From the NCBI GenBank assembly GCA_943331345.2, contig CALQLF020000005.1, forward strand, positions 229 through 64,228: a DNA stretch of 64,000 nucleotides. The letters run 5' to 3'. Every line of letters starts with the position of its first letter. Position 1 is the first letter of the stretch. Under the pieces are notes generated by a model that worked only from the letters and a program-made list of their open reading frames with translations, was not told where the DNA came from and ran no database searches. The translations under genes and the position numbers were made by a program. Positions 1 through 64,000 of this stretch are shown here, one piece after another. This stretch comes from Candidatus Planktophila lacus (GTDB lineage Bacteria; Pseudomonadota; Gammaproteobacteria; Steroidobacterales; Steroidobacteraceae).

Positions 1-2
1 GC

Positions 3-821
3 CTCCCTGCCCTGGCGCTCGAAGAGCCCCCGTTCGCGAACCACATTGCCCCTGGCCACAATCTGGCCGGCGCCCTGAATGCGGTGCGCGTTATGGCGAA
101 CGATAGCGAGCAGGGCCAGCCAACGCTACTCATCATCTCGGCCGTCACCGCAGAACAATGCTTGCCCGCCGCCGAAGAAACAGCGCGGTTGCTGGCGAAA
201 CTCGATGCGAGCGCTTGGTACCTCGACCTCAACTCCGCTTCGCCAGGCACCAAGCAGGCGGCCAGCCAAGCAGTGAACGCTGCAGGCGGGCGCTACGTGG
301 AAGCGGCCGTCATGTCACCTATCCACCCACAGCGGCTAGGTGCGCCCATCCTGCTCGGCGGGAAAGACGCCATGGCATTCCTGCCTGTCGGTGAAGCATT
401 GGGTTTCACGGGTATGCAAGTGTTTGCGGAAGCCATCGGGCGTGCCTCGGCCGCCAAGATGTGTCGCAGCGTTATGGTGAAGGGCATGGAAGCATTGCTC
501 ACCGAAAGCCTGCTGACAGCGCGCCACCATGGCGTAGAGGACACGGTGCTGGCGTCGCTACAAGACCTCTTCCCACTCGGCGATTGGGAGAAACTGGCGC
601 ACTACATGCTGTCGCGCTCGGTTCAGCATGGCAAACGCCGCGCCGAAGAGATGCGCCAAGTAGCGGCCACCGTGCGTGAAGCCGGCCTCGAGCCATGGAT
701 GAGCAATGGCTGCGCCGAACGCCAAGAGTGGGCCGCGCCCCATCGCACCGCACTCACGAACACGAACTTAAAGAACCTGCTGGACGCGGTACTGCAAAAC
801 GTACCGGCGCCTGAAGCCTGA
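3..821 (+). CDS. NAD(P)-dependent oxidoreductase, 6-phosphogluconate-dehydrogenase-like with DUF1932-type C-terminal domain (5' end cut by window edge)
   Basis: The frame is open from nt 3 with no stop before the GTG at 84. Motifs LLIISAVTAEQ, AAVMSPI and KMCRSVMVKGMEALLTESL are typical of this family. The gene sits directly upstream of the lig genes. Confidence 0.55.
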   Translation, partial: LPALALEEPPFANHIAPGHNLAGALNAVRVMANDSEQGQPTLLIISAVTAEQCLPAAEETARLLAKLDASAWYLDLNSASPGTKQAASQAVNAAGGRYVEAAVMSPIHPQRLGAPILLGGKDAMAFLPVGEALGFTGMQVFAEAIGRASAAKMCRSVMVKGMEALLTESLLTARHHGVEDTVLASLQDLFPLGDWEKLAHYMLSRSVQHGKRRAEEMRQVAATVREAGLEPWMSNGCAERQEWAAPHRTALTNTNLKNLLDAVLQNVPAPEA

Positions 822-834
822 TAGGAGCTAAGAC

Positions 835-1857
835 ATGATCATCGACTGCCATGGCCACTACACGACAGCGCCGGACCTGCACACCAAGTTCCGTGACGCC
901 CAGTTGGCGCATGCCAAGAATACGGAACTGCCTGCGGCAAACCGCCCCGACATCAGCGACGACCAAATTCGCGAAAGTATCGAGCTGAACCAGCTGAAGC
1001 TGCAGCGCGACCGTGGCTCCGACCTCACCATCTTCTCGCCGCGCGCCTCCACCATGGGCCACCACGAAGGCACGGAAGCGGTGTCGCAGGAATGGACGAT
1101 TGCCTGCAACGACCTCGTGAAGCGGGTGGTAGACCTTTACCCGGAAAATTTCATTGGTGTGTGCCAGCTGCCGCAGTCGCCAGGCGTGCCCATTGCCAAT
1201 TCCATCGCTGAGTTGGAGCGTTGCGTCACGAAGCTGGGCTTCGTGGGCTGCAATTTGAACCCGGACCCGTCCGGCGGTCACTGGAAGTCGCCACCGCTGA
1301 CGGACAAACACTGGTATCCGTTCTACGAAAAGATGGTGGAACTGGATGTGCCCGCCATGGTGCATGTGTCCGCTTCGTGCAACCACAACTTCCACGCCAC
1401 CGGCGCGCACTACATCAACGCCGATACCACCGCGTTCATGCAGTTCCTGCAGGGGGACTTGTTCCGCGATTTCCCCACTCTGCGCTTCATCATTCCGCAT
1501 GGCGGCGGCGCGGTGCCCTACCACTGGGGCCGCTATCGTGGCCTGGCGGATATGCTGAAACGTCCGGCCCTGCGTGACCACGTGATGAAGAACGTGTACT
1601 TCGACACTTGCGTGTACCACCAGCCCGGCATCGACCTGCTATTTCGCGTCATCGATATCGACAACATCCTGTTCGGTTCGGAGATGGTGGGTGCCGTCCG
1701 CGGTATCGACCCCGAGACCGGCAACTACTTCGACGACACCAAGCGCTATATCGACCACCTCGATATTCCGGCAGCCGACAAGAAAAAGGTCTTCGAAGGC
1801 AACGCTCGTCGCGTCTATCCGCGCCTCGATGCTTCCCTGAAGGCCCGCGGCCTGTGA
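835..1857 (+). CDS. ligJ: 4-oxalomesaconate hydratase (amidohydrolase-2 family)
   Basis: 340 aa beginning MIIDCHGHYTT, which is the characteristic LigJ N-terminus. It lies in a cluster with ligI, ligA, ligB and ligC. Confidence 0.85.
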   Translation: MIIDCHGHYTTAPDLHTKFRDAQLAHAKNTELPAANRPDISDDQIRESIELNQLKLQRDRGSDLTIFSPRASTMGHHEGTEAVSQEWTIACNDLVKRVVDLYPENFIGVCQLPQSPGVPIANSIAELERCVTKLGFVGCNLNPDPSGGHWKSPPLTDKHWYPFYEKMVELDVPAMVHVSASCNHNFHATGAHYINADTTAFMQFLQGDLFRDFPTLRFIIPHGGGAVPYHWGRYRGLADMLKRPALRDHVMKNVYFDTCVYHQPGIDLLFRVIDIDNILFGSEMVGAVRGIDPETGNYFDDTKRYIDHLDIPAADKKKVFEGNARRVYPRLDASLKARGL

Positions 1858-2822
1858 GCATCGAGTTGAAGGCCGCAGTTCCCGGCACGCCCGGCTGGGC
1901 GGCTGAAAAAGCCAGCGGAGGTTTCACCACCGATGCCGGCTGGCTGGATTTCCATGGCGCGCCGGTGAAGCCGTCGTATGTGCCGCCGCCGGGTGCTGTG
2001 GATGCGCACTGTCATGTGTTCGGCCCGGGCGCGGAGTTCCCTTATGCGCCTGAGCGTAAGTACACGCCTTGTGATGCCGGCAAGGCCAAGCTGCGCGCCC
2101 TGCGCGACTATCTCGGCTTTTCGCGCAACGTGGTGGTGCAAGCCACTTGCCACGGCGCGGACAACCGCGCGATGGTAGATGCCGTCAGCAGTTCGCATGG
2201 CTTGGCCCGCGGCGTAGCCACGGTACGCCGCTCCGTTACCGACACGGAGCTGGCGGACATGGACGCCGCCGGCGTGCGAGGCGTGCGCTTCAATTTCGTG
2301 AAGCGTCTGGTAGACACCACGCCGCACGATGAACTGGTGGAAATCGCCACGCGCGTTGCGAAACTCGGCTGGCATGTGGTCATCTACTTCGAGGCCGCGG
2401 AACTGCCAGAGTTGTACGACTTCATCGCTTCGCTGCCGGCCACCGTGGTCATCGATCACATGGGCCGCCCGGATGTCACGAAGCCCGTCGACAACCCGGA
2501 GTTCGCGTTGTTCGAGAAGCTGATGGCGGACAACCCGCAGGTGTGGTCGAAGGTCACCTGCCCCGACCGCCTGTCCGCTTCGGGCCCGCCGCACTACGAC
2601 GACTTTGTGCCGTTTGCGCGCCGCTTGGTGGAGCGCTTTCCGGACCGCGTCCTGTGGGGCACGGACTGGCCACACCCGAACTTGAAGACGCACATGCCAG
2701 ATGACGGCGCGCTGGTGAATATCATTCCGCGCATCGCCCCGACGGCCGAATTGCAGCAGCGGCTGCTGGTAGACAACCCGATGCGCCTCTACTGGCCGGA
2801 AGAATATCGCTCCAAAGACTGA
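1854..2822 (+). CDS. ligI: 2-pyrone-4,6-dicarboxylate lactonase (amidohydrolase-2 family)
   Basis: The GTG at 1854 overlaps the ligJ stop (GTGA). Motifs VDAHCHVFGP and WGTDWPHP are typical of LigI-type hydrolases. The upstream part of the 1608 ORF overlaps ligJ and is discounted. Confidence 0.8.
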   Translation: MSIELKAAVPGTPGWAAEKASGGFTTDAGWLDFHGAPVKPSYVPPPGAVDAHCHVFGPGAEFPYAPERKYTPCDAGKAKLRALRDYLGFSRNVVVQATCHGADNRAMVDAVSSSHGLARGVATVRRSVTDTELADMDAAGVRGVRFNFVKRLVDTTPHDELVEIATRVAKLGWHVVIYFEAAELPELYDFIASLPATVVIDHMGRPDVTKPVDNPEFALFEKLMADNPQVWSKVTCPDRLSASGPPHYDDFVPFARRLVERFPDRVLWGTDWPHPNLKTHMPDDGALVNIIPRIAPTAELQQRLLVDNPMRLYWPEEYRSKD

Positions 2823-2905
2823 CAGGTAGGGGATAGCGGCGCGTGCTGACTTCCCCAGCCAAAACCGCATTACAGTATTGACCTAACCGCAAGGCAGCAA
2901 AGTCC

Positions 2906-4133
<1,228 letters not shown>

Positions 4134-4134
<1 letters not shown>

Positions 4135-5075
4135 TGAAGGTCGTACTTGCCGGTGCCGGTGCCTTCGGCCAAAAGCACTTGGATGCAATGAAGCTCATTG
4201 GTGATATCGAAGTGGTGTCGCTGGTGGGCCGCGACCTAGACGCCACCCGTGCCGCCGCCGAAAAATACGGCGTAGGCCATGTCACCACCGAACTGGCGGG
4301 AGCCATTGCCCAGCCGGGCGTGGACGCCGTCATTCTTTGCACGCCAACGCAGATGCACGCCGAACAAGCCCTGCTCTGCATGCGCGCCGGCAAGCACGTG
4401 ATGGTGGAAATTCCGTTGGCCGACAGCTGGGCGGATTCTCAGGCCGTGGCTGCGTTGCAGCAGCAGACGGGCTTGGTCTGTATGGTCGGTCATACCCGTC
4501 GATTCAACCCCTCGCACCAGTGGGTACGCCAGCGCATCACGGCGGGGGAGTTCAATATCCAGCAGATGGACGTGCAGACGTTCTTCTTCCGGCGCACGAA
4601 CATGAACGCTCTTGGCCAGCCGCGTTCGTGGACAGACCACTTGCTGTGGCATCACGCCGCACACACCGTGGACCTGTTCCGTTACCAGACGGGTGGCGAG
4701 ATTGTCGCAGCGAACGCCGTCCAGGGTCCTATCCATCCGGTGCTTGGCATCGCCATGGACATGTCCATCCAGCTGAAGAGCTCGACGGGTGCCATCTGCA
4801 CGCTATCGTTGTCCTTCAACAACGACGGTCCGCTCGGCACGTTCTTCCGCTACATCGGCGATACGGGCACGTACATCGCGCGCTACGACGATCTGCTCGA
4901 TGGCAAGAACAACGCCATCGATGTGTCGCAGGTAGACGTGTCGATGAACGGCATCGAACTGCAAGACCGCGAGTTTTTCGCGGCTATCCGTGAAGGCCGC
5001 GAGCCGAACGCGAGCGTGGGCCAAGTATTGGCCTGCTACGAGACGCTACACAAGCTGGAACAGCAGTTGGTGTAG
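4134..5075 (+). CDS. ligC: 4-carboxy-2-hydroxymuconate-6-semialdehyde dehydrogenase (Gfo/Idh/MocA family)
   Basis: The ATG at 4134 overlaps the ligB stop. It has an MKVVLAGAGAFGQKHL Rossmann N-terminus and the conserved position after ligAB. Confidence 0.8.
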
Positions 5076-5077
5076 CG

Positions 5078-5100
5078 GTGGGAGCGAGCTTGCTCGCGAC
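5078..5100. repeat. REP-type palindromic element (GTGGGAGCGAGCTTGCTCGCGAC)
   Basis: Inner perfect inverted repeat GCGAGC-TT-GCTCGC. It lies in the convergent gap between ligC and the next minus-strand gene. The same element recurs at 17558, 24754-24873 and 52943-53109. Confidence 0.85.
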
Positions 5101-5103
5101 TCT

Positions 5104-5715
5104 TCAGCCGCGGTAAACCCAGAAATCGGGCCCGCGAGCAGCTTCCAGCTTGGCCAGTTGCTCGCGGTGAATTTCACGAACGCGCGCCGGAGTAATGGCC
5201 TCGCTCGGGTCCACTTCTTCAATCTTCAAGCTTGTCTTGTCTTCGTATAGATGCTCGCCCGCCAGCCGCGCCTGCGCGTCGTAGGGCCAAATGAACGCCT
5301 GACGACTCGACACGTGATAAAGCCCGTCCGCCTTCTCGACTTTGTAGCCGACGGCCTGCAAGTCGCTTCCCTTGGCCAACTGGTGAAACGTGATTTCGTC
5401 GCAAATACCCCAGTCGTTTACGGCCAAGCGGTCGTCGGAGTGCCACAGCACGGTTTCGCCCACACTGTTGTAGAACCCAAGTACCCCGGCCTTGCCCTCA
5501 ATGACCACTGGATTGTCACCCCAGGCCACGCGGTACACCGGGTGGTCGACGGTCATGTCTGACGCCAGAATGCGGTCGTAGTCCCCAGCGCCTTCCAGGT
5601 GCACATGGCGCCAGAAGTTCAGCAGGATGGCGCGATGCAGGGGGTGCGTGGTGCGCTCGACCAGCGCCGCCGTGGGCAGCATGCAGTCGTAGACGGCTTT
5701 CTCGAAACGGTTCAT
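5104..5715 (-). CDS. hypothetical protein, NTF2/SnoaL-like fold suspected
   Basis: Long ORF with coding-like composition. The start is taken at MNRFEKAVYD (ATG at 5715). No recognisable catalytic motif, so the fold assignment is only a guess. Confidence 0.45.
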   Translation of the reverse strand: MNRFEKAVYDCMLPTAALVERTTHPLHRAILLNFWRHVHLEGAGDYDRILASDMTVDHPVYRVAWGDNPVVIEGKAGVLGFYNSVGETVLWHSDDRLAVNDWGICDEITFHQLAKGSDLQAVGYKVEKADGLYHVSSRQAFIWPYDAQARLAGEHLYEDKTSLKIEEVDPSEAITPARVREIHREQLAKLEAARGPDFWVYRG

Positions 5716-5875
5716 GGCACTCTCCTGGAAGATGGCACGGGCAGGCACGTCTCGCGTGCCAATGTGCGTGGTAACGTACTACCGGCGGTGCTGCGCTGCT
5801 TGGACTACAGCGCAGGCCACCCGGTACCAATGCGCGTACGCGCGGTTCAAATTTGGTTTAGATGCGGAGTTGCGG

Positions 5876-6880
5876 ATGAACACCCCCCTGCCCACCCGAA
5901 CCCTCGCCGGTCGCGCCGTCAGCGCCATCGGGCTGGGATGCATGAACCTGAACCACGCCTACGGGGAACCGCCCGCCACGGATTACGCGGTGCGGCTGCT
6001 GGAACGTGCCTGCGAGCTGGGCGTCACCCATTTCGACACCGCTTCGCTGTATGGCTTCGGCAAGAACGAAGAACTGGTGGCGCGCATCCTCCCCGCTTGG
6101 CGGTCGCGTATTTTCCTCGCCAGCAAGTGCGGCATGACCGGCGTGGACGGGAAGCGCGTCATCGATGGCCGTCCCGAAACCTTGAAGCGCACGGTGGTGG
6201 AATCCTTGCAGCGGCTCGGCACCGACCACATCGACCTCTACTACCTCCACCGCTGGGACAAACAAGTACCCATCGAAGAGAGCATGGGCGCGCTGGCAGA
6301 CATGGTCCGCGCAGGACAAATCGGCGCCATTGGTTTGTCGGAAGTTTCGGCCACCACACTGCGTAAAGCACACGCCGTGCACCCCGTGGCTGCCGTGCAG
6401 TCGGAATACTCACTGTGGGCTCGGAACGCCGAAGTGGCCGTGCTCGAAGCCTGCCGCGAACTGGGTGTGGCCTACGTGGCTTTCTCGCCTGTAGGCCGCG
6501 GCTTTCTCGCGCAACATCTCGGTGGGCCGGACAGCTATGTGAAGGGCGATATCCGCCAACACATGCCGCGGTTCATGGCCGAGCACTGGGAGCGGAACGT
6601 GGCGCTGTACCAGCGTTATGCTGCCCTCGCGTCCGAAGCCGGTTGCACACCCGCACAATTGGCGCTGGTATGGCTGCTGGAGCAAGCCCCCCATGTTCTA
6701 CCCATTCCCGGCACCAGTTCCATCGAACATCTGGAAGAAGACATCGCCGCCGCCACGCTGCGTGTCGACCCGGCTCTACTCGCTGCTGCAGGCGAGATGA
6801 TGCACGACCGCCATGTCGGTGGTGCGCGCTACGCTGAGCAAATGCTGAGCGAAGTAGACACTGAAGTCGTCCCGGACTGA
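5876..6880 (+). CDS. aldo/keto reductase
   Basis: From the ATG at 5876: LAGRAVSAIGLGCMNL, THFDTASLYG, IDLYYLHRWD and GLSEVSATTLRKAH are classic AKR motifs. Confidence 0.85.
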   Translation: MNTPLPTRTLAGRAVSAIGLGCMNLNHAYGEPPATDYAVRLLERACELGVTHFDTASLYGFGKNEELVARILPAWRSRIFLASKCGMTGVDGKRVIDGRPETLKRTVVESLQRLGTDHIDLYYLHRWDKQVPIEESMGALADMVRAGQIGAIGLSEVSATTLRKAHAVHPVAAVQSEYSLWARNAEVAVLEACRELGVAYVAFSPVGRGFLAQHLGGPDSYVKGDIRQHMPRFMAEHWERNVALYQRYAALASEAGCTPAQLALVWLLEQAPHVLPIPGTSSIEHLEEDIAAATLRVDPALLAAAGEMMHDRHVGGARYAEQMLSEVDTEVVPD

Positions 6881-6904
6881 TTGCCGGAAAGAGCTAGCCA
6901 CCTC

Positions 6905-7945
6905 ATGCGCGCCTGGCGAATTCACGGTTACGGCGATATGCGTCTGGACGAAGTGCCAGACCCGGTGCCCCGTGCTGGTTGGGTTGTAGTGGATGTGCGC
7001 GTGGTGCAGCCCAGCATTACCGAAACACTGCTTTTCCAAGGCATCAAGACCTATCTCCACGGCTTGGTGGCAGAGCGCATTGCCGCCGGCCCAGCGCCCC
7101 TGTTCGGGCACGAGTTCTCGGGGGTCGTGCGGGAACTTGGCGAAGGCGTAACGGAGTTAGTGGTTGGCGACCGTGTCGTGGCACGCGGTTCGCACCCGGA
7201 AGGCATCGTCGGCTTCGACTACGCCGGTGCCTTCGCCGAACGCATCGCTGTGCCAGCGAGTTTGCTCGCGCGTATTCCTGTACACGTCACTCACAGCGAA
7301 GGCGCCGTAGTACAAGCGCTCACGGATGCCGTTGCGGCCGTGGATGCGGCTGGGCCTTTGGCGAATCGTACGGTGGTTGTCATCGGCCAAGGCGCCATGG
7401 GCCTTTCCTGTCTGCAGGTGGCGCGGGCACGCGGCGCTGGCCAGCTCATTGCCGTCGCGAAGCGCGAAGCTTCGCTGCAACTATCGCGCGCTGGTGGCGC
7501 CACACACACCATCAACGCCAGCCATGCCGATGCCGTGGCCGCCGTACTGGCAATGACCGGCGGTAAGGGCGCAGATGTGGTGTTCGAGACGGCAGGCGGC
7601 CCCGTGGAACAAGGGCTCGCTGGCGATACGACCCTCGCTCAGGCCGCCGCCATGGTGCGGGATGCAGGAACCGTCGTCGGCGTGGCTTTCCATGGCGACG
7701 GTACGTTCCTGCCCTACAAGCTGTTCCGCTTCCGCGGCATTCGGTATTTGTTCCCTTCGCTTATGGACCGCCGCTTGTTCGAAGACACCGTAGACCTGCT
7801 CGCCACCGGGCAAGTGAACGTGAAGCCGATGGTGACGCATGTGTTGCAGGGACTGGACCAAGTACCAGCGGCCTTTGCTCTCACCGCAGACAAATCCCGC
7901 CACGGATTGGTGAACCCCGCCCAAGTGGTGGTCTCGGTCGATTGA
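6905..7945 (+). CDS. medium-chain dehydrogenase/reductase (alcohol dehydrogenase-like)
   Basis: Has MRAWRIHGYGDMRLDEVP, GHEFSG, and a VVVIGQGAMG nucleotide-binding loop. The usual Cys-rich zinc motif near residue 40 is not evident. Confidence 0.75.
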   Translation: MRAWRIHGYGDMRLDEVPDPVPRAGWVVVDVRVVQPSITETLLFQGIKTYLHGLVAERIAAGPAPLFGHEFSGVVRELGEGVTELVVGDRVVARGSHPEGIVGFDYAGAFAERIAVPASLLARIPVHVTHSEGAVVQALTDAVAAVDAAGPLANRTVVVIGQGAMGLSCLQVARARGAGQLIAVAKREASLQLSRAGGATHTINASHADAVAAVLAMTGGKGADVVFETAGGPVEQGLAGDTTLAQAAAMVRDAGTVVGVAFHGDGTFLPYKLFRFRGIRYLFPSLMDRRLFEDTVDLLATGQVNVKPMVTHVLQGLDQVPAAFALTADKSRHGLVNPAQVVVSVD

Positions 7946-7972
7946 TGGCCACCCGGCCCGGAGCTATTCCCG

Positions 7973-8356
7973 ATGGACGCACGCGAACTCGCCCTCCACC
8001 TTTTCCAGACCACCTATTACGACTCCATCGACCGTGGCGACATGGCCACGGCGGTGTCCGCTTTCCATGAAGACATCCAGTGGTCGCATGTGCAGGTGTG
8101 GGAGCACCACGACTACCGCCGCCGCGACCAGCCGACACGGTTCAACGGACGCCAAGAGGTTCAAGACTTCCTGAGCGAACGCGTGGATAAGCTGAAAGAA
8201 GCCGGTATTCGCCACCGCGTGCGCGATTTGGTGTGCGATGGTGAGCGCGGCGCTTTTCTGGCGGCCGTGGAAGGCCCGGGCCCAGAACGGCCCTTCTTCG
8301 TTTGGTTTGAACTGCGTGACGGCAAAGTGGCGCGCTACACGCTGCGGCCGCTCTAG
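7973..8356 (+). CDS. small NTF2/SnoaL-like protein
   Basis: 127 aa, with size and pattern (DRGDMATAVSAFHEDIQW...GKVARY) typical of SnoaL-like domains. Confidence 0.5.
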   Translation: MDARELALHLFQTTYYDSIDRGDMATAVSAFHEDIQWSHVQVWEHHDYRRRDQPTRFNGRQEVQDFLSERVDKLKEAGIRHRVRDLVCDGERGAFLAAVEGPGPERPFFVWFELRDGKVARYTLRPL

Positions 8357-8399
8357 TCGACTGCACTAGTCGACGGCACTAGTCGGCCGCTCTAGCCGC
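8349..8399. repeat. four imperfect 12-13 nt tandem repeats (consensus GCACTAGTCGAC)
   Basis: Read directly as cgctctagtcgac / tgcactagtcgac / ggcactagtcggc / cgctctagccgc. It spans the stop of the 7973 gene and the convergent gap before mnmG. Confidence 0.7.
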
Positions 8400-8418
8400 A
8401 GCAGTTCCTTGCCGGGCT

Positions 8419-10263
8419 TCAGGCCGCGCGGCCGCGCTTCTTTAGGTGAATAAGCAATAGCGCGACCGTAGCCGGGGTAATGCCGGGCAAGCGCGAAGCG
8501 AGCCCCAACGTGGCTGGCCGGTGACGCGCGAGGCGATGACGAGCTTCGTTGGTCAAGCCATCTACCAAGGCGTAGTCGATATCCGCCGGCAACGCCGTTT
8601 CCCCATGGCGCTGTTGCCGCGCTACTTCCACGTCTTGCTTGGCCAAGTAACCCGCGTACTTGGCTTGCACGTCTACCTGCTCGATGACTTGCTGCGCCAG
8701 CCATTCATCCTCTGGCATTGCAGCGGCGCCCACATCAGCGTGCGCTACCACTTCCGTATAGCGGCTCTCCGGTCGACGCAGCCATTCCCAGGCGCTTTCC
8801 TTGCCCGCAACGGAAGGCACGCGCGCCGACTGCAAGCGCGCCACTTCGGCTTCCACCAGCGCGCGCTTTTGTTCGAAGGCGGCCCAGCGCTCGTCATTCA
8901 CCAAGCCGAGCTCGCGGCCCTTAGGGGTCAAGCGCAGGTCCGCGTTGTCCTCACGCAGCCGCAAGCGGAACTCGGCGCGACTGGTGAACATGCGGTAAGG
9001 CTCTGGCGCGCCTTGCGTGAGCAAGTCATCCACCAGCACGCCGAGATAGCTTTCCCCACGCGTTGGCCACCACGGCGCACGGCCTAGCACCGCCAGAGCG
9101 GCATTCGTCCCTGCCAACAGGCCTTGTGCCGCCGCTTCCTCGTAGCCCGTGGTGCCGTTGATTTGCCCGGCAAAATACAGGCCTGGCACGGCGCGCGTTT
9201 CGAGCGTGGGCTGCAAGTCGCGCGGGTCGTAGAAGTCGTATTCGATGGCATAGCCCGGCCGCGTGAGCACGGCTTTTTCGCAGCCACGAATGGACCGCAC
9301 CATCGCTTCTTGGACATCGGCCGGCAAACTGGTGGAGATGCCGTTCGGGTACACCTCGTGCGTGTCGAGGCCTTCGGGCTCCATGTAAACCTGATGGCTG
9401 TCGCGCGCGGCAAAACGCGTCACCTTGTCTTCCACCGAAGGGCAATAGCGCGGGCCCGTGCCTTCGATGACACCCGTGAACATGGGCGAACGTTCGGCGG
9501 CGGCACGGATGATGTCGTGCGTGCGCGGGTTCGTGTGCGTGATGTGGCAAGCAATCTGGCGCGGATGGTGTTCGCGGCGGCCGAGAAAACTGAACACTGG
9601 CCGCGGCTCGTCACCGGGCTGCAGTTCCATGGCGGACCAGTCCAGCGTGCGCCCATCCAGCCGCGGCGGTGTACCGGTCTTCAAGCGACCGGTATTCATG
9701 CCCAGCCCACGCAGGCAATCCGCCAAGCGCACGGCGGCAGGGTCGCCAACACGCCCACCCACGGATTGTTCCAGACCGACATGCAAGCGGCCCGCCAAGA
9801 AAGTGCCGGTGGTCAGCACTACCTTCTGCGCCTCGATAGCACTGCCATCCGCCAATTCCACGCCCACACAACGGCCTGCGACGAAGCGCAGCCCCGTCAC
9901 TTCGGCGGCGAGTAGCGTCAACCCCGGCTGCGCTTCCAGTTGGGCGCGGATGGCGCGGCGATACAGGTTGCGGTCCGCCTGTGCGCGCGTGGCGCGCACC
10001 GCCGGGCCCTTGCTGGCGTTCAAGGTACGGAACTGGATGCCGGCACGGTCCGCCGCGAGCGCCATGGCGCCCCCCAGTGCGTCTATTTCGCGCACCAAGT
10101 GGCCCTTGCCGATACCCCCGATGGCGGGGTTGCAGCTCATCTGCCCGAGCGCATCCAGCCGGTGCGTCACCAGCAGGGTGCGCACGCCCATGCGCGCTGC
10201 CGCGAGCGCCGCTTCCGTGCCTGCGTGGCCGCCGCCGACAATGAGGACTTCGGGATATTCCAT
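8419..10263 (-). CDS. mnmG: tRNA uridine 5-carboxymethylaminomethyl modification enzyme MnmG (GidA)
   Basis: 614 aa. [21 protein letters not shown] and [23 protein letters not shown] are hallmark GidA sequences. Confidence 0.95.
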
Positions 10264-10293
10264 GGCCCCATTATCTCAGGTACTGTCGCGCCC

Positions 10294-11811
10294 ATGTACA
10301 AGCCCTTGCTGAAGGCTGCCCTGCTGGTCAGCTTCCCCGTTCTGGTTGCCGCACCGTGGCAGCCAGCCCTGGCAGCCCCTCCGGTGGCAGCTGTCGCGCA
10401 GAACGCGCCCGGTATCCCACTCACGGATTGCCGGCTGTCGTCCCAACAATCGCCCACTACGGTGGCGGCGCGCTGCGGTACTTTCGAGGTGCCGGAGGAC
10501 TACGCCAACCCCGACGGCAAGCGCCTGAAGCTGGCGATTGCCGTGCTGCCAGCACTCGACCGCGGCGCCAAGCTGGCGCCGGTGTTCCTGATCTCTGGCG
10601 GCCCCGGCCAAGGTTCGAGGGAAAGTTTCGCACCCATCCTCGGCGCGTTCTCGCGGCTGCACCGCCAACACGATCTGGTGATGGTGGACCAGCGCGGCAC
10701 CGGGGGTTCCAATGCGCTCCGCTGCAATCTGCCCGATGACGAGGCCGAAGAAGGCCCACCGCCCACGCCAGCCGAAATCGCCGTAATGGTCAAAACCTGT
10801 CTGGCACAACTTCCCGGCGATCCGCGCTTCTACACCACGAGCGTGGCAGTACGCGACTTGGACGCCGTACGTGCCGCCTTCGGCTACGGGCAAGTGAACC
10901 TTTACGGCATCTCCTACGGGACTCGTGTGGCGCAGCACTATGCGCGCCGCTATCCAACTAACACGCGGGCAGTGGTCATCGATGGTGTCGTGCCGCCGGG
11001 GCTGACGCTCGGGCCAGATTTGGCTTTGGTGGCTCAGCGCGTGCTCGACGATGCGTTCGCGCGTTGTGCCGCCGAGGCCGCCTGCAGCGCTGCCTACCCG
11101 CAACTGAACGAACGTTTCACGCGTTTGGTAGAGCAGCTCACGGTCGCGCCGCAAAGCGTCACCCTGAACAACCCGGTGAGTGGCAAAGCGGAGACCCGCC
11201 AGTTCACACTGAATACGTTAGGTCTGGTTGTCCGCATGCTGTCTTACAGCCCCGTGTCGATGAGCCTGCTGCCGTTCCTGATGTCCGAAGCGACGGCAGG
11301 GCGGCCCGGCCCCTTGCTGGCGCAGGCGCTGGCCGTAGGCAAAGACCTGGGAGACCAACTGGCGCCGGGCATGCACAACGCCGTGGTGTGCACCGAAGAC
11401 CTGCCATTCTTGACGGCAGCCGACGTGGACCGCGAGGCGATGGGCAAAACCTATCTCGGCACACGAACCATCGATGCTTTGGTGAATTCTTGCGCCGTGT
11501 GGCCACGCGGCGTGCTGGACGCCGACCTCCGCCAACCCTTGCAGTCGAAGGTACCGTTCCTGCTGCTATCGGGCACCGCAGACCCGGTAACACCACCCGT
11601 CTATGCGGAACGTGCCAAGGCGGGCCTCAAAGATTCCCTGCACGTAGCGGTGAAGGGCAACGGCCACGGACAGTTCTCCGCGCCGTGTGCGCCGCGAGTC
11701 ATTGCAGACTTCATCGCCGCCGGAACCACCAAGGGCCTCGACGTGAAATGCCTGCAAAAGGTGGACCTCACCCGTCCCTTCTTCCTCGATGCCAACGGGA
11801 CAGCCCCATGA
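10294..11811 (+). CDS. secreted alpha/beta hydrolase (TAP-like / prolyl aminopeptidase-type)
   Basis: The start is taken at MYKPLLKAALLVSFPVLVAAPW (signal peptide). It has a GISYGT nucleophile elbow and a C-terminal TAP-like region. The 5' part of the 9940 ORF is antisense to mnmG. Confidence 0.75.
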   Translation: MYKPLLKAALLVSFPVLVAAPWQPALAAPPVAAVAQNAPGIPLTDCRLSSQQSPTTVAARCGTFEVPEDYANPDGKRLKLAIAVLPALDRGAKLAPVFLISGGPGQGSRESFAPILGAFSRLHRQHDLVMVDQRGTGGSNALRCNLPDDEAEEGPPPTPAEIAVMVKTCLAQLPGDPRFYTTSVAVRDLDAVRAAFGYGQVNLYGISYGTRVAQHYARRYPTNTRAVVIDGVVPPGLTLGPDLALVAQRVLDDAFARCAAEAACSAAYPQLNERFTRLVEQLTVAPQSVTLNNPVSGKAETRQFTLNTLGLVVRMLSYSPVSMSLLPFLMSEATAGRPGPLLAQALAVGKDLGDQLAPGMHNAVVCTEDLPFLTAADVDREAMGKTYLGTRTIDALVNSCAVWPRGVLDADLRQPLQSKVPFLLLSGTADPVTPPVYAERAKAGLKDSLHVAVKGNGHGQFSAPCAPRVIADFIAAGTTKGLDVKCLQKVDLTRPFFLDANGTAP

Positions 11812-12545
11812 TTCACGTTACCGGGTTGGCAAAGCGTTTCGGTACCGTCGAAGCCGTCCGTGATGTCAGCTTCACTGCACCGGATGGACGCATCACGGGA
11901 CTGCTCGGCCCGAACGGCGCCGGCAAGAGCACCACCTTGCGCTTGCTCTACGGCGCGCTCACTCCCGACCGCGGCGAAGCCCGTGTCGATGGCTTGCTGG
12001 CTGGCCCGGAGCACACCGAAGCCCGACGGCAACTGGGCGTGCTGCCGCATGGAGCGGGGCTTTATCCGCATCTGACAGCCCGCGAGAACATCCGCTACTT
12101 CGGCGAGCTGCACGGCATGTCCGGGGCCACGCTCGAGAAGCGCATCGACGAACTGGTCGCCATGCTCGAACTGGGCGAGGCGGCCAACCGCAAGACGCAA
12201 GGTTTCTCGCAAGGCCAGAAAGTGAAGGTAGGCATTGCCCGGGCCTTGGTCCATTCGCCGCGTAACCTCATTCTCGACGAACCCACCAATGGCCTCGACG
12301 TCATGGCCATTCGTTCCTTGCGTGAAGTGTTACGCGGACTGCGTGCCGCGGGGCATTGCATCTTGTTCAGCAGTCATGTCATGCAAGAAGTGGCCGCCCT
12401 CTGCGACGACGTGGTGATTATTGCTGGTGGCCGTGTCATTGCCTCCGGCACACCGGAGCAACTCCGCGAGCAAGCGGGAACCACGACCTTGGAAGATGCC
12501 TTCGTGAAACTGCTAGGCAGCGAAACCGCGGAGGTGCAGTCATGA
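11808..12545 (+). CDS. ABC transporter ATP-binding protein (ABC-2/NatA-like)
   Basis: The ATGA overlap with the upstream gene gives the start. It has Walker A GPNGAGKST, signature FSQGQK and Walker B LILDEP. Confidence 0.9.
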   Translation: MIHVTGLAKRFGTVEAVRDVSFTAPDGRITGLLGPNGAGKSTTLRLLYGALTPDRGEARVDGLLAGPEHTEARRQLGVLPHGAGLYPHLTARENIRYFGELHGMSGATLEKRIDELVAMLELGEAANRKTQGFSQGQKVKVGIARALVHSPRNLILDEPTNGLDVMAIRSLREVLRGLRAAGHCILFSSHVMQEVAALCDDVVIIAGGRVIASGTPEQLREQAGTTTLEDAFVKLLGSETAEVQS

Positions 12546-13720
12546 AGCCTTGGTGGATAGTGGTTCGCAAGGAGGTTCTCGAAAGCCTTCGTGACCGTCG
12601 CACTTTGTTGTCGGCACTGGTGATGGCACCGCTGTTCGGCCCACTGATGTTCAGCTTCAGCATGCAGACCATGTTGAAGCGCGGTCTTGACGAGCAGGAC
12701 AAGCCGCTGCAAGTAGCGGTGATGGGCAAGGAGCACGCACCTAATCTCGTGCATTGGCTGGAGTCACAAGGCCTGGAAGACGTTCCGGCGCCGAAAGACG
12801 TGGCCAGTATTCCGGCCGCGGTACGGGATGCGAAACCCCGACTGGTGCTGGTCATCGGGCCTGACTACGGCAAACGCTTCCGTGCCGCAAAGGCCGCTGG
12901 CGTTAAGGTCTACGTCGATTCCTCGGACCAAGATTCCCAACGCGATTTCCGTCGGCTGGACCAGTTGCTGCAGAATTATTCGAGCCAAACCTCGGCACTG
13001 CGGTTGGCCGCCCGCGGGGTAGACCCGGGCATTGCACAGCCTGTGATGCTGGATGAAATCGACGTGTCGACCCCGGCCTCGCGTGCACAGTCGCTGCTGG
13101 CCATTCTCAGTTACTTCCTGCTGTTCTCAACGCTCATCGGCGGCATGTATGTCGCCATCGACGCCACTGCCGGCGAAAGGGAACGGGGTTCACTCGAGCC
13201 CTTGGTTTCGTTACCGGTTTCGCGTGAAGCACTGGTAGCGGGAAAGTTTGTCGCCACAATGGCATTTTCGGGCGTGTCGTTGGTGTTGACGCTCGCGTCG
13301 TTCGCCATTTCGCTGCGTTTCGTTCCGTTGGAATCCATCGGCATGAGCGCGAACCTCGGGCCCAAGGTGCTGACAGGCGTGTTCCTTTCATTGCTGCCCT
13401 TCGTACCGTTAGCTGCTGCCCTGCTAACGCTGGTGGCTTCGTTCGCACGCAGTTTCCGTGAAGCGCAAAGCTGGATGACGGGCGCACTGTTGGTGCCCAC
13501 GCTGCCTATCATGGTAGCGGCCATGACCGGCATGAAGCCCACGGCGCTACTGATGGCTGTGCCGAGTCTTAGCCAACACTTCCTGATTGCGCGATTGCTA
13601 CGCGACGAAGCGGTGCCGTTGACGGACGGGCTGCTGTCTGCCGGCGGTTCACTGTTGCTGACCGGCGTGTTGCTGGTTTTCGTGGTGCGCCTGTGGCGCC
13701 GTGAAAAGCTGCTGGGCTAA
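12542..13720 (+). CDS. ABC-2 type transporter permease (NatB-like)
   Basis: The ATG at 12542 overlaps the ATPase stop. It has an N-terminal TM segment, a large loop and a C-terminal multi-TM region. Confidence 0.8.
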   Translation: MKPWWIVVRKEVLESLRDRRTLLSALVMAPLFGPLMFSFSMQTMLKRGLDEQDKPLQVAVMGKEHAPNLVHWLESQGLEDVPAPKDVASIPAAVRDAKPRLVLVIGPDYGKRFRAAKAAGVKVYVDSSDQDSQRDFRRLDQLLQNYSSQTSALRLAARGVDPGIAQPVMLDEIDVSTPASRAQSLLAILSYFLLFSTLIGGMYVAIDATAGERERGSLEPLVSLPVSREALVAGKFVATMAFSGVSLVLTLASFAISLRFVPLESIGMSANLGPKVLTGVFLSLLPFVPLAAALLTLVASFARSFREAQSWMTGALLVPTLPIMVAAMTGMKPTALLMAVPSLSQHFLIARLLRDEAVPLTDGLLSAGGSLLLTGVLLVFVVRLWRREKLLG

Positions 13721-14580
13721 AGGCCCAGCGCCGCCGCATGGTGGCGCAAATGCCGCGCCATGAAAGTGCTGATGAAGAAATAGCCGTGGTCGTAGCCTTC
13801 GCGCCACTGGAAATCCAGTGGCTGCCCGGCCGCGGTGCAAGCATCAATGAAGCGCTGCGACAGCAACTGGCCTTCGAGAAATTTGTCCGCGGTGCCTTGG
13901 TCTACCAACACCGTGCCAGCGAAGCGCTGCGTAGCCACCAGACGCGTGGCGTCGTGCTGCGCCCACACTGCGCGGTCTTCGCCCAAGTAGCCGGTGAAAG
14001 CCTTCTGGCCCCAGGGGCAGTCCATGGGCGCCGCGATGGGCGCGAACGCCGAGACGCTGCGGTAAAGCCCCGGGTGACGCAACGCGAGCGTAAGCGCGCC
14101 GTGTCCGCCCATCGAATGCCCGAACACGCTCTGCATAGCACCCGCCGCGTCCTGCTTTACAGGGAAGTGCGCGGCTAGTAGCGCCGGCAACTCCTGCGTC
14201 ACATAGCTTTCCATGGCGTAGTGGCGCGCCCAGGGTTGTTGGGTCGCGTCGAGATAGAAGCCAGCCGCCAACCCGAAGTCCCAAGCCGCATCGTCACCCG
14301 GTAGGCGTTCACGCGGACTGGTGTCGGGTGTCACGAGCATGATGCCGAGTTCAGCTGCCAACTGCTGGGCACTGGCCTTGATGGTGAAGGTCTCTTCGGT
14401 GCAGGTGAGCCCGGCCAGCCAGTACAACACCGGCACCGGGCCGTGCGCGGCCTGCGGCGGTAGAAATACGCCGAAACGCATCGACGCCTTGCAAGCCGTG
14501 GAAGCGTGCCGGTAATACCCCTGCGTGCCGCCGAAGCAGGCGTGCGTCGAGAGCGTCTCTAGCGAAATGGCAGCAGTCAT
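13717..14580 (-). CDS. fghA: S-formylglutathione hydrolase (esterase D)
   Basis: 287 aa. CFGGTQGYYRH, VLYWLAGLTCTEE and GHSMGGHGAL are hallmark motifs. Confidence 0.9.
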   Translation of the reverse strand: MTAAISLETLSTHACFGGTQGYYRHASTACKASMRFGVFLPPQAAHGPVPVLYWLAGLTCTEETFTIKASAQQLAAELGIMLVTPDTSPRERLPGDDAAWDFGLAAGFYLDATQQPWARHYAMESYVTQELPALLAAHFPVKQDAAGAMQSVFGHSMGGHGALTLALRHPGLYRSVSAFAPIAAPMDCPWGQKAFTGYLGEDRAVWAQHDATRLVATQRFAGTVLVDQGTADKFLEGQLLSQRFIDACTAAGQPLDFQWREGYDHGYFFISTFMARHLRHHAAALGL

Positions 14581-14672
14581 AGGGCGAATTCCAGTGTTGG
14601 ACGGCCAATGTACGGGGCCGAAGCGGGCAGCAGAGCGGCCATTTTGCCCGACGGCGAGGCCGCATGGCAGCT

Positions 14673-15455
14673 TCAGTTCGCCGTATGCACCAGACGAATA
14701 GCAGACAGCGAAACTAACGCCTCGGCCAACTCGGCTAGACCTTCTGCCGGAATTTCTGGCACGGTTTCAGAGCCGGAGTCTGACAAGAACAAGGTCTCGA
14801 GAACCTCGGCCAACGATTCACTGATTTCGCGACACCGAACGGCAGCATCAGCAGCACACCAGAGTACGTAGCAACGCGGCGCCGCCTCGAGTAACTCCGC
14901 CGAGAGCGCTGCCTCGTTGCCACTGGTAGCTTCCGCCACGGCATCGCGCAAACGGTCCACTGCATGTCGGCAACGCAGTACGGCCAGCCCCGGGGATGCC
15001 ACCAATGCCAGTTCGGGCGTTAGCTGCACGGCTGGGCCCGTTGCTTCGGGGTTCACCCACGCCACACGGTCGAGCGCCAGGTCGAACGCTGCCATGTCGC
15101 CAAGCCACGGGTAGGCAGCGCAAGCTGGCATGGCCGCGATGAAGGCGGGCAAGCCTTCGCCCCAACCCGAAAGCTGTGGTGCCGCAGGTGGGTTGGCCCG
15201 TGCGTAGGACTCTGCCAAGGTGTTGAAGAACCCTTCACCCACCAAGGCCACCACCGTCGGCACACGCTGAGCCAGCGCCGAGCGTAAGGCGGAATGCACG
15301 CAGGCTGCGTGTACCGCCAGTGCAGCCTCCACCGGGACTGGTGAGTTCTTCAAGTGCGGCAGCAAGCGTGCAGCAGCATCCGCCGTTCCATGTAACGCGA
15401 ACTCGCTCAAATCCGACTGCCATTGCGGCAACGACAGGGGTGGTACGGAAATCAT
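14673..15455 (-). CDS. bufC: DUF2063 family protein, partner of the DUF692 enzyme (BufC/HvfC-like)
   Basis: 260 aa. Its start overlaps the stop of the DUF692 gene by 4 nt. The N-terminal pattern (LSEFALHG...) and its genomic context are typical of DUF2063. Confidence 0.7.
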   Translation of the reverse strand: MISVPPLSLPQWQSDLSEFALHGTADAAARLLPHLKNSPVPVEAALAVHAACVHSALRSALAQRVPTVVALVGEGFFNTLAESYARANPPAAPQLSGWGEGLPAFIAAMPACAAYPWLGDMAAFDLALDRVAWVNPEATGPAVQLTPELALVASPGLAVLRCRHAVDRLRDAVAEATSGNEAALSAELLEAAPRCYVLWCAADAAVRCREISESLAEVLETLFLSDSGSETVPEIPAEGLAELAEALVSLSAIRLVHTAN

Positions 15456-16348
15456 CCGGGCACCGGCCTATGAAACGCCAGAGGTAGCCCTTCCAGCATT
15501 GGGCCATGCAGGGCAATCAGCACTGCGTCCGCCTGCAGGGCTTCAGCTGCCAGCACCTGCCATTCTGGCAAGTGGTTGTCCCACTCCACCAATGTTGGCA
15601 CTCTGCCGAGGACCTGCACGGTCTCACGGTAAAGTGCCCAGACGGCATCGCCAACCTTCGAGCCGTGGTCATCCAGCAGCAACCGTTGACCGGAGTCGAG
15701 GTGACGCGTGGTGTGGCCCGCCAGATGGATCTCGCCGATGGCCTCGCGCGGTAGTCTGTCGAGAAGCGACTTCAGTAGCGCGGCTGGATCTTGCCCCGTG
15801 TTCGTGGCGGTGACGTAGACGTTGTTGATATCCAGCAGCACGCCACAGCCCGTGCGCTTTACCAGCGCCGCCAGAAATTCCGGCTCGTCAAAATCCTGCG
15901 CGGCGGGCGCGAGATAGACGGAAGGGTTCTCAATCAACAGTTGTCGCCCAAGTGCGTGCTGGACTGCATCGACATTCTTCACCACGACCTCGAGGGCTTC
16001 CTCGGTATAGGGCAGTGGAAAAAGATCAGGCAGGTAGTGGCCGTTCGCCACACTGAAACTCAAGTGATCAGAAACAAGCCCGGGTTCGAGTTCGTCGATG
16101 AGCGCGCGGAGGCGCTGCAAGGAATCGCGGGAGACCCCCGCCACACTACCCAGCGACAAGCCGACGGCATGCAGGGAAATAGGAAGGTGTTCACGGGCAC
16201 GGCGCAGATGAACGCGTGCGCCTGGGTCTAGCAGGTAGTTTTCCGGGTGGACCTCAAGCCAACTCACCCCCGGAGTGGGCTGTAGCGCCACTCCGTGGTG
16301 AGGAAACCGCAGGCCGACGCCCGCGGCGGCCGGAATGCGGCTGAACAA
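15452..16348 (-). CDS. bufB: DUF692 multinuclear non-heme iron oxidative enzyme (MNIO; MbnB/BufB-like)
   Basis: 298 aa. It has GVGLRFPHH, WLEVHPENYL, and the later HLAGH and VEWDN motifs typical of DUF692 TIM-barrel enzymes. Confidence 0.85.
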   Translation of the reverse strand: MFSRIPAAAGVGLRFPHHGVALQPTPGVSWLEVHPENYLLDPGARVHLRRAREHLPISLHAVGLSLGSVAGVSRDSLQRLRALIDELEPGLVSDHLSFSVANGHYLPDLFPLPYTEEALEVVVKNVDAVQHALGRQLLIENPSVYLAPAAQDFDEPEFLAALVKRTGCGVLLDINNVYVTATNTGQDPAALLKSLLDRLPREAIGEIHLAGHTTRHLDSGQRLLLDDHGSKVGDAVWALYRETVQVLGRVPTLVEWDNHLPEWQVLAAEALQADAVLIALHGPMLEGLPLAFHRPVPG

Positions 16349-16360
16349 CGCCGTGGCGTA

Positions 16361-16624
16361 TTACTTGGCGGGGGCGGTGGTAGAGCCGCCCGCGAGCTTG
16401 GCACACAAGCCGGCCGGAACCTTGACCCACTCGCTCGGCAGGCTGTCCTTGGCTGCCTGGTTGGCGCAGGTGTGGGCGCTGTTGCCGCAGTCGTTCTTGG
16501 CCGCCTTGGCCACGCCATAGCACTTCTCGGTCGCCGGCTTGGCATCCTCGGCATGCACCGGCGCCACTAGGGCAGCGAGGGTTACAGCGCCCAGTAGGGC
16601 GGAAAGGGCAGTCTTCTTGCTCAT
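16361..16624 (-). CDS. bufA: DUF2282 secreted Cys-containing RiPP precursor (bufferin-like)
   Basis: 87 aa from the ATG at 16624, with GAAGGA about 10 nt upstream. Sec signal MSKKTALSALLGAVTLAALVAPVHA. The core has EKCYGVAKAAKNDC...HTC...VPAGLC (4 Cys). It ends 12 nt upstream of bufB. Confidence 0.8.
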   Translation of the reverse strand: MSKKTALSALLGAVTLAALVAPVHAEDAKPATEKCYGVAKAAKNDCGNSAHTCANQAAKDSLPSEWVKVPAGLCAKLAGGSTTAPAK

Positions 16625-16833
16625 GGGGGGCATCCTTCAAGTAGGGCCCGGAACAAGCCCGGGCAGGGTCTGTCGATAGACCGAAATGCTAGCACGCAGT
16701 TCCCTAGCGCCTACGGGCACTAGGTCACAGTCGGCCATAGCCTGCCCCGGCCAGTAGGCAGTGCCCCAGAGCCACTCGGCAATCTGCGGGCGCTGCTACC
16801 ATAGCCGCAACCAGTCATTTTCCGGGTGTTTTC

Positions 16834-17556
16834 ATGGGTCGTATTTTTGAAGTCCGCAAGCATGCGATGTTCGCGCGGTGGAACCGCATGGCGAAGCAGT
16901 TCGCCCGCGTCGCCAAGGACATCAGCATTGCCGTCCGCGCCGGTGGCGACGACCCCAATGGCAACCCCGCCCTGCGCCGCTGCATCCAGAACGCCCGCGC
17001 CTTCAACATGCCGAAGGACAAGGTGGAGGCGGCCATCCGCCGCGCCGCCGGCAAGGAAGCGGTGGACTACCAGGAAATTGTCTACGAAGGCTACGCGCCC
17101 CATGGCATTGCGCTGCTGGTGGACACCGCCACGGACAACCCCACGCGTACCGTGGGCAGCTTGCGCAACATCTTCAGCAAGAACGGCGGCAATCTCGCCA
17201 ACAGCGGCAGCGTGTCGTTTCTGTTCCGCAAGATGGGCGTGTTCCGCCTCGCGCCCGAGAACATCGACCAGGACGACCTCGAGCTCTACCTGATGGACCA
17301 CGGGCTCGACGAGATGGGCGAAAGCACCGGCGAGAAGGGCGAACCGCAAATCGTCATCCGCTGCGCCTTCAGCGATTTCGGCCAACTGCAGCTGGCGCTG
17401 GAACAGCGTGGCATCACGCCCATTTCAGCGGAACACGAATACATTCCGTCCACGCCCATGGAGCTGGGTGAAGACGAGGCCAAGGAAGTGCTCGAGCTCA
17501 TCGACAAGCTCGAGCAGGACGACGACGTGCAGAAGGTGTACCACACGCTCGCGTAA
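16834..17556 (+). CDS. YebC/PmpR family DNA-binding transcriptional regulator
   Basis: 240 aa. [28 protein letters not shown] and [14 protein letters not shown] are typical of the YebC/TACO1 family. Confidence 0.9.
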
Positions 17557-17557
17557 T

Positions 17558-17580
17558 GTCGCGAGCAAGCTCGCTCCCAC
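17558..17580. repeat. REP-type palindromic element (GTCGCGAGCAAGCTCGCTCCCAC)
   Basis: Reverse orientation of the 5078 element. It lies in the convergent gap between the yebC-family gene and the RND gene. Confidence 0.85.
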
Positions 17581-17582
17581 AA

Positions 17583-20500
17583 CTACGCAGTTGGCTGCAC
17601 ACCCCGGCTGAAGCGCTTGCGCAACGAGCGGAACAGAATGGCGATGTCGTCCACATAGGTGTACACCGCCGGTACCACCACCAAGCTGAGCACGGTGGAG
17701 GTAACCAAGCCACCCAGCACCGCAATGCCCATGGGCGCTCGGAAGGTGCTGTCTACGCCGAAGCCGAGAGCGATGGGCAACATGCCGGCGCCCATGGCGA
17801 ACGAGGTCATCACGATAGGCCGAGCACGCTTTTGGCAAGCGTCGATGATGGCTTCCGAACGGCTCATTCCATGGTCGTGCCGCGCCACGATGGCGTACTC
17901 CACGAGCAAGATGGAGTTCTTCGTGGCAATGCCCATCAGCATCAGCAGACCAATCAACGCCGGCATCGAGAGCGCAGTTCCTGTCAGTACCAATCCGCCA
18001 AAGGCACCACCAATAGACAGCGGTAGCGCCGCCAGGATGGTGATGGGTTGCAGGAAGTCGTGGAACAGCAGCACGAGGATGGCGTAGACAAATAGCACGC
18101 CGGCGAACATGGCCAAGGCAAAGCTCACCATCAGCTCGCCGAGAATTTCGGCATCACCCGCCGGCAATTCACGCACGCCTGGCGGCAAATTTCGCAAGGC
18201 CGGCAATTTACGAATCTCTTTAAGTACCGTACCGATAGGAGCACCGCCCAACTCGCCGGAAATGATGATGTTGCGGCTGCGATCGAATCGCTGTACCTCA
18301 GCAGGGCCGCTGCCTTCGGTGACCGTCGCCACTACGCCAAGCGGCACTGGGCCGGCCGCTGCTGGGACACGCAACTGGCGCAACGTCTCCAAATCGCCAC
18401 GCGATGACAACGGCAGCGTTACGCGAATGGGAATCTGTCGATCCGGCAAATCGAACTTCGCCAGCGCCACCGAAAAGTCACCAGCAGTCGCCACCCGCGT
18501 GACATCGCCCAGCGCCATGGTGTCCACGCCGAAGCGCGCGGTCAGTTCAGGGTCCGGCCGCACCTGAATCTCGGGGCGCCGCAAACTGGCGGAGGATTTC
18601 AGGTTATTCAGCGTGCCAAGCACACGCACTTGTTCTTCAACATCCGTGGCAGCCTGATCCAGCGCCACCGGATCATCACCTGCCAGCAAGATCTGCAGTA
18701 TTTCCCCTGGCTCGCCCGTACTCAGCGAGGAGCGAACGCCGGGCAGTGCCTGCAGTTCATGGCGGATGTCTTTTTCTATAGCGAGCTGCGACCGACTACG
18801 CGTGGACTCCAAACCAAAATCTACCAGCAGCGTAGCGCGACGGACATCGGCGGCTTGGCTATTGGCGTAGTCGCCAGCCACCGCCGAACCAATCGCCGCA
18901 TAGACGCTGCGTACCTCCGGCACCCGTTTTACGGCTAAGCGCACGGACTCGGCGGCACGAGTAGTGTCTTCCAATGAACTGCCAGGCGGCAATTCGATGC
19001 TGAGCGAAGTGCGGCCTTTGTCGGCCGCCGGCATAAAGGCTGAAGGTAGCAAGCCGGCCAATGCCAGTGAAGCCACGAAGAAAACAGCCGAGGCAATGAC
19101 CGTGATGCGCCGATGCTGAAGCGCTTTGCGCACCAAATGGATGTACCAGAGTTCGATCTTGGTTTCCTGGCGTTGCTCCACATGGGGTGTGAGCAGGTAG
19201 GCCGCCATCATCGGGGTAAGCAAACGCGCCACAAGCAACGACACCAGCACGGCAACCGCGGCTGTCCAGCCGAATTCCCGGAAATACTTGCCGGGGATGC
19301 CCGCCATAAACACGGTGGGCACAAACACAGCCACCAAAGTGAGCGAAGTGGCAATGACCGCCAAACCAATTTCGTCTGCAGCCTCGAGCGCCGCCTTGAA
19401 CGGCGTCTTGCCCATGCGCAAATGGCGTTCGATGTTCTCCACTTCGACGATGGCATCGTCTACCAGAATGCCGACCACCAATGCCAAAGCCAGCAGCGAA
19501 GAGGCATTCAGCGTGAAGCCCAAGAGCCACATGGCGCCAAAAGCGGGGATGATGGAGAGCGGCAATGCGAGTGCCGACACCAATGTTGAGCGCCAATCCC
19601 GCAGGAACCACCACACCACCAACACCGCCAGCAGTGCACCTTCCCACAGCGCGTCCATGGAAGCGTGATACGAGCCCTGCACCTGGTCGGTGGTGTTCGC
19701 GACCTCTCGAAACTTCACATCAGGATGCGCAGCCTGCAGCTCGGCGATTCGTGCTCGCGCGCCATTACCAACACCCACTTCACCCGTACCTCGGGTGCGG
19801 AAGACTTCAAGGCCAACAATAGGCTTGCCGTCGAGCAAGGTAATGGCACGACGCTCGGCATACGTGTCGGTTACTGTCGCCAAACTGTCAATACGCGCCG
19901 TACTACCGTTCGGCAGGACGACGCGCAGAGCGGCCAATTCTTCGACGCTACCCGTGATTCCAATGGTGCGTACGGACTGCTCACCTTTACCCAAAGTGGC
20001 GCGGCCACCAGGAACCTCTCGCTGCATGCGCTGCAGTGCTCGCGATACATCCGCGGCGCTAGCCCCCAGCGCAGCCAGGCGCACAGGGTCTATCTCAACT
20101 CGAACTTCGCGGTCGACGCCGCCCACGCGACCCACCCGAGCCACGCCTTGCACACCGAGCAACTGCTTGGCGACCGTACCGTCGATGAACCAGGAGAGCT
20201 CGCGCTCGTCTAACTGAGGTGCTTCCACGGCATAGGTAAGGATAGCCGCACCGGCCACGTTCATGCGGGACACCACCGGCTCGGTGATGTCGCGCGGCAA
20301 TTGATCACGAACACGAGTTACGGCGTCGCGAGTATCGTCTACCGCCTGAGTGGTTTTTGTCTCGAGTTCAAACTCCACCGTGGTGGTCGACAGACCATCA
20401 CCGACGACAGAGCGAATGTGCCGCACACCTTCAATACTGGCGATAGAGTCTTCAACCTTGCGCGTCACTTCAGCTTCCAGTTGCGAAGGGGAAGCGCCCG

Positions 20501-20735
20501 GCAAAGCGATGGAGACAATAACGGCAGGCAGATCGATATTGGGCATGTCGCGGACGTCGAGCCGCTGGAAACCCATGAAACCGATCAAGCATAGGAATAC
20601 AAATATCAGGACGGCAGGAACCGGCGAATGGATGGCCCACCCAGAAAGGTTCCAGCTCCCGCTACTGCCCCACTTCGCTTCGGCCTCAGCCGCCGCGGTG
20701 GACGCGACGTCATTCGCTGGTTGGTGGTCGCTCAC
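17583..20735 (-). CDS. efflux RND transporter permease subunit
   Basis: 1050 aa with AcrB-type architecture: 12 TM segments and two large periplasmic loops. Confidence 0.95.
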   Translation of the reverse strand: MSDHQPANDVASTAAAEAEAKWGSSGSWNLSGWAIHSPVPAVLIFVFLCLIGFMGFQRLDVRDMPNIDLPAVIVSIALPGASPSQLEAEVTRKVEDSIASIEGVRHIRSVVGDGLSTTTVEFELETKTTQAVDDTRDAVTRVRDQLPRDITEPVVSRMNVAGAAILTYAVEAPQLDERELSWFIDGTVAKQLLGVQGVARVGRVGGVDREVRVEIDPVRLAALGASAADVSRALQRMQREVPGGRATLGKGEQSVRTIGITGSVEELAALRVVLPNGSTARIDSLATVTDTYAERRAITLLDGKPIVGLEVFRTRGTGEVGVGNGARARIAELQAAHPDVKFREVANTTDQVQGSYHASMDALWEGALLAVLVVWWFLRDWRSTLVSALALPLSIIPAFGAMWLLGFTLNASSLLALALVVGILVDDAIVEVENIERHLRMGKTPFKAALEAADEIGLAVIATSLTLVAVFVPTVFMAGIPGKYFREFGWTAAVAVLVSLLVARLLTPMMAAYLLTPHVEQRQETKIELWYIHLVRKALQHRRITVIASAVFFVASLALAGLLPSAFMPAADKGRTSLSIELPPGSSLEDTTRAAESVRLAVKRVPEVRSVYAAIGSAVAGDYANSQAADVRRATLLVDFGLESTRSRSQLAIEKDIRHELQALPGVRSSLSTGEPGEILQILLAGDDPVALDQAATDVEEQVRVLGTLNNLKSSASLRRPEIQVRPDPELTARFGVDTMALGDVTRVATAGDFSVALAKFDLPDRQIPIRVTLPLSSRGDLETLRQLRVPAAAGPVPLGVVATVTEGSGPAEVQRFDRSRNIIISGELGGAPIGTVLKEIRKLPALRNLPPGVRELPAGDAEILGELMVSFALAMFAGVLFVYAILVLLFHDFLQPITILAALPLSIGGAFGGLVLTGTALSMPALIGLLMLMGIATKNSILLVEYAIVARHDHGMSRSEAIIDACQKRARPIVMTSFAMGAGMLPIALGFGVDSTFRAPMGIAVLGGLVTSTVLSLVVVPAVYTYVDDIAILFRSLRKRFSRGVQPTA

Positions 20736-21883
20736 TTGGCGCGGCCTCCAGCGGTAACGACGCGAACCTTGTCGCCATCGTTCAGGAAGCCTGCCCCGTC
20801 ATTGGCGACACGCGCACCCGCGGCAAGGCCACTGGTGATTTCGATGCGGTCACCAACGCGGCGACCCGTGCTGACCCGCAGACGACGCACGCGGTCCCCC
20901 GACTGGAGTACATACACATAGCCGAAGCCGTCGCGCATCACCACGGCGGCCTGCGGCAGCGTCAGGGCTGCACTCTCGCCCAACAGCAAGCGGCCGGTGG
21001 CAAACGTGCCGGCCGCCGTTTTGGCGGCAGCGCCGGGCAAGTCGATGTAGGCGATGGCCGTGCGGCTGCGCGAGTTCACCTGCGGCGACACCGAACGAAT
21101 GGTGCCCGTGAGCTGCACGCCCTGCGCCGTGCGCAGTTGGGCCTTGCCGCCGCGCTTCACGCGCGACAGTTCCGCTTCCGCCACTTCCGCGCGCCATTCC
21201 AGGCGTTCTTGGCGAATGAGGCGGAACAACTCGGTGCCTGCAGGCACCACGGCACCCATGGCCGCATTGCGGGCGGAAATAACACCCGCATCCGGCGCCA
21301 CTACCGCCGCCTTGCGGAGCATGAGTGCTGCCGCATCGCGACGCGCACGCGCGCTCTTGGCTTGTGCCGCGGCACTGCTGGCCGCTGCTGCGTACTGGTC
21401 TTGTTCCTGCGGCGACAAGGCGCCGCTCTCGCGCACCGTAGCGGCGCGGTCGGCGTTGGCACGGGCCTGCGCTTCCCGTGCCTTGGCTTCATCAAGCGCG
21501 GCTTCGGCTTGCGCCAGGTCGGCCGCCAGGAATTCATCCGCGAAACGCGCCAGGACTTGGCCTTTTTGCACGCGGTCCCCGACGTTGACTAGCAAGCTGG
21601 CTATGCGCTGGCCATTCACTTCGGCGCCGACAATGGCTTCGCCCCAAGGCTCGATGCTGCCACTCGCGGCCAGCGAGATAGGCCACTGTTCCTGCGTCGC
21701 CGTCGTGGTCGTCACCGTCATGGACGGGGCCCCGCCTTTGGCAGGTTCGTCTGCTGCCGGGGCAGAGGTAAAAAACGCAACCCCCAGCACGAGACCGACC
21801 AAGGCGGTACTGCCAGCCAACGTGGTGACGTGGCTACGCGAGCGGAAGTAAGTGTTCATGTTGCCTGCGTTCATCTGCTTCAT
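20732..21883 (-). CDS. efflux RND transporter periplasmic adaptor (MFP)
   Basis: The start is taken at the ATG at 21883, which forms an ATGA overlap with the OMF stop. It has a coiled-coil Ala-rich hairpin plus beta-barrel regions. Its end overlaps the RND gene start. Confidence 0.85.
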   Translation of the reverse strand: MKQMNAGNMNTYFRSRSHVTTLAGSTALVGLVLGVAFFTSAPAADEPAKGGAPSMTVTTTTATQEQWPISLAASGSIEPWGEAIVGAEVNGQRIASLLVNVGDRVQKGQVLARFADEFLAADLAQAEAALDEAKAREAQARANADRAATVRESGALSPQEQDQYAAAASSAAAQAKSARARRDAAALMLRKAAVVAPDAGVISARNAAMGAVVPAGTELFRLIRQERLEWRAEVAEAELSRVKRGGKAQLRTAQGVQLTGTIRSVSPQVNSRSRTAIAYIDLPGAAAKTAAGTFATGRLLLGESAALTLPQAAVVMRDGFGYVYVLQSGDRVRRLRVSTGRRVGDRIEITSGLAAGARVANDGAGFLNDGDKVRVVTAGGRAK

Positions 21884-23292
21884 TCCTTCGGGGCGGACCA
21901 GCCGCCGCCCAATGCTTTGTACAGCGACACCCATGCGGTAGTGCGCTCTTGCGCCAGCGCGATGCGGGCGTCGGCCGCCTGCAGTTGCAGGCGACGAATT
22001 TCTTCCAGGTCCAGCGTGCTGGCCAGGCCTGCACGCTGCCGTGCTTCCATGCCGCGCAGCGCTATCGCCCATTCATCGGCAGCGCGTGCGGCATCGACAT
22101 CGCGGGCAGTGGCGGAGTCCAGTGTTACCAGTGCGTCTTCGACTTCACGAATGGCCACCCGTACTTGGTTTTCATAGCGGCCACGGGCCCCTTGAATGCG
22201 GGTACTGAGCACACGAAGACCTGCCGCTGCCTTGCCGAAACTGAGCGCCGGCATGGAGATGTTCGGGCCGAAGCGCCAATGGTCCACCGAGAATGACTCG
22301 CCGAACACCGAGGTATTCGACTTACCTAGCGAGCCGATGAGGTTCACGCTCGGCAGCAATTCACCAATGCCAAAGCCGTAGTCCGCCACGGCGGCAGCCC
22401 ATTCCGCTTCAGCGGCGGCCACGTCGGGGCGCTGTCGCACCAGCACCGCGGGCAGCACGGTGACGGTAGTGGGCACCGGCACCGCCGTGGTGCCGTGGCC
22501 GGGCGCCAGTTTGGCCGCAAGCGTGTCGCCGTCCAGGCCCGTTAGGAACGCCAAAGCATTGCGTCCGCGGCGGCAAGCCGCCTCGACGGATTTGGCGCCA
22601 GCACGGTTGTCAGCGGCAGCAGCCGCCGCCTGTGCCGCTTCCGCTGGCGCCGCCAACCCAGCCGCCGCCTTGCGCGCTATCGTGGCGGCGGTGCCTTCAC
22701 GCGAAGCAGACGCCGCCTGCTGCAACTGCAACCGGGCTTCACACGCACGCAAGCCCGTGTAGGTGTTCGCTACTTCCGCTGCCAGCGTCGTGCGGGCATC
22801 GTGCCACTGCGACTCCGCCGCAAAAGCGCGACGCCGTGCCGCCTCGAAGGCGCGACGCTGTCCACCGAACAAGTCAATTTCCCAGGCCGCGTCGAGGCTA
22901 CGGTCTTTGAACTTCGACACGCCCGTGATGGGACCGGTGTTGTCGAAGCCCACGAGGCTGCGGCTGCGTTTGATCTCGGCGTTCGCCGAGCCACTGGGAA
23001 TGAGGTTAGCGAACTCCAGCCAGGAGTTTGCGCGCGCTTCTTTCATTCGCGCCAGCGCGCTGTCCAGCGACGGGTTATGGGCTTCCGCCGTCGCGACCAG
23101 CTCGGTCAGCAGCGGGTCGTTCAGCTGCTTCCACCAGTCCACCAACTGCGCGGGCTGGCCTTCATGGGGCAACGGCGACTGCCAAGCCGCAGGCACTACC
23201 GGCCCGGGGTTACGGAACTTCGGGCCAACGGCACAACCAGCGGCCAAGGTAGCCAATGTGGCCAGCGTGGCTACTTTCACCAACTTCTTCAT
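21880..23292 (-). CDS. efflux outer-membrane factor lipoprotein (NodT family)
   Basis: 470 aa with lipobox LAAGC in MKKLVKVATLATLATLAAGCAV and typical OMF repeats. Confidence 0.9.
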   Translation of the reverse strand: MKKLVKVATLATLATLAAGCAVGPKFRNPGPVVPAAWQSPLPHEGQPAQLVDWWKQLNDPLLTELVATAEAHNPSLDSALARMKEARANSWLEFANLIPSGSANAEIKRSRSLVGFDNTGPITGVSKFKDRSLDAAWEIDLFGGQRRAFEAARRRAFAAESQWHDARTTLAAEVANTYTGLRACEARLQLQQAASASREGTAATIARKAAAGLAAPAEAAQAAAAAADNRAGAKSVEAACRRGRNALAFLTGLDGDTLAAKLAPGHGTTAVPVPTTVTVLPAVLVRQRPDVAAAEAEWAAAVADYGFGIGELLPSVNLIGSLGKSNTSVFGESFSVDHWRFGPNISMPALSFGKAAAGLRVLSTRIQGARGRYENQVRVAIREVEDALVTLDSATARDVDAARAADEWAIALRGMEARQRAGLASTLDLEEIRRLQLQAADARIALAQERTTAWVSLYKALGGGWSAPKE

Positions 23293-23987
23293 GCGGTTTT
23301 CCTGCGCTCGCGCTCGGCGTGGATAAGCGCCTGGCCATAAATGGCACAGCGCTGGACCAGCGTTTCACGAGATTCGGGGGTGGCTGTCAGGGTGGGGGCG
23401 AAAGCCTCCACGGCCGGACGAGCCATGAAATACACCAGCGCTACGCCGCCCACTGCGAAAGCCAGGCCGTGCAGCGCTTCGTCTGCCGCTTGCAGGCCAA
23501 ACTCTGGCAACAGCAAGTGGAGCATGCGGTCGTGATGGATGCGGATGGCCTGCGTGTGGCAGTCGCCGAGCACACCACTCGGCTCCACTTCCTCGCGGGC
23601 ATGCAACAACGCCAGTTGGCGCAAGCGGCTGTCCTGCGAAAGCACCGACAACATGCCGCGGTAGAAATGCGCCAGCCGCTCGAGCAGCGGCAACTGCGGG
23701 TCGGTCATGGGCCGCGAGGCGTCCGCCATCCATTCAATGGGCAACCGGAACAGCTCGCGGTAAAGCCCGGCCTTGTCGCGGAAGTGGTAGTGGATGGCAG
23801 CCGTATTCGCGCCCGCCAATTCGCAGATTTCGCGGGTGGAGGCGCCGTGGTAACCGTGGTGGGCAAACACGTCGACGGCCGCGCGCAGCAAACGACAGCG
23901 GGTTTCGTCACGAGCGGTGGCAGGGCTGTCGTCGCGCAGGAAGTCCGGAAAGACTTCGGCGGGCGAAGGGGTGGAACGAGCATTCAT
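23289..23987 (-). CDS. TetR family transcriptional regulator (first gene of the efflux operon)
   Basis: From the ATG at 23987. It has the HTH GYHGASTREICELAGANTAAIHYHF. Its stop overlaps the OMF gene start. Confidence 0.85.
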   Translation of the reverse strand: MNARSTPSPAEVFPDFLRDDSPATARDETRCRLLRAAVDVFAHHGYHGASTREICELAGANTAAIHYHFRDKAGLYRELFRLPIEWMADASRPMTDPQLPLLERLAHFYRGMLSVLSQDSRLRQLALLHAREEVEPSGVLGDCHTQAIRIHHDRMLHLLLPEFGLQAADEALHGLAFAVGGVALVYFMARPAVEAFAPTLTATPESRETLVQRCAIYGQALIHAERERRKTA

Positions 23988-24011
23988 AGGGGCGGGGAGT
24001 TTAGTGCCCCG

Positions 24012-24040
24012 GCAAGCATGTTTCAAGCGCTTGCTTGAAA
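24012..24040. promoter_or_regulatory. overlapping palindromes (GCAAGC-N11-GCTTGC; TTTCAAGC-N4-GCTTGAAA), candidate TetR operator
   Basis: Read directly. It lies 25-53 nt upstream of the tetR start, in the tetR/maiA divergent region. Confidence 0.35.
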
Positions 24041-24096
24041 TTAGGGGAAAGGCGCGGATTTGACCTTCGACCGAGTCGCTCCGGTAGACTAAGGGC

Positions 24097-24744
24097 ATGA
24101 TTCTCCACGGCTTTTGGCGCAGCAGCGCTACCTATCGCGTCCGCGTCGCTCTCGGCCTGAAGGGCCTGGCGGCGGACTATCGCCCGGTGAACATTACCGC
24201 CGGCGGCCAGCAGCAGTTTTCCGCGGACTATCTGCGCCTGAACCCCGAAGGACGCGTGCCGGCGCTGGAAGTAGATGGGCAGGTGCTGACGCAGTCCTGG
24301 GCCATTCTGGAATGGCTGGAAGAGGCTTACCCGCAGCCGGCTCTGCTGCCGGCCGACGCCTTCGGGCGTGCCCGCGTTCGGGCACTCGCACAACTGGTCG
24401 TGGCGGATATCCAGCCGCTGCAGAATTTGGGGCCCACGAATTACTTGAGCGCAGAACTCGGCGCCACGCCGGAGCAAGTGGCCGCTTGGCTGAAGCACTG
24501 GATAAACCGCGGGTTGTCGGCGTTTGAAGCGCAGCTGGCGCGCGATGCGGCCACCGGCCAGTTCTGCCACGGCGATACGCCGACGCTGGCCGATACTTGC
24601 CTCGTGCCGCAGTGCTACTCGGCGCGGCGCTTCGGCGTAGACATAGAGCAGTTCCCGCACATCGCCCGCATCGAAGCGGTGTGCCAGGCGCTGCCGGCGT
24701 TCGCGGCAGCTTTGCCGGAACGCCAACCCGACGCGGTGCTGTAG
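24097..24744 (+). CDS. maiA: maleylacetoacetate isomerase (zeta-class GST)
   Basis: 215 aa. LHGFWRSSATYRVRVAL and LNPEGRVPAL are typical of the family. Confidence 0.85.
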   Translation: MILHGFWRSSATYRVRVALGLKGLAADYRPVNITAGGQQQFSADYLRLNPEGRVPALEVDGQVLTQSWAILEWLEEAYPQPALLPADAFGRARVRALAQLVVADIQPLQNLGPTNYLSAELGATPEQVAAWLKHWINRGLSAFEAQLARDAATGQFCHGDTPTLADTCLVPQCYSARRFGVDIEQFPHIARIEAVCQALPAFAAALPERQPDAVL

Positions 24745-24753
24745 CCAACTGCA

Positions 24754-24873
24754 TTGTGGGAGGCAGCTTGCTGCCGACAGTCGCGAGCAAGCTCGCTCCC
24801 ACAAAAGGGAAGAGTCGGGAGCAAGCTCCCTCCTACATTAGAAAGGCCTTGTAGGAGCGAGCTTGCTCGCGAC
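24754..24873. repeat. cluster of four REP units (two sequence types, alternating orientation)
   Basis: TTGTGGGAGGCAGCTTGCTGCCGAC (24754-24778), AGTCGCGAGCAAGCTCGCTCCCACAA (24779-24804), GTCGGGAGCAAGCTCCCTCCTACA (24814-24837), TGTAGGAGCGAGCTTGCTCGCGAC (24850-24873). They lie in the convergent gap between maiA and scoB. Confidence 0.9.
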
Positions 24874-24884
24874 TCGTCAAGACC

Positions 24885-25514
<630 letters not shown>

Positions 25515-25515
25515 G

Positions 25516-26217
25516 TCAGGCGCTCCTTACCGTGCGTTGTTCAATGCGCTTTTCCGGCGTGGCGTTCACCACGATGCGCTTCACATAGATGCCCGGCGTA
25601 TGGATGTGGTCCGGGTCCAGTTCGCCGGCCGGCACCAAATGCTCCACTTCGGCAACGCAGAGCTTGCCCGCCGTTGCCATCATCGGGTTGAAGTTGCGCG
25701 CGGTCTTGCGGTACACGAGGTTGCCGGCGGTATCTGCCTTCCAAGCCTTCACCAGCGCCACATCGGCGCGCAGGCTGCGTTCCATCACGTACCACTCGCC
25801 ATCGAACTGGCGCGTCTCTTTGCCTTCAGCGACCAGCGTGCCGTAGCCCGTACGCGTGAAGAACGCTGGAATGCCCGCGCCGCCAGCGCGAAGCTTTTCG
25901 GCCAGCGTGCCTTGCGGCGTGAATTCCAGCTCGAGTTCGCCGCTCAGATACTGGCGTTCAAACTCCTTGTTCTCGCCCACGTAGCTCGAGATCATCTTGC
26001 GAATCTGACGCGTTTGCAGCAGCAACCCCAAGCCGAACTGGTCGACGCCGGCGTTGTTCGAGATGGCCGTGAGGTTCTTCACGCCACTGTCGCGCAGCGC
26101 GGTGATGAGCGCCTCAGGAATGCCACAGAGGCCGAAGCCACCGACGGCGAGCGTCATGCCGTCGCTGACCACGCCCTCGAGGGCAGCGGCAGCGCTCGGG
26201 TAGAGCTTGTTGATCAT
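25516..26217 (-). CDS. scoA: 3-oxoacid CoA-transferase subunit A
   Basis: 233 aa. [16 protein letters not shown] and [24 protein letters not shown]. Confidence 0.9.
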
Positions 26218-26294
26218 GAAAGCGGCGCTCCTGATGGCTGGGCAGTGGCGGCATTATCCACTAAGTGGCGGCAGGGTTTTGTCGGAAACCGCCA

Positions 26295-28091
26295 TCAGTT
26301 GCTGTTTTTAGTAATCCCCTCCCGGCCGTCTACGGTGGCGCGATGAAGGCCACCATAGAGTGTCCAACTGATGACCTGGTCCGGATGGGAGAAACGATAC
26401 CGAGCCACCCGCACTGCCGGAGAATCACCGGTGTACTGGTCTACGTATGCGTCTCCGTAGATTTCATCGACGAACCGCTTGGTGAGGTCGTATTCATTGA
26501 AGTCGCTAACCGCCGGGTCGGGCGGGGTGCAATTGGCCCGGATTACGAGCACGTTGCGGGTTACTGGCAGGGTTTCCGCCTCCCCCATCGCCCAGTTGTA
26601 GCAAGAATCGGCAGCCTGCCTAGATTCCGAGGTCCACGATTCCTCGAAAGTCATGGCTTGCTCATCAATCCTGACACGAACGGCCCGGCTGAAGTTCAAG
26701 TGCTGTGGCACCGGTTCTTTGCCACTAAAAGGCAGGGCCTGAAAGGTCCCGTTGTCGTAATAAGTAATGGTCCCAGATCCATCTGCATGCGGGTGATGGG
26801 GGCTGGCGGGGAAGCGCACAAACTTGCCTTTCGGACGTAGCACCTTGCCAGCCAGTGCACCCGTCCAACCGGCCGGATCTGCATAGATCCATTTCACCGC
26901 CCCGGTCTCCCGACTAATCCCGACCAACGCGTCCATATGCTTGAGCGAGACAATAATGGTCCTGTTCTGCTCGTCGTAGGTCACCCCGTTTCCATGCGTC
27001 CAGTCCAAGTGCCCGGGAAATCCGCGGGTAACCCAATAGGGTTGAAAGAGGTGGAAATGCACCCGCATGGGGTCGAGGTGATCGAAGCTGTTCCAGGACC
27101 AGACAACTTTTCCGCGCGCATCATACTCGATGATGGAGTCGCCCATCACCAACTGCGAGGCGCGGGGTGCCAATGGGTCCGTGACGCTGGTGAAATAGTT
27201 ATCCACACGCCGCGCATTGGCCGACATCGCAATGAATGTCCCCTCCTGCGTGGGATACGGCTCATGGTGAAGAGTCTGGACGCCGGTGATAGGTATTGCG
27301 GCTGAAGTCACCTCTTGGTCGGGGCGGAGCGCCGCGACATACTCAGCCTCAACGTTGCCCAGCATGTCGATGATGCGGGTACGCTGGTCCGCCAACGTCA
27401 TCATCAGTCGCCCGCCGGGCATTGATTGGATGCCGGCGATACGCTGCGGCGAACGATAGTACCAAACAACCTCCCCGTTCTCATCGAGGGCAATCACGAG
27501 ACCAAACTTGCGTTGAAAGTCACGTTGTCTGGGTGTCATCAGGGAACCGCGTCCCAAAAAATTTCGACGTACGGAAACGAATGTCACTCCCGCTTCCAAG
27601 CGCGAGCGGTCAAGTTCGGTCGTCTCGATCTTGGGCCATGAGAGACCGACCTCTGGTGCGTCGGGTGCCCTGAAGTCGAGTTTTGTCGGTAAGGTGGTCC
27701 ATGTGCCAGCGCTGTTTCGCAACCGAACCTGCAATTTAACTGCGGAAGATGGACGGAAACCGACGATTGGCATTCGCAACCAACCATCGCTGCCTACCGG
27801 CATCACCAACTTGTATTGCTTGGAAGGCCGATTGGCCAGACGCTCATGAACAGCTACCTCTACGGTAGCGCCGCTTTCCGCTCGCAATGACAGAACGGCT
27901 GCCAAAGGAACAGCAGGATTTGGGTTCGGCACCAACACCGGAGCACTGATGAGGCTGGGTGGCGCCATGCCGGTCTCAGATGCTGCAGGTGAAGCACCAC
28001 GGCCAAGCACAGCCATCGAACCAAGCACCAAGACGGTAGTAACCACCACCTGCGCGAAGCCAAAACGCACCACGGCGCTGCTCGACATCAT
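26295..28091 (-). CDS. aryl-sulfate sulfotransferase (ASST family), exported
   Basis: The start is taken at MMSSSAVVRF (a hydrophobic anchor follows). HHEPYPTQEGTF, IIEYDARGKVVWSWNSFDHLDP and DWTHGNGVTYDE resemble the beta-propeller ASST family. The upstream ATG at 28160 is also possible. Confidence 0.7.
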   Translation of the reverse strand: MMSSSAVVRFGFAQVVVTTVLVLGSMAVLGRGASPAASETGMAPPSLISAPVLVPNPNPAVPLAAVLSLRAESGATVEVAVHERLANRPSKQYKLVMPVGSDGWLRMPIVGFRPSSAVKLQVRLRNSAGTWTTLPTKLDFRAPDAPEVGLSWPKIETTELDRSRLEAGVTFVSVRRNFLGRGSLMTPRQRDFQRKFGLVIALDENGEVVWYYRSPQRIAGIQSMPGGRLMMTLADQRTRIIDMLGNVEAEYVAALRPDQEVTSAAIPITGVQTLHHEPYPTQEGTFIAMSANARRVDNYFTSVTDPLAPRASQLVMGDSIIEYDARGKVVWSWNSFDHLDPMRVHFHLFQPYWVTRGFPGHLDWTHGNGVTYDEQNRTIIVSLKHMDALVGISRETGAVKWIYADPAGWTGALAGKVLRPKGKFVRFPASPHHPHADGSGTITYYDNGTFQALPFSGKEPVPQHLNFSRAVRVRIDEQAMTFEESWTSESRQAADSCYNWAMGEAETLPVTRNVLVIRANCTPPDPAVSDFNEYDLTKRFVDEIYGDAYVDQYTGDSPAVRVARYRFSHPDQVISWTLYGGLHRATVDGREGITKNSN

Positions 28092-28210
28092 TCGCACCCT
28101 CACAGTACTCGCCCCTAGACGAGGTTCTCCGATGGCCCCTGACGATTCAGGACCGGACATTCAAGCACCCGCCGACCTACCGGGCGGCGAGTAACCAGAA
28201 TAGCCGTAGC

Positions 28211-30529
28211 TTAGAACTTGCCGCCCAGTTTTACACCGTAAGTCGCGGGCTCGTTAATGATGCACTGGTTGGTAAACGCGCCAGGCTGAATGGTCTGGCA
28301 GTAGCGTTCGTCCGACAAGTTCTTTGCAAAGACGGCGACTTCAAACTTGCGATTTTGGCCGAACAAATAGCGGATGCGGGCGTCAAGCGTAGTGCGACTC
28401 GGCAGATACTCATCTGCGGTATTGTGGAATCCAGCGTACTGACTGCTCGTCTGCTTGATGCTGATCTGCGCACTCAGTTCATTCTCTCCAACCTCAAGGC
28501 TCTTTTGCACCAGGCCCATAAACGAAGACTTGGGCGTATGCGGGGTGCGCTTTCCAGCGAAGTCGGGGCCACCCGCTTCCTCAGGCAGAATGAAGCTGTC
28601 GTATGACGCATCCAGCAGGCCCATGCCGGCCTGAACCAACCAGCCGCCTTCGGGTGCCCAGGTCAATTCTGCCTCGACGCCACTGATGCTGGCCTTGCCG
28701 GCATTCAGCAGCGCAGCCGCACCACCAATGAAGGTGAACACCTGCTGATTACGATAGTCGCTTGTGAATGCCGCCAAATTTACTTGGAGGCGGCGGTCCA
28801 GCAGTTGGAGCTTGGCACCCACCTCGTAGGACTCGATCGTCTCGGGATTCACACCAGCCTTGAGGTTGGCTATGGGCTGGGCTACCTGCAAATTGTAGGC
28901 GGGAATGAGATTGAAGGTACCGCCCTTGAAGCCTTTCGAGGCGCTAGCGTAGAGCAACGTGTCGTCGTTGACCTTGAAGTTCAAGCCAACTTTTCCACCC
29001 CAATTAGTCCACGAATTTCCGTAAGGGACTTCGGCCGAGGACTGCGCGGCATTGGAACGGGCAATCAACGCGGCCAGGTCGAGGTGCGTACCGATGCTAG
29101 GCGCGAAATTTGTCCATGCACCAGTACCCGCGCCGGTCCGGCGGTAAGAGCGCGCGGAGCCGTCCTTCGATTCATCCGAGTAACGGGCACCCGCCACGAG
29201 ACTCAACCGGTCCGTCAACTTGAAATCCAGTTGCCCATAACCCGACTTGATCTCGGTCTTCTGGCGGAATGCGAGAGAATTCAAGCCAAGCGGTGGAGTT
29301 CCCGCACCGGCCGTCAAGATGCTCCTCGCTACCGTGCCGTTGTTGGTTTCACGGAACAGGAATAAACCACCGACAAAGTTGACGCGCTGGTCCTTCCCGT
29401 TCGTGGCGATGCGCAGTTCTTGCGAACGCTGGATGGTATCGACATCGTTATGCACTTCGACACGACCGTTCGGACCGGAGTCCACATCCTCCTGGCGGCT
29501 GATCGAATGGTCGATGACCGCGCTGATGGACGACAGCGTGACAGCACCTAGATCAACCGCGATGTTCAGCGTATTGCCGAAGACTTTCGAATGCCCATAA
29601 CTCGGGAAACTAGAGTAGCTCTGATCAAATTTTCCCGGCGAGACGAAGCCATAGGGATCAGCGCAACCGTTTCCCGGCTGTCTACTTGGATTAGTGCAGG
29701 CAGTAGCACCGCCACCTGGCTGCAAGAAGCCAATCGGGAGATAGCGCGTCGCCGCGCCGTCGTCCTTCCCGTAGAGCCCGGAATACTCGATACCTACATT
29801 GTCCATAGGATTGTAGGCAAGCGATCCGCGGATAGCATAACGGTCACGGTCTCCATCACGCCCGCCAACGCTCATGTTCTGCTGGATACCATCCCGCTTC
29901 TGGTACTGCCCCGCAACACGCACTGCCAACTTGTCACCGATGGGTGCACCAAAAGCGCCCTGCACGTCCATGGCGTTCAAATTCCCGTAGCTGAACGAAG
30001 CCTCGCCATTCGCCTCTTCGCCAACTCGGGCGCGACGTGTGGCGACGTTGAGAGCACCGCCGGTGGTGCTGCGGCCGAACAGAGTGACCTGAGGGCCCCG
30101 TAACACCTCGATTCGTTCAATGTCGAACAGGGCGAAAGTGTTGAGGTTGGGGGAATTCAACGCTACTTCGTCAACAACGACGGCGACGGAACCCACCTGA
30201 TTGAAAGTGAAGTTCTGGTCTTGGATACCGCGGATACCGATGCTGGAACCGATACCACCCGCCGGCTGGTAGTTAAGGTTGGGGGTGAAGGAAGCCAAGT
30301 CCTCAGAGGAACTCATGCCGAGCCTGCTGATGGTGTTAGCAGTAAAAGCAGTGATCGCAACCGGGACATCCTGAAGGTTCTCGGCGCGCTTCTGAGCCGT
30401 GACGACGATTTCTTCGATGCCACCCATCTGGTCTTTTGCTGCAGCACCTTCTGCTTCAGCCACAACGGGGGACAAAGCGCCAAGCAACGAAGTGGCGGCA
30501 AGCAGGGTTCGACCGAATGCAGAAGACAT
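28211..30529 (-). CDS. TonB-dependent receptor
   Basis: 772 aa with a signal peptide, plug motif EEIVVTAQKRAENLQDVPVAITAF, and a C-terminal ...YGVKLGGKF ending in Phe. GGAGGGG precedes the ATG. Confidence 0.9.
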   Translation of the reverse strand: MSSAFGRTLLAATSLLGALSPVVAEAEGAAAKDQMGGIEEIVVTAQKRAENLQDVPVAITAFTANTISRLGMSSSEDLASFTPNLNYQPAGGIGSSIGIRGIQDQNFTFNQVGSVAVVVDEVALNSPNLNTFALFDIERIEVLRGPQVTLFGRSTTGGALNVATRRARVGEEANGEASFSYGNLNAMDVQGAFGAPIGDKLAVRVAGQYQKRDGIQQNMSVGGRDGDRDRYAIRGSLAYNPMDNVGIEYSGLYGKDDGAATRYLPIGFLQPGGGATACTNPSRQPGNGCADPYGFVSPGKFDQSYSSFPSYGHSKVFGNTLNIAVDLGAVTLSSISAVIDHSISRQEDVDSGPNGRVEVHNDVDTIQRSQELRIATNGKDQRVNFVGGLFLFRETNNGTVARSILTAGAGTPPLGLNSLAFRQKTEIKSGYGQLDFKLTDRLSLVAGARYSDESKDGSARSYRRTGAGTGAWTNFAPSIGTHLDLAALIARSNAAQSSAEVPYGNSWTNWGGKVGLNFKVNDDTLLYASASKGFKGGTFNLIPAYNLQVAQPIANLKAGVNPETIESYEVGAKLQLLDRRLQVNLAAFTSDYRNQQVFTFIGGAAALLNAGKASISGVEAELTWAPEGGWLVQAGMGLLDASYDSFILPEEAGGPDFAGKRTPHTPKSSFMGLVQKSLEVGENELSAQISIKQTSSQYAGFHNTADEYLPSRTTLDARIRYLFGQNRKFEVAVFAKNLSDERYCQTIQPGAFTNQCIINEPATYGVKLGGKF

Positions 30530-30586
30530 GATTACCCCTCCAAGGAGAATTCCAATTCGACCCGCAAATTATCCTATTCCATAAAA

Positions 30587-30597
30587 CTGTGCAACAA
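30587..30597. promoter_or_regulatory. GntR/FadR-type box CTGTGCAACAA
   Basis: Fits t-n-GT-N3-AC-n-a. It lies 58-68 nt upstream of the TonB-dependent receptor start (30529). Confidence 0.4.
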
Positions 30598-30761
30598 TTA
30601 TGAAGAAATCACGACCCCTCGAAATCCGTGGTCAGACTGGATTGAAGGCTCTGCGAACAGTGTCAAAAGCAAGAAAAAGCCGAAATATGGTATTTTTTGT
30701 TGTTTTTTTGCCGCATTTTTCTAGAGAAAAGATAGCCCTCCGCCGACTAATAGGTCAGTTG

Positions 30762-30772
30762 ATGTTGCACAA
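30762..30772. promoter_or_regulatory. GntR/FadR-type box (minus-strand reading TTGTGCAACAT)
   Basis: Same motif, upstream of the MFS gene starting at 30868/30922. Confidence 0.4.
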
Positions 30773-30867
30773 TAATATCGTTTTTTGAATCCGCATCTGG
30801 TCGATTCTTGCCCTTTTTGGTGCGAGACAACTAGCCGGTAGTCGCTTCCAGTGGCAAGATTTCTACA

Positions 30868-32061
30868 TTGATGATTGCGGCGCATAGCGCCGCACGCCCG
30901 ATAGATCCAACGGGAATTACCATGCTCGAGCGTCACGAACTGAAGGTTATTGCAGCGGCCATCTGGGTGGACATGGCAGCTGCGCAAACGGTCTTCATCC
31001 AACCCGCTTACGTCGATACTCTTGCGAACTACGGCGGTCTGGGGACAGAGCGAGCCGGCTACATTCTTTCTATCGAGATGATGGCGTTCGCCATTACAAC
31101 GATAGCGATGGCCCTTGTTTCACACCGAATCTCCTGGCACAAAACCCTTTGGACAGCTTTGTCCGTTATTGCCGCTGGCAACATAGCCAGTATTTTTGTC
31201 GCCGACCCCGCATATTTGCTTGCAGTGCGCCTAGTGGTTGGCGCGGCCTCCGGACTGGTGGTTCCAATCGCTTTCGCCACAGTGGGCCGCCTGCCCCGTC
31301 CAGAGCGAGCCTTCGGAATCATGATTGGAGTCCTGCTGCTTTATGCCGCAGGTTTCCTGAGTCTGATGCCTTTCTTTGCCAAAGTGGCGGGCGTTGGCGG
31401 ACTGATGGGCGGGATGCTTTTTACCTGCCTGCTCGGAATGCTCTTCATGGCGTGGTTTCCCGTCGAAGCAGCGCATCAAGACATAGCGCGGCCGGCAATG
31501 GGCCAGTGGCCGACACCCGGTCAGTGGCTGGCGTTGACAGGAATGCTGTTGTTCTTCACTCAGCTGACTTCATTCTGGTCCTTCGCTTCGGTGATCGCCG
31601 GGAATAACGGAGTCGCGGCCGGCACCGTAGCCGGCGCCTTAGCCATCTCGCAGGTAGCAGGTATTGCCGGCACCGCACTGCCCGCCATGGCAGGGAACCG
31701 GCTGGCAGTACCCATCGCTCTACTGCTCGCCATCGTTTGTTGTATTGCCGCTCCAGCACTGCTGCTGTTTCACACCGATGCCACGACCTTCCTTGCCGCC
31801 GTGATTTTCCTCCACTTCGGCTGGAACCTCGGCCATGCCTATCTGCTGGCTTTGTTCGCCAGACTGGATGCTTCCTCGCACCTCATCTTCATGGCGACCG
31901 CCATGCAGAAAATAGGCATCGCGGCAGGCCCGGCAATTGCGACCGTAATGTACGGCCGGAAGGGTGGCGACGCGGTGCTGCTGCTCGCGCTGGTCATTGG
32001 ACTCGTAGCTTTGGCGGCCCTTACGCCAGCAGCCAGAAGGCAAGCAACAGCCGCCCTCTAA
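30868..32061 (+). CDS. MFS-type transporter (paralog of 45127-46311)
   Basis: Multi-TM protein that aligns by eye with the 45127 protein (for example GAASGLVVPIAFATVGRLPRPERAFG versus GLGSGGIVSIGFASLGLSSRPDRSFG). An alternative start is the ATG at 30922. Confidence 0.7.
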   Translation: MMIAAHSAARPIDPTGITMLERHELKVIAAAIWVDMAAAQTVFIQPAYVDTLANYGGLGTERAGYILSIEMMAFAITTIAMALVSHRISWHKTLWTALSVIAAGNIASIFVADPAYLLAVRLVVGAASGLVVPIAFATVGRLPRPERAFGIMIGVLLLYAAGFLSLMPFFAKVAGVGGLMGGMLFTCLLGMLFMAWFPVEAAHQDIARPAMGQWPTPGQWLALTGMLLFFTQLTSFWSFASVIAGNNGVAAGTVAGALAISQVAGIAGTALPAMAGNRLAVPIALLLAIVCCIAAPALLLFHTDATTFLAAVIFLHFGWNLGHAYLLALFARLDASSHLIFMATAMQKIGIAAGPAIATVMYGRKGGDAVLLLALVIGLVALAALTPAARRQATAAL

Positions 32062-33653
32062 GCTTGTAATTCCTTACCGATGACTTTGCGCAGAATCGTG
32101 TCGGCTGGGCAGCTCAGTTTGTCTGCAGTCCAGCAAACAAACTGATCCGGACGGACAAGCACTAGTTGTACGCCGTAGCGTGACAAATGCTGCGATGTCA
32201 ATCCATCTACTACTGCAAAGGGAAGCCTTAAAGCCTCGGCAGCTTGGCGGAAATCCTCGACATCGTGCTGATCTGCCCCAAAACTCAGCAGAGCAAAGCC
32301 GGCGCCCAGCCGCTCATAGACATTGGTTCCATCCACCAAAGATAGTGGCGAAAGATGGTGCCCTGCGCGAGCTGCGTGTTGGTGATCTCCCAAGGCTGTT
32401 GGTTGCGCACCCGAATTTCCACAGACCACCGGTGACCCATCGTAATTCGGTGCAAACGATCCTACTTCTCCTGCGGTGCCCTTGGCGCGCGCGCTCCATG
32501 CGGCCTCGAATGCTTCGCGGTCGCGCTCCGGGTCATGGTTCGCAAGGAACTCGCCATCTACCCGAATGGAAGTCTCGATGAAATCCCTTGCCGTGGATTC
32601 GAACACCGGACGACGCTCGGCGTCATAGCTGTCGAGAAGGCCACCGCCTGCCCAGCCATTCAATTCTGCTGCCAACTTCCAGCCGAGATTACGCGCGTCT
32701 TCGAAACCCGAATTCACGCCATATCCACCATACGGCGGGTGGCTATGTGCGGCATCCCCGGCAATAAACACGTTACCCTTCCGGTAGTGGTCTGCGATGG
32801 CGATTCGCAATTGCCACAACCCACGGTAGTCATACTCGATAGAGAACTTCGTCCCGACCGCCTTGTGAAGATAGGCATCGAAGTCAAAGTTTTCTACCGT
32901 AGTGCCGATTGGGACGGGCGCATGAAAAAACCAGCTATTGCCAAGATTGACGCGCCCGAAAAACAACCAATAGCCGTGAAGCTCCGGGCTCAATACGTTG
33001 TAAAACGATTTGCCGGGATACCGCGCCAGCAACTCATGCAACTCAGTGGAGCGGAATACCAAAAGCGCCATAAGCCGATTGTGGTCGCGGCTGGTCTGAG
33101 TCATACCGGCTCGCTCGCGCACTGTCGAAGTACTACCATCGCAGCCTACTACGAAACGGCCTGACAACCACTTCGTTGCTCGTGTCTCCCTGTTCTCTAC
33201 TTTCACTGAAACACCGGCAACGCCGTCTTGCAGGTCAGTTACCGCGTAGCCATAGAGAAACTCAACGGTCGTCAGCTCGGCGGCGCGCTTGCGTAGTACG
33301 GCCTCAGTGGCGTACTGCGGCAAACGCTCGTTGTCCGTGAAGTAGTACGGTCGAACGATTTCGCGTTGCAACCAATCGTAATGATAATCACCAAGCAAGG
33401 TTCCGTATGAGGTCATACCACCAATTCCGTATTCCTTAGGAATGGTACGTGCGGCGCGCAGTTCTTTTTCGGCACCCCACGCATAAAAATGCTCCATGGT
33501 TCGCTGAGTGAGATTCTGCCCCTTCGGAATCGGTTGGGGCTCGAGATACTTCTCGACCACGACGACTCGGATACCGCGTTGTCCCAGTTCAATCGCCAAA
33601 CCCATGCCAACGGGCCCGCCGCCGACGATGATCACCTGCTGCTCGAAACTCAT
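32058..33653 (-). CDS. FAD-dependent aromatic-ring monooxygenase (PheA/TfdB/MhpA-like)
   Basis: 531 aa with VIIVGGGPVGMGLAIELGQRG (GxGxxG), GDAAHSHPPYGGYGVNSGFEDARNLGWKL, and a thioredoxin-like C-terminal extension. Confidence 0.85.
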   Translation of the reverse strand: MSFEQQVIIVGGGPVGMGLAIELGQRGIRVVVVEKYLEPQPIPKGQNLTQRTMEHFYAWGAEKELRAARTIPKEYGIGGMTSYGTLLGDYHYDWLQREIVRPYYFTDNERLPQYATEAVLRKRAAELTTVEFLYGYAVTDLQDGVAGVSVKVENRETRATKWLSGRFVVGCDGSTSTVRERAGMTQTSRDHNRLMALLVFRSTELHELLARYPGKSFYNVLSPELHGYWLFFGRVNLGNSWFFHAPVPIGTTVENFDFDAYLHKAVGTKFSIEYDYRGLWQLRIAIADHYRKGNVFIAGDAAHSHPPYGGYGVNSGFEDARNLGWKLAAELNGWAGGGLLDSYDAERRPVFESTARDFIETSIRVDGEFLANHDPERDREAFEAAWSARAKGTAGEVGSFAPNYDGSPVVCGNSGAQPTALGDHQHAARAGHHLSPLSLVDGTNVYERLGAGFALLSFGADQHDVEDFRQAAEALRLPFAVVDGLTSQHLSRYGVQLVLVRPDQFVCWTADKLSCPADTILRKVIGKELQA

Positions 33654-35452
33654 TTTTCCTGCCTCATTGGGGACCGTGGCTTGGTAGAGCGACCCCCGCT
33701 ATTGACTGTCGTTACACCGCCGGGAGGGCGCCATTCGAAATGGGTACGGACGTTGCTCCAGTCCGACGGAAAGTACGGAATCGGGACTACGCCCTGCCGA
33801 GCGGCCCACTCGTTCCAGCGCGAAACCATCGCCGCGAGGATTGCCGGCTTCTGCGCCGCTAGGTCGTGCTGTTCGGCCGGGTCTTTGGCGATATCGAATA
33901 GGGCCCATTGTTCGTTCGGTCCCCAGGGTGGGTTTTGCCACACGATCTTCCAATTACCCATTCGCCCCGCCCTGCGCGCCCAGAGCTCCCATCCGAAGAA
34001 CTCTTCCACCGGGTGCAGTTCTCCGACTGATTGGGCTTCGAAGGCAGGTCGAAGGCTTCTGCCTTCCAAAGGCTCGATGGGTCTACCCTCAAATTGACTT
34101 TGCGGAACGTCGAGTCCAGCGTAATCCAGCAACGTCGGCACTATGTCGAGAACATGGGTAAATGCGCCATTCAGCGAGCCACTACGTCGGATACCAGGGC
34201 CGCTGGCGATGAACGGTACGCGCGTCCCACCTTCCGTAGCGAAGCCCTTATCAAGACGGAACGGCGTATTGCTCACATGAGCCCATTGGGGTCCGTACCA
34301 CACGTGCGAGCCCGGCTTACCCATCTTTTCAAAGCTCAGTTCACGTTCACGCTCGGCCCATCGGTACCAATCACGCCCCCCGAAATCCAGTGGATTCCCT
34401 CCGTCCGCCCCGTTGTCAGACATGAACACGACAATCGTATTGCGAAGTTGACCGCTCGCCCGCAACGCTGCAATGACGCGGCCTACCTCCCGGTCGAGCG
34501 AGCCGATCATCGCGGCGTAGATTTCCATCCGCCGCTCTTCGAGTTGTCTGATGTCCGCGGGTAATGCAGACCAAGCTGGCCAATCGGAGTCAAACGGCGC
34601 CGCGGTTGTCGCATCTCCAACGACACCTAGGCGACGTTGCTGCGCGAGACGTGCAGCGCGAATTTCTTCATAGCCTTTAGCGTAACGACCACGCTGTCGG
34701 TCAATGTCGTCAGTAGGCGCTTGCAGCGGCCAATGCGGTGCCGTGAACGTGAGCAGGGCAAAAAAAGGCTTTGACCGATCGCCCGCGGCAAGGAACCCAA
34801 TCATCTTGTCCGTGAAAGTTCGGGAACTATAGAAATTCTTCGGTAACTCAACCTCTTGGCCGTTTTCGACATACTTGACGGTCGGTATATCTGGGAACAC
34901 CCCGCGTCGATCAAAATGGGAGGCGGCGCCTTGAATAAGGGCGAAGTGCTGTTGGAATCCTCTGGCAGCGGGGCGATAGGCGACATCACGGGCCCCGCCC
35001 ATATCCCATTTTCCCGACAGCATGGTTTGGTAGCCAGCCCCCGCCAACATCTCGGCGATCGTAGCCACACGATAGGTGAGGACTGCCTCGTAACCGCGTT
35101 TTCCCTCAGTCTCCGGCGTCCAGTCACCTGCCATCGTCCCGAAGCCAGCGTTGTGTGGAGAAGCCCCTGTCAGCAACGCTGCCCTAGTCGGCGAGCAGGC
35201 GGCGTAAGTATGAAAATTGGTCAAACGAATACCCGACCGAGCGAGGCGATCTAGGTTCGGAGTAGCGATTTCTGAGCCGAAGGCGCCAAGATCGGAATAG
35301 CCCATATCGTCGGCGACAATGACCAAAAAATTTGGTCGGCCTGCGGGAGTGGATTGACTAGATGGCGTGGAGGCCCGCGTGTAGTCGATCGACAAAGCAA
35401 ACAGAACGAGCATGCAAGCGATGCTTCGGACCGATGACCGCAAAATGCACAC
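33650..35452 (-). CDS. arylsulfatase (formylglycine-dependent sulfatase family), exported
   Basis: 600 aa with a signal peptide, NFLVIVADDMGYSDLG, and the CSPTRAALLTG formylglycine motif. Confidence 0.9.
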   Translation of the reverse strand: MCILRSSVRSIACMLVLFALSIDYTRASTPSSQSTPAGRPNFLVIVADDMGYSDLGAFGSEIATPNLDRLARSGIRLTNFHTYAACSPTRAALLTGASPHNAGFGTMAGDWTPETEGKRGYEAVLTYRVATIAEMLAGAGYQTMLSGKWDMGGARDVAYRPAARGFQQHFALIQGAASHFDRRGVFPDIPTVKYVENGQEVELPKNFYSSRTFTDKMIGFLAAGDRSKPFFALLTFTAPHWPLQAPTDDIDRQRGRYAKGYEEIRAARLAQQRRLGVVGDATTAAPFDSDWPAWSALPADIRQLEERRMEIYAAMIGSLDREVGRVIAALRASGQLRNTIVVFMSDNGADGGNPLDFGGRDWYRWAERERELSFEKMGKPGSHVWYGPQWAHVSNTPFRLDKGFATEGGTRVPFIASGPGIRRSGSLNGAFTHVLDIVPTLLDYAGLDVPQSQFEGRPIEPLEGRSLRPAFEAQSVGELHPVEEFFGWELWARRAGRMGNWKIVWQNPPWGPNEQWALFDIAKDPAEQHDLAAQKPAILAAMVSRWNEWAARQGVVPIPYFPSDWSNVRTHFEWRPPGGVTTVNSGGRSTKPRSPMRQEK

Positions 35453-35455
35453 TAT

Positions 35456-36271
35456 CTATGCTCCGACCGCAGCCAGCGCTTCATCAACACGAGAATGCCA
35501 CGCAAGCACATCAGTCATTTCCTCGATGTCAGTGAACACGAAGAACTTTTCCTGCTCTATCGCTCCGGCAACCAGCTCTCCCGCTTCGGCCGGATCCATA
35601 GCGCGCCGCATGGCTGCCAGCACACCGGGGCTCGGCTCCCGGGTGGTCGGTCCGCCATGCTTCGCACTACGGTATGTACTGGACCACGGTAGATTTGTAC
35701 GAACGTATCCCGGGCAGAGCACTGTCACGCCCACGCCCGAACCAATCAGATCTTGTCGCATGCCTTCTGAGAGGAAAGTGACTGCCGCCTTGGTAGCTCC
35801 ATACAATCCGTGATGTATTCCGGAAGGAAGAGCCAGGCCGGACATCGATGAAACATTCACAACCCAACCACTGCGCCGCTCTACCATTCCCGGAACAACG
35901 GCTTTGATGCCATTCAAGACACCTTTGAGGTTCACGTCCAGAACCCAGTCAATGTCGTTGTCCGGTGTCTGATGTAGTGGAACACCGGAATATCCAACGC
36001 CGGCGTTGTTAATCAACACCTCAATGAGCCCGAGATCCCGCTCGATATAGCTAACGACACCGCCGAATGCCGGACGATCACTGACATCAAGAGGATAGGT
36101 AAGCACGCGGCCCCGATACCCGGAGAAGTAGGCGCGGGTTTCCTCGAGGGCCTCGGGTCTGACATCGGTTATCGCCACCCTTGCCCCTCTGGAGAGCAGT
36201 ACCCCGGCAATGCCGCGACCAATGCCGCTCGCACCGCCTGTCACCAAGGCGACCCGGTCTGAGAGATTCAT
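35456..36271 (-). CDS. SDR family oxidoreductase
   Basis: 271 aa with VALVTGGASGIGRG, NNAG, and YGATKAAV (YxxxK). Confidence 0.85.
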   Translation of the reverse strand: MNLSDRVALVTGGASGIGRGIAGVLLSRGARVAITDVRPEALEETRAYFSGYRGRVLTYPLDVSDRPAFGGVVSYIERDLGLIEVLINNAGVGYSGVPLHQTPDNDIDWVLDVNLKGVLNGIKAVVPGMVERRSGWVVNVSSMSGLALPSGIHHGLYGATKAAVTFLSEGMRQDLIGSGVGVTVLCPGYVRTNLPWSSTYRSAKHGGPTTREPSPGVLAAMRRAMDPAEAGELVAGAIEQEKFFVFTDIEEMTDVLAWHSRVDEALAAVGA

Positions 36272-36295
36272 GCAACCTCAACCCAGTTCACCGAG

Positions 36296-36736
36296 TTATC
36301 CCCCCATGAGCTCAATGGAGAATCCATGTGAATCTCGCAGGTAAGTGGCGCGACGTCCCGCATGCGGCCCGTGCTGAATGGTAGGCATAGCGGTCTCCGC
36401 CACAAAACCGAAGCGAGCGGCAGCGTCGGCGACGGAAGCGACGTTCTCCACCAAGAAAGATAGATGTGCAAATCCGATGTCGCACGGCCGAGGCGCGTTC
36501 GCGGTACCACTTACCGGTGAGTAATACTGCAGCAACTCGATGACGTGCCCCGGTGCATTCACGTAGACGACATCCGCCGCAGCGGCTTGCACCCCGATGA
36601 TGCGTGATAGCGTTTCGGAAGGTGGAGAGCGGGGCTCAGTCACTTCGAAGCCGAGACATTCGCGGAAGAACGCCGCGAGTCGCCGAACATCCGCGACCGT
36701 AAAGCCGGTATGCAGGGTACTCACCACACTCGTCAT
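36296..36736 (-). CDS. VOC (glyoxalase/extradiol dioxygenase-fold) family protein
   Basis: From the ATG at 36736. LHTGFTVADVRRLAAFFRECLGFEV and FAHLSFLVENV are VOC-like beta-alpha-beta-beta-beta modules. Confidence 0.7.
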   Translation of the reverse strand: MTSVVSTLHTGFTVADVRRLAAFFRECLGFEVTEPRSPPSETLSRIIGVQAAAADVVYVNAPGHVIELLQYYSPVSGTANAPRPCDIGFAHLSFLVENVASVADAAARFGFVAETAMPTIQHGPHAGRRATYLRDSHGFSIELMGG

Positions 36737-36782
36737 GTTCGGTATCCTCTGGCTGCTATCCGTCGCATGCATACGCCACCAA

Positions 36783-37022
36783 TCACGACTGTTCCGCAAC
36801 ACCTACTACTTGGCCTACTGCTGCGTTCTCACCCTCCGGAACCTTGATTTCGATCAGTTTCCCGTCGAATAACGCTTCAACCTCAAAAGTCACCTTGTCC
36901 GTCTCGATGTCGTAGATGGTTTCACCGGTGACAAAGCTTTCTCCGGGCTGCTTGCGCCAGGTCAAAATCATCGCTTCTTCCATGTTCATGCCGACACGGA
37001 CCAGAATGAGGTCGATGTTCAT
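36783..37022 (-). CDS. stand-alone lipoyl-attachment domain protein (79 aa)
   Basis: The ATG at 37022 forms an ATGA overlap with the E1-beta stop. The lipoyl-lysine motif DIETDKVTFEVEA sits inside a single biotin/lipoyl hybrid-barrel-sized protein. Confidence 0.75.
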   Translation of the reverse strand: MNIDLILVRVGMNMEEAMILTWRKQPGESFVTGETIYDIETDKVTFEVEALFDGKLIEIKVPEGENAAVGQVVGVAEQS

Positions 37023-38008
37023 GGGGCCTCCAGTTGGGCGTCGCCAAAGATAGCGGATACCGCCGCGACGACCTTTGCTGCGTCGGGTAGCAATGCCTTC
37101 TCGAGCCCTGGCGCATACGGCAGCGAGGTGTCGGGAACAGTCACACGTCTGACGGGTGACTTTAGGAAATGGAAACCACGATCGGCGACCACTGCAGCGA
37201 TGTGGCTTGCCGCGCTGCACCGGTCGCGACTTTCATCCACCACTACCAGACGGCCTGTCTTGGCAACGGATTCGAGAATGGCATCCTCGTCGAGTGGAAC
37301 GAGCGTTCTAGGATCAACCACCTCCGCCTCGATACCACGCGCCCTCAGCGTCTCGGCGGCGCCAAGGGCATGGCTCACGGTCGCGCCAATAGCCACAATA
37401 GTGACGTCACTGCCAACACGGTGCACCACCGCTTTTCCGAAAGGCACTAAGTGATCACCTTCCGGTACCTCACCCATCGTTGCACCGCGCAAACGCGGAA
37501 TTAGAAAGACTGTAGGGTTTTCCCCGCGCAGAGCAGTTTTAAGCAAGCCTTTGGCATCTGCCGGGGTTGAAGGTACCGCGACTTGAACCCCGCCGAGATT
37601 CATCAAGAGCGGGTACGGCGTATCCGAATGTTGTGCTGCGGTAGAAGTTCCACCGCCGATCGCCGCGACAAACGTCGCCGGTATCCGTGCTTGGCCGCCC
37701 GTCATCAGACGTAGTTTGGCCGCCTGGTTGGCGATAGCGTCGAAACCGGTGTAAAGAAAATTGGAAAACATCATGTGGCAAATAACCGGATTTCCGGCCA
37801 TCGCGGCCCCGACTGCCATACCAGTAAGGGCAGCTTCTGAGATTGGCGTGTTGCGCACACGAGAAGCCCCGAACCGCCCATGAAGCCCTCGAGTGTCGCC
37901 AAAGATGCTTAACTCAACGTCCTCACCATAGAGCACTAGACGCGAATTCCGGTCCATCTCCTCGATATATGCCTCATTGATGGCCTGAGTTAGCCGCTTC
38001 TTAGCCAC
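37019..38008 (-). CDS. 2-oxoacid dehydrogenase E1 component beta subunit (acetoin/pyruvate DH-like)
   Basis: 329 aa with YGEDV, RVRNTPISEAALTGMAVGAAMAG, and a transketolase C-terminal-like region. Confidence 0.9.
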   Translation of the reverse strand: MAKKRLTQAINEAYIEEMDRNSRLVLYGEDVELSIFGDTRGLHGRFGASRVRNTPISEAALTGMAVGAAMAGNPVICHMMFSNFLYTGFDAIANQAAKLRLMTGGQARIPATFVAAIGGGTSTAAQHSDTPYPLLMNLGGVQVAVPSTPADAKGLLKTALRGENPTVFLIPRLRGATMGEVPEGDHLVPFGKAVVHRVGSDVTIVAIGATVSHALGAAETLRARGIEAEVVDPRTLVPLDEDAILESVAKTGRLVVVDESRDRCSAASHIAAVVADRGFHFLKSPVRRVTVPDTSLPYAPGLEKALLPDAAKVVAAVSAIFGDAQLEAP

Positions 38009-39030
38009 TACCGACTCCCTAGCTCTGCGGATCTTATGAAGCCCGCGGCTTCGACATAGCTCATATCAGGTACTTCACTGGCTTCGGCAAACCGTACAGC
38101 TTCGGCGACCTCCAACATGACGGCCGAGTCAATCTGCGCCAGTCCATCTTCTGCGAGATACCCTTGAGCCAACAGACGAGCCGCAACAGCTGGGATGGGG
38201 TCACGTTTTGCCCACGAGGCCACTTCCTCGTCAGTGCGGTACTTGGTTTGAATGAACCCGGCCTCAGCCTCGAGATGCCCGCGGAGGCGGTAGGTCCTCG
38301 CCTCGATGAAAGATGGCCCAAGACCTTGTCTCGCACGACTGACCGCTTCTCCGGCAGCCGCCCAAACGGCAACTACGTCATTACCGTCGATGCTAGTTGT
38401 TGGAATTCCGTAAGGGCGTGGTCGATCGACAAGGCTACCGGCAGTAACCGTGGCGCTTGGAGAGAATTCAGAGTAGAGGTTGTTTTCACACACAAAGACG
38501 AGTGGCAGTTTCCACAACGCGGCGATGTTGAATACTTCGCTTAGTACTCCTTCGCTAGCTGCACCATCGCCGAAGAAAACCACGGCGACTTGTCCGCGTC
38601 CTTGCAGTTGCGCCGACAGTGCAGCGCCAGCGGCTATCGCCATGCCGCCACCGACAATTCCGTTGGCGCCGAGCATTCCTTTAGAGAGATCGGCCACGTG
38701 CATGGATCCGGCAAGCCCATGGCACGCACCGGTGCGCTTTCCATGCACTTCAGCGATTAATTCGCGCGGCTTCCCTCCTTTTGCAAGAAAGTGCCCATGC
38801 CCACGGTGAGTACTCGTAATAAAGTCATCATCGCCCAGATGCGCGCAAACTCCGGCTGCAACTGCTTCCTGGCCGATGTAGAGATGGACGTTACCGGGGA
38901 GCTTGCCGGCTTTCGAGTCCATCCCAAGCTGTTCTTCGGTACGGCGAATAGTGACCATGACATTAAGCATCGCCAGCAACTGTGCGGGGCTTGGCTCATT
39001 GACAAGTCTGTCGGTCAGAACTTCATTCAT
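38008..39030 (-). CDS. 2-oxoacid dehydrogenase E1 component alpha subunit (ThDP-binding)
   Basis: 340 aa with YIGQEAVAAGV, STHRGHGHFLAKG, and GDGAASEG...NN (ThDP motif). Confidence 0.9.
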   Translation of the reverse strand: MNEVLTDRLVNEPSPAQLLAMLNVMVTIRRTEEQLGMDSKAGKLPGNVHLYIGQEAVAAGVCAHLGDDDFITSTHRGHGHFLAKGGKPRELIAEVHGKRTGACHGLAGSMHVADLSKGMLGANGIVGGGMAIAAGAALSAQLQGRGQVAVVFFGDGAASEGVLSEVFNIAALWKLPLVFVCENNLYSEFSPSATVTAGSLVDRPRPYGIPTTSIDGNDVVAVWAAAGEAVSRARQGLGPSFIEARTYRLRGHLEAEAGFIQTKYRTDEEVASWAKRDPIPAVAARLLAQGYLAEDGLAQIDSAVMLEVAEAVRFAEASEVPDMSYVEAAGFIRSAELGSR

Positions 39031-39055
39031 CAGCGTCGGTTCTCGTGAAGTGGGA

Positions 39056-39835
39056 TCATGGATTGCCAGCGACCGCCGCAGGATCCAAGGATCCCGGACT
39101 CGGTTCCAACAAAGATTCAGGATTCGCGAGTTGCTGCATCAGCGCTTGCAGGAACTGGGCGCCGTTCACGCCATCCACCACTCGGTGATCAGCCGACAGG
39201 GTTGCTGTCATCACCGTTGCAATGGAAAGTTCGTTACTGCGTACTACTGGTCGTGGCGCAGCCTGCCCCAACGCGAGTATTCCGGCCTGTGGAGGGTTAA
39301 GGATGGCAACGAATTCACGAACTCCGAACATGCCAAGGTTCGATACAGTGAAAGTGGCTCCGCGGTAATCGTCCGGAATGAGCTTATTGGTGCGCGCGCG
39401 CGCTGCCAGGGTGCGCATCTCTTGCCCCAGTGTTAACAAATCTTTGCGGTCCGCCTCCCGCAGAACCGGGACTACCAAGCCGCCAGGCAACGCAACGGCG
39501 ACGCCGATGTTGGCGTACTCAAACATTCGGAGACGATTACCATCAATCCGGGCGTTGAGCGAAGGCACCTCGCGCAGTGCCCGCGCGGTCGCAGCGACTA
39601 CGCAGTCGTTTACCGAGGGCACTTCTATAGAGTTTTCTCGCTTCAATCGCTCGCGCAACTGCAACACGGGGTCAATATCGATGTCTACGGAGAGGTAGAA
39701 GTGCGGGGCATTCTGCTTCGACTCCTGGAGCCGAGCGCCGATGACGCGCCGCATCGTGCTCAATGGCACCGTCGCAGAGGGTGGGTCTAGCGGGTCCGCC
39801 GGCCCGGCATCGTTGTTGGCAGTGGGCGTGGCCAT
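39056..39835 (-). CDS. 2-oxoacid dehydrogenase E2 acyltransferase, catalytic domain only
   Basis: The start is taken at the ATG at 39835 (MATPTANN). About 230 aa of catalytic domain with the active-site motif SADHRVVDG. There is no lipoyl or subunit-binding domain upstream, because the ORF cannot extend beyond 39874. Confidence 0.8.
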   Translation of the reverse strand: MATPTANNDAGPADPLDPPSATVPLSTMRRVIGARLQESKQNAPHFYLSVDIDIDPVLQLRERLKRENSIEVPSVNDCVVAATARALREVPSLNARIDGNRLRMFEYANIGVAVALPGGLVVPVLREADRKDLLTLGQEMRTLAARARTNKLIPDDYRGATFTVSNLGMFGVREFVAILNPPQAGILALGQAAPRPVVRSNELSIATVMTATLSADHRVVDGVNGAQFLQALMQQLANPESLLEPSPGSLDPAAVAGNP

Positions 39836-39863
39836 CGACGTACTCTCGCGGCGACAATAAAAA

Positions 39864-39874
39864 TTGTAGTACAA
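39864..39874. promoter_or_regulatory. GntR/FadR-type box TTGTAGTACAA
   Basis: Perfect t-n-GT-N3-AC-n-a palindrome, 29-39 nt upstream of the E2 gene start. Confidence 0.45.
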
Positions 39875-39948
39875 AAAAAGCGCGAATTTTAGAATTCTCG
39901 CATTTCCAATGCATCGAAAGCCCTATAGGGCGGACGATATACGTCTAA

Positions 39949-39959
39949 GTGTACAACAA
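39949..39959. promoter_or_regulatory. GntR/FadR-type box GTGTACAACAA
   Basis: Second copy in the same A/T-rich intergenic region. Confidence 0.4.
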
Positions 39960-40034
39960 AAATTTAAAAACGCTACGGCTCTCGCTGCGAATGACTTTGC
40001 CCGAGTCCATGGCCAAACGACTCGCGGGCGCTGC

Positions 40035-41132
40035 TCAAGGCATGACAAGTACAGCCTTCAGCGCAGTTCCTGAGCGGATGTCCGCAATGGCCTGATTGAT
40101 TGCTGCAAATGGGTAGCTGGTCACCAGGTTTTCTATTGGAAAGCGGCCTGCGGCATGGCTCTCCAACAAGCGGGGCAAGAACTCCCGGGGACGAGCAGAA
40201 CCCTGAATGATGCAGGTGAGCGTACCTGCGCGTTCAAACAGAGGCTGCAGGGATAGTCGGTAGTCCTGACCCCAGTCAGGGATGGTGACAAGGCCCAAAC
40301 GCCCCCCAGTAGCCAACATATCCATCGCCTGTCGAATAGCGACATCTCGACCCGAGGTGTCGAATGCGACGTGTACACCTTCCCGAGTGATCGCCCTGAC
40401 GCGAGCCGGTACTTCGCCATCTCGGGGGTCCAGCACATGCGTCGCACCGACGGCAAGCGCGGCCTCGAGTCGATTGGACTTCATATCGACCGCAATGACC
40501 ACGGCGGCACCGGCAAGACGCGCGCCCATCACCGCAGCAAGCCCTACCGCGCCCACACCAAAAACGAGCACGCTCTCTCCGGGACGAACGGCTAGCGAAT
40601 TGAGCATGGCCCCGGCACCTGTCTGCATCCCGCACGGAAGCGCGGCAAGCAGGGCCGGCGACAAGCGGGAGTCGACCGGGACTACATCGCGGGCCGGCGC
40701 TATCGCGTGGGTAGCAAAAGACGACTGCTGAAAGAATGCACTACCGATAGGCTGCCCGGCCAGTCGGATAGGACTGGAGCCATCAGGACGGCTCCCGGCA
40801 AACGCGAGCGCCATATGTTCGGTACAGTGATAAGGACGGTTATCTACGCAACTATTGCACTGGCCACACCACGGGTACGAAACCAGCACCCGCTGTCCGG
40901 GGCGAATGTCATCGACCTCGGCCCCCACTGCCTCAACAATTCCCACGCCTTCGTGGCCAAGAACACAGGGCGCGTCCAGCATCTCCATGGCTTCGAGGTC
41001 GGTAAAACATACGCCACATGCCTCTATCCGAACACGCACCTCGTCAGCACGCGGGTCATCTATCTCGACGGGCAAGAGCTCATAAGGTCCATGCTGTGTT
41101 TGCAAAACAGCGGCAGTCGCAACGATCGGCAT
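40035..41132 (-). CDS. zinc-dependent alcohol dehydrogenase (aryl-alcohol dehydrogenase-like)
   Basis: 365 aa with CGVCFTDL, GHEGVGIVEAVG, the structural-zinc Cys cluster CGQCNSCVDNRPYHC, and GVGAVGLAA. Confidence 0.85.
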   Translation of the reverse strand: MPIVATAAVLQTQHGPYELLPVEIDDPRADEVRVRIEACGVCFTDLEAMEMLDAPCVLGHEGVGIVEAVGAEVDDIRPGQRVLVSYPWCGQCNSCVDNRPYHCTEHMALAFAGSRPDGSSPIRLAGQPIGSAFFQQSSFATHAIAPARDVVPVDSRLSPALLAALPCGMQTGAGAMLNSLAVRPGESVLVFGVGAVGLAAVMGARLAGAAVVIAVDMKSNRLEAALAVGATHVLDPRDGEVPARVRAITREGVHVAFDTSGRDVAIRQAMDMLATGGRLGLVTIPDWGQDYRLSLQPLFERAGTLTCIIQGSARPREFLPRLLESHAAGRFPIENLVTSYPFAAINQAIADIRSGTALKAVLVMP

Positions 41133-41210
41133 GAATACTCCTTCATCGGTGGCGCTCGCTAACGCTTGCGCTATCGTGGCTCGACGCCGCCACGCCGGAA
41201 GGACATGGCC

Positions 41211-41861
41211 TCACTCCGCGGCGCCTAGCCAAAGTTCACGAAATTCCCTTCTCACTGATTCGGTGTGCAGACGCATCTGGAGTTCAGCAAACGCCTTATC
41301 ACCCTTGGCCAAGGCTTCAACGATAGCGTGATGCTGTCGCAACGAAGACTGGCTTTCCGTCGATTGCCCGAGTTTCAAATAGAGACTCTGGGTGAAATCG
41401 ACAATGCGGAATATAATCTCGGTTAGCGTGCTGTTGCCGGAACAGCGGTGCAGCGCGCGATGAAACCGTGAGTTCAATTCAAGGAAGGCGCGATCGTCCG
41501 CAGGACGCGCAGCTACCAGGGCCTCTTGCTCGGCGACAATTGCGCGTAACTCCGCGATCGCTTCCGATGTGACGCGTTCTGCCGCCAAACCAACGCTGTA
41601 ACTTTCTAGGAAACTCAGGAGGTCGAAGATTTCCTCGGCATGCGTTTCACTGACATCAGACACATAACTGCGTTTATTGCCGGCAATGGTGACTAGCCCT
41701 TCGCTCGCGAGCGCGCGAATTGCCTGACGCACTGGTGTACGGCTGGCATTGCAGTATCCAGCAAGCTCTTCCTCTTTGAGATGAAACCCGGGCTTGAACG
41801 TACCCCTGAAGATGGCTTTGCGTATTTTGTCGTAAGCACGTTGCTTTGAAGTAGTCACCAT
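41211..41861 (-). CDS. GntR family transcriptional regulator, FadR/FCD subfamily
   Basis: It has a winged HTH (LKEEELAGYCNASRTPVRQAIRALASEGLV) plus an all-helical FCD-like C-terminus. The start is taken at MVTTSKQRAYD. An upstream GTG at 41939 that overlaps the ALDH stop (GTGA) is an alternative. Confidence 0.8.
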   Translation of the reverse strand: MVTTSKQRAYDKIRKAIFRGTFKPGFHLKEEELAGYCNASRTPVRQAIRALASEGLVTIAGNKRSYVSDVSETHAEEIFDLLSFLESYSVGLAAERVTSEAIAELRAIVAEQEALVAARPADDRAFLELNSRFHRALHRCSGNSTLTEIIFRIVDFTQSLYLKLGQSTESQSSLRQHHAIVEALAKGDKAFAELQMRLHTESVRREFRELWLGAAE

Positions 41862-41935
41862 CAGCTCCTGCCACGACCAAAGTAAACGGTCGATAGGGCA
41901 TGATAGCGAAAACGTGAGCGGGCTTGGAATGATGC

Positions 41936-43444
41936 TCACAAGCCGGCCACCACGCTCTTCAGTTCGGTGTATTCCTCGACACCGACCCGCCCAGACTCGC
42001 GCCCCCAGCCTGACTGGCCGAATCCACCATTTGGCAATGACTCATCCAGCATGGCGTAGCAGTTGATCCAAACGGAACCCGCACGAATCTCGGCGGCCAT
42101 GGCATGCGCGGTAGAAAGATCACGGGTGAAAACGCCGGCCGCCAAGCCGTAGGGCGTGTCATTCGCGAGAGCGACCGCCTCTTCCAGCGTGTCGAAAGGC
42201 ATCACGCCAAGCACAGGCCCGAAGATTTCCTCCCTCATAAGCTCAATGTCGTTGCCGGGGACGGCAAACACCGTGGGCTCGACAAAGTAACCACGGTCGC
42301 CTACGGTCCGCCCGCCAGTCACCAATGTAGCTCCCTCAAGCTGAGCCCGGCTGATGAAGCCGAGTACTGCGGCCTGCTGTCGAGCCGACACCAACGGGCC
42401 CAGTTCGCTCGCGGGGTCTAGTCCTGGCCCCACCCGCATACGTCGCGCAATTGCCGAGACTCCAGCAACCACAGCGTCGTAGATAGGTCGCTCGACGTAG
42501 AGCCGGCTACCTGCGAAACAGATTTGCCCGGAATTCATGAAGATTGCTTCGGCGACCGCGGGTATGGTGCGCTCAAGGTCCGCATCCGCAAAAACCAGCA
42601 TCGGCGACTTACCCCCAAGTTCCAGTGCAACTCGTTTGAGGTTGCCGGTAGCGAGTTGGGTGATGGCCCGTCCGGTTGCCGTGGATCCAGTGAAAGAGAC
42701 CTTGTCGACGCCAGCATGCGCCGCGAGGTGTCTCCCGGTGACGCCACCGGGGCCCGGCACGATATTCACGACTCCCGGTGGGAAATCTGCCTCCAGAAGT
42801 AACTCGCCGAGGCGAAGGGCGGTCAGCGGTGTCAACTCGGCCGGCTTCAACACCACACAGTTTCCCATCGCCAAGGCCGGCGCCAGCTTCGCGGTTGCCA
42901 TGATGACTGGTACGTTCCATGGGGTAATGGCGGCCACGACCCCAAGGGGCTCGCGCAAGGTGTAAGCATGATAGGCGGGACCGGTCGGGTTTCCGGCGCG
43001 CTGGTCAGGCGCGGAGAGCACGGCAGTAGCCCCCTCCATTTTGGTGCACCAACCGGCGTAATAACGCACTGCGTCTGCTGGCCCATGACCGGCAAGGAAA
43101 TGGGCCAGCCCAATTGGCATGCCCTGGTTGAGCGTCTCGAGATGGGCGAGCTCAGCGGCGTGAGCCTCGATTAAATCGGCGAATCTCCACAACCGCTTGG
43201 CCCGGTCTGCGGGCGGCATGCGTCGCCATGCACGCCCCGCAAAGGCGTTTCGGGCTGCCGCCACGGCCAGGTCAACATCGTGAACATCAGCTGACATAAC
43301 GGTGGCAATAGCACGCTCGGTGGCCGGGTCGTGGACCTCGAACGCCGGACCACGGCCCTCGACCCATCGCCCATCAATCAAGAGCGGCTTGGGCCGCGCC
43401 AAATACTCCGTCACACGAGCTTCCGTCGTCACTTGCAACTCCAC
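41936..43444 (-). CDS. NAD(P)-dependent aldehyde dehydrogenase
   Basis: 502 aa with a GTG start, LELGGKSP, and FMNSGQICFAGSRL (catalytic Cys). Confidence 0.9.
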   Translation of the reverse strand: MELQVTTEARVTEYLARPKPLLIDGRWVEGRGPAFEVHDPATERAIATVMSADVHDVDLAVAAARNAFAGRAWRRMPPADRAKRLWRFADLIEAHAAELAHLETLNQGMPIGLAHFLAGHGPADAVRYYAGWCTKMEGATAVLSAPDQRAGNPTGPAYHAYTLREPLGVVAAITPWNVPVIMATAKLAPALAMGNCVVLKPAELTPLTALRLGELLLEADFPPGVVNIVPGPGGVTGRHLAAHAGVDKVSFTGSTATGRAITQLATGNLKRVALELGGKSPMLVFADADLERTIPAVAEAIFMNSGQICFAGSRLYVERPIYDAVVAGVSAIARRMRVGPGLDPASELGPLVSARQQAAVLGFISRAQLEGATLVTGGRTVGDRGYFVEPTVFAVPGNDIELMREEIFGPVLGVMPFDTLEEAVALANDTPYGLAAGVFTRDLSTAHAMAAEIRAGSVWINCYAMLDESLPNGGFGQSGWGRESGRVGVEEYTELKSVVAGL

Positions 43445-43470
43445 GGGCGATCGACCCGAAACACGTAAGA

Positions 43471-43481
43471 CTGTGCAACAT
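43471..43481. promoter_or_regulatory. GntR/FadR-type box CTGTGCAACAT
   Basis: Lies 27-37 nt upstream of the ALDH-GntR-ADH operon start, in the divergent region shared with the plus-strand ALDH-MFS operon. Confidence 0.4.
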
Positions 43482-43672
43482 TTTTAGATGATTAGCAAGG
43501 AAGCCCATTGACCGATAAAACGTCAGGAACTGTATTTATAACGAATTCTCTAGTTGTAAACTTTTTCTTCCTGAGAGCGGCACTTTGAATATGGTGTTTT
43601 GATGTACACTTTTTAACAAAGCACTCACTTAGAACCGTCGTCTAACTCACTTTCCACCTGCGCGGATCCTGT

Positions 43673-45115
43673 ATGTCAGACCCTGTCTACCATTTCATCG
43701 CAGGCGAGTACACCGCCTCCAGCGATGGAGCCATTGCCGCGAGCCTTGACCCGGCCACGGGTGCCGTCATCGGACATTTTGCCGCCGGCGGTGAGATGGA
43801 GGCCGCCGCGGCCATTGCTGCCGCCCGACACACATTTGATACCTCTGTGTGGTCGCGATCCCCCCTGCTCCGTGCGAAAGTGCTGCTCGAACTGGCAGAC
43901 CGTCTGGAGGCCGAAAAGACCAGCATCGCGAACTTGCTCACGGCCGAGAACGGTAAAATTCTGCGTCAATCGCAGGGGGAACTCGGAATAGCCATCTCGG
44001 AGCTCCGCTACTATGCAGGCCTAGCACGTACGCTTTACGGGCGGGTCATCGAACTCGAGCCACAGCTTTACTCGATGCTCGGGCGCGAAGCGATGGGTGT
44101 TGCCGGCATCATCGTTCCGTGGAATGCACCCATCATCCTGCTCATTCGCTCGCTCGCGCCCGCACTAGCTGCTGGCTGCACATGTGTCATCAAGGCCGCG
44201 CCCCAGACTGCCCTCACTAATGACGCCGTAGTGCGGCTCATGGCTAATCTAAAGTCACTACCTCCGGGCGTTGTTAATAGCTTCACGGAAACCGGCAGTG
44301 CGGGTGCCGCAGAAATCGTCGCGTCTCTCGATGTCGATGTCTTGAGTTATACGGGCAGCACTGGCGTCGGCAAGAAAATCATGGCGGCGGCGGCGGGTAC
44401 CCTGAAACGGCTTAACCTAGAGCTAGGCGGAAGTGCCCCTTGCCTTGTATTCGATGATGCGGACCTCGACAGAGCCATTCCCGAGTTGGTAGCCGCAGGA
44501 ATGGTTATGGCCGGCCAGCAGTGTGTTGCCGCCAGCCGACTGTTAGTTCATTCCTCTATCGCGGAAAAAGCAGAACGACTATTCGCCGCAGCGCTTGAAC
44601 GTGTACGCGTCGGGCCCGGCCGCGATCCCACGAGCGAGATGGGGCCGTTGATTGATGTCGCAAATCGTGACCGAATACTGAAACTACTGGATACGGCCAA
44701 GGCATCTACCGATGCCATCGTCCTCGGCAGCGCGCTGCAAGGGAAAAACGCTCATGGCGCCTTTGTCACGCCGAGTCTCCTGCGGGTTCGGGACCGGGCA
44801 GCGGCAGTCCTTCAAGAAGAAGTGTTCGGGCCAGTCATGACACTCGACGTCTTTGACGACGAGGAAGAGGCCGTCCATGTCGCCAATTCAAGCCGCTTCG
44901 GCCTAGCGGCAAGCGTCTGGTCGAGCGACCTGCGGCGTGCACAGCGCGTCGCCGCCCAACTCCGCAGCGGCACTGTCTGGCTCAACCGCCATGGCCATCT
45001 GGCGCCAGAAGCGGAGACGGGTGGGTACCGGGAGAGTGGCATCGGCCGATTGCATGGCGTCGAGGGACTAGGCGAATTCATGCAAACCAAACATATTCAA
45101 TGGGCCACGAGTTGA
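43673..45115 (+). CDS. NAD(P)-dependent aldehyde dehydrogenase
   Basis: 480 aa with LELGGSAP, MAGQQCVAASRL (catalytic Cys) and EEVFGPV. Confidence 0.9.
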   Translation: MSDPVYHFIAGEYTASSDGAIAASLDPATGAVIGHFAAGGEMEAAAAIAAARHTFDTSVWSRSPLLRAKVLLELADRLEAEKTSIANLLTAENGKILRQSQGELGIAISELRYYAGLARTLYGRVIELEPQLYSMLGREAMGVAGIIVPWNAPIILLIRSLAPALAAGCTCVIKAAPQTALTNDAVVRLMANLKSLPPGVVNSFTETGSAGAAEIVASLDVDVLSYTGSTGVGKKIMAAAAGTLKRLNLELGGSAPCLVFDDADLDRAIPELVAAGMVMAGQQCVAASRLLVHSSIAEKAERLFAAALERVRVGPGRDPTSEMGPLIDVANRDRILKLLDTAKASTDAIVLGSALQGKNAHGAFVTPSLLRVRDRAAAVLQEEVFGPVMTLDVFDDEEEAVHVANSSRFGLAASVWSSDLRRAQRVAAQLRSGTVWLNRHGHLAPEAETGGYRESGIGRLHGVEGLGEFMQTKHIQWATS

Positions 45116-45126
45116 GTTGCTGACTT

Positions 45127-46311
45127 ATGCAGATAACGCCTGATTACGACGCGAATCAACCCTTCAACGTTGACAGCACGAAGTGTGTTGCCGCGGGCAT
45201 CTTCATGGGCGTCATGGGAGGCGAGGTATTCATCGTGCAGCCCGGGTTCGTCCAGGGGTTGGTGGAATACGCGCATTTTTCTGAGCAACAGGCGGGGTTC
45301 GTCGCGTCAGCGGAGATGTCTGGATTTGCAGTAGTCACACTACTGATTGGCGCTCTCTCAGGCCGCTTGCCGTGGCGGCGTGTCCTAGCCGTCTGCATAG
45401 GACTCGCAGTCGTCGGCAACTTGCTTTCATTGCTGGTACAAACCCCGGGTTGGTTCGCCGGAATGCGCTTCATTACCGGTCTGGGAAGTGGTGGAATTGT
45501 ATCGATCGGCTTTGCTTCCCTGGGTTTGTCCAGCCGTCCGGATCGCAGCTTCGGGTTCATGGTCATGTGGTCGGGCGTCTACGGCGCGGTGGTGCTCTTC
45601 GCCATGCCGACTGCTTACAGTCTGGTTGGTATGAACGGCGTCATTTGGTTCTTTGCGTTGCTGGCTGCCGCCGGTTTTCTGTTCGTGCCATGGATGCCCG
45701 CCTCTGGAACGCAGCATGTGACATCGGAATCGAGTGCTGTCGACCTCGGCTGGTTCTATAAGTCGCTAGCGTTGACGGCAATGCTTTTTTATTTTCTAGC
45801 ACAGGGGGTTGTCTGGGCCTACTTGTTCCGTATCGCCACCGACGCCGGGATTTCGGAGCAGGCTGCGGCCAATGGCCTGACGCTTGCGCAACTCGGCGGC
45901 GTTATCGGCGCGCTGGTTCCCGCACTGGTCGGTGCCCGCTTCGGGAGAGCACCGATGCTATTCATAGCCATTGCTTGCGGAATCATCCCGCTGGTCTTCT
46001 TCATGTACGGCGGCCTGACCGCTACGCTCTATACGGTTGCTGTGTTCATTTACAACTACGGCTTCAACAAGGCACACCCCTACTTACTGGCGACGATGGC
46101 GACTTTCGACCAGACCGGGCGCGTGGTAACCCACGCAGTCGCGTTGCAGACCTTGGGTCTTGCCATTGGTCCCGCAGTCGGTGGATTGCTAGTAGAAGGG
46201 AGTTCCTTTGATCGCATCAATACATTGGGTATCGCACTATTCGCTGTGTCGCTGGGCGCCATACTTGCCCCCGTCCTCAAGCAGCGCTCAATGCCACAAC
46301 GTTCTGACTAA
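45127..46311 (+). CDS. MFS-type transporter (paralog of 30868-32061)
   Basis: 394 aa, multi-TM, similar to the 30868 protein along its length. Confidence 0.75.
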   Translation: MQITPDYDANQPFNVDSTKCVAAGIFMGVMGGEVFIVQPGFVQGLVEYAHFSEQQAGFVASAEMSGFAVVTLLIGALSGRLPWRRVLAVCIGLAVVGNLLSLLVQTPGWFAGMRFITGLGSGGIVSIGFASLGLSSRPDRSFGFMVMWSGVYGAVVLFAMPTAYSLVGMNGVIWFFALLAAAGFLFVPWMPASGTQHVTSESSAVDLGWFYKSLALTAMLFYFLAQGVVWAYLFRIATDAGISEQAAANGLTLAQLGGVIGALVPALVGARFGRAPMLFIAIACGIIPLVFFMYGGLTATLYTVAVFIYNYGFNKAHPYLLATMATFDQTGRVVTHAVALQTLGLAIGPAVGGLLVEGSSFDRINTLGIALFAVSLGAILAPVLKQRSMPQRSD

Positions 46312-46331
46312 TAGCAGGGCGAGGCCAGCAC

Positions 46332-47129
46332 CTACCCGGAGTGCGTGAGGAAATCGAGGCGCCCGCCGTCGACCGCGAGAACTTGCGCGGTCATAAACGC
46401 AGCGTCATCACTCGCGAGAAAGGCTACAGCACCAGCGACGTCGTTCGGCTTGCCAATGCGCGCAATGAGTTGACGCTTGCTAGGGGAATTCCGTAAGCCA
46501 ACGAACGCCTCGTTATCGGCCGTCTCTTCCAGCATATCCGTCTCTATCAGGCCGGGGCAGAGCGCATTGACAGTAATGCCACGTGGACCTAACTCGAATG
46601 CCAAGCGCTTAGTCAGCATGTTGAGGGCAGCTTTGACGACGGCGTAGGGCGCAACTCCGCCGATAGCCGTTCCCAATCCCCCCACCGAACTGATATTGAT
46701 GATTCGCCCGACTCCTCCGGTCTCAAGGAACGGTGCCGCCGCCATTGCGCACCATAAGGGCCCTTTCAGGTTGACGGCAATCGCAGAATCTAGTTGCTCG
46801 GAATCGGTCTCCAGCATCTTTCCGGTAACTGCACGCCCTGCATTGTTAACCAGAATATCTAGCCTACCCAAGGTGGTGGCAACACTAGACACCGCAGTGA
46901 CAACCGCGCTGCGCTCGGCAACGTCGCAGCAAACGGCAGTGGCCCGCCCCCCGAAGGCTGCAATCTCGGATATAACTGCCGCGGCTGCCGCCGTATTCGT
47001 GCGGTACAAAATGGCAACAGTCGCGCCTTCCTCAGCAAGCCTGATCGCAATGGCGCGGCCGATTCCTCGTGAACCGCCGGTAACCAGCGCCACCCTGCCG
47101 CTTAGGCGACTGAAACCATATTGGGGCAT
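46332..47129 (-). CDS. SDR family oxidoreductase (FabG-like)
   Basis: 265 aa with VALVTGGSRGIGRA, NNAG, and YAVVKAAL (YxxxK). Confidence 0.85.
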   Translation of the reverse strand: MPQYGFSRLSGRVALVTGGSRGIGRAIAIRLAEEGATVAILYRTNTAAAAAVISEIAAFGGRATAVCCDVAERSAVVTAVSSVATTLGRLDILVNNAGRAVTGKMLETDSEQLDSAIAVNLKGPLWCAMAAAPFLETGGVGRIINISSVGGLGTAIGGVAPYAVVKAALNMLTKRLAFELGPRGITVNALCPGLIETDMLEETADNEAFVGLRNSPSKRQLIARIGKPNDVAGAVAFLASDDAAFMTAQVLAVDGGRLDFLTHSG

Positions 47130-47133
47130 TTTC

Positions 47134-47607
47134 TTAGGCGCGCGTCACACTGTGGATAACGCCCGGCATAAAGCGAACTTCCGGCTTCGCAGAACTCTTG
47201 TCACCATAGTTTAAAAGTGAACAATCAAAAAGCGTGCTTTGGTTGAGGTCGATTAGTAGCGTGACGAAGTCATAGTCCTCGTCGGCACGTTCATCGTTCC
47301 AGCGCACGCGATAGACGCCCGAATCCAATTTGTGCGCCGCATAACTAACATTACGCCCAGTCTTTCCTTTCACCACTCCGGCAAGGCCTCGCCAATTGAC
47401 GAAACCTTTTTGAAACGAGATCTCAAAAGACTGGCCATCTACCAAGGTATACACCAATGTCGTCCCATCCAACAACGCAACCGGGACAACCACATCGTTA
47501 CGAGCACCTTCTCCGTGTAGTTCCGGCGTTGTCGCCTGCGCGACTCCGCAAATCATGGCGAGTGCAGCGACAATTAGCGGTTGTATGTTTTTTTTGAGAG
47601 CGTTCAT
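47134..47607 (-). CDS. secreted small beta-barrel protein, PadC/MoaF-like (calycin fold suspected)
   Basis: 157 aa with signal peptide MNALKKNIQPLIVAALAMICGVAQA. The pattern LVYTLVDGQSFEISF...VNWRG...GVYRVRWNDE...FVTLLIDLN...F resembles phenolic acid decarboxylase / MoaF N-terminal barrels. GAGGAAG precedes the ATG. Confidence 0.6.
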   Translation of the reverse strand: MNALKKNIQPLIVAALAMICGVAQATTPELHGEGARNDVVVPVALLDGTTLVYTLVDGQSFEISFQKGFVNWRGLAGVVKGKTGRNVSYAAHKLDSGVYRVRWNDERADEDYDFVTLLIDLNQSTLFDCSLLNYGDKSSAKPEVRFMPGVIHSVTRA

Positions 47608-47661
47608 CGGTTCTTCCTCATGAATTGAGCGCGCTTGAGCGATATAACAAGAAAACGTGGC

Positions 47662-48168
47662 CTACCGACGCTCGGCGGCGCTGTAAATGAAGCCAGGTGC
47701 CCAATGGATGATGTGCGGTCCTGCACGGTTAGGGCCGTAATTGAAGAGTGACGCAGCGAATATGCGACGAGTCTTCAGGTTGATATGAAGACTTGCCCAC
47801 TCAAGGTCGCCTTGCGGTGAGCTTTCGATGAAGGAGACCATATACTCTCCTTCGCTTATCTCATGGGCCTTGTAGGGAGATCCCTTGACGCCGCTGATCG
47901 GTCCATAAACCCTGCGCCCGCCATCCGTAAAGTCCAGCGTTCGCTCCTCCCAGTCCAGCAATCCGTTGTCGAAGCTAACTTTGTATGCAGTGGGCGTGCC
48001 GTCGATGTAACTGTACTGAATGGTTACTCCGTCAAGGATGGAGGTAGAAATACCGGTTTCATGCGGTGTGTCTACTGGTGAAGATAGCGCCGCGGTACTC
48101 GTCGCCAGTAGCGCTCCGGCCCACATTACCATCAAGTATTTAGCGGCAGTATTCGTCGTGATTCCCAT
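47662..48168 (-). CDS. secreted small beta-barrel protein, paralog of 47134-47607
   Basis: 168 aa with a signal peptide. It aligns by eye with the neighbour (IQYSYIDGTPTAYKVSF..LDWEE / GEYMVSFIES...WASLHINLKTRRIFAASLFNYG / WAPGFIYS). Confidence 0.6.
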   Translation of the reverse strand: MGITTNTAAKYLMVMWAGALLATSTAALSSPVDTPHETGISTSILDGVTIQYSYIDGTPTAYKVSFDNGLLDWEERTLDFTDGGRRVYGPISGVKGSPYKAHEISEGEYMVSFIESSPQGDLEWASLHINLKTRRIFAASLFNYGPNRAGPHIIHWAPGFIYSAAERR

Positions 48169-48232
48169 AGGGGTTCTCTATTTGTTCCAGAAGTTCGGAC
48201 AGTTTTGTGACGTTAGTCGCCGATGGCGCTGT

Positions 48233-50581
48233 TCAGAAATCCATCCCGAACGTCACCCCGAACGTGCGCGGGTCGCCAGGGATGCCCATGATTGAGTCAA
48301 CCCCGAATTCCTGCGCGTAATGGATGACTAGCTCGTTGGTCAGATTCTTTCCCCACAACGAGACACGGTATCTCTCCTCCGGTCCAAAGTTACAGGACAA
48401 GAACGCGTTCATCAGGAAGTCTGGTGGATTGGTTCCGTAGACGCGAGTCGCCGCAGTGTCAACGAGTCGAAGTTCGTTGGCGGAAGCGTAATTCCCGCTG
48501 ATGTTGGCCTTAACGCGCGCATTACCCGCGAGCACGTACTCCTTAGTTACACCAAAACTCCCGGTGAATTTTGGTGCGTTGGGAAGATTTCGTCCAACCT
48601 CGATAGAGGCGATGCCGTTGGTGCGAATGCCGACCGTGTCGCGAGTGACCTTCGTATCGAGGACACCCATCGCTAGGTTGAAATTCCAGCCGCCACCAGG
48701 CGCCAAACGGGCTTCAAATTCTGCGCCACTGATTTTCGAGTTACCAACATTGACGACCGTAGCTGAAACGCCACCGGACGCTGTCGGTATCGAAATCTGA
48801 GCCTGCTGATTCTTGTAGTCCATGTGGAACGCGGCGAAGTTGGTCAGCAGCTTTCGATCGAACCACTCCTGCTTGAAGCCGACTTCATATGCAACCACGG
48901 TCTCCGGATCTACTGGCGTGAAGAAAACACCCTGCAGCACGGCATCAGGCGAGTCGGTGAACTGCCCGCCCTTTTCACCACGTGTTATGGAGCCGTAGAG
49001 CAGTGCACCAGAGTCCATCTTGTACTCTAGGCCGAGCTTTCCGCCCCACATGTTCCAGGACTTGCCGAACGGCGCGTTGTTTACGTCCGGGCCGAGTCGG
49101 GTCTCCGATACACCAACCGGCGCTGCGCTGTAACGTCGCAGGTTATTAAAGAGGAACTGATCTGGTTGCTCGGGATCCAGACCGCCACCTGGCGCAAGCG
49201 TGAAGTCCGCATGCGTTGCATTCACTACGCCATATTGCTTCTCATAGAGCAGACGGGCGCCCGCATTAAGAGTCAACTTTTCATTCACGTCGAACTTGAT
49301 GTCGCCAAAGATGCTAGCCATACGTGTCTTCTGCTGAGCTTTTCCAGCATCGGAGAACAACATCAGGATGGGGATTGCTGTCTGGTAGTCCACTTTCTCG
49401 ACGAACCCATAGGCGCCGGTAATCCAACGCAGCCGCTGGTCGGTTTTCGAGGTAAGACGGAACTCCTGGGACCATTGTTCAGTCTTGGCTTTCTGACGGA
49501 AGTAGACGAAGAAATTCGTCGAATCCAGTTCTATACCGTCGTCGTCTTCCCAAAGATCGGACTGGTTCCGCTCATGTGCGCTAATCGATAGGAAATCGAA
49601 AGTTCCAGCGTCAAGATCGTACCGAGCAGACCCGCCAAATGCGTTCACGTCGTTGCGGTTGTTCTTCATGCCGACGTACACCTCGTCGGTATTCGGGTTG
49701 GTCGCATATCCACCGGCATCAACGCAATTTGTCTCGAAGGTATCTAGGTTGATGCTGGTACAAGCGCCGCCACCCGGACCAACCATTCCGTGCGACTTGT
49801 AGGGACGCTGCTCGCCCTTGCGCGTTCCGCCATGAACGTTGAACAGCCACTTGGCCGTGTCGGAGGAGTCAATGGATAGCTGGGCACGGGCCATGTGCTG
49901 ATGCGTGTTCCCAACCCTGTCTCCCGGGATATGAAGATTTTTCCAATAACCCGAGTTATTCAGCGACTGGACGGAGATTCGGAACGCTGCCGATTCGCCG
50001 ATATCGAAGCCGGCCGCGCCTTCCAAGTTGAAGGTACCTGCGTTACCGATGGTCGCGTCGGCGTAACCATTCGTTCCATCACCAGCCCGCGGGCGCCGCG
50101 AGATGAAGTTGACTGCACCGCCAGTGCTGTTGCGACCGTAGAGCGTGTTCTGTGGTCCGCGAACAATTTCGATTCGCTCATTGTCGAAGATAAAGAGGCC
50201 GGAGGTTTGAGGCGAACTCTGAGCGACCTCATCCTGATAAACCATGACCGGCTGGACCCCGACAGGAGAGAAGGTCGAGTAGCTGATTCCACGGAATGAC
50301 AATTGGACTTGGCCTGCGGCCGCAGTCTGCTGAAAAGTGACGTTGGGGACGCCATCAAAGAGCCCACGAGGGTCGACGACGCTTTTCTCGCGGAGCTCCG
50401 CGCCGGATAGGGCTGTCACCGCCACGGCTACGTCCTTCAGCGACTCCTGCCGCTTCTGTGCGGTCACCACCACTTCCTCGAGTTGGGCATGGGCGGGCAA
50501 TGCACACCCCAAGGCGGTAGCGACTAACGCGGCATGGATTGCACGTTGAACGGGCGTTCGCGGGGCCGATTGACTGTTCAC
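48233..50581 (-). CDS. TonB-dependent receptor
   Basis: The start is taken at the GTG at 50581, with GGAG 5 nt upstream. It has signal peptide ...ALVATALGCALPAHAQ, plug LEEVVVTAQKRQESLKDVAVAVTAL, and a C-terminal ...TFGMDF. Confidence 0.85.
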   Translation of the reverse strand: MNSQSAPRTPVQRAIHAALVATALGCALPAHAQLEEVVVTAQKRQESLKDVAVAVTALSGAELREKSVVDPRGLFDGVPNVTFQQTAAAGQVQLSFRGISYSTFSPVGVQPVMVYQDEVAQSSPQTSGLFIFDNERIEIVRGPQNTLYGRNSTGGAVNFISRRPRAGDGTNGYADATIGNAGTFNLEGAAGFDIGESAAFRISVQSLNNSGYWKNLHIPGDRVGNTHQHMARAQLSIDSSDTAKWLFNVHGGTRKGEQRPYKSHGMVGPGGGACTSINLDTFETNCVDAGGYATNPNTDEVYVGMKNNRNDVNAFGGSARYDLDAGTFDFLSISAHERNQSDLWEDDDGIELDSTNFFVYFRQKAKTEQWSQEFRLTSKTDQRLRWITGAYGFVEKVDYQTAIPILMLFSDAGKAQQKTRMASIFGDIKFDVNEKLTLNAGARLLYEKQYGVVNATHADFTLAPGGGLDPEQPDQFLFNNLRRYSAAPVGVSETRLGPDVNNAPFGKSWNMWGGKLGLEYKMDSGALLYGSITRGEKGGQFTDSPDAVLQGVFFTPVDPETVVAYEVGFKQEWFDRKLLTNFAAFHMDYKNQQAQISIPTASGGVSATVVNVGNSKISGAEFEARLAPGGGWNFNLAMGVLDTKVTRDTVGIRTNGIASIEVGRNLPNAPKFTGSFGVTKEYVLAGNARVKANISGNYASANELRLVDTAATRVYGTNPPDFLMNAFLSCNFGPEERYRVSLWGKNLTNELVIHYAQEFGVDSIMGIPGDPRTFGVTFGMDF

Positions 50582-50640
50582 GAGGACTCCTAACAGGCGA
50601 GATTTCAGTAGGAGCCGAAGACTAACCAAAACCCATATAT

Positions 50641-50651
50641 TTGTACAACAA
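50641..50651. promoter_or_regulatory. GntR/FadR-type box TTGTACAACAA
   Basis: Lies 60-70 nt upstream of the TonB-dependent receptor start (50581). Confidence 0.45.
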
Positions 50652-50777
50652 TATTGTGTATTTGTGGTTTTCACGCGACGTCGAGGGCGCTGATTGCTCT
50701 GTTCTAGAACTTTTTTTGCGGTTTTTGTAGTGATATGTTTTTTTAGAGACAAGTGGCGGCGAATTGGAGGCAATGTT

Positions 50778-50788
50778 TTGTAGTACAG
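50778..50788. promoter_or_regulatory. GntR/FadR-type box TTGTAGTACAG
   Basis: Lies 84-94 nt upstream of the aminotransferase start (50872). Confidence 0.4.

Positions 50789-64000: not shown

What the first reader, a model, noticed from the sequence alone, without database searches (positions are those of the whole stretch)
14673..16624. Minimal bufferin-type RiPP operon (DUF2282 precursor, DUF692 MNIO, DUF2063 partner) without the usual DoxX gene or a dedicated regulator
The 87-aa precursor has a Sec signal peptide and a four-Cys core (EKCYG...NDC...HTC...GLC). A DUF692 enzyme follows after 12 nt, and a DUF2063 protein follows with a 4-nt overlap. DUF692 (MNIO) plus DUF2063 pairs are known to convert Cys residues of DUF2282 or related precursors into heterocycles that chelate copper (the bufferin and Hvf families). 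Described loci commonly add a DoxX-type membrane protein and are often next to metal-responsive regulators. Here the next gene is fghA, and the upstream neighbour is a divergently transcribed yebC-family regulator. This locus is therefore a stripped-down variant whose regulation is unclear.
Basis: partly seen in the sequence, partly recalled or inferred. Interest (0 to 1): 0.6.

Follow-up and report, generated by a model that had tools for sequence, protein, structure and literature searches.

The report
Ordinary three-gene bufferin copper-peptide operon
This is an intact, transcribed three-gene operon for a bufferin, an exported peptide whose cysteines are converted enzymatically into copper-binding rings, and its lack of the DoxX gene and of a dedicated regulator is a common, already published layout.

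Summary
On the minus strand lie bufA (16361-16624; 87 aa; DUF2282, 2e-19; Sec signal peptide; four invariant Cys), bufB 12 nt later (15452-16348; NCBIfam MNIO_BufB 330 bits, cutoff 310) and bufC with a 4-nt overlap (14673-15455; DUF2063; model matches PDB 3DEE).

No DoxX lies in the 64-kb window. The one DoxX in the 96%-complete genome scores 18.6 bits against a BufD-type profile (median 175 in operons). NrsF, the anti-sigma factor, is absent from this genome and from four of five other genomes of the genus.

The layout is not unusual:
- Among 75 BufB-relative loci, 21 have no DoxX within 6 kb, and the tree needs at least 10 gains or losses.
- In the same bacterial family, 5 of 15 loci are bufABC-only.
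- Published work shows DoxX is dispensable and present in 40% of MNIO clusters; sigma factors are in 23%.

fghA adjacency is specific to a sublineage of the genus. yebC is a conserved neighbour, not shown to regulate the operon. Lake metatranscriptome contigs cover bufA and parts of bufB. A 60-nt promoter block, conserved only in close relatives, replaces the sigmaF-type motif found at regulator-linked loci.

Verdict: a new member of a known kind, of low interest.

The parts
16361..16624 (-). bufA, the Buf1-type bufferin precursor (87 aa). The predicted Sec signal peptide is MSKKTALSALLGAVTLAALVAPVHA, cleaved before ED. The 62-aa core carries Cys35, Cys46, Cys53 and Cys74.
   Evidence: Pfam DUF2282 2.2e-19. 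The four Cys are invariant in alignment A1. The start codon and ribosome-binding site were read. Metatranscriptome contigs cover it fully.
15452..16348 (-). bufB, the multinuclear non-haem iron oxidative enzyme (MNIO, formerly DUF692). 298 aa, TTG start 12 nt after the bufA stop.
   Evidence: NCBIfam MNIO_BufB 330.3 bits, above the 310 cutoff. Pfam PF05114 2.7e-93. PDB 3bww 1e-38 and MbnB 3e-11. H60, H95, E140, D173, N176, H208, D226, H228 and E255 are at least 97% conserved in 79 homologues.
14673..15455 (-). bufC, the DUF2063 partner protein (PME type 1). 260 aa, 4-nt overlap with bufB.
   Evidence: Pfam DUF2063 2e-12. The AlphaFold2 model has pLDDT 90.8. The only significant PDB fold match is 3DEE, the Neisseria DUF2063 protein.
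16677..16736 (-). 60-nt block upstream of bufA, conserved in the closest relatives (one variable base). It is the candidate promoter/operator.
   Evidence: The block is conserved between the window and L004/L005 (one A/C difference in L005) while its flanks diverge. RNA contigs stop at 16659, downstream of it.
16704..16723 (.). 8-4-8 palindrome CTAGTGCC-CGTA-GGCGCTAG, a candidate operator.
   Evidence: It occurs only once in the 3.17-Mb genome. Coordinates were read.
16676..16703 (-). Two overlapping promoter candidates: GGAACTG-N16-TCTAT (ECF/sigmaE-like) and TGC-TAGCAT (extended -10, 16686-16694).
   Evidence: The rpoE gene's own upstream has GGAACTT-N16-TCCCA. L006 has TGATAAAAT at the same distance from its start codon. 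The motif's genome-wide count is near chance, so this is a hypothesis only.
13717..14580 (-). fghA (S-formylglutathione hydrolase), the downstream neighbour. It may be co-transcribed and is not part of the cluster.
   Evidence: TIGR02821 419 bits. It is present after bufC in L004/L005 but absent in the otherwise syntenic L006.
16834..17556 (+). YebC/PmpR-family gene, a divergent neighbour conserved in synteny.
   Evidence: It is 99% identical in L005 and 93% in L006.

Best explanation
The locus is a functional Buf1-type bufferin biosynthetic operon, bufABC.

Proposed mechanism:
1. BufA is made as an 87-aa precursor with a Sec signal peptide.
2. In the cytoplasm, the BufB iron enzyme, held on the precursor by the DUF2063 partner BufC, oxidises the two central cysteines (Cys46 and Cys53) to 5-thiooxazole rings.
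3. The peptide is exported by Sec and the signal peptide is cut after VHA.
4. The outer cysteines (Cys35 and Cys74) form a disulphide.
5. The 62-residue product chelates copper in the periplasm.

Shown here: the gene content, the conserved residues, the fold of BufC and transcription in lake communities. Inferred by homology to Caulobacter Buf1: the chemistry and the copper binding.

The absence of DoxX and of sigmaF/NrsF is a real, lineage-level state, but it is one of the common layouts of this family. Transcription most likely starts from a lineage-specific promoter in the conserved block 16677-16736, and not from the sigmaF-type promoter used at regulator-linked loci.
For: - Domain hits are above curated cutoffs.
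- The four Cys are invariant and the signal peptide is readable.
- BufB metal-ligand-type residues are conserved in 79 homologues.
- The best solved relatives are 3BWW for BufB and 3DEE for BufC, the reference MNIO and PME1 structures named in bioRxiv 10.1101/2025.11.18.689057.
- All three ORFs are intact. There is one copy per genome in 5 of 6 genomes of the genus.
- Four lake metatranscriptomes hold contigs at 95-99% identity over bufA and parts of bufB, with the highest depth on bufA.
[quoted passage not shown] PMC12452194 states that the central Cys are modified and the outer ones form a disulphide.
- Layout tallies: 21 of 75 loci lack DoxX and at least 10 gains or losses are needed on the BufB tree. 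bufABC-only accounts for 14 of 81 sources and for 5 of 15 loci in the same family.
- In the paper's supplement, DoxX is in 40% and sigma factors in 23% of MNIO clusters.
- The motif GTAAC-N16-18-CG[AT][AT] is present upstream of bufA in 22 of 30 loci with an adjacent sigma factor or NrsF, but is absent here.
Against: - No chemistry or metal binding was tested.
- The RNA evidence comes from assembled contigs of related strains, without strand information, and DNA carry-over cannot be excluded. bufC had no coverage.
- The promoter assignment is by pattern only. The generic promoter scan found nothing, and the GGAACT-N15-17-GTCTA motif occurs about as often in the genome as chance predicts.
- The genome is a 184-contig draft, 96% complete, so a missing gene cannot be fully excluded.
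- The mapping of conserved BufB residues onto iron ligands rests on my memory of the MbnB structures.
Confidence: 0.85

Rival explanations
1. The chemistry is the same, but the physiological role is not inducible copper-stress defence. Having lost the sigmaF/NrsF switch, the peptide would be made constitutively or under envelope-stress (sigmaE) control. It would then serve as a standing periplasmic copper buffer or chaperone, or bind another metal.
For: - NrsF is absent from this genome and from four of five other genomes of the genus, two of them 99-100% complete. One congener, G130, keeps sigma/NrsF and a GTAACC-N16-CGAA promoter next to bufAB.
- Transcripts are seen in ordinary lake water.
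- GGAACTG-N16-TCTAT resembles the promoter region of the genome's own rpoE and of a bepA-like gene.
- PMC12452194 notes that some bufferins may serve other metals.
Against: The promoter match is at chance frequency genome-wide. L006 lacks GGAAC but shares an extended -10-like TGnTAnnAT at the same distance from its start codon. No expression data under defined conditions exist. The copper level of the sampled lakes is unknown.
Confidence: 0.25
2. The minimal layout is only apparent: the lone DoxX gene on contig C27 supplies the BufD function in trans.
For: One DoxX-family gene exists in the genome (C27:34205-34432, 62 bits to PF07681). It lies 270 nt from a contig end, so its downstream context is unknown.
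Against: - It scores 18.6 bits against a profile built from operon-linked BufD proteins, whose own median is 175 and minimum 25.
- It sits head to head with an amidohydrolase, with no buf genes nearby.
- DoxX is not needed for bufferin function in Caulobacter.
Confidence: 0.07
3. The operon is a decaying remnant that has lost its accessory genes and no longer makes a product.
For: DoxX, sigmaF and NrsF have been lost. The buf genes are more diverged from L004/L005 (87-89% identity) than the flanking yebC (99%) and fghA (95-96%).
Against: All three frames are intact, with coupled starts. The invariant Cys and catalytic-type residues are kept. The locus is conserved in four genomes of the genus at the same site. 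Transcripts are detected.
Confidence: 0.04

Closest known systems
Caulobacter vibrioides buf1 cluster (bufA1B1C1D1 with sigF/nrsF nearby; Leprevost et al. 2024, PMC11626156)
   Same: A DUF2282 precursor with a Sec signal peptide and four Cys, a BufB-type MNIO enzyme and a DUF2063 partner, in the same gene order A-B-C.
   Different: Here there is no bufD (DoxX), no sigmaF/NrsF in the genome, and no GTAACC-N16-CGAA promoter.
Caulobacter vibrioides buf2 cluster (bufA2B2C2)
   Same: A three-gene layout without DoxX.
   Different: Its precursor is the six-Cys Buf2 type. The window's BufA scores only 17 bits against the BufA2 model (cutoff 60). buf2 is still under sigmaF control.
GIG operons of Cupriavidus metallidurans and Legionella pneumophila (PMC5413113)
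   Same: A homologous DUF2282/DUF692/DUF2063 gene set, which responds to metals in those organisms.
   Different: As I recall, those operons include the DoxX-type gene and respond to gold and copper. No such context is seen here.
HvfABC/oxazolin of Haemophilus influenzae and the wider MNIO-PME1 'captophorin' class (PMC11252979; bioRxiv 10.1101/2025.11.18.689057)
   Same: An MNIO enzyme and a DUF2063 partner acting on Cys of an exported precursor, giving a copper-binding product.
   Different: Those precursors carry EGKCG repeats and have no DUF2282 domain. The window's enzyme is below the HvfB cutoff (202 against 360 bits).

Membership tests
Buf1-type bufferin biosynthetic cluster | Precursor with a DUF2282 domain | tested here: met
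   PF10048 at 69.6 bits, cutoff 22.4. It is the only DUF2282 gene in the genome.
Buf1-type bufferin biosynthetic cluster | Sec signal peptide on the precursor | tested here: met
   Read from the sequence: a KK n-region, a 16-residue hydrophobic core and VHA before the cut. The N-terminal hydrophobic region aligns across 13 homologues. No dedicated signal-peptide predictor was available.
Buf1-type bufferin biosynthetic cluster | Four conserved Cys in the core | tested here: met
   C35, C46, C53 and C74 are invariant in A1. Exactly four Cys are present in nearly all of about 70 homologues.
Buf1-type bufferin biosynthetic cluster | Adjacent BufB-type MNIO enzyme | tested here: met
   NF050167 MNIO_BufB at 330.3 bits, above the 310 cutoff. 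It lies 12 nt downstream of bufA.
Buf1-type bufferin biosynthetic cluster | Intact iron-ligand residues in the MNIO enzyme | tested here: met
   H60, H95, E140, D173, N176, H208, D226, H228 and E255 are at least 97% conserved in 79 homologues. The equivalence to MbnB ligands comes from the alignment plus my memory of the structures.
Buf1-type bufferin biosynthetic cluster | DUF2063 partner protein (PME type 1) | tested here: met
   PF09836 at 47.6 bits, cutoff 27.2. The model has pLDDT 90.8 and its only significant PDB match is 3DEE. The C-terminal alpha/beta domain is present in the model.
Buf1-type bufferin biosynthetic cluster | DoxX (BufD) gene in the cluster. This is frequent but not required. 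| tested here: not met
   None is found in the window at E<=1. The genome's single DoxX is not BufD-type. The literature shows it is dispensable, so this does not exclude membership.
Buf1-type bufferin biosynthetic cluster | ECF sigma factor and NrsF nearby, with a sigmaF-type promoter. This is an optional feature. | tested here: not met
   NrsF is absent from the genome. No GTAAC-N16-18-CG[AT][AT] motif lies upstream of bufA. Sigma factors accompany only about 23% of MNIO clusters.
Buf1-type bufferin biosynthetic cluster | Cys converted to 5-thiooxazole, and copper binding by the product | not testable with these tools
   This needs mass spectrometry and metal-binding assays.
HvfB/oxazolin system | HvfB-equivalog enzyme and an EGKCG-repeat precursor | tested here: not met
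   NF003818 scores 202 bits against a cutoff of 360. The precursor has no EGKCG repeats.
Methanobactin (MbnB) system | MbnB-equivalog enzyme | tested here: not met
   TIGR04159 scores 61.9 bits against a cutoff of 325.

The most novel reading that the evidence does not exclude
Within one freshwater genus, the bufferin operon has been uncoupled from the sigmaF/NrsF metal-stress switch, which a congener still carries next to bufAB. It now sits beside yebC under a lineage-specific promoter that contains a unique 8-4-8 palindrome and a sigmaE-like or extended -10 element. It is transcribed in lake water, so the peptide may act as a constitutive or envelope-stress-controlled periplasmic copper buffer instead of an inducible defence.
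Probability: 0.3. Interest if true: 0.3.

Novelty: new member of a known kind. Interest (0 to 1): 0.15.

Why it matters
It adds one more confidently annotated Buf1 bufferin cluster, from an uncultured freshwater proteobacterium, with signs of expression in situ.

It also gives independent counts showing that DoxX and the sigmaF/NrsF pair are facultative accessories, gained or lost many times. This agrees with the published landscape.

The only point with some further value is regulatory. Closely related genomes of one genus carry the same operon with and without the sigmaF/NrsF switch, which offers a natural comparison for how bufferin expression is controlled. No open question is resolved.

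Tried and rejected
- The generic sigma70 promoter and terminator scan of 13500-17000 found no promoter and only one terminator-like site, inside bufC.
- Rfam at E<=1 over 13000-18000 found nothing. PADLOC found nothing.
- The fold of the bufA leader is not significant (z -0.39). Across 64 bufA leaders the mean z is only -0.40 (p 0.02, with related sequences included), so a conserved leader hairpin is not supported.
- The bufC-fghA spacer folds modestly (z -2.2) and has no T-run, so co-transcription is unresolved.
- A sigmaE-type promoter reading was considered. The motif's genome count is about what chance predicts, so it remains a hypothesis.
The narrower stretch worked.
- Earlier notes of this scan on neighbouring stretches did not bear on this locus.
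- A metal-related neighbourhood was looked for and not found. The neighbours are a TetR-controlled AcrB-type RND pump, a GST, CoA transferases, mnmG and an ABC-2 transporter.

Full report
**Observation.** The three genes lie on the minus strand exactly as described.
- bufA is the ORF 16361-16633. Its likely start is the second ATG at 16624, which gives 87 aa. An AAGGA ribosome-binding site lies 8 nt upstream, and the closest homologues start at the equivalent Met.
- bufB (15452-16348, 298 aa, TTG start) begins 12 nt after the bufA stop.
- bufC (14673-15455, 260 aa) overlaps the bufB stop by 4 nt.
- Pfam gives DUF2282 (2.2e-19), MbnB_TglH_ChrH, the former DUF692 (2.7e-93), and DUF2063 (2e-12), all above their gathering scores.
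- NCBIfam places the enzyme in the MNIO_BufB equivalog (330.3 bits, cutoff 310). It is below the cutoffs for HvfB, ApyH, MbnB and ChrH.
- The downstream gene is fghA (TIGR02821, 419 bits). The divergent upstream gene is YebC/PmpR family.

**Anatomy of the parts.**
- The precursor has a readable Sec signal peptide: MSKKTALSALLGAVTLAALVAPVHA, followed by ED. In a 13-sequence alignment the four cysteines (C35, C46, C53, C74) are invariant, inside the family motif EKCYG..KNDC..HxCA..P.G.C. Nearly all of about 70 homologues have exactly four Cys.
- In BufB, the residues H60, H95, E140, D173, N176, H208, D226, H228 and E255 are at least 97% conserved among 79 homologues. Its best solved relatives are 3BWW (1e-38) and the MbnB structures.
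- An AlphaFold2 model of BufC built on 30 homologues is confident (pLDDT 90.8). Its only significant PDB match is 3DEE, the Neisseria DUF2063 protein.
- 3BWW and 3DEE are the reference MNIO and partner structures named in bioRxiv 10.1101/2025.11.18.689057.

**Is the missing DoxX and regulator real?**
- The window has no DoxX at E<=1 with an iterated profile built from ten Pfam-verified operon-linked DoxX proteins.
- The genome (3.17 Mb, 184 contigs, 96% complete) has one DUF2282, one MNIO, one DUF2063 and one DoxX gene.
- That DoxX lies on contig C27, head to head with an amidohydrolase. It scores 18.6 bits against the BufD-type profile, whose operon-linked members have a median of 175. It is therefore a generic paralogue.
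- NrsF is absent from this genome and from four of five other genomes of the genus, two of them 99-100% complete.
- The neighbourhood carries no metal genes. It holds a TetR-controlled AcrB-type RND pump, a GST, CoA transferases, mnmG and an ABC-2 transporter.

**Is the layout unusual? No.**
- Among 80 loci encoding BufB relatives, 75 carry enough DNA to judge. Of these, 54 have DoxX directly after bufC and 21 have none within 6 kb.
- On the BufB tree the DoxX label needs at least 10 changes.
- With profiles for all six genes, the 81 sources split as follows: ABCD 37, ABC 14, ABCD with sigma and NrsF 10, ABC with sigma and NrsF 10, and a few others.
- In a sample of 15 full loci from the same bacterial family, 5 are ABC-only.
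- DUF2282 genes occur in 77 of 151 genomes of the family and in 5 of 6 genomes of the genus.
- The literature agrees. DoxX is not needed for the copper phenotype or for the modification in Caulobacter, and the buf2 cluster lacks it (PMC11626156). In the survey of about 14,000 MNIO clusters, DoxX is present in 40%, DUF2063 in 71% and sigma factors in 23% (PMC12452194 supplement).

**Context and history.**
- The closest loci, L004 and L005 (89% BufB identity, lake metagenome bins), share the order yebC, bufABC, fghA.
- L006 belongs to the same genus and has 68% BufB identity. It shares the RND pump, yebC, bufABC and the ABC-2 transporter, but lacks fghA. The fghA adjacency is therefore a feature of a sublineage within the genus, not a functional link.
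- The BufB proteins of the genus form one starred clade. It includes G130, whose bufAB still has an ECF sigma factor and NrsF divergently upstream.
- The nearest outside clade (L007 and relatives) also has sigma/NrsF, confirmed by Pfam. The regulator pair was probably lost within the genus.

**Regulation.**
- At loci with an adjacent sigma factor or NrsF, a motif like the Caulobacter sigmaF site (GTAACC-N16-CGAA; PMC3511200) lies upstream of bufA in 22 of 30 cases. It is also found in 15 of 58 loci without an adjacent regulator. It is absent from the window and its closest relatives.
- Instead, a 60-nt block (16677-16736) is conserved with L004/L005 (one A/C difference in L005) while the flanks diverge.
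- The block holds a palindrome, CTAGTGCC-CGTA-GGCGCTAG, that is unique in the genome. It also holds GGAACTG-N16-TCTAT and TGC-TAGCAT.
- The first of these resembles the upstream regions of the genome's own rpoE and of a bepA-like gene. However, its genome-wide count is about what chance predicts.
- The second is an extended -10 pattern. L006 has a comparable one (TGATAAAAT) at the same distance from its start codon.
- Neither reading is proven.

**Expression.**
- Contigs from four lake metatranscriptomes match at 95-99% identity. They cover bufA fully and parts of bufB, with the highest word depth on bufA. They reach no further upstream than 16659 and do not cover bufC.
- This is consistent with a start just downstream of the conserved block.
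- The evidence is weak. It comes from assembled contigs of related strains, carries no strand information, and DNA carry-over cannot be excluded.

**Mechanism.** By homology with Caulobacter Buf1, BufB and BufC would convert the two central Cys of BufA to 5-thiooxazoles before Sec export. The outer Cys would then form a disulphide, and the mature 62-residue peptide would chelate copper in the periplasm. Gene content, conserved residues, the fold of BufC and transcription are shown here. The chemistry and the metal binding are inferred.

**Verdict.** The stripped-down organisation is one of the ordinary, published layouts of this family. This is a new member of a known kind, of low interest. 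The only mildly interesting point is the within-genus contrast between loci with and without the sigmaF/NrsF switch.

Noticed in passing
L007:4313-5672 and upstream of bufA in L007, L014, L104, L106, L109 and others: The Caulobacter sigmaF promoter motif (TGTAACC-N16-CGAA/T) is conserved upstream of bufA across Alpha- and Gammaproteobacteria. It is present in 22 of 30 loci with an adjacent ECF sigma factor or NrsF, and also in 15 of 58 loci without one, which implies control in trans at the latter.
   Followed up: partly
window 16641-16662 (minus strand); L004 and L006 at the equivalent place: A GC-rich hairpin lies in the bufA leader between the promoter block and the ribosome-binding site: GCCCGG-N7-CCGGGC here and CCGGGA-N6-TCCCGG in L006. 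Many other bufA leaders show a similar hairpin by eye, but the statistical signal is weak (mean z -0.40 over 64 leaders).
   Followed up: partly
G000:C27:34205-34432 (L001:1468-1830): The genome's only DoxX-family gene lies 270 nt from a contig end, head to head with an amidohydrolase. It is not BufD-like, and its downstream context is unknown.
   Followed up: partly
window 26001-52000: The G+C content drops to 0.55-0.60, against 0.62-0.67 on both sides. This suggests an island. Earlier notes of the scan also treat this stretch as an uptake/catabolic island.
   Followed up: no
window 13717-17556 compared with L005: Between the window and L005, the flanking yebC (99%) and fghA (95%) are much more alike than bufA, bufB and bufC (87-89%). 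The buf genes either diverge faster or have been exchanged.
   Followed up: no
BufB tree, loci L110-L121 against the window clade: The BufB proteins of this genus cluster with those of Steroidobacterales-like Gammaproteobacteria and of Alphaproteobacteria, not with the main BufB clade of their own family. This hints at horizontal acquisition of the operon.
   Followed up: partly
L017:5689-6858: In this metagenome bin, bufA reads through into bufB as one 389-aa frame. This is probably a frameshift or an assembly error, not a true fusion.
   Followed up: no

What the first reader, a model, noticed from the sequence alone, without database searches (positions are those of the whole stretch)
30587..50788. 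Seven copies of a TGT-N3-ACA box confined to the island's four promoter regions: a predicted GntR regulon
The boxes read directly from the sequence are:
- CTGTGCAACAA (30587)
- TTGTGCAACAT (30762-30772, minus-strand reading)
- TTGTAGTACAA (39864)
- GTGTACAACAA (39949)
- CTGTGCAACAT (43471)
- TTGTACAACAA (50641)
- TTGTAGTACAG (50778)
All fit the FadR-subfamily GntR operator template t-n-GT-N3-AC-n-a with A/T-rich flanks. All lie 27-150 nt upstream of operon starts: receptor 1, MFS 1, the E2 operon, the ALDH-GntR-ADH operon, receptor 2 and the aminotransferase. By eye I found no such box in the short intra-operon gaps of the island or in the flanking core regions. The island encodes exactly one FCD-type GntR regulator (41211-41861), whose own operon carries a box. 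Together this ties at least six transcription units into one putative regulon.
Basis: partly seen in the sequence, partly recalled or inferred. Interest (0 to 1): 0.65.

Follow-up and report, generated by a model that had tools for sequence, protein, structure and literature searches.

The report
Operator boxes of a GntR regulon
Seven short palindromic DNA boxes in front of the operons of a 26-kb catabolic island are almost certainly the binding sites of the island's own GntR-type regulator; the finding is real and well conserved but is an ordinary kind of bacterial gene switch.

Summary
All lie in the four AT-rich intergenic regions of a lower-GC island (about 26.3-52.2 kb). The count is far above chance: 7 observed against 0.22 expected from dinucleotide shuffles, and this is the top pattern among 576 palindromic patterns tested. 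The full motif is a 17-19 bp AT-rich palindrome, a-w-w-w-T-TGT-n-S-n-ACA-A-w-w-w-t.

The same FCD-type GntR (44-100% identity) sits next to an aldehyde dehydrogenase gene in 20 further contigs; those that carry taxon names are Sphingomonadaceae/Erythrobacter, and one regulator is named from the gammaproteobacterium Pseudomaricurvus. In these contigs the same motif occupies the intergenic regions in front of TonB-dependent receptor, MFS, arylsulfotransferase, E1/E2 dehydrogenase, aminotransferase and glyoxalase-family genes. A matrix built only from orthologous loci ranks the seven window boxes as the top seven hits in 64 kb.

The motif matches the published FadR-subfamily consensus (TKGT-N3-ACMA). 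One box is identical to the E. coli DgoR operator core.

The likely mechanism is an effector-released, autoregulated repressor with promoter-proximal and distal operators. Binding, the sign of regulation and the effector are untested. This is a new member of a known kind and of moderate interest, mainly because it delimits an uncharacterised, possibly aryl-sulfate-related, pathway.

The parts
30583..30601 (.). Box 1 (AAAACTGTGCAACAATTAT), the proximal operator of the TonB-dependent receptor 1-arylsulfotransferase operon. It lies 59 nt upstream of ATG 30529.
   Evidence: 21.2 bits with the orthologue-derived matrix. In gene orientation TTGTTGCACAGTTTT is conserved in the window and 10 orthologous loci, always 59-61 nt from the start codon. 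It overlaps a candidate -35 (TTGTTG), which is followed after 17 nt by a conserved GATTAG/GGATAA-like hexamer.
30758..30776 (.). Box 2 (GTTGATGTTGCACAATAAT). It lies 234 nt upstream of receptor 1 and about 97-151 nt upstream of MFS1. It is a distal operator and/or the MFS1 operator.
   Evidence: 14.4 bits. A second box 153-163 bp from the proximal one is conserved in the orthologues. There it lies behind the 3' end of an MFS gene, so it cannot be a promoter element of a divergent gene.
39860..39878 (.). Box 3 (AAAATTGTAGTACAAAAAA), 30 nt upstream of the E2-E1a-E1b-lipoyl-glyoxalase-SDR-sulfatase-hydroxylase operon (ATG 39835, - strand).
   Evidence: 18.5 bits. The core TTGTAGTACAA is identical to the E. 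coli DgoR IR1 core (PMC11705089). It is too close to the start codon for an upstream activator site.
39945..39963 (.). Box 4 (CTAAGTGTACAACAAAAAT), 115 nt upstream of the E2 operon and 77 nt downstream of the ADH stop codon.
   Evidence: 15.6 bits. A pair of boxes 85-87 bp apart, behind the regulator operon and ahead of the E1 operon, is conserved in all Sphingomonadaceae-type loci. The window pair is 85 bp apart.
43467..43485 (.). Box 5 (AAGACTGTGCAACATTTTT), 28-40 nt upstream of the ALDH1-GntR-ADH operon (the autoregulatory site). It lies 27 nt upstream of a TTGACC candidate -35 of the divergent ALDH2-MFS2 operon.
   Evidence: 17.2 bits. At the homologous place in the orthologous ALDH1 promoters (TTGACG-N12-TGGTCCACA) there is a conserved one-mismatch box. 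The window reads TTGCTA-N12-TGTTGCACA.
50637..50655 (.). Box 6 (ATATTTGTACAACAATATT), the proximal operator of the receptor 2-hyp168-MoaF-like-SDR2 operon. It lies 61 nt upstream of GTG 50581.
   Evidence: 21.7 bits, the best hit in the window. The layout is the same as at receptor 1: TTGTTGTACA, then 17-18 nt, then GGTTAG.
50774..50792 (.). Box 7 (TGTTTTGTAGTACAGTTAT), 85 nt upstream of aminotransferase ATG 50872 and 198 nt upstream of receptor 2.
   Evidence: 13.1 bits. A second box in the receptor/aminotransferase divergent region is conserved in the orthologues as TGTTCTACA.
41211..41861 (-). The GntR-family, FCD-type regulator, proposed to bind the boxes.
   Evidence: Pfam GntR 55.9 bits and FCD 82.9 bits. 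The AlphaFold model has pLDDT 91; its top PDB fold matches are FCD regulators (7u5q, Atu1419/VanR, PmiR, TM0439). SRTPVR, the wing Asn, and N130/H134/H177/H199 are conserved in the orthologue group. The ATG 41861 start is favoured because orthologues align only from residue 26-27 of the longer ORF.
26295..30529 (-). Regulated unit 1: TonB-dependent receptor 1 (28211-30529) and arylsulfotransferase (26295-28160).
   Evidence: Pfam; synteny and boxes in the orthologues.
30868..32061 (+). Regulated unit 2 (probable): MFS transporter 1.
   Evidence: Pfam. In the orthologues this MFS follows the aminotransferase in a box-preceded operon.
32058..39835 (-). Regulated unit 3: E2 catalytic domain, E1 alpha, E1 beta, 79-aa lipoyl protein (36783-37022), glyoxalase/VOC, SDR1, Cys-type sulfatase and FAD aromatic hydroxylase.
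   Evidence: Pfam and NCBIfam. The sulfatase has a CSPTR motif and a signal peptide.
40035..43444 (-). Regulated unit 4: ALDH1 (StyD-like), GntR and Zn-ADH.
   Evidence: Pfam and NCBIfam. ALDH-GntR adjacency is kept in every orthologous locus that covers the regulator's upstream flank.
43673..46311 (+). Probable unit 5: ALDH2-MFS2. It shares the divergent region with box 5. There is a weak extra candidate site at 43596-43614 (4.8 bits).
   Evidence: In L019 (regulator 72% identical) the same divergent ALDH pair shares one box. In the orthologues the MFS2 promoter has a full box 16 nt upstream of TTGACC.
46332..50581 (-). Regulated unit 6: receptor 2, hyp168, MoaF-like and SDR2.
   Evidence: There is a weak candidate site at 48178-48196 (7.3 bits) in the hyp168/receptor gap.
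50872..52221 (+). Regulated unit 7: class III aminotransferase.
   Evidence: NCBIfam. A GAGGA ribosome-binding site lies before ATG 50872.

Best explanation
The seven boxes are operators of the island's own FCD-type GntR regulator (41211-41861). They define a local regulon of six or seven transcription units for TonB-dependent uptake and catabolism of an aromatic, possibly sulfated, substrate.

Proposed mechanism:
- A regulator dimer binds each 17-19 bp A/T-rich palindrome (T-TGT-N3-ACA-A), with its winged helix-turn-helix domains on the two half-sites. This is inferred from the family.
- Promoter-proximal boxes overlap the core promoter or the leader, so the protein most likely represses. This is inferred from positions.
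- A second, distal box 85-175 bp away in three of the four regions probably strengthens repression by cooperative binding or looping. This is inferred by analogy with Atu1419/VanR.
- A small-molecule pathway intermediate bound at the Asn + 3 His metal site of the FCD domain releases the protein. This is inferred.
- The regulator gene lies in a box-preceded operon and is therefore autoregulated. The arrangement is shown; the function is inferred.
For: Enrichment in the window:
- 7 boxes against 0.22 expected, with 0 of 5000 shuffles reaching 7.
- TGT-N3-ACA is the top pattern of 576 palindromic patterns.

Independent matrix and independent loci:
- A matrix from orthologous loci picks exactly the seven boxes as the top seven hits of 64 kb.
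- De novo enumeration in L005, L020 and L023 gives the same pattern first or second.

Phylogenetic footprinting:
- Boxes sit at conserved positions in 15 syntenic contigs with regulators about 53-71% identical.
- Box columns show a 0.88-0.91 majority fraction, against 0.48-0.68 for the other intergenic columns.

Co-occurrence with the regulator over long distances:
- In loci with regulators 72, 53, 51, 47 and 44% identical, all 14 hits of at least 14 bits are intergenic and lie next to ALDH, receptor, MFS, E1, aminotransferase or glyoxalase genes. Non-coding DNA is only about 5-11% of those loci.
- The 40% identical homologue has an unrelated gene context.

Regulator and motif type:
- This is the only regulator in the island.
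- The motif equals the published FadR-subfamily consensus with GT-N3-AC, and box 3 equals the DgoR IR1 core.
- The HTH specificity positions are Glu rather than Arg at position 28, Pro at 40 and Asn at 59. By the published correlations these predict A/T next to the GT, which gives TTGT/ACAA as observed.
- The FCD fold and the conserved N130/H134/H177/H199 match the Asn137/His141/His192/His214 zinc site of Atu1419.

Evidence for repression:
- Site centres lie only 8-44 nt from start codons in the window (boxes 3 and 5) and in L019-L023.
- The box overlaps the candidate -35 at both receptor promoters.
Against: - There is no experimental binding, expression or transcription-start data.
- The sigma-70 consensus scan finds no promoter in any of the four regions. 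All statements about box position relative to -35/-10 therefore rest on conserved hexamers that I read from alignments.
- The core of the orthologue matrix was selected with the same TGTN3ACA pattern. Only the flanks, the central S and the de novo tests are independent.
- At the MFS2-type promoter the box lies upstream of the candidate -35. This position is also compatible with activation.
- The rest of the genome could not be scanned, so regulon members or competing sites elsewhere are unknown.
- A second FCD regulator in L020 shows that paralogues with similar HTH residues exist.
Confidence: 0.8

Rival explanations
1. The boxes are real operators of the local GntR, but the protein activates some or all of the promoters or acts dually, as FadR does at fabA.
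For: Box 5 lies 27 nt upstream of the TTGACC candidate -35 of ALDH2-MFS2. The orthologous MFS2 promoters carry the box 16 nt upstream of TTGACC, a position typical of class I activators. Some FadR-subfamily members are known activators or dual regulators (general knowledge of FadR and GlcC).
Against: Many sites lie 8-44 nt from start codons or overlap the candidate -35, which does not fit upstream activation. The nearest characterised relatives found here (Atu1419/VanR, DgoR, PmiR) are described as repressors.
Confidence: 0.12
2. The boxes are operators of a different transcription factor encoded elsewhere in the genome, for example a paralogous FCD/GntR protein or a global regulator. The linkage to the local GntR would then be coincidental.
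For: GT-N3-AC motifs are shared by many FadR-subfamily regulators. A second FCD regulator with the same SRTP/Asn residues lies in locus L020. The rest of this genome could not be inspected.
Against: The regulator gene is the one constant neighbour of the motif across 44-100% identity and several lineages, while the target genes vary. There is no other regulator in the island or its flanks.
Confidence: 0.06
3. The boxes are not regulatory protein sites. They would instead be a by-product of AT-rich promoter DNA, sigma-factor promoter elements, or copies of a short mobile repeat.
For: The four regions are unusually AT-rich (42-47% GC against about 63%). The proximal boxes contain TTG, which resembles a -35 element.
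Against: - Composition-matched shuffles never reach the observed count.
- The boxes are palindromic, occur in both orientations, and lie at 28-234 nt from starts, including behind 3' gene ends.
- No longer repeat includes them, and there is no Rfam family in the island.
- The GG-N10-GC spacing of sigma-54 promoters is absent (read from the sequence).
Confidence: 0.02

Closest known systems
Atu1419 (VanR) of Agrobacterium fabrum, an FCD-type GntR repressor of the hydroxycinnamate/vanillate degradation cluster (PMC7797058)
   Same: - An alphaproteobacterial FCD regulator of an aromatic catabolic gene cluster.
- Among the top fold matches (TM 0.64-0.72).
- Same metal-site signature of Asn + 3 His, and a conserved Glu in helix alpha2 with Arg/Thr/Arg in the recognition helix.
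- Short GT...AC palindromes overlapping -10 or lying between -10 and -35.
- Palindromes in pairs 109-190 bp apart, bridged by a tetramer through DNA looping, and autoregulation.
   Different: - Only 24-27% identity.
- Its operator is ATGTATACAT (GT-N2-AC, 10 bp), not T-TGT-N3-ACA-A.
- It controls two promoter regions, against four regions and six or seven units here.
- Its effector is known; the effector here is unknown.
- Tetramer formation by the window protein was not tested.
DgoR of Escherichia coli, a FadR-subfamily repressor of D-galactonate catabolism (PMC11705089)
   Same: The operator core TTGTA(G/C)TACA(A/T) is identical to box 3 and close to box 7. It has two inverted repeats at the promoter, the regulator gene lies in the regulated operon, and the effector is bound at a metal-containing FCD pocket.
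   Different: It is a distant relative (PDB 7c7e, E 1.3e-6). There are no dgo genes here. Most boxes here have GCA/ACA centres. DgoR's repeats are closely spaced at one promoter, whereas here the sites are spread over four regions.
FadR of E. coli, the archetype of the subfamily with solved DNA complexes
   Same: A wHTH + helical effector domain that binds as a dimer to a palindrome with GT-N3-AC spacing.
   Different: The FadR operator is TGGT-N3-ACCA, read by Arg35 and Gly66. The window protein has Glu and Asn at those positions and its sites read TTGT/ACAA. The C-terminal domain matches FadR only weakly (TM 0.45-0.52). FadR's ligand is acyl-CoA.
PmiR of Pseudomonas aeruginosa (PDB 7xp0/7xp1), a 2-methylisocitrate-sensing GntR regulator (PMC9728974)
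   Same: The best sequence match among solved structures (E 1e-18; named). It is an FCD regulator that protects two adjacent sites in its target promoter.
   Different: About 27-29% identity. It controls the prp operon and quorum-sensing genes. Its reported sites at the pqs promoters are GC-rich and unrelated to the motif here.
PhnR-type phosphonate-utilisation regulators (NCBIfam TIGR03338)
   Same: The best NCBIfam model for the regulator (113.7 bits).
   Different: The score is far below the curated cut-off of 271.5, and there are no phosphonate genes in the island. It is not a member.

Membership tests
GntR family, FadR subfamily (FCD-type regulators) | N-terminal GntR-type winged helix-turn-helix domain | tested here: met
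   PF00392 at 55.9 bits against a cut-off of 27. The model shows three helices plus a two-strand wing at residues 5-67.
GntR family, FadR subfamily (FCD-type regulators) | All-helical C-terminal FCD effector/oligomerisation domain | tested here: met
   PF07729 at 82.9 bits against a cut-off of 24.3. The model has pLDDT 91 with helices only from residue 72 onward. The top 30 or so PDB fold matches are FCD regulators.
GntR family, FadR subfamily (FCD-type regulators) | Metal/effector site of Asn/Asp + three His, as in Atu1419 and TM0439 | tested here: inconclusive
   N130, H134, H177 and H199 are invariant in 24 homologues. Their spacing of 4/43/22 compares with Asn137/His141/His192/His214 in Atu1419. 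Geometry and metal binding were not examined.
GntR family, FadR subfamily (FCD-type regulators) | Operator is an A/T-rich palindrome with TKGT/ACMA boxes, with GT and AC 3 nt apart (2 nt in some groups) | tested here: met
   The motif from 59 orthologous sites and the 7 window sites is a-w-w-w-T-TGT-n-S-n-ACA-A-w-w-w-t, compared with the consensus quoted from PMC4494728.
GntR family, FadR subfamily (FCD-type regulators) | The protein binds these sites and is released, or altered, by a small-molecule effector | not testable with these tools
   This needs EMSA or footprinting, DAP-seq and ligand screening.
Local autoregulated catabolic regulon (comparative-genomics criteria as used for RegPrecise-type reconstructions, PMC4494728) | The motif is conserved upstream of orthologous genes in several genomes that carry the orthologous regulator, including the regulator's own operon | tested here: met
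   The own-operon site is box 5 in the window. In the Sphingomonadaceae-type loci the ALDH1 promoter carries a conserved one-mismatch box.
DgoR orthologous group | Orthology to E. coli DgoR and linkage to dgoKADT | tested here: not met
   The PDB DgoR chain 7c7e matches only at E 1.3e-6. No dgo-type genes are in the island. Only the operator core is shared.
PhnR (TIGR03338) equivalog | Score at or above the curated cut-off | tested here: not met
   113.7 bits against a cut-off of 271.5.
Tetrameric, DNA-looping VanR-type FCD repressors (Atu1419) | Tetramer bridging two palindromes about 100-200 bp apart | not tested
   Paired boxes 85, 137 and 175 bp apart in the window, and a conserved 85-87 bp pair in the orthologues, are compatible with this. 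The oligomeric state was not examined, and no consistent helical phasing was found for the longer spacings.

The most novel reading that the evidence does not exclude
The regulon delimits an undescribed pathway that is widespread in freshwater Sphingomonadaceae-type bacteria and is also linked to at least one gammaproteobacterial lineage. In this reading, sulfated and/or aminated aromatic compounds are taken up by dedicated TonB-dependent receptors. They are desulfated in the periplasm by an arylsulfotransferase and a Cys-type sulfatase. They are then processed by an aminotransferase or alcohol dehydrogenase, a StyD-like aldehyde dehydrogenase, and an unusual split E1/lipoyl-carrier/E2 system. 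One FCD regulator, sensing an aromatic acid intermediate, controls all of this through looped operator pairs.
Probability: 0.3. Interest if true: 0.55.

Novelty: new member of a known kind. Interest (0 to 1): 0.4.

Why it matters
The regulon ties about 20 genes of otherwise unassignable function into one co-regulated unit. No gene in it reaches an NCBIfam equivalog cut-off. The set includes two TonB-dependent receptors, an arylsulfotransferase, a sulfatase, a split 2-oxoacid/acetoin-type dehydrogenase, two aldehyde dehydrogenases, an aminotransferase and two MFS transporters. The unit is conserved in many freshwater Sphingomonadaceae-type contigs and in more distant relatives.

This gives a concrete experimental handle. 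One repressor can be deleted, one 19-bp operator can serve as a reporter, and one effector can be screened for. Together these could identify the substrate of a dissolved-organic-matter uptake pathway and a physiological role for bacterial arylsulfotransferases.

As a regulatory mechanism it is textbook FadR/VanR-type control and would not surprise a specialist.

Tried and rejected
1. Sigma-70 consensus and intrinsic-terminator scans of the four regions found nothing. Promoter positions are therefore only inferred from conserved hexamers in alignments.

2. Sigma-54 promoter reading of TTGCA in the boxes was rejected. No conserved GG lies at the required 10-nt spacing (sequence).

3. A mobile-repeat or MITE origin was rejected. 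No longer direct or inverted repeat contains the boxes.

4. Known RNA elements were rejected. Rfam gives no hit in 26-52.5 kb, and there are no tRNAs in the window.

5. A second TCTAGA/T-run motif in the intergenic regions was not pursued. It occurs 2 times against 0.17 expected, which is not significant after multiple testing, and it is not conserved in the orthologues.

6. Helical phasing of operator pairs gave no general rule. The 85-88, 64, 53, 115, 126 and 137 bp spacings are near integral helical turns. The 120, 132, 153-163, 173 and 175 bp spacings are not.

The FadR correspondence rests instead on phmmer ranges against PDB chains.

8. A text search for PDB code 7XP0 found nothing. Its identity as PmiR came from the fold-search description.

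9. A literature search for this gene combination found no description.

10. A genome-wide background test was not possible.

Full report
**Observation.** The seven boxes are present exactly as described. Their cores start at 30588, 30763, 39865, 39950, 43472, 50642 and 50779. The window holds 15 TGT-N3-ACA matches, and the other eight are all inside coding DNA. The seven lie in four intergenic regions (30530-30867, 39836-40034, 43445-43672, 50583-50800). Together these make about 980 bp at 42-47% GC, while all other intergenic regions of the window are 48-70% GC and carry no box.

The regions are AT-rich, so I tested against dinucleotide-preserving shuffles of the regions themselves. The mean was 0.22 matches, the maximum was 3 and none of 5000 shuffles reached 7. 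To correct for by-eye discovery I enumerated all 576 patterns of the form XXX-N0-8-rc(XXX). TGT-N3-ACA came first with Poisson P 4e-9, whereas the best minimum P in 300 shuffled sets was 3.6e-5. When oriented, the core reads TGTRCWACA, and the central base is C or G in all seven.

**Surroundings.** The boxes lie in a lower-GC block (about 26.3-52.2 kb, 55-60% GC against 62-67% in the flanks). Its genes are as follows:
- arylsulfotransferase and TonB-dependent receptor 1;
- MFS1;
- an eight-gene operon: E2 catalytic domain, E1 alpha, E1 beta, a stand-alone 79-aa lipoyl protein, a glyoxalase/VOC protein, SDR1, a Cys-type sulfatase with signal peptide and CSPTR motif, and an FAD aromatic hydroxylase;
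- ALDH1 (closest to StyD phenylacetaldehyde dehydrogenase), the GntR/FCD regulator and a Zn-ADH;
- a divergent ALDH2-MFS2 pair;
- SDR2, a MoaF-like protein, a 168-aa protein with no family, and receptor 2;
- a class III aminotransferase.

No protein reaches an NCBIfam equivalog cut-off. The GntR/FCD protein is the only transcription factor in the island or its immediate flanks. I revised several starts: receptor 2 GTG 50581, aminotransferase ATG 50872, lipoyl protein 37022, E2 ATG 39835, ALDH1 probably GTG 43432, and regulator ATG 41861.

**Related loci.** One genome scan and one metagenome scan with the regulator gave the same organism (L001, a Lake Erken MAG; L008 is 98% identical and probably the same or a sister population). 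They also gave 15 syntenic contigs, mostly Sphingomonadaceae/Erythrobacter MAGs, with regulators about 53-71% identical. One further locus (L018, 27% identical) was set aside as unrelated. The gene order in these contigs is: arylsulfotransferase-lipoyl-receptor 1; MFS2; ALDH1-GntR; E1a-E1b-glyoxalase(-SDR2-SDR1, or MoaF/hyp168); a second receptor; aminotransferase-MFS1.

In all of these contigs TGT-N3-ACA boxes occupy equivalent intergenic positions:
- about 60 nt and about 222 nt upstream of receptor 1;
- one in the MFS2/ALDH1 divergent region;
- two behind the regulator gene and ahead of E1a, 85-87 bp apart (the window pair 39865/39950 is 85 bp apart);
- two in the receptor/aminotransferase divergent region.

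In alignments the boxes are islands of conservation. Their columns have a majority fraction of 0.88-0.91, against 0.48-0.68 for the remaining intergenic columns. Fifty-nine unique orthologous sites give the motif a-w-w-w-T-TGT-n-S-n-ACA-A-w-w-w-t, and the centre is always C or G. The matrix built from these sites, which excludes the window, ranks the seven window boxes as the top seven of the 64-kb window (13.1-21.7 bits, next hit 7.6 bits).

**More distant homologues.** A protein search returned only generically named GntR regulators, in a graded identity series. I fetched contexts at 72, 53, 51, 47 and 44% identity (L019-L023). The 51% protein carries an NCBI name from the gammaproteobacterium Pseudomaricurvus alkylphenolicus. 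All five keep an aldehyde dehydrogenase next to the regulator or within the same locus. All carry subsets of arylsulfotransferase, sulfatase, TonB receptor, MFS, class III or IV aminotransferase, Zn-ADH, glyoxalase and E1/lipoyl/E2 genes, plus differing ring-cleavage modules.

All 14 matrix hits of at least 14 bits in these five loci are intergenic and lie next to such genes, although non-coding DNA is only 5-11% of the sequence. De novo enumeration in L005, L020 and L023 again puts TGT-N3-ACA first or second. A 40% identical homologue has an unrelated context. The regulator gene is thus the constant partner of the motif while the targets vary. This is the standard comparative-genomics argument for assigning a motif to a regulator.

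**Fit of the regulator to the motif.** The protein has Pfam GntR and FCD domains. Its AlphaFold model is confident (pLDDT 91) and shows a wHTH followed by an all-helical domain. Its best PDB fold matches are FCD regulators: a Brucella GntR, Atu1419/VanR, PmiR, AlkR/VanR and TM0439.

The published survey of GntR motifs states that FadR-subfamily sites are A/T-rich palindromes with TKGT/ACMA boxes. [quoted passage not shown] The DgoR IR1 sequence AATTGTAGTACAACAAT contains the exact core of box 3 (PMC11705089).

The same survey links three HTH positions to the base next to GT. Arg at position 28, Ser at position 40 and Gly at position 59 go with G/C, while Pro at 40 avoids G/C and Asn at 59 leans to A/T. 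Using the phmmer correspondence to FadR, the window protein has Glu, Pro and Asn at these positions, and they are conserved in the orthologue group. This agrees with TTGT/ACAA rather than TGGT/ACCA. It is a soft consistency check, not proof. Invariant N130, H134, H177 and H199 parallel the Asn137/His141/His192/His214 zinc site of Atu1419.

**Likely mechanism.** Shown: the arrangement, conservation and family assignment. Inferred: everything about function.

At receptor 1 the gene-oriented sequence TTGTTGCACAGTTTT is conserved in the window and ten orthologues. Seventeen nucleotides after TTGTTG comes a conserved GATTAG/CGTTAG/GGATAA hexamer, and the start codon lies 59-61 nt from the box. Receptor 2 in the window has the same layout. 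I read this as an operator overlapping the -35 element. The simple sigma-70 scan, however, found no consensus promoter in any region.

At ALDH1 the window has TTGCTA-N12-TGTTGCACA where the orthologues have TTGACG-N12-TGGTCCACA, so the box sits between a candidate -35 and the transcription start. Box 3 is 30 nt from the E2 start codon. In distant loci site centres lie 8-37 nt from start codons. These positions favour repression.

The distal boxes cannot all be promoter-linked. In the orthologues the one upstream of receptor 1 lies behind the 3' end of MFS2. They probably act as auxiliary operators. Atu1419/VanR offers a documented precedent in the same structural group: palindromes 109 and 190 bp apart are bridged by a tetramer through a DNA loop, with operators over the -10 or between -10 and -35 (PMC7797058). 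I found no consistent helical phasing apart from the conserved 85-87 bp pair.

Box 5, and the orthologous MFS2 box, lie upstream of a TTGACC candidate -35. Activation or dual control at that promoter therefore cannot be excluded. The effector is unknown. Given the invariant ALDH partner, an aromatic acid or aldehyde intermediate is the natural guess.

**Rivals.**
- A non-local regulator is unlikely, given the strict co-occurrence of motif and regulator gene, but it cannot be excluded without binding data.
- Chance, composition, promoter-element, repeat and RNA readings were tested and rejected.

**Comparison and novelty.** The system works like Atu1419/VanR and DgoR. It is a bona fide member of the FCD branch of the FadR subfamily: both domains, the fold and the operator type all pass. 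It is not a DgoR or PhnR orthologue; those tests failed. The held literature contains no description of this gene combination.

It is therefore a new member of a known kind. The regulatory logic is ordinary and would not surprise a specialist. The value lies in the robust delimitation of a conserved, uncharacterised uptake and catabolic island that links TonB-dependent receptors with an arylsulfotransferase and a sulfatase.

**Verdict.**
- Observation: confirmed.
- Interpretation: supported.
- Confidence that the boxes are operators of the local GntR: about 0.8.
- Confidence that the protein acts mainly as a repressor: about 0.7.
- Interest: 0.4.

Noticed in passing
window 36783-37022 (-) and 39056-39835 (-); L002-L017 about 4136-4349: The E2 component is split. 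A stand-alone 79-aa lipoyl-domain protein overlaps the E1 beta stop codon by 4 nt. A separate 259-aa protein carries only the acyltransferase catalytic domain and has no lipoyl or E3-binding domain. In the Sphingomonadaceae-type clusters the lipoyl gene sits between the arylsulfotransferase and receptor 1, and no E2 catalytic gene is present.
   Followed up: partly
window 47134-47607 (-) and 47662-48168 (-): The MoaF-like protein and the 168-aa protein with no family are the best conserved proteins of the island. They are 74-76% and 87-91% identical in L009/L014, against about 55-77% for the neighbouring genes. Their function is unknown.
   Followed up: no
window 26300-52220: The island is a lower-GC block (55-60% against 62-67%). 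It is syntenic with clusters in Sphingomonadaceae genomes whose locus GC is 55-58%, which suggests horizontal acquisition. No tRNA gene was found in the window, and none of the island or immediately flanking ORFs that I scanned is an integrase or transposase. The left neighbours are CoA-transferase A/B and a GST.
   Followed up: partly
L002-L016, about 20-75 nt downstream of the second box ahead of E1a (e.g. L005 10765-10830): A conserved block, GATTCCCnGyCACTGcagc..AACAGttGCAG..., with an internal inverted repeat lies between the operator and the E1a start codon. It could be a 5'-UTR hairpin or promoter element. It is absent from the window, where an E2 gene is inserted.
   Followed up: no
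L019 3202-6838; L022 520-1756; L023 545-1177 and 3391-4458: Distant members of the regulon carry different aromatic ring-cleavage modules: FAD hydroxylase + cupin + FAA hydrolase + GST (gentisate-like) in L019, LigAB in L022, and cupin + GST in L023. This points to hydroxylated aromatic acids as pathway intermediates.
   Followed up: partly
window 33650-35452 (-) and 26295-28160 (-): The sulfatase has an N-terminal signal peptide and the CSPTR formylglycine motif, making it a Cys-type sulfatase. The arylsulfotransferase has an N-terminal hydrophobic segment. Both are therefore probably periplasmic, acting on whatever the co-regulated TonB receptors import. No formylglycine-generating enzyme gene was seen in the island.
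   Followed up: partly
window 39869/39954; L003-L016 (e.g. L005 10667/10753): The centre-to-centre spacing of the operator pair ahead of the E1/E2 operon is held at 85-87 bp, about 8 helical turns, across lineages even though the sequence between the boxes is not conserved.
   Followed up: partly
L020 15479-16141: A second FCD-type GntR, 38% identical to the window regulator with the same SRTP and wing Asn residues, lies in the same cluster next to MFS, Zn-ADH and sulfatase genes. This may be a case of regulator duplication within the regulon.
   Followed up: no
window 30707-30731, 43546-43556, 50696-50712: T-runs with TCTAGA or CTCTAG occur in three of the four intergenic regions. They are not significant after multiple testing and are not conserved in the orthologues.
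   Followed up: yes
window 48178-48196 and 43596-43614: Two weak matrix hits: 7.3 bits (CTATTTGTTCCAGAAGTTC) in the hyp168/receptor 2 gap, and 4.8 bits (TGTTTTGATGTACACTTTT) 73 nt upstream of ALDH2. They could be degenerate extra operators or chance matches.
   Followed up: no

What the first reader, a model, noticed from the sequence alone, without database searches (positions are those of the whole stretch)
36783..39835. 2-oxoacid dehydrogenase with a split E2: a catalytic-domain-only acyltransferase and a separate 79-aa lipoyl carrier, with no E3
The operon order on the minus strand is E2 catalytic domain (39835-39056, DHRVVDG active site), E1 alpha, E1 beta, then a 79-aa ORF that is a single lipoyl domain (DIETDKV lipoyl-lysine motif). 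The 79-aa ORF starts in an ATGA overlap with the E1 beta stop. The E2 ORF cannot extend upstream to include a lipoyl or peripheral subunit-binding domain. In canonical PDH, OGDH, BCKDH and acetoin dehydrogenase complexes these domains are fused N-terminally to the catalytic core. A free carrier would work more like the glycine-cleavage H protein. No dihydrolipoamide dehydrogenase is encoded nearby. A VOC protein, an SDR, the sulfatase and the FAD monooxygenase follow in the same direction with tiny gaps or overlaps.
Basis: partly seen in the sequence, partly recalled or inferred. Interest (0 to 1): 0.65.

Follow-up and report, generated by a model that had tools for sequence, protein, structure and literature searches.

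The report
Dehydrogenase operon with free lipoyl carrier
A rare but conserved bacterial operon encodes a pyruvate-dehydrogenase-like enzyme whose swinging-arm lipoyl domain is a free 79-residue protein, not part of the E2 core, which departs from the textbook design of these complexes.

Summary
On the minus strand lie:
- a 259-aa E2 with only the catalytic domain (no lipoyl domain, no E3-binding domain)
- E1 alpha
- E1 beta
- a 79-aa single lipoyl domain that starts in an ATGA overlap with the E1 beta stop
- an MCE-like VOC protein, an SDR, a sulfatase and an FAD monooxygenase.

No E3 or lipoate ligase was found in the 64 kb.

It is not an assembly error. The identical proteins occur on 46-77 independently assembled contigs. 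About 30 diverged E2cat clusters and about 52 stand-alone lipoyl clusters keep the same architecture. Seven distinct contexts share the order E2cat-E1a-E1b-Lip-VOC.

Sister cassettes with equally similar E1 and Lip genes have no E2cat within 8-10 kb. More distant relatives have a normal fused E2 plus E3. The constant core is therefore E1ab + Lip + VOC.

Most likely mechanism, inferred and not shown:
1. E1 reductively acylates Lys43 of the free carrier.
2. E2cat passes the acyl group to CoA.
3. A housekeeping E3 encoded elsewhere re-oxidises the carrier.

The substrate is unknown. The cassette sits in a lower-GC catabolic island with genes for sulfated aromatic or amino compounds. I call it a new variant of a known kind, of moderate to high interest.

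The parts
39056..39835 (-). E2cat: catalytic-domain-only dihydrolipoamide acyltransferase (259 aa). It has no lipoyl domain and no peripheral-subunit-binding domain, and carries a 16-aa tail beyond the canonical C-terminus.
   Evidence: Pfam finds 2-oxoacid_dh only. It aligns with residues 421-645 of the 647-aa mammalian E2p. An alignment with full-length E2p shows the protein starts in the inner linker. DHR..DG and the SNLG serine are invariant in 21 homologues.
38008..39030 (-). E1 alpha subunit (340 aa), ThDP-binding
   Evidence: E1_dh 6.7e-72. TIGR03182 scores 302 bits, below its cut-off of 394. The best PDB match is human PDHA1. A GDG-X26-NN motif is read from the translation.
37019..38008 (-). 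E1 beta subunit (329 aa)
   Evidence: Transket_pyr plus Transketolase_C. It aligns over its full length with G. stearothermophilus PDH E1 beta at 234 bits.
36783..37022 (-). Lip: stand-alone 79-aa lipoyl carrier protein. The predicted lipoyl-lysine is K43. Its ATG overlaps the E1 beta stop codon (ATGA).
   Evidence: Biotin_lipoyl 6.4e-13. K43 aligns to the ETDK lysine of human E2p. E40, T41 and K43 are invariant in 24 homologues. The AF2 model has pLDDT 91, with K43 in the turn between strands 35-41 and 44-49. Foldseek gives TM 0.92-0.95 to E2/E3BP lipoyl domains. All 57 database homologues are 78-123 aa and contain only this domain.
36296..36736 (-). VOC protein (146 aa), methylmalonyl-CoA-epimerase-like. 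It always accompanies E1ab and Lip, directly downstream of Lip (of E1 beta where Lip is relocated).
   Evidence: Glyoxalase and Glyoxalase_4 hits. H9, E67, H91 and E142 are invariant. A profile search of PDB matches glyoxalase I and MCE. The AF2 model has pLDDT 90 and its top Foldseek hits are MCEs at TM about 0.63. It adjoins Lip in the cassettes of types a and b, and follows E1 beta in type c.
35456..36271 (-). SDR oxidoreductase (271 aa), same transcription direction
   Evidence: adh_short 1.7e-46. An SDR recurs next to the cassette in L002, L003, L086, L091 and L102.
33650..35452 (-). Sulfatase (600 aa) with a hydrophobic N-terminus
   Evidence: Sulfatase 1.2e-57. Sulfatase genes recur near the cassette in L003, L088, L091 and L172.
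32058..33653 (-). FAD-dependent aromatic-ring hydroxylase (531 aa). Its start overlaps the sulfatase stop by 4 nt.
   Evidence: FAD_binding_3 2.6e-63 plus Rng_hyd_C.
39836..40034 (-). 199-nt AT-rich spacer upstream of E2cat. It is too short to hold a lipoyl or E3-binding domain and has in-frame stops. It probably contains the promoter.
   Evidence: Sequence and translation. The consensus promoter scan found nothing there.
40035..43444 (-). Upstream co-directional genes: ALDH (43444..41936), a GntR/FCD regulator (41939..41211) and a Zn-ADH (41132..40035)
   Evidence: Pfam. The same ALDH-GntR-ZnADH trio precedes the cassette region in L091, where a sulfatase gene separates it from E2cat. ALDH-GntR precedes E1a in L167 and L168.
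26200..52230 (.). Lower-GC catabolic island that contains the cassette. It also holds an arylsulfotransferase, two TonB-dependent receptors, two MFS transporters, a second ALDH, a second SDR and a class-III aminotransferase.
   Evidence: GC is 0.53-0.62 inside and 0.62-0.68 outside, with a sharp step at about 52.2 kb.

Best explanation
This is a real, conserved and rare variant of the heterotetrameric-E1 (PDH / BCKDH / acetoin-type) lipoamide-dependent dehydrogenase. The multidomain E2 has been taken apart. The lipoyl domain survives as a free 79-aa carrier protein, co-translated with E1 beta. A PDH-E2p-like catalytic domain is encoded on its own at the head of the operon. The E3-binding domain and the E3 gene are gone.

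Proposed cycle (inferred):
1. E1ab (ThDP) decarboxylates a 2-oxoacid, or cleaves an acetoin-like alpha-hydroxyketone. It then reductively acylates lipoyl-Lys43 of the free carrier.
2. The acyl-dihydrolipoyl carrier diffuses to E2cat, which passes the acyl group to CoA.
3. The MCE-like VOC enzyme epimerises or isomerises the resulting thioester.
4. The dihydrolipoyl carrier is re-oxidised by a housekeeping dihydrolipoamide dehydrogenase encoded elsewhere.

Without an E3-binding domain nothing tethers E1 or E3 to a core. The system would then work as a diffusing-carrier system, like the glycine-cleavage H protein. It would not be an assembled swinging-arm complex.

The cassette serves a horizontally acquired island for breakdown of a sulfated aromatic or amino compound. 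The exact substrate is unknown.
For: **Domains (shown).**

**Catalytic equipment intact (shown).**
- E1a has the GDG-X26-NN motif.
- E1b aligns end to end with a solved PDH E1b.
- The E2cat residues DHR..DG and S165 are invariant.
- Lip K43 is invariant, sits at the hairpin tip, and the model matches lipoyl domains at TM 0.92-0.95.

**Not an artefact (shown).** The exact proteins are on 46-77 contigs, and 24 of 24 contigs read have the same neighbours.

**Conserved architecture (shown).**
- About 30 catalytic-only proteins of 230-265 aa outrank all full-length E2p.
- Seven distinct contexts share E2cat-E1a-E1b-Lip-VOC: the window, L001, L002, L003, L091, L171 and L173.
- All 57 Lip homologues are single-domain proteins.
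- Lip abuts or overlaps E1b and VOC in most loci.

**Ancestry (shown).** Distant relatives have the canonical form with a fused E2 of 407-417 aa and an E3, again with VOC, and in L118 and L126 also SDR and Zn-ADH (L118, L126, L128).

**No E3 near any split cassette (shown).**

**VOC is MCE-like (shown).**

**A lipoyl group supplied in trans to an E2 domain has a published precedent.** This is actinobacterial OdhA (PMC10415282).

**From established knowledge, not tested here.**
- Isolated lipoyl domains are good substrates of their cognate E1.
- E3 is promiscuous towards dihydrolipoyl proteins.
Against: - Nothing here shows expression, lipoylation or activity.
- Cassettes with equally similar E1 and Lip genes lack E2cat within 8-10 kb (E1b 64-72% identical in both sets). 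These are L086, L098, L099, L100, L102, L167 and L168. E2cat is therefore either supplied from elsewhere or not needed.
- An NJ tree does not resolve the short E2cat proteins as one clade (6 of 20 bootstraps).
- The presence of an E3 elsewhere in the genome could not be checked.
- The substrate is unknown. E1a and E1b score below the PDH equivalog cut-offs.
- The VOC role is a guess from the fold.
Confidence: 0.62

Rival explanations
1. The functional unit is E1ab + Lip + VOC, and E2cat is an optional add-on. The acyl (or 2-hydroxyacyl) group loaded on the free lipoyl carrier would be processed while still bound to the carrier. The MCE/glyoxalase-like VOC enzyme could do this. The group would then be released by hydrolysis or by a host E2. 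Lip would then act as a true 'lipoyl carrier protein', analogous to ACP, not as one half of a split E2.
For: - VOC accompanies E1ab and Lip in every cassette found. It follows Lip directly, often with overlapping stop and start codons, except in L167 and L168, where it follows E1 beta.
- E2cat is absent from L086, L098, L099, L100, L102, L167 and L168, although E1 and Lip identity there is comparable.
- The nearest relatives of the VOC act on thiol-linked substrates: glyoxalase I and methylmalonyl-CoA epimerase.
Against: - Every member of the E2cat clade whose context was read sits in the cassette. Its start is often coupled to E1a.
- Its catalytic residues are invariant.
- No VOC enzyme is known to act on a lipoyl-bound thioester.
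- Distant canonical clusters with a fused E2 and an E3 also carry a VOC. This ties the VOC to the pathway and not to the free carrier.
- Flanks of 8-10 kb cannot exclude an E2cat elsewhere in those genomes.
Confidence: 0.2
2. Lip is not the acyl acceptor of this E1. It would be a lipoate relay or storage protein, like GcvH in the Bacillus lipoyl-relay, or a regulator. E1ab and E2cat would then use the lipoyl domains of the host's housekeeping E2, as actinobacterial OdhA does.
For: - OdhA shows that an E2 domain can borrow lipoyl groups from another complex (PMC10415282).
- In L167 and L168 the Lip gene is detached from E1ab and lies between a TonB-receptor gene and an arylsulfotransferase gene.
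Against: - Lip is an E2-type lipoyl domain, not a GcvH.
- It is translationally coupled to E1 beta in most loci.
- It carries a clade-specific RVGMNMEEAT loop next to the lipoyl-lysine. By prior knowledge this is the region that E1 recognises.
- No lipoate ligase or amidotransferase gene accompanies it.
Confidence: 0.08
3. The arrangement is a decaying remnant of a canonical operon, that is, pseudogenisation after loss of E2 and E3. Alternatively it is a sequencing or assembly artefact.
For: - Canonical fused relatives exist (L118, L126, L128).
- One class of 'stand-alone' lipoyl hits (L090 type) does look like a frameshift inside a repeated linker.
Against: - The identical sequence is found on dozens of independent contigs.
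- E2cat and Lip are 2 kb apart on opposite sides of E1ab, so no frameshift can join them.
- About 30 and about 52 diverged clusters keep intact ORFs of constant length with invariant catalytic residues.
- Gene packing is tight, with overlapping stop and start codons.
Confidence: 0.03

Closest known systems
Canonical PDH / BCKDH / acetoin dehydrogenase complexes with E1 alpha2beta2 (for example G. stearothermophilus or human PDH, and AcoABCL)
   Same: - E1a and E1b are full-length and PDH-like.
- The E2 catalytic domain is 50-57% identical to alphaproteobacterial-type E2p.
- The lipoyl domain has the normal fold and lysine.
- SDR, Zn-ADH and ALDH neighbours recall aco/butanediol clusters.
   Different: - The lipoyl domain is a separate protein.
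- There is no E3-binding domain.
- There is no E3 gene.
- E2cat precedes E1a in the operon and does not follow E1b.
- An MCE-like VOC gene is an integral member.
- E1a and E1b score below the PDH equivalog cut-offs.
Actinobacterial OdhA/KGD (an E2o catalytic domain fused to E1o that uses the lipoyl domains of PDH E2p in trans)
   Same: An E2 catalytic domain without its own lipoyl domain or E3-binding domain depends on a lipoyl group delivered in trans (PMC10415282).
   Different: - Here E2cat is free and not fused to E1.
- E1 is the alpha/beta type.
- The lipoyl group comes from a dedicated single-domain protein in the same operon, not from another complex's E2.
Glycine cleavage system H protein
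   Same: A small free lipoyl protein would shuttle between separate enzymes, and a shared E3 (L protein) would re-oxidise it. This is a functional analogy.
   Different: - It belongs to a different sequence family. Lip hits Biotin_lipoyl and the E2 N-termini, not GCV_H.
- Its structure matches E2/E3BP lipoyl domains at TM 0.92-0.95.
- The partner is a ThDP E1, not a PLP-dependent P protein.
Lipoyl domains displaced onto other subunits: E1 beta with an N-terminal lipoyl domain (NCBIfam NF008854 / PRK11892 type) and E3 with an N-terminal lipoyl domain (Neisseria P64K, PDB 1gjx)
   Same: These show that the lipoyl domain is evolutionarily mobile within these systems. Lip matches positions 1-75 of NF008854 and 1gjx.
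   Different: In those cases the extra domain is still fused to a subunit, and a normal multidomain E2 is also present. Here the domain is free, and it is the only lipoyl domain in the operon.
Methylmalonyl-CoA epimerase / small glyoxalase I (for the VOC gene)
   Same: - The fold has an intramolecular paired-module active site.
- It has His/Glu/His/Glu metal ligands.
   Different: - Identity is only 15-25%.
- A single-sequence search of PDB gives no hit.
- It has an invariant RPCD motif.
- It is fixed next to a lipoyl carrier gene.

Membership tests
2-oxoacid (lipoamide) dehydrogenase multienzyme complex, E1 alpha2beta2 type | ThDP-dependent E1 alpha with a GDG-X(24-27)-NN motif and a full-length E1 beta | tested here: met
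   E1_dh 6.7e-72, plus Transket_pyr and Transketolase_C. GDG-X26-NN is read. Both align over their full length with solved PDH E1a and E1b.
2-oxoacid (lipoamide) dehydrogenase multienzyme complex, E1 alpha2beta2 type | E2 acyltransferase catalytic domain with the DHRxxDG histidine and the conserved serine | tested here: met
   2-oxoacid_dh 3.9e-79. H217, D221 and S165 are invariant in 21 homologues. It aligns with mammalian E2p.
2-oxoacid (lipoamide) dehydrogenase multienzyme complex, E1 alpha2beta2 type | Lipoyl domain with the lipoyl-lysine at the tip of a beta-hairpin | tested here: met
   Actual lipoylation cannot be tested here.
2-oxoacid (lipoamide) dehydrogenase multienzyme complex, E1 alpha2beta2 type | Lipoyl domain(s) covalently linked by flexible linkers to the E2 core | tested here: not met
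   E2cat starts about 20 residues before the catalytic domain. Lip is a separate ORF 2 kb away, on the far side of E1ab. The same holds in all homologues.
2-oxoacid (lipoamide) dehydrogenase multienzyme complex, E1 alpha2beta2 type | Peripheral-subunit (E1/E3) binding domain in E2 | tested here: not met
   No E3_binding (PF02817) hit in E2cat or Lip. The full-length relatives all carry PF02817.
2-oxoacid (lipoamide) dehydrogenase multienzyme complex, E1 alpha2beta2 type | Dihydrolipoamide dehydrogenase (E3), dedicated or shared | tested here: inconclusive
   None in the 64-kb window and none next to related split cassettes. The rest of the genome could not be examined, and sharing one E3 is common.
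Acetoin dehydrogenase enzyme system (AcoABCL) | E1ab that cleaves acetoin, an AcoC E2 and an AcoL E3, usually with butanediol/acetoin reductase genes | tested here: inconclusive
   - The best NCBIfam hit of Lip is the N-terminus of acetoin-DH E2 (NF011457), at 65.6 bits against a whole-protein cut-off of 307.
- SDR, Zn-ADH and ALDH neighbours are present.
- No acetoin-specific E1 model matched.
- There is no AcoC-type or AcoL gene.
Glycine cleavage H protein | GCV_H fold and sequence family with P, T and L protein partners | tested here: not met
   Lip hits Biotin_lipoyl and the E2 N-termini only. The best structures are E2/E3BP lipoyl domains. The partner genes are E1ab. A GCV_T gene was seen only in L003.
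Actinobacterial OdhA/KGD-type two-in-one enzyme | E2 catalytic domain fused N-terminally to an E1o polypeptide | tested here: not met
   E2cat is a free 259-aa protein. E1 is split into alpha and beta subunits.
Methylmalonyl-CoA epimerase (VOC gene) | MCE fold with metal ligands and epimerase activity on (2R/2S)-methylmalonyl-CoA | tested here: inconclusive
   Fold and ligands are compatible, but identity is only 15-25% and no equivalog model matched. Activity cannot be tested here.

The most novel reading that the evidence does not exclude
The 79-aa protein would be the founding member of a 'lipoyl carrier protein' system. A ThDP E1ab loads an acyl or hydroxyacyl group onto a freely diffusing lipoyl protein. 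The always-adjacent MCE/glyoxalase-like VOC enzyme then works on the carrier-bound thioester. In many lineages no E2 is involved at all. This would be a new mode of lipoate biochemistry, beyond the five classical lipoyl enzymes and the sHdr-LbpA system (PMC6067878). E2cat would be a later add-on that links the carrier to CoA.
Probability: 0.17. Interest if true: 0.8.

Novelty: new variant of a known kind. Interest (0 to 1): 0.6.

Why it matters
2-oxoacid dehydrogenase complexes are the textbook example of substrate channelling. In them, a lipoyl arm swings while tethered to a large E2 core that also docks E1 and E3. The actinobacterial exceptions (a reduced E2p core, and OdhA borrowing lipoyl groups) were considered important enough for recent structural papers (PMC10415282).

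A natural system with the following features would be a minimal, fully disassembled version of the machine:
- The lipoyl domain is a free protein.
- The catalytic core has no docking domain.
- No E3 is encoded alongside.

Such a system would allow three things:
- Test directly how much tethering contributes to catalysis.
- Provide a small natural lipoyl carrier and cognate E1/E2cat pair for engineering.
- Add a new lipoylated protein family to a very short list.

It also marks an uncharacterised catabolic island in uncultured Gram-negative bacteria, linked to sulfated aromatic or amino compounds.

Tried and rejected
- **Genome-contig scan with the E2cat alignment.** No short-clade member was returned.
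- **Protein search with E1 beta.** It timed out twice.
- **NJ trees of the catalytic domain.** The short proteins sit together but monophyly is not supported (6 of 20 bootstraps). I therefore do not claim a single origin.
- **Exhaustive profile search with the Lip alignment.** The ranking is dominated by multi-lipoyl E2s. Only four proteins of about 80 aa appear in the best 150. It gave no usable count of the family.
- **Promoter and terminator scan.** It found fewer sites than in shuffled sequence and was uninformative.
- **Rfam and tRNA scans.** They found nothing, so there are no landmarks for the island borders.
- **Single-sequence PDB search with the VOC.** It gave no hit. A profile and a fold search were needed.
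- **Literature searches.** Searches for a natural stand-alone E2-type lipoyl protein or an E2 lacking its lipoyl domain found only OdhA, GcvH and LbpA. The library lacks most subscription journals, so absence is weak evidence.
- **Biotin carrier, rejected.** Lip has ETDK, not MKM, its partners are E1ab, and the best structural matches are lipoyl domains.
- **Cryptic N-terminal domain in E2cat, rejected.** Only 19 residues precede the catalytic domain.
- **L090-type 96-115-aa lipoyl hits as a second kind of split E2, rejected.** They end in a frameshift inside a repeated linker.

Full report
**1. The observation**

The ORF map and the sequence show eight co-directional minus-strand genes. Their gaps run from -4 to 46 nt.

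| Gene | Coordinates | Length |
|---|---|---|
| E2cat | 39835..39056 | 259 aa |
| E1 alpha | 39030..38008 | 340 aa |
| E1 beta | 38008..37019 | 329 aa |
| Lip | 37022..36783 | 79 aa |
| VOC | 36736..36296 | 146 aa |
| SDR | 36271..35456 | 271 aa |
| Sulfatase | 35452..33650 | 600 aa |
| FAD monooxygenase | 33653..32058 | 531 aa |

- The Lip ATG and the E1 beta TGA form an ATGA overlap, and a GGAGG lies 4 nt upstream.
- Pfam finds only 2-oxoacid_dh in E2cat, covering residues 20-243 and profile positions 4-231 of 232. It finds only Biotin_lipoyl in Lip. Neither has an E3_binding hit.
- The E2cat frame can extend only 13 codons upstream. The 199-nt spacer to the preceding Zn-ADH gene is AT-rich and has stops in that frame.
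- A six-frame motif search finds no E3 redox-disulfide motif in the 64 kb.
- Pfam scans of the other large ORFs find neither an E3 nor a lipoate ligase.

**2. Not an artefact**

- The exact E2cat, E1a, E1b, Lip and VOC protein sequences are on record from NCBI, ENA, JGI and Logan assemblies, on 46-77 contigs. The longest is 277,830 bp.
- E2cat is indexed in 89 blocks of the collection. All 24 contigs read had the same gene calls (259, 340, 329, 79 and 146 aa) and the same neighbours.
- E2cat and Lip lie on opposite sides of E1ab, so no frameshift could fuse them.

**3. Conservation of the architecture**

- A search with E2cat returns about 30 clusters of catalytic-only proteins, 230-265 aa long and 54-99% identical. 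They rank above all full-length E2p, which are 57% identical or less and carry Biotin_lipoyl + E3_binding + 2-oxoacid_dh.
- The short proteins start about 20 residues before the conserved PLSTMRR. This is inside what is the inner linker of full-length E2p. Most have a short tail beyond the canonical C-terminus.
- The catalytic residues (DHR..DG and the SNLG serine) are invariant.
- A search with Lip returns 57 clusters, all of 78-123 aa and all with Biotin_lipoyl only. None is fused to anything.
- E40, T41 and K43 are invariant. There is also a clade-specific RVGMNMEEAT loop.
- K43 aligns with the lipoyl-lysine of human E2p.
- The AlphaFold model has pLDDT 91.4 and places K43 in the turn between strands 35-41 and 44-49.
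- Its best PDB matches are E2/E3BP lipoyl domains, at TM 0.92-0.95 and rmsd about 1 Å.

**4. Comparative gene order**

Four cassette types emerge.

- **(a) E2cat-E1a-E1b-Lip-VOC.** It occurs in seven distinct contexts: the window, L001 (a MAG labelled Dehalococcoidia), L002, L003-5, L091, L171 and L173.
- **(b) E1a-E1b-Lip-VOC with no E2cat in the flank read.** These are L086/87, L098, L099, L100 and L102, and L103 and L105 are partial. The flank reaches 9 kb in L086 but is short in L099-L105. The upstream genes are a split transketolase (L086) or a transporter and an SDR (L102).
- **(c) E1a-E1b-VOC with Lip moved.** Lip lies 6.5 kb away, between a TonB-receptor gene and an arylsulfotransferase gene. 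No E2cat lies within 10 kb. These are L088/L167 and L168, which is Alphaproteobacteria bacterium PA1 (GCA_002256225.1).
- **(d) Distant canonical relatives.** L118 and L126 have E1b-E2(407 aa)-E1a-VOC-SDR-ZnADH-E3, although in L126 the E3 lies about 5 kb further on. L128 has VOC-E1a-E1b-E2(417 aa)-E3.

Four points follow.

- E1b identity to the window is 64-72% in types a, b and c alike. E2cat presence therefore does not track divergence.
- No E3 lies near any cassette of types a to c.
- In canonical operons the E2 gene follows E1b. Lip thus occupies the place of the 5' end of E2, while E2cat has been placed upstream of E1a.
- The Lip start abuts or overlaps the E1b stop. The Lip stop often abuts or overlaps the VOC start.

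**5. The partner genes**

- **E1a.** Its closest solved relative is human PDHA1, at 182 bits.
- **E1b.** Its closest solved relative is G. stearothermophilus PDH E1b, at 234 bits over the full length.
- **Equivalog status.** Both score below the NCBIfam PDH equivalog cut-offs: 302 against 394, and 278 against 321. They are PDH-like paralogues, not the housekeeping PDH.
- **Lip.** Its best NCBIfam hit is the N-terminus of the acetoin-dehydrogenase E2 model.
- **VOC metal ligands.** H9, E67, H91 and E142 are invariant, as is an RPCD motif.
- **VOC relatives.** A profile search of PDB matches small glyoxalase I and methylmalonyl-CoA epimerases. A confident model (pLDDT 90.3) has MCEs as its top structural matches at TM about 0.63. 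Domain-swapped glyoxalase I matches poorly. Both enzyme types act on thiol-linked substrates.

**6. Genomic setting**

The cassette lies in a block of about 26 kb (26.2-52.2 kb). GC there is 0.53-0.62, against 0.62-0.68 outside, with a sharp step at 52.2 kb.

The block also encodes:
- an arylsulfotransferase
- two TonB-dependent receptors
- two MFS transporters
- two ALDHs
- a second SDR
- a Zn-ADH
- a GntR/FCD regulator
- a class-III aminotransferase.

Related cassettes are surrounded by the same kinds of genes. They also carry FGE-sulfatase, a Rieske VanA-like oxygenase, GCV_T, gentisate-pathway genes, acyl-CoA ligase and APH-type kinases.

This points to catabolism of a sulfated aromatic or amino compound taken up across an outer membrane. 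The exact substrate cannot be deduced. The host taxon of the window was not determined. TonB receptors and an RND/OEP efflux operon indicate a Gram-negative bacterium. The island genes are 62-76% identical to those of the L088/L167 contig, which has the same layout as the alphaproteobacterium PA1 locus L168.

**7. Mechanism**

Shown:
- All catalytic modules of the E1 and E2 half-reactions, and a lipoyl domain, are present, intact and conserved.
- The tethering elements (linker fusion and E3-binding domain) and E3 are absent.

Inferred:
1. E1ab reductively acylates lipoyl-K43 of the free carrier.
2. E2cat transfers the acyl group to CoA.
3. The MCE-like VOC epimerises or isomerises the thioester.
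4. A housekeeping E3 re-oxidises the carrier.

The inference rests on established properties of these families (prior knowledge, not tested here):
- Isolated lipoyl domains are efficient and specific substrates of their cognate E1.
- E2 catalytic domains accept lipoyl substrates in trans.
- E3 is promiscuous.

It also rests on the published precedent of OdhA, which uses lipoyl groups in trans (PMC10415282). Without a docking domain the system should be distributive, like the glycine cleavage system. The tail on E2cat beyond the canonical C-terminus might also prevent assembly of a 24- or 60-mer core. That point is speculation and can be tested by SEC or cryo-EM.

**8. Rivals**

- **Main rival.** The true unit is E1ab + Lip + VOC, with E2cat optional. 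It rests on cassette types b and c and on the fixed Lip-VOC pairing. Against it, E2cat of this clade was never found outside the cassette, and distant canonical clusters also carry a VOC.
- **Relay or regulatory role for Lip.** This is unlikely, given the coupling to E1b and the E2-type fold.
- **Decay or artefact.** This is excluded as far as sequence data allow.

**9. Comparison with what is known, and novelty**

The parts belong to the 2-oxoacid/acetoin dehydrogenase family. However, two defining features of the complex were tested and are not met: a lipoyl domain covalently linked to E2, and a peripheral-subunit-binding domain. An E3 was not found.

Known deviations are:
- lipoyl domains fused to E1b (the NF008854 type)
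- lipoyl domains fused to E3 (Neisseria P64K, 1gjx)
- the lipoyl-less E2 domain of OdhA
- the free but unrelated GcvH and LbpA proteins (PMC6067878).

Full-text searches found no description of a natural free E2-type lipoyl carrier paired with E1ab and a docking-less E2 core. The library is incomplete, so this is weak evidence. I therefore call it a new variant of a known kind.

The family is rare. There are about 30 E2cat, about 52 Lip (after setting aside five hits of the frameshifted L090 type) and 48 VOC clusters among 5.8 billion. Nearly all come from metagenomes.

**10. Verdict**

- Interest is 0.6.
- Confidence in the architecture is about 0.9.
- Confidence in the full mechanism is about 0.6.

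Noticed in passing
window 26200-52230: A block of about 26 kb has lower GC (0.53-0.62 against 0.62-0.68 outside), with a sharp step at about 52.2 kb. It holds the whole cassette plus sulfatase, sulfotransferase, TonB-receptor, MFS, ALDH and aminotransferase genes. It is probably a horizontally acquired catabolic island. No tRNA, integrase or Rfam landmark was found at its borders.
   Followed up: partly
L090:9001-10399: More distant 'stand-alone' lipoyl hits of 96-115 aa (P0237-P0241) were checked in one locus, L090. There the ORF sits between sucA and a PSBD+catalytic ORF. It ends inside a tandemly repeated Ala/Pro/Glu linker-coding sequence that has one extra base between repeat copies. This looks like a frameshift, possibly a long-read assembly error, in a normal E2o and not a true split.
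   Followed up: partly
L167:1306-1545 and L168:1281-1520: In Alphaproteobacteria bacterium PA1 and a related 172-kb contig the Lip gene is detached from E1a-E1b-VOC. It lies between a TonB-dependent receptor gene and an arylsulfotransferase gene, which is an odd place for a cytoplasmic lipoyl protein gene. No E2cat lies within 10 kb.
   Followed up: partly
L086:5083-6905: A split transketolase (separate TK_N and TK_C genes) lies directly upstream of E1a-E1b-Lip-VOC-SDR-ADH, on a 3.26-Mb contig that lacks E2cat nearby. Two ThDP enzymes therefore sit next to one lipoyl carrier.
   Followed up: no
L088:11136-14855: Genes that look like a gentisate pathway lie next to the Lip/arylsulfotransferase genes. 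They are a cupin dioxygenase, a GST-type isomerase, an FAA-family hydrolase and an FAD hydroxylase. This hints that the island's substrate ends up as a hydroxybenzoate.
   Followed up: no
window 15452-16348 (-): A gene of the MbnB/TglH/ChrH (DUF692) RiPP-modification family scores 2.7e-93. The adjacent ORFs were not examined.
   Followed up: no
window 17583-24098 (-): This is a TetR regulator, outer-membrane factor, HlyD-type adaptor and AcrB-type RND pump operon. It supports a Gram-negative host.
   Followed up: no
window 63482-63928 (-): A 148-aa biotin carboxyl carrier-like protein (AMKM motif, Biotin_lipoyl 2.2e-17) lies at the edge of the window. It is the only other biotin/lipoyl-family domain in the 64 kb.
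   Followed up: no
window 40035-41132 (-): The closest NCBIfam models for the Zn-ADH just upstream of E2cat are formaldehyde-type class III, mycothiol-dependent and NDMA-dependent alcohol dehydrogenases (about 210 bits, below the cut-offs). This may hint at a C1 or small aldehyde by-product of the E1 cleavage.
   Followed up: no
L173:3377-7960 and L001:6953-9160: Some cassettes are preceded by aminotransferase-ALDH-acyl-CoA ligase genes and followed by APH/choline-kinase-like kinases. This gene set resembles amino-alcohol catabolism.
   Followed up: no
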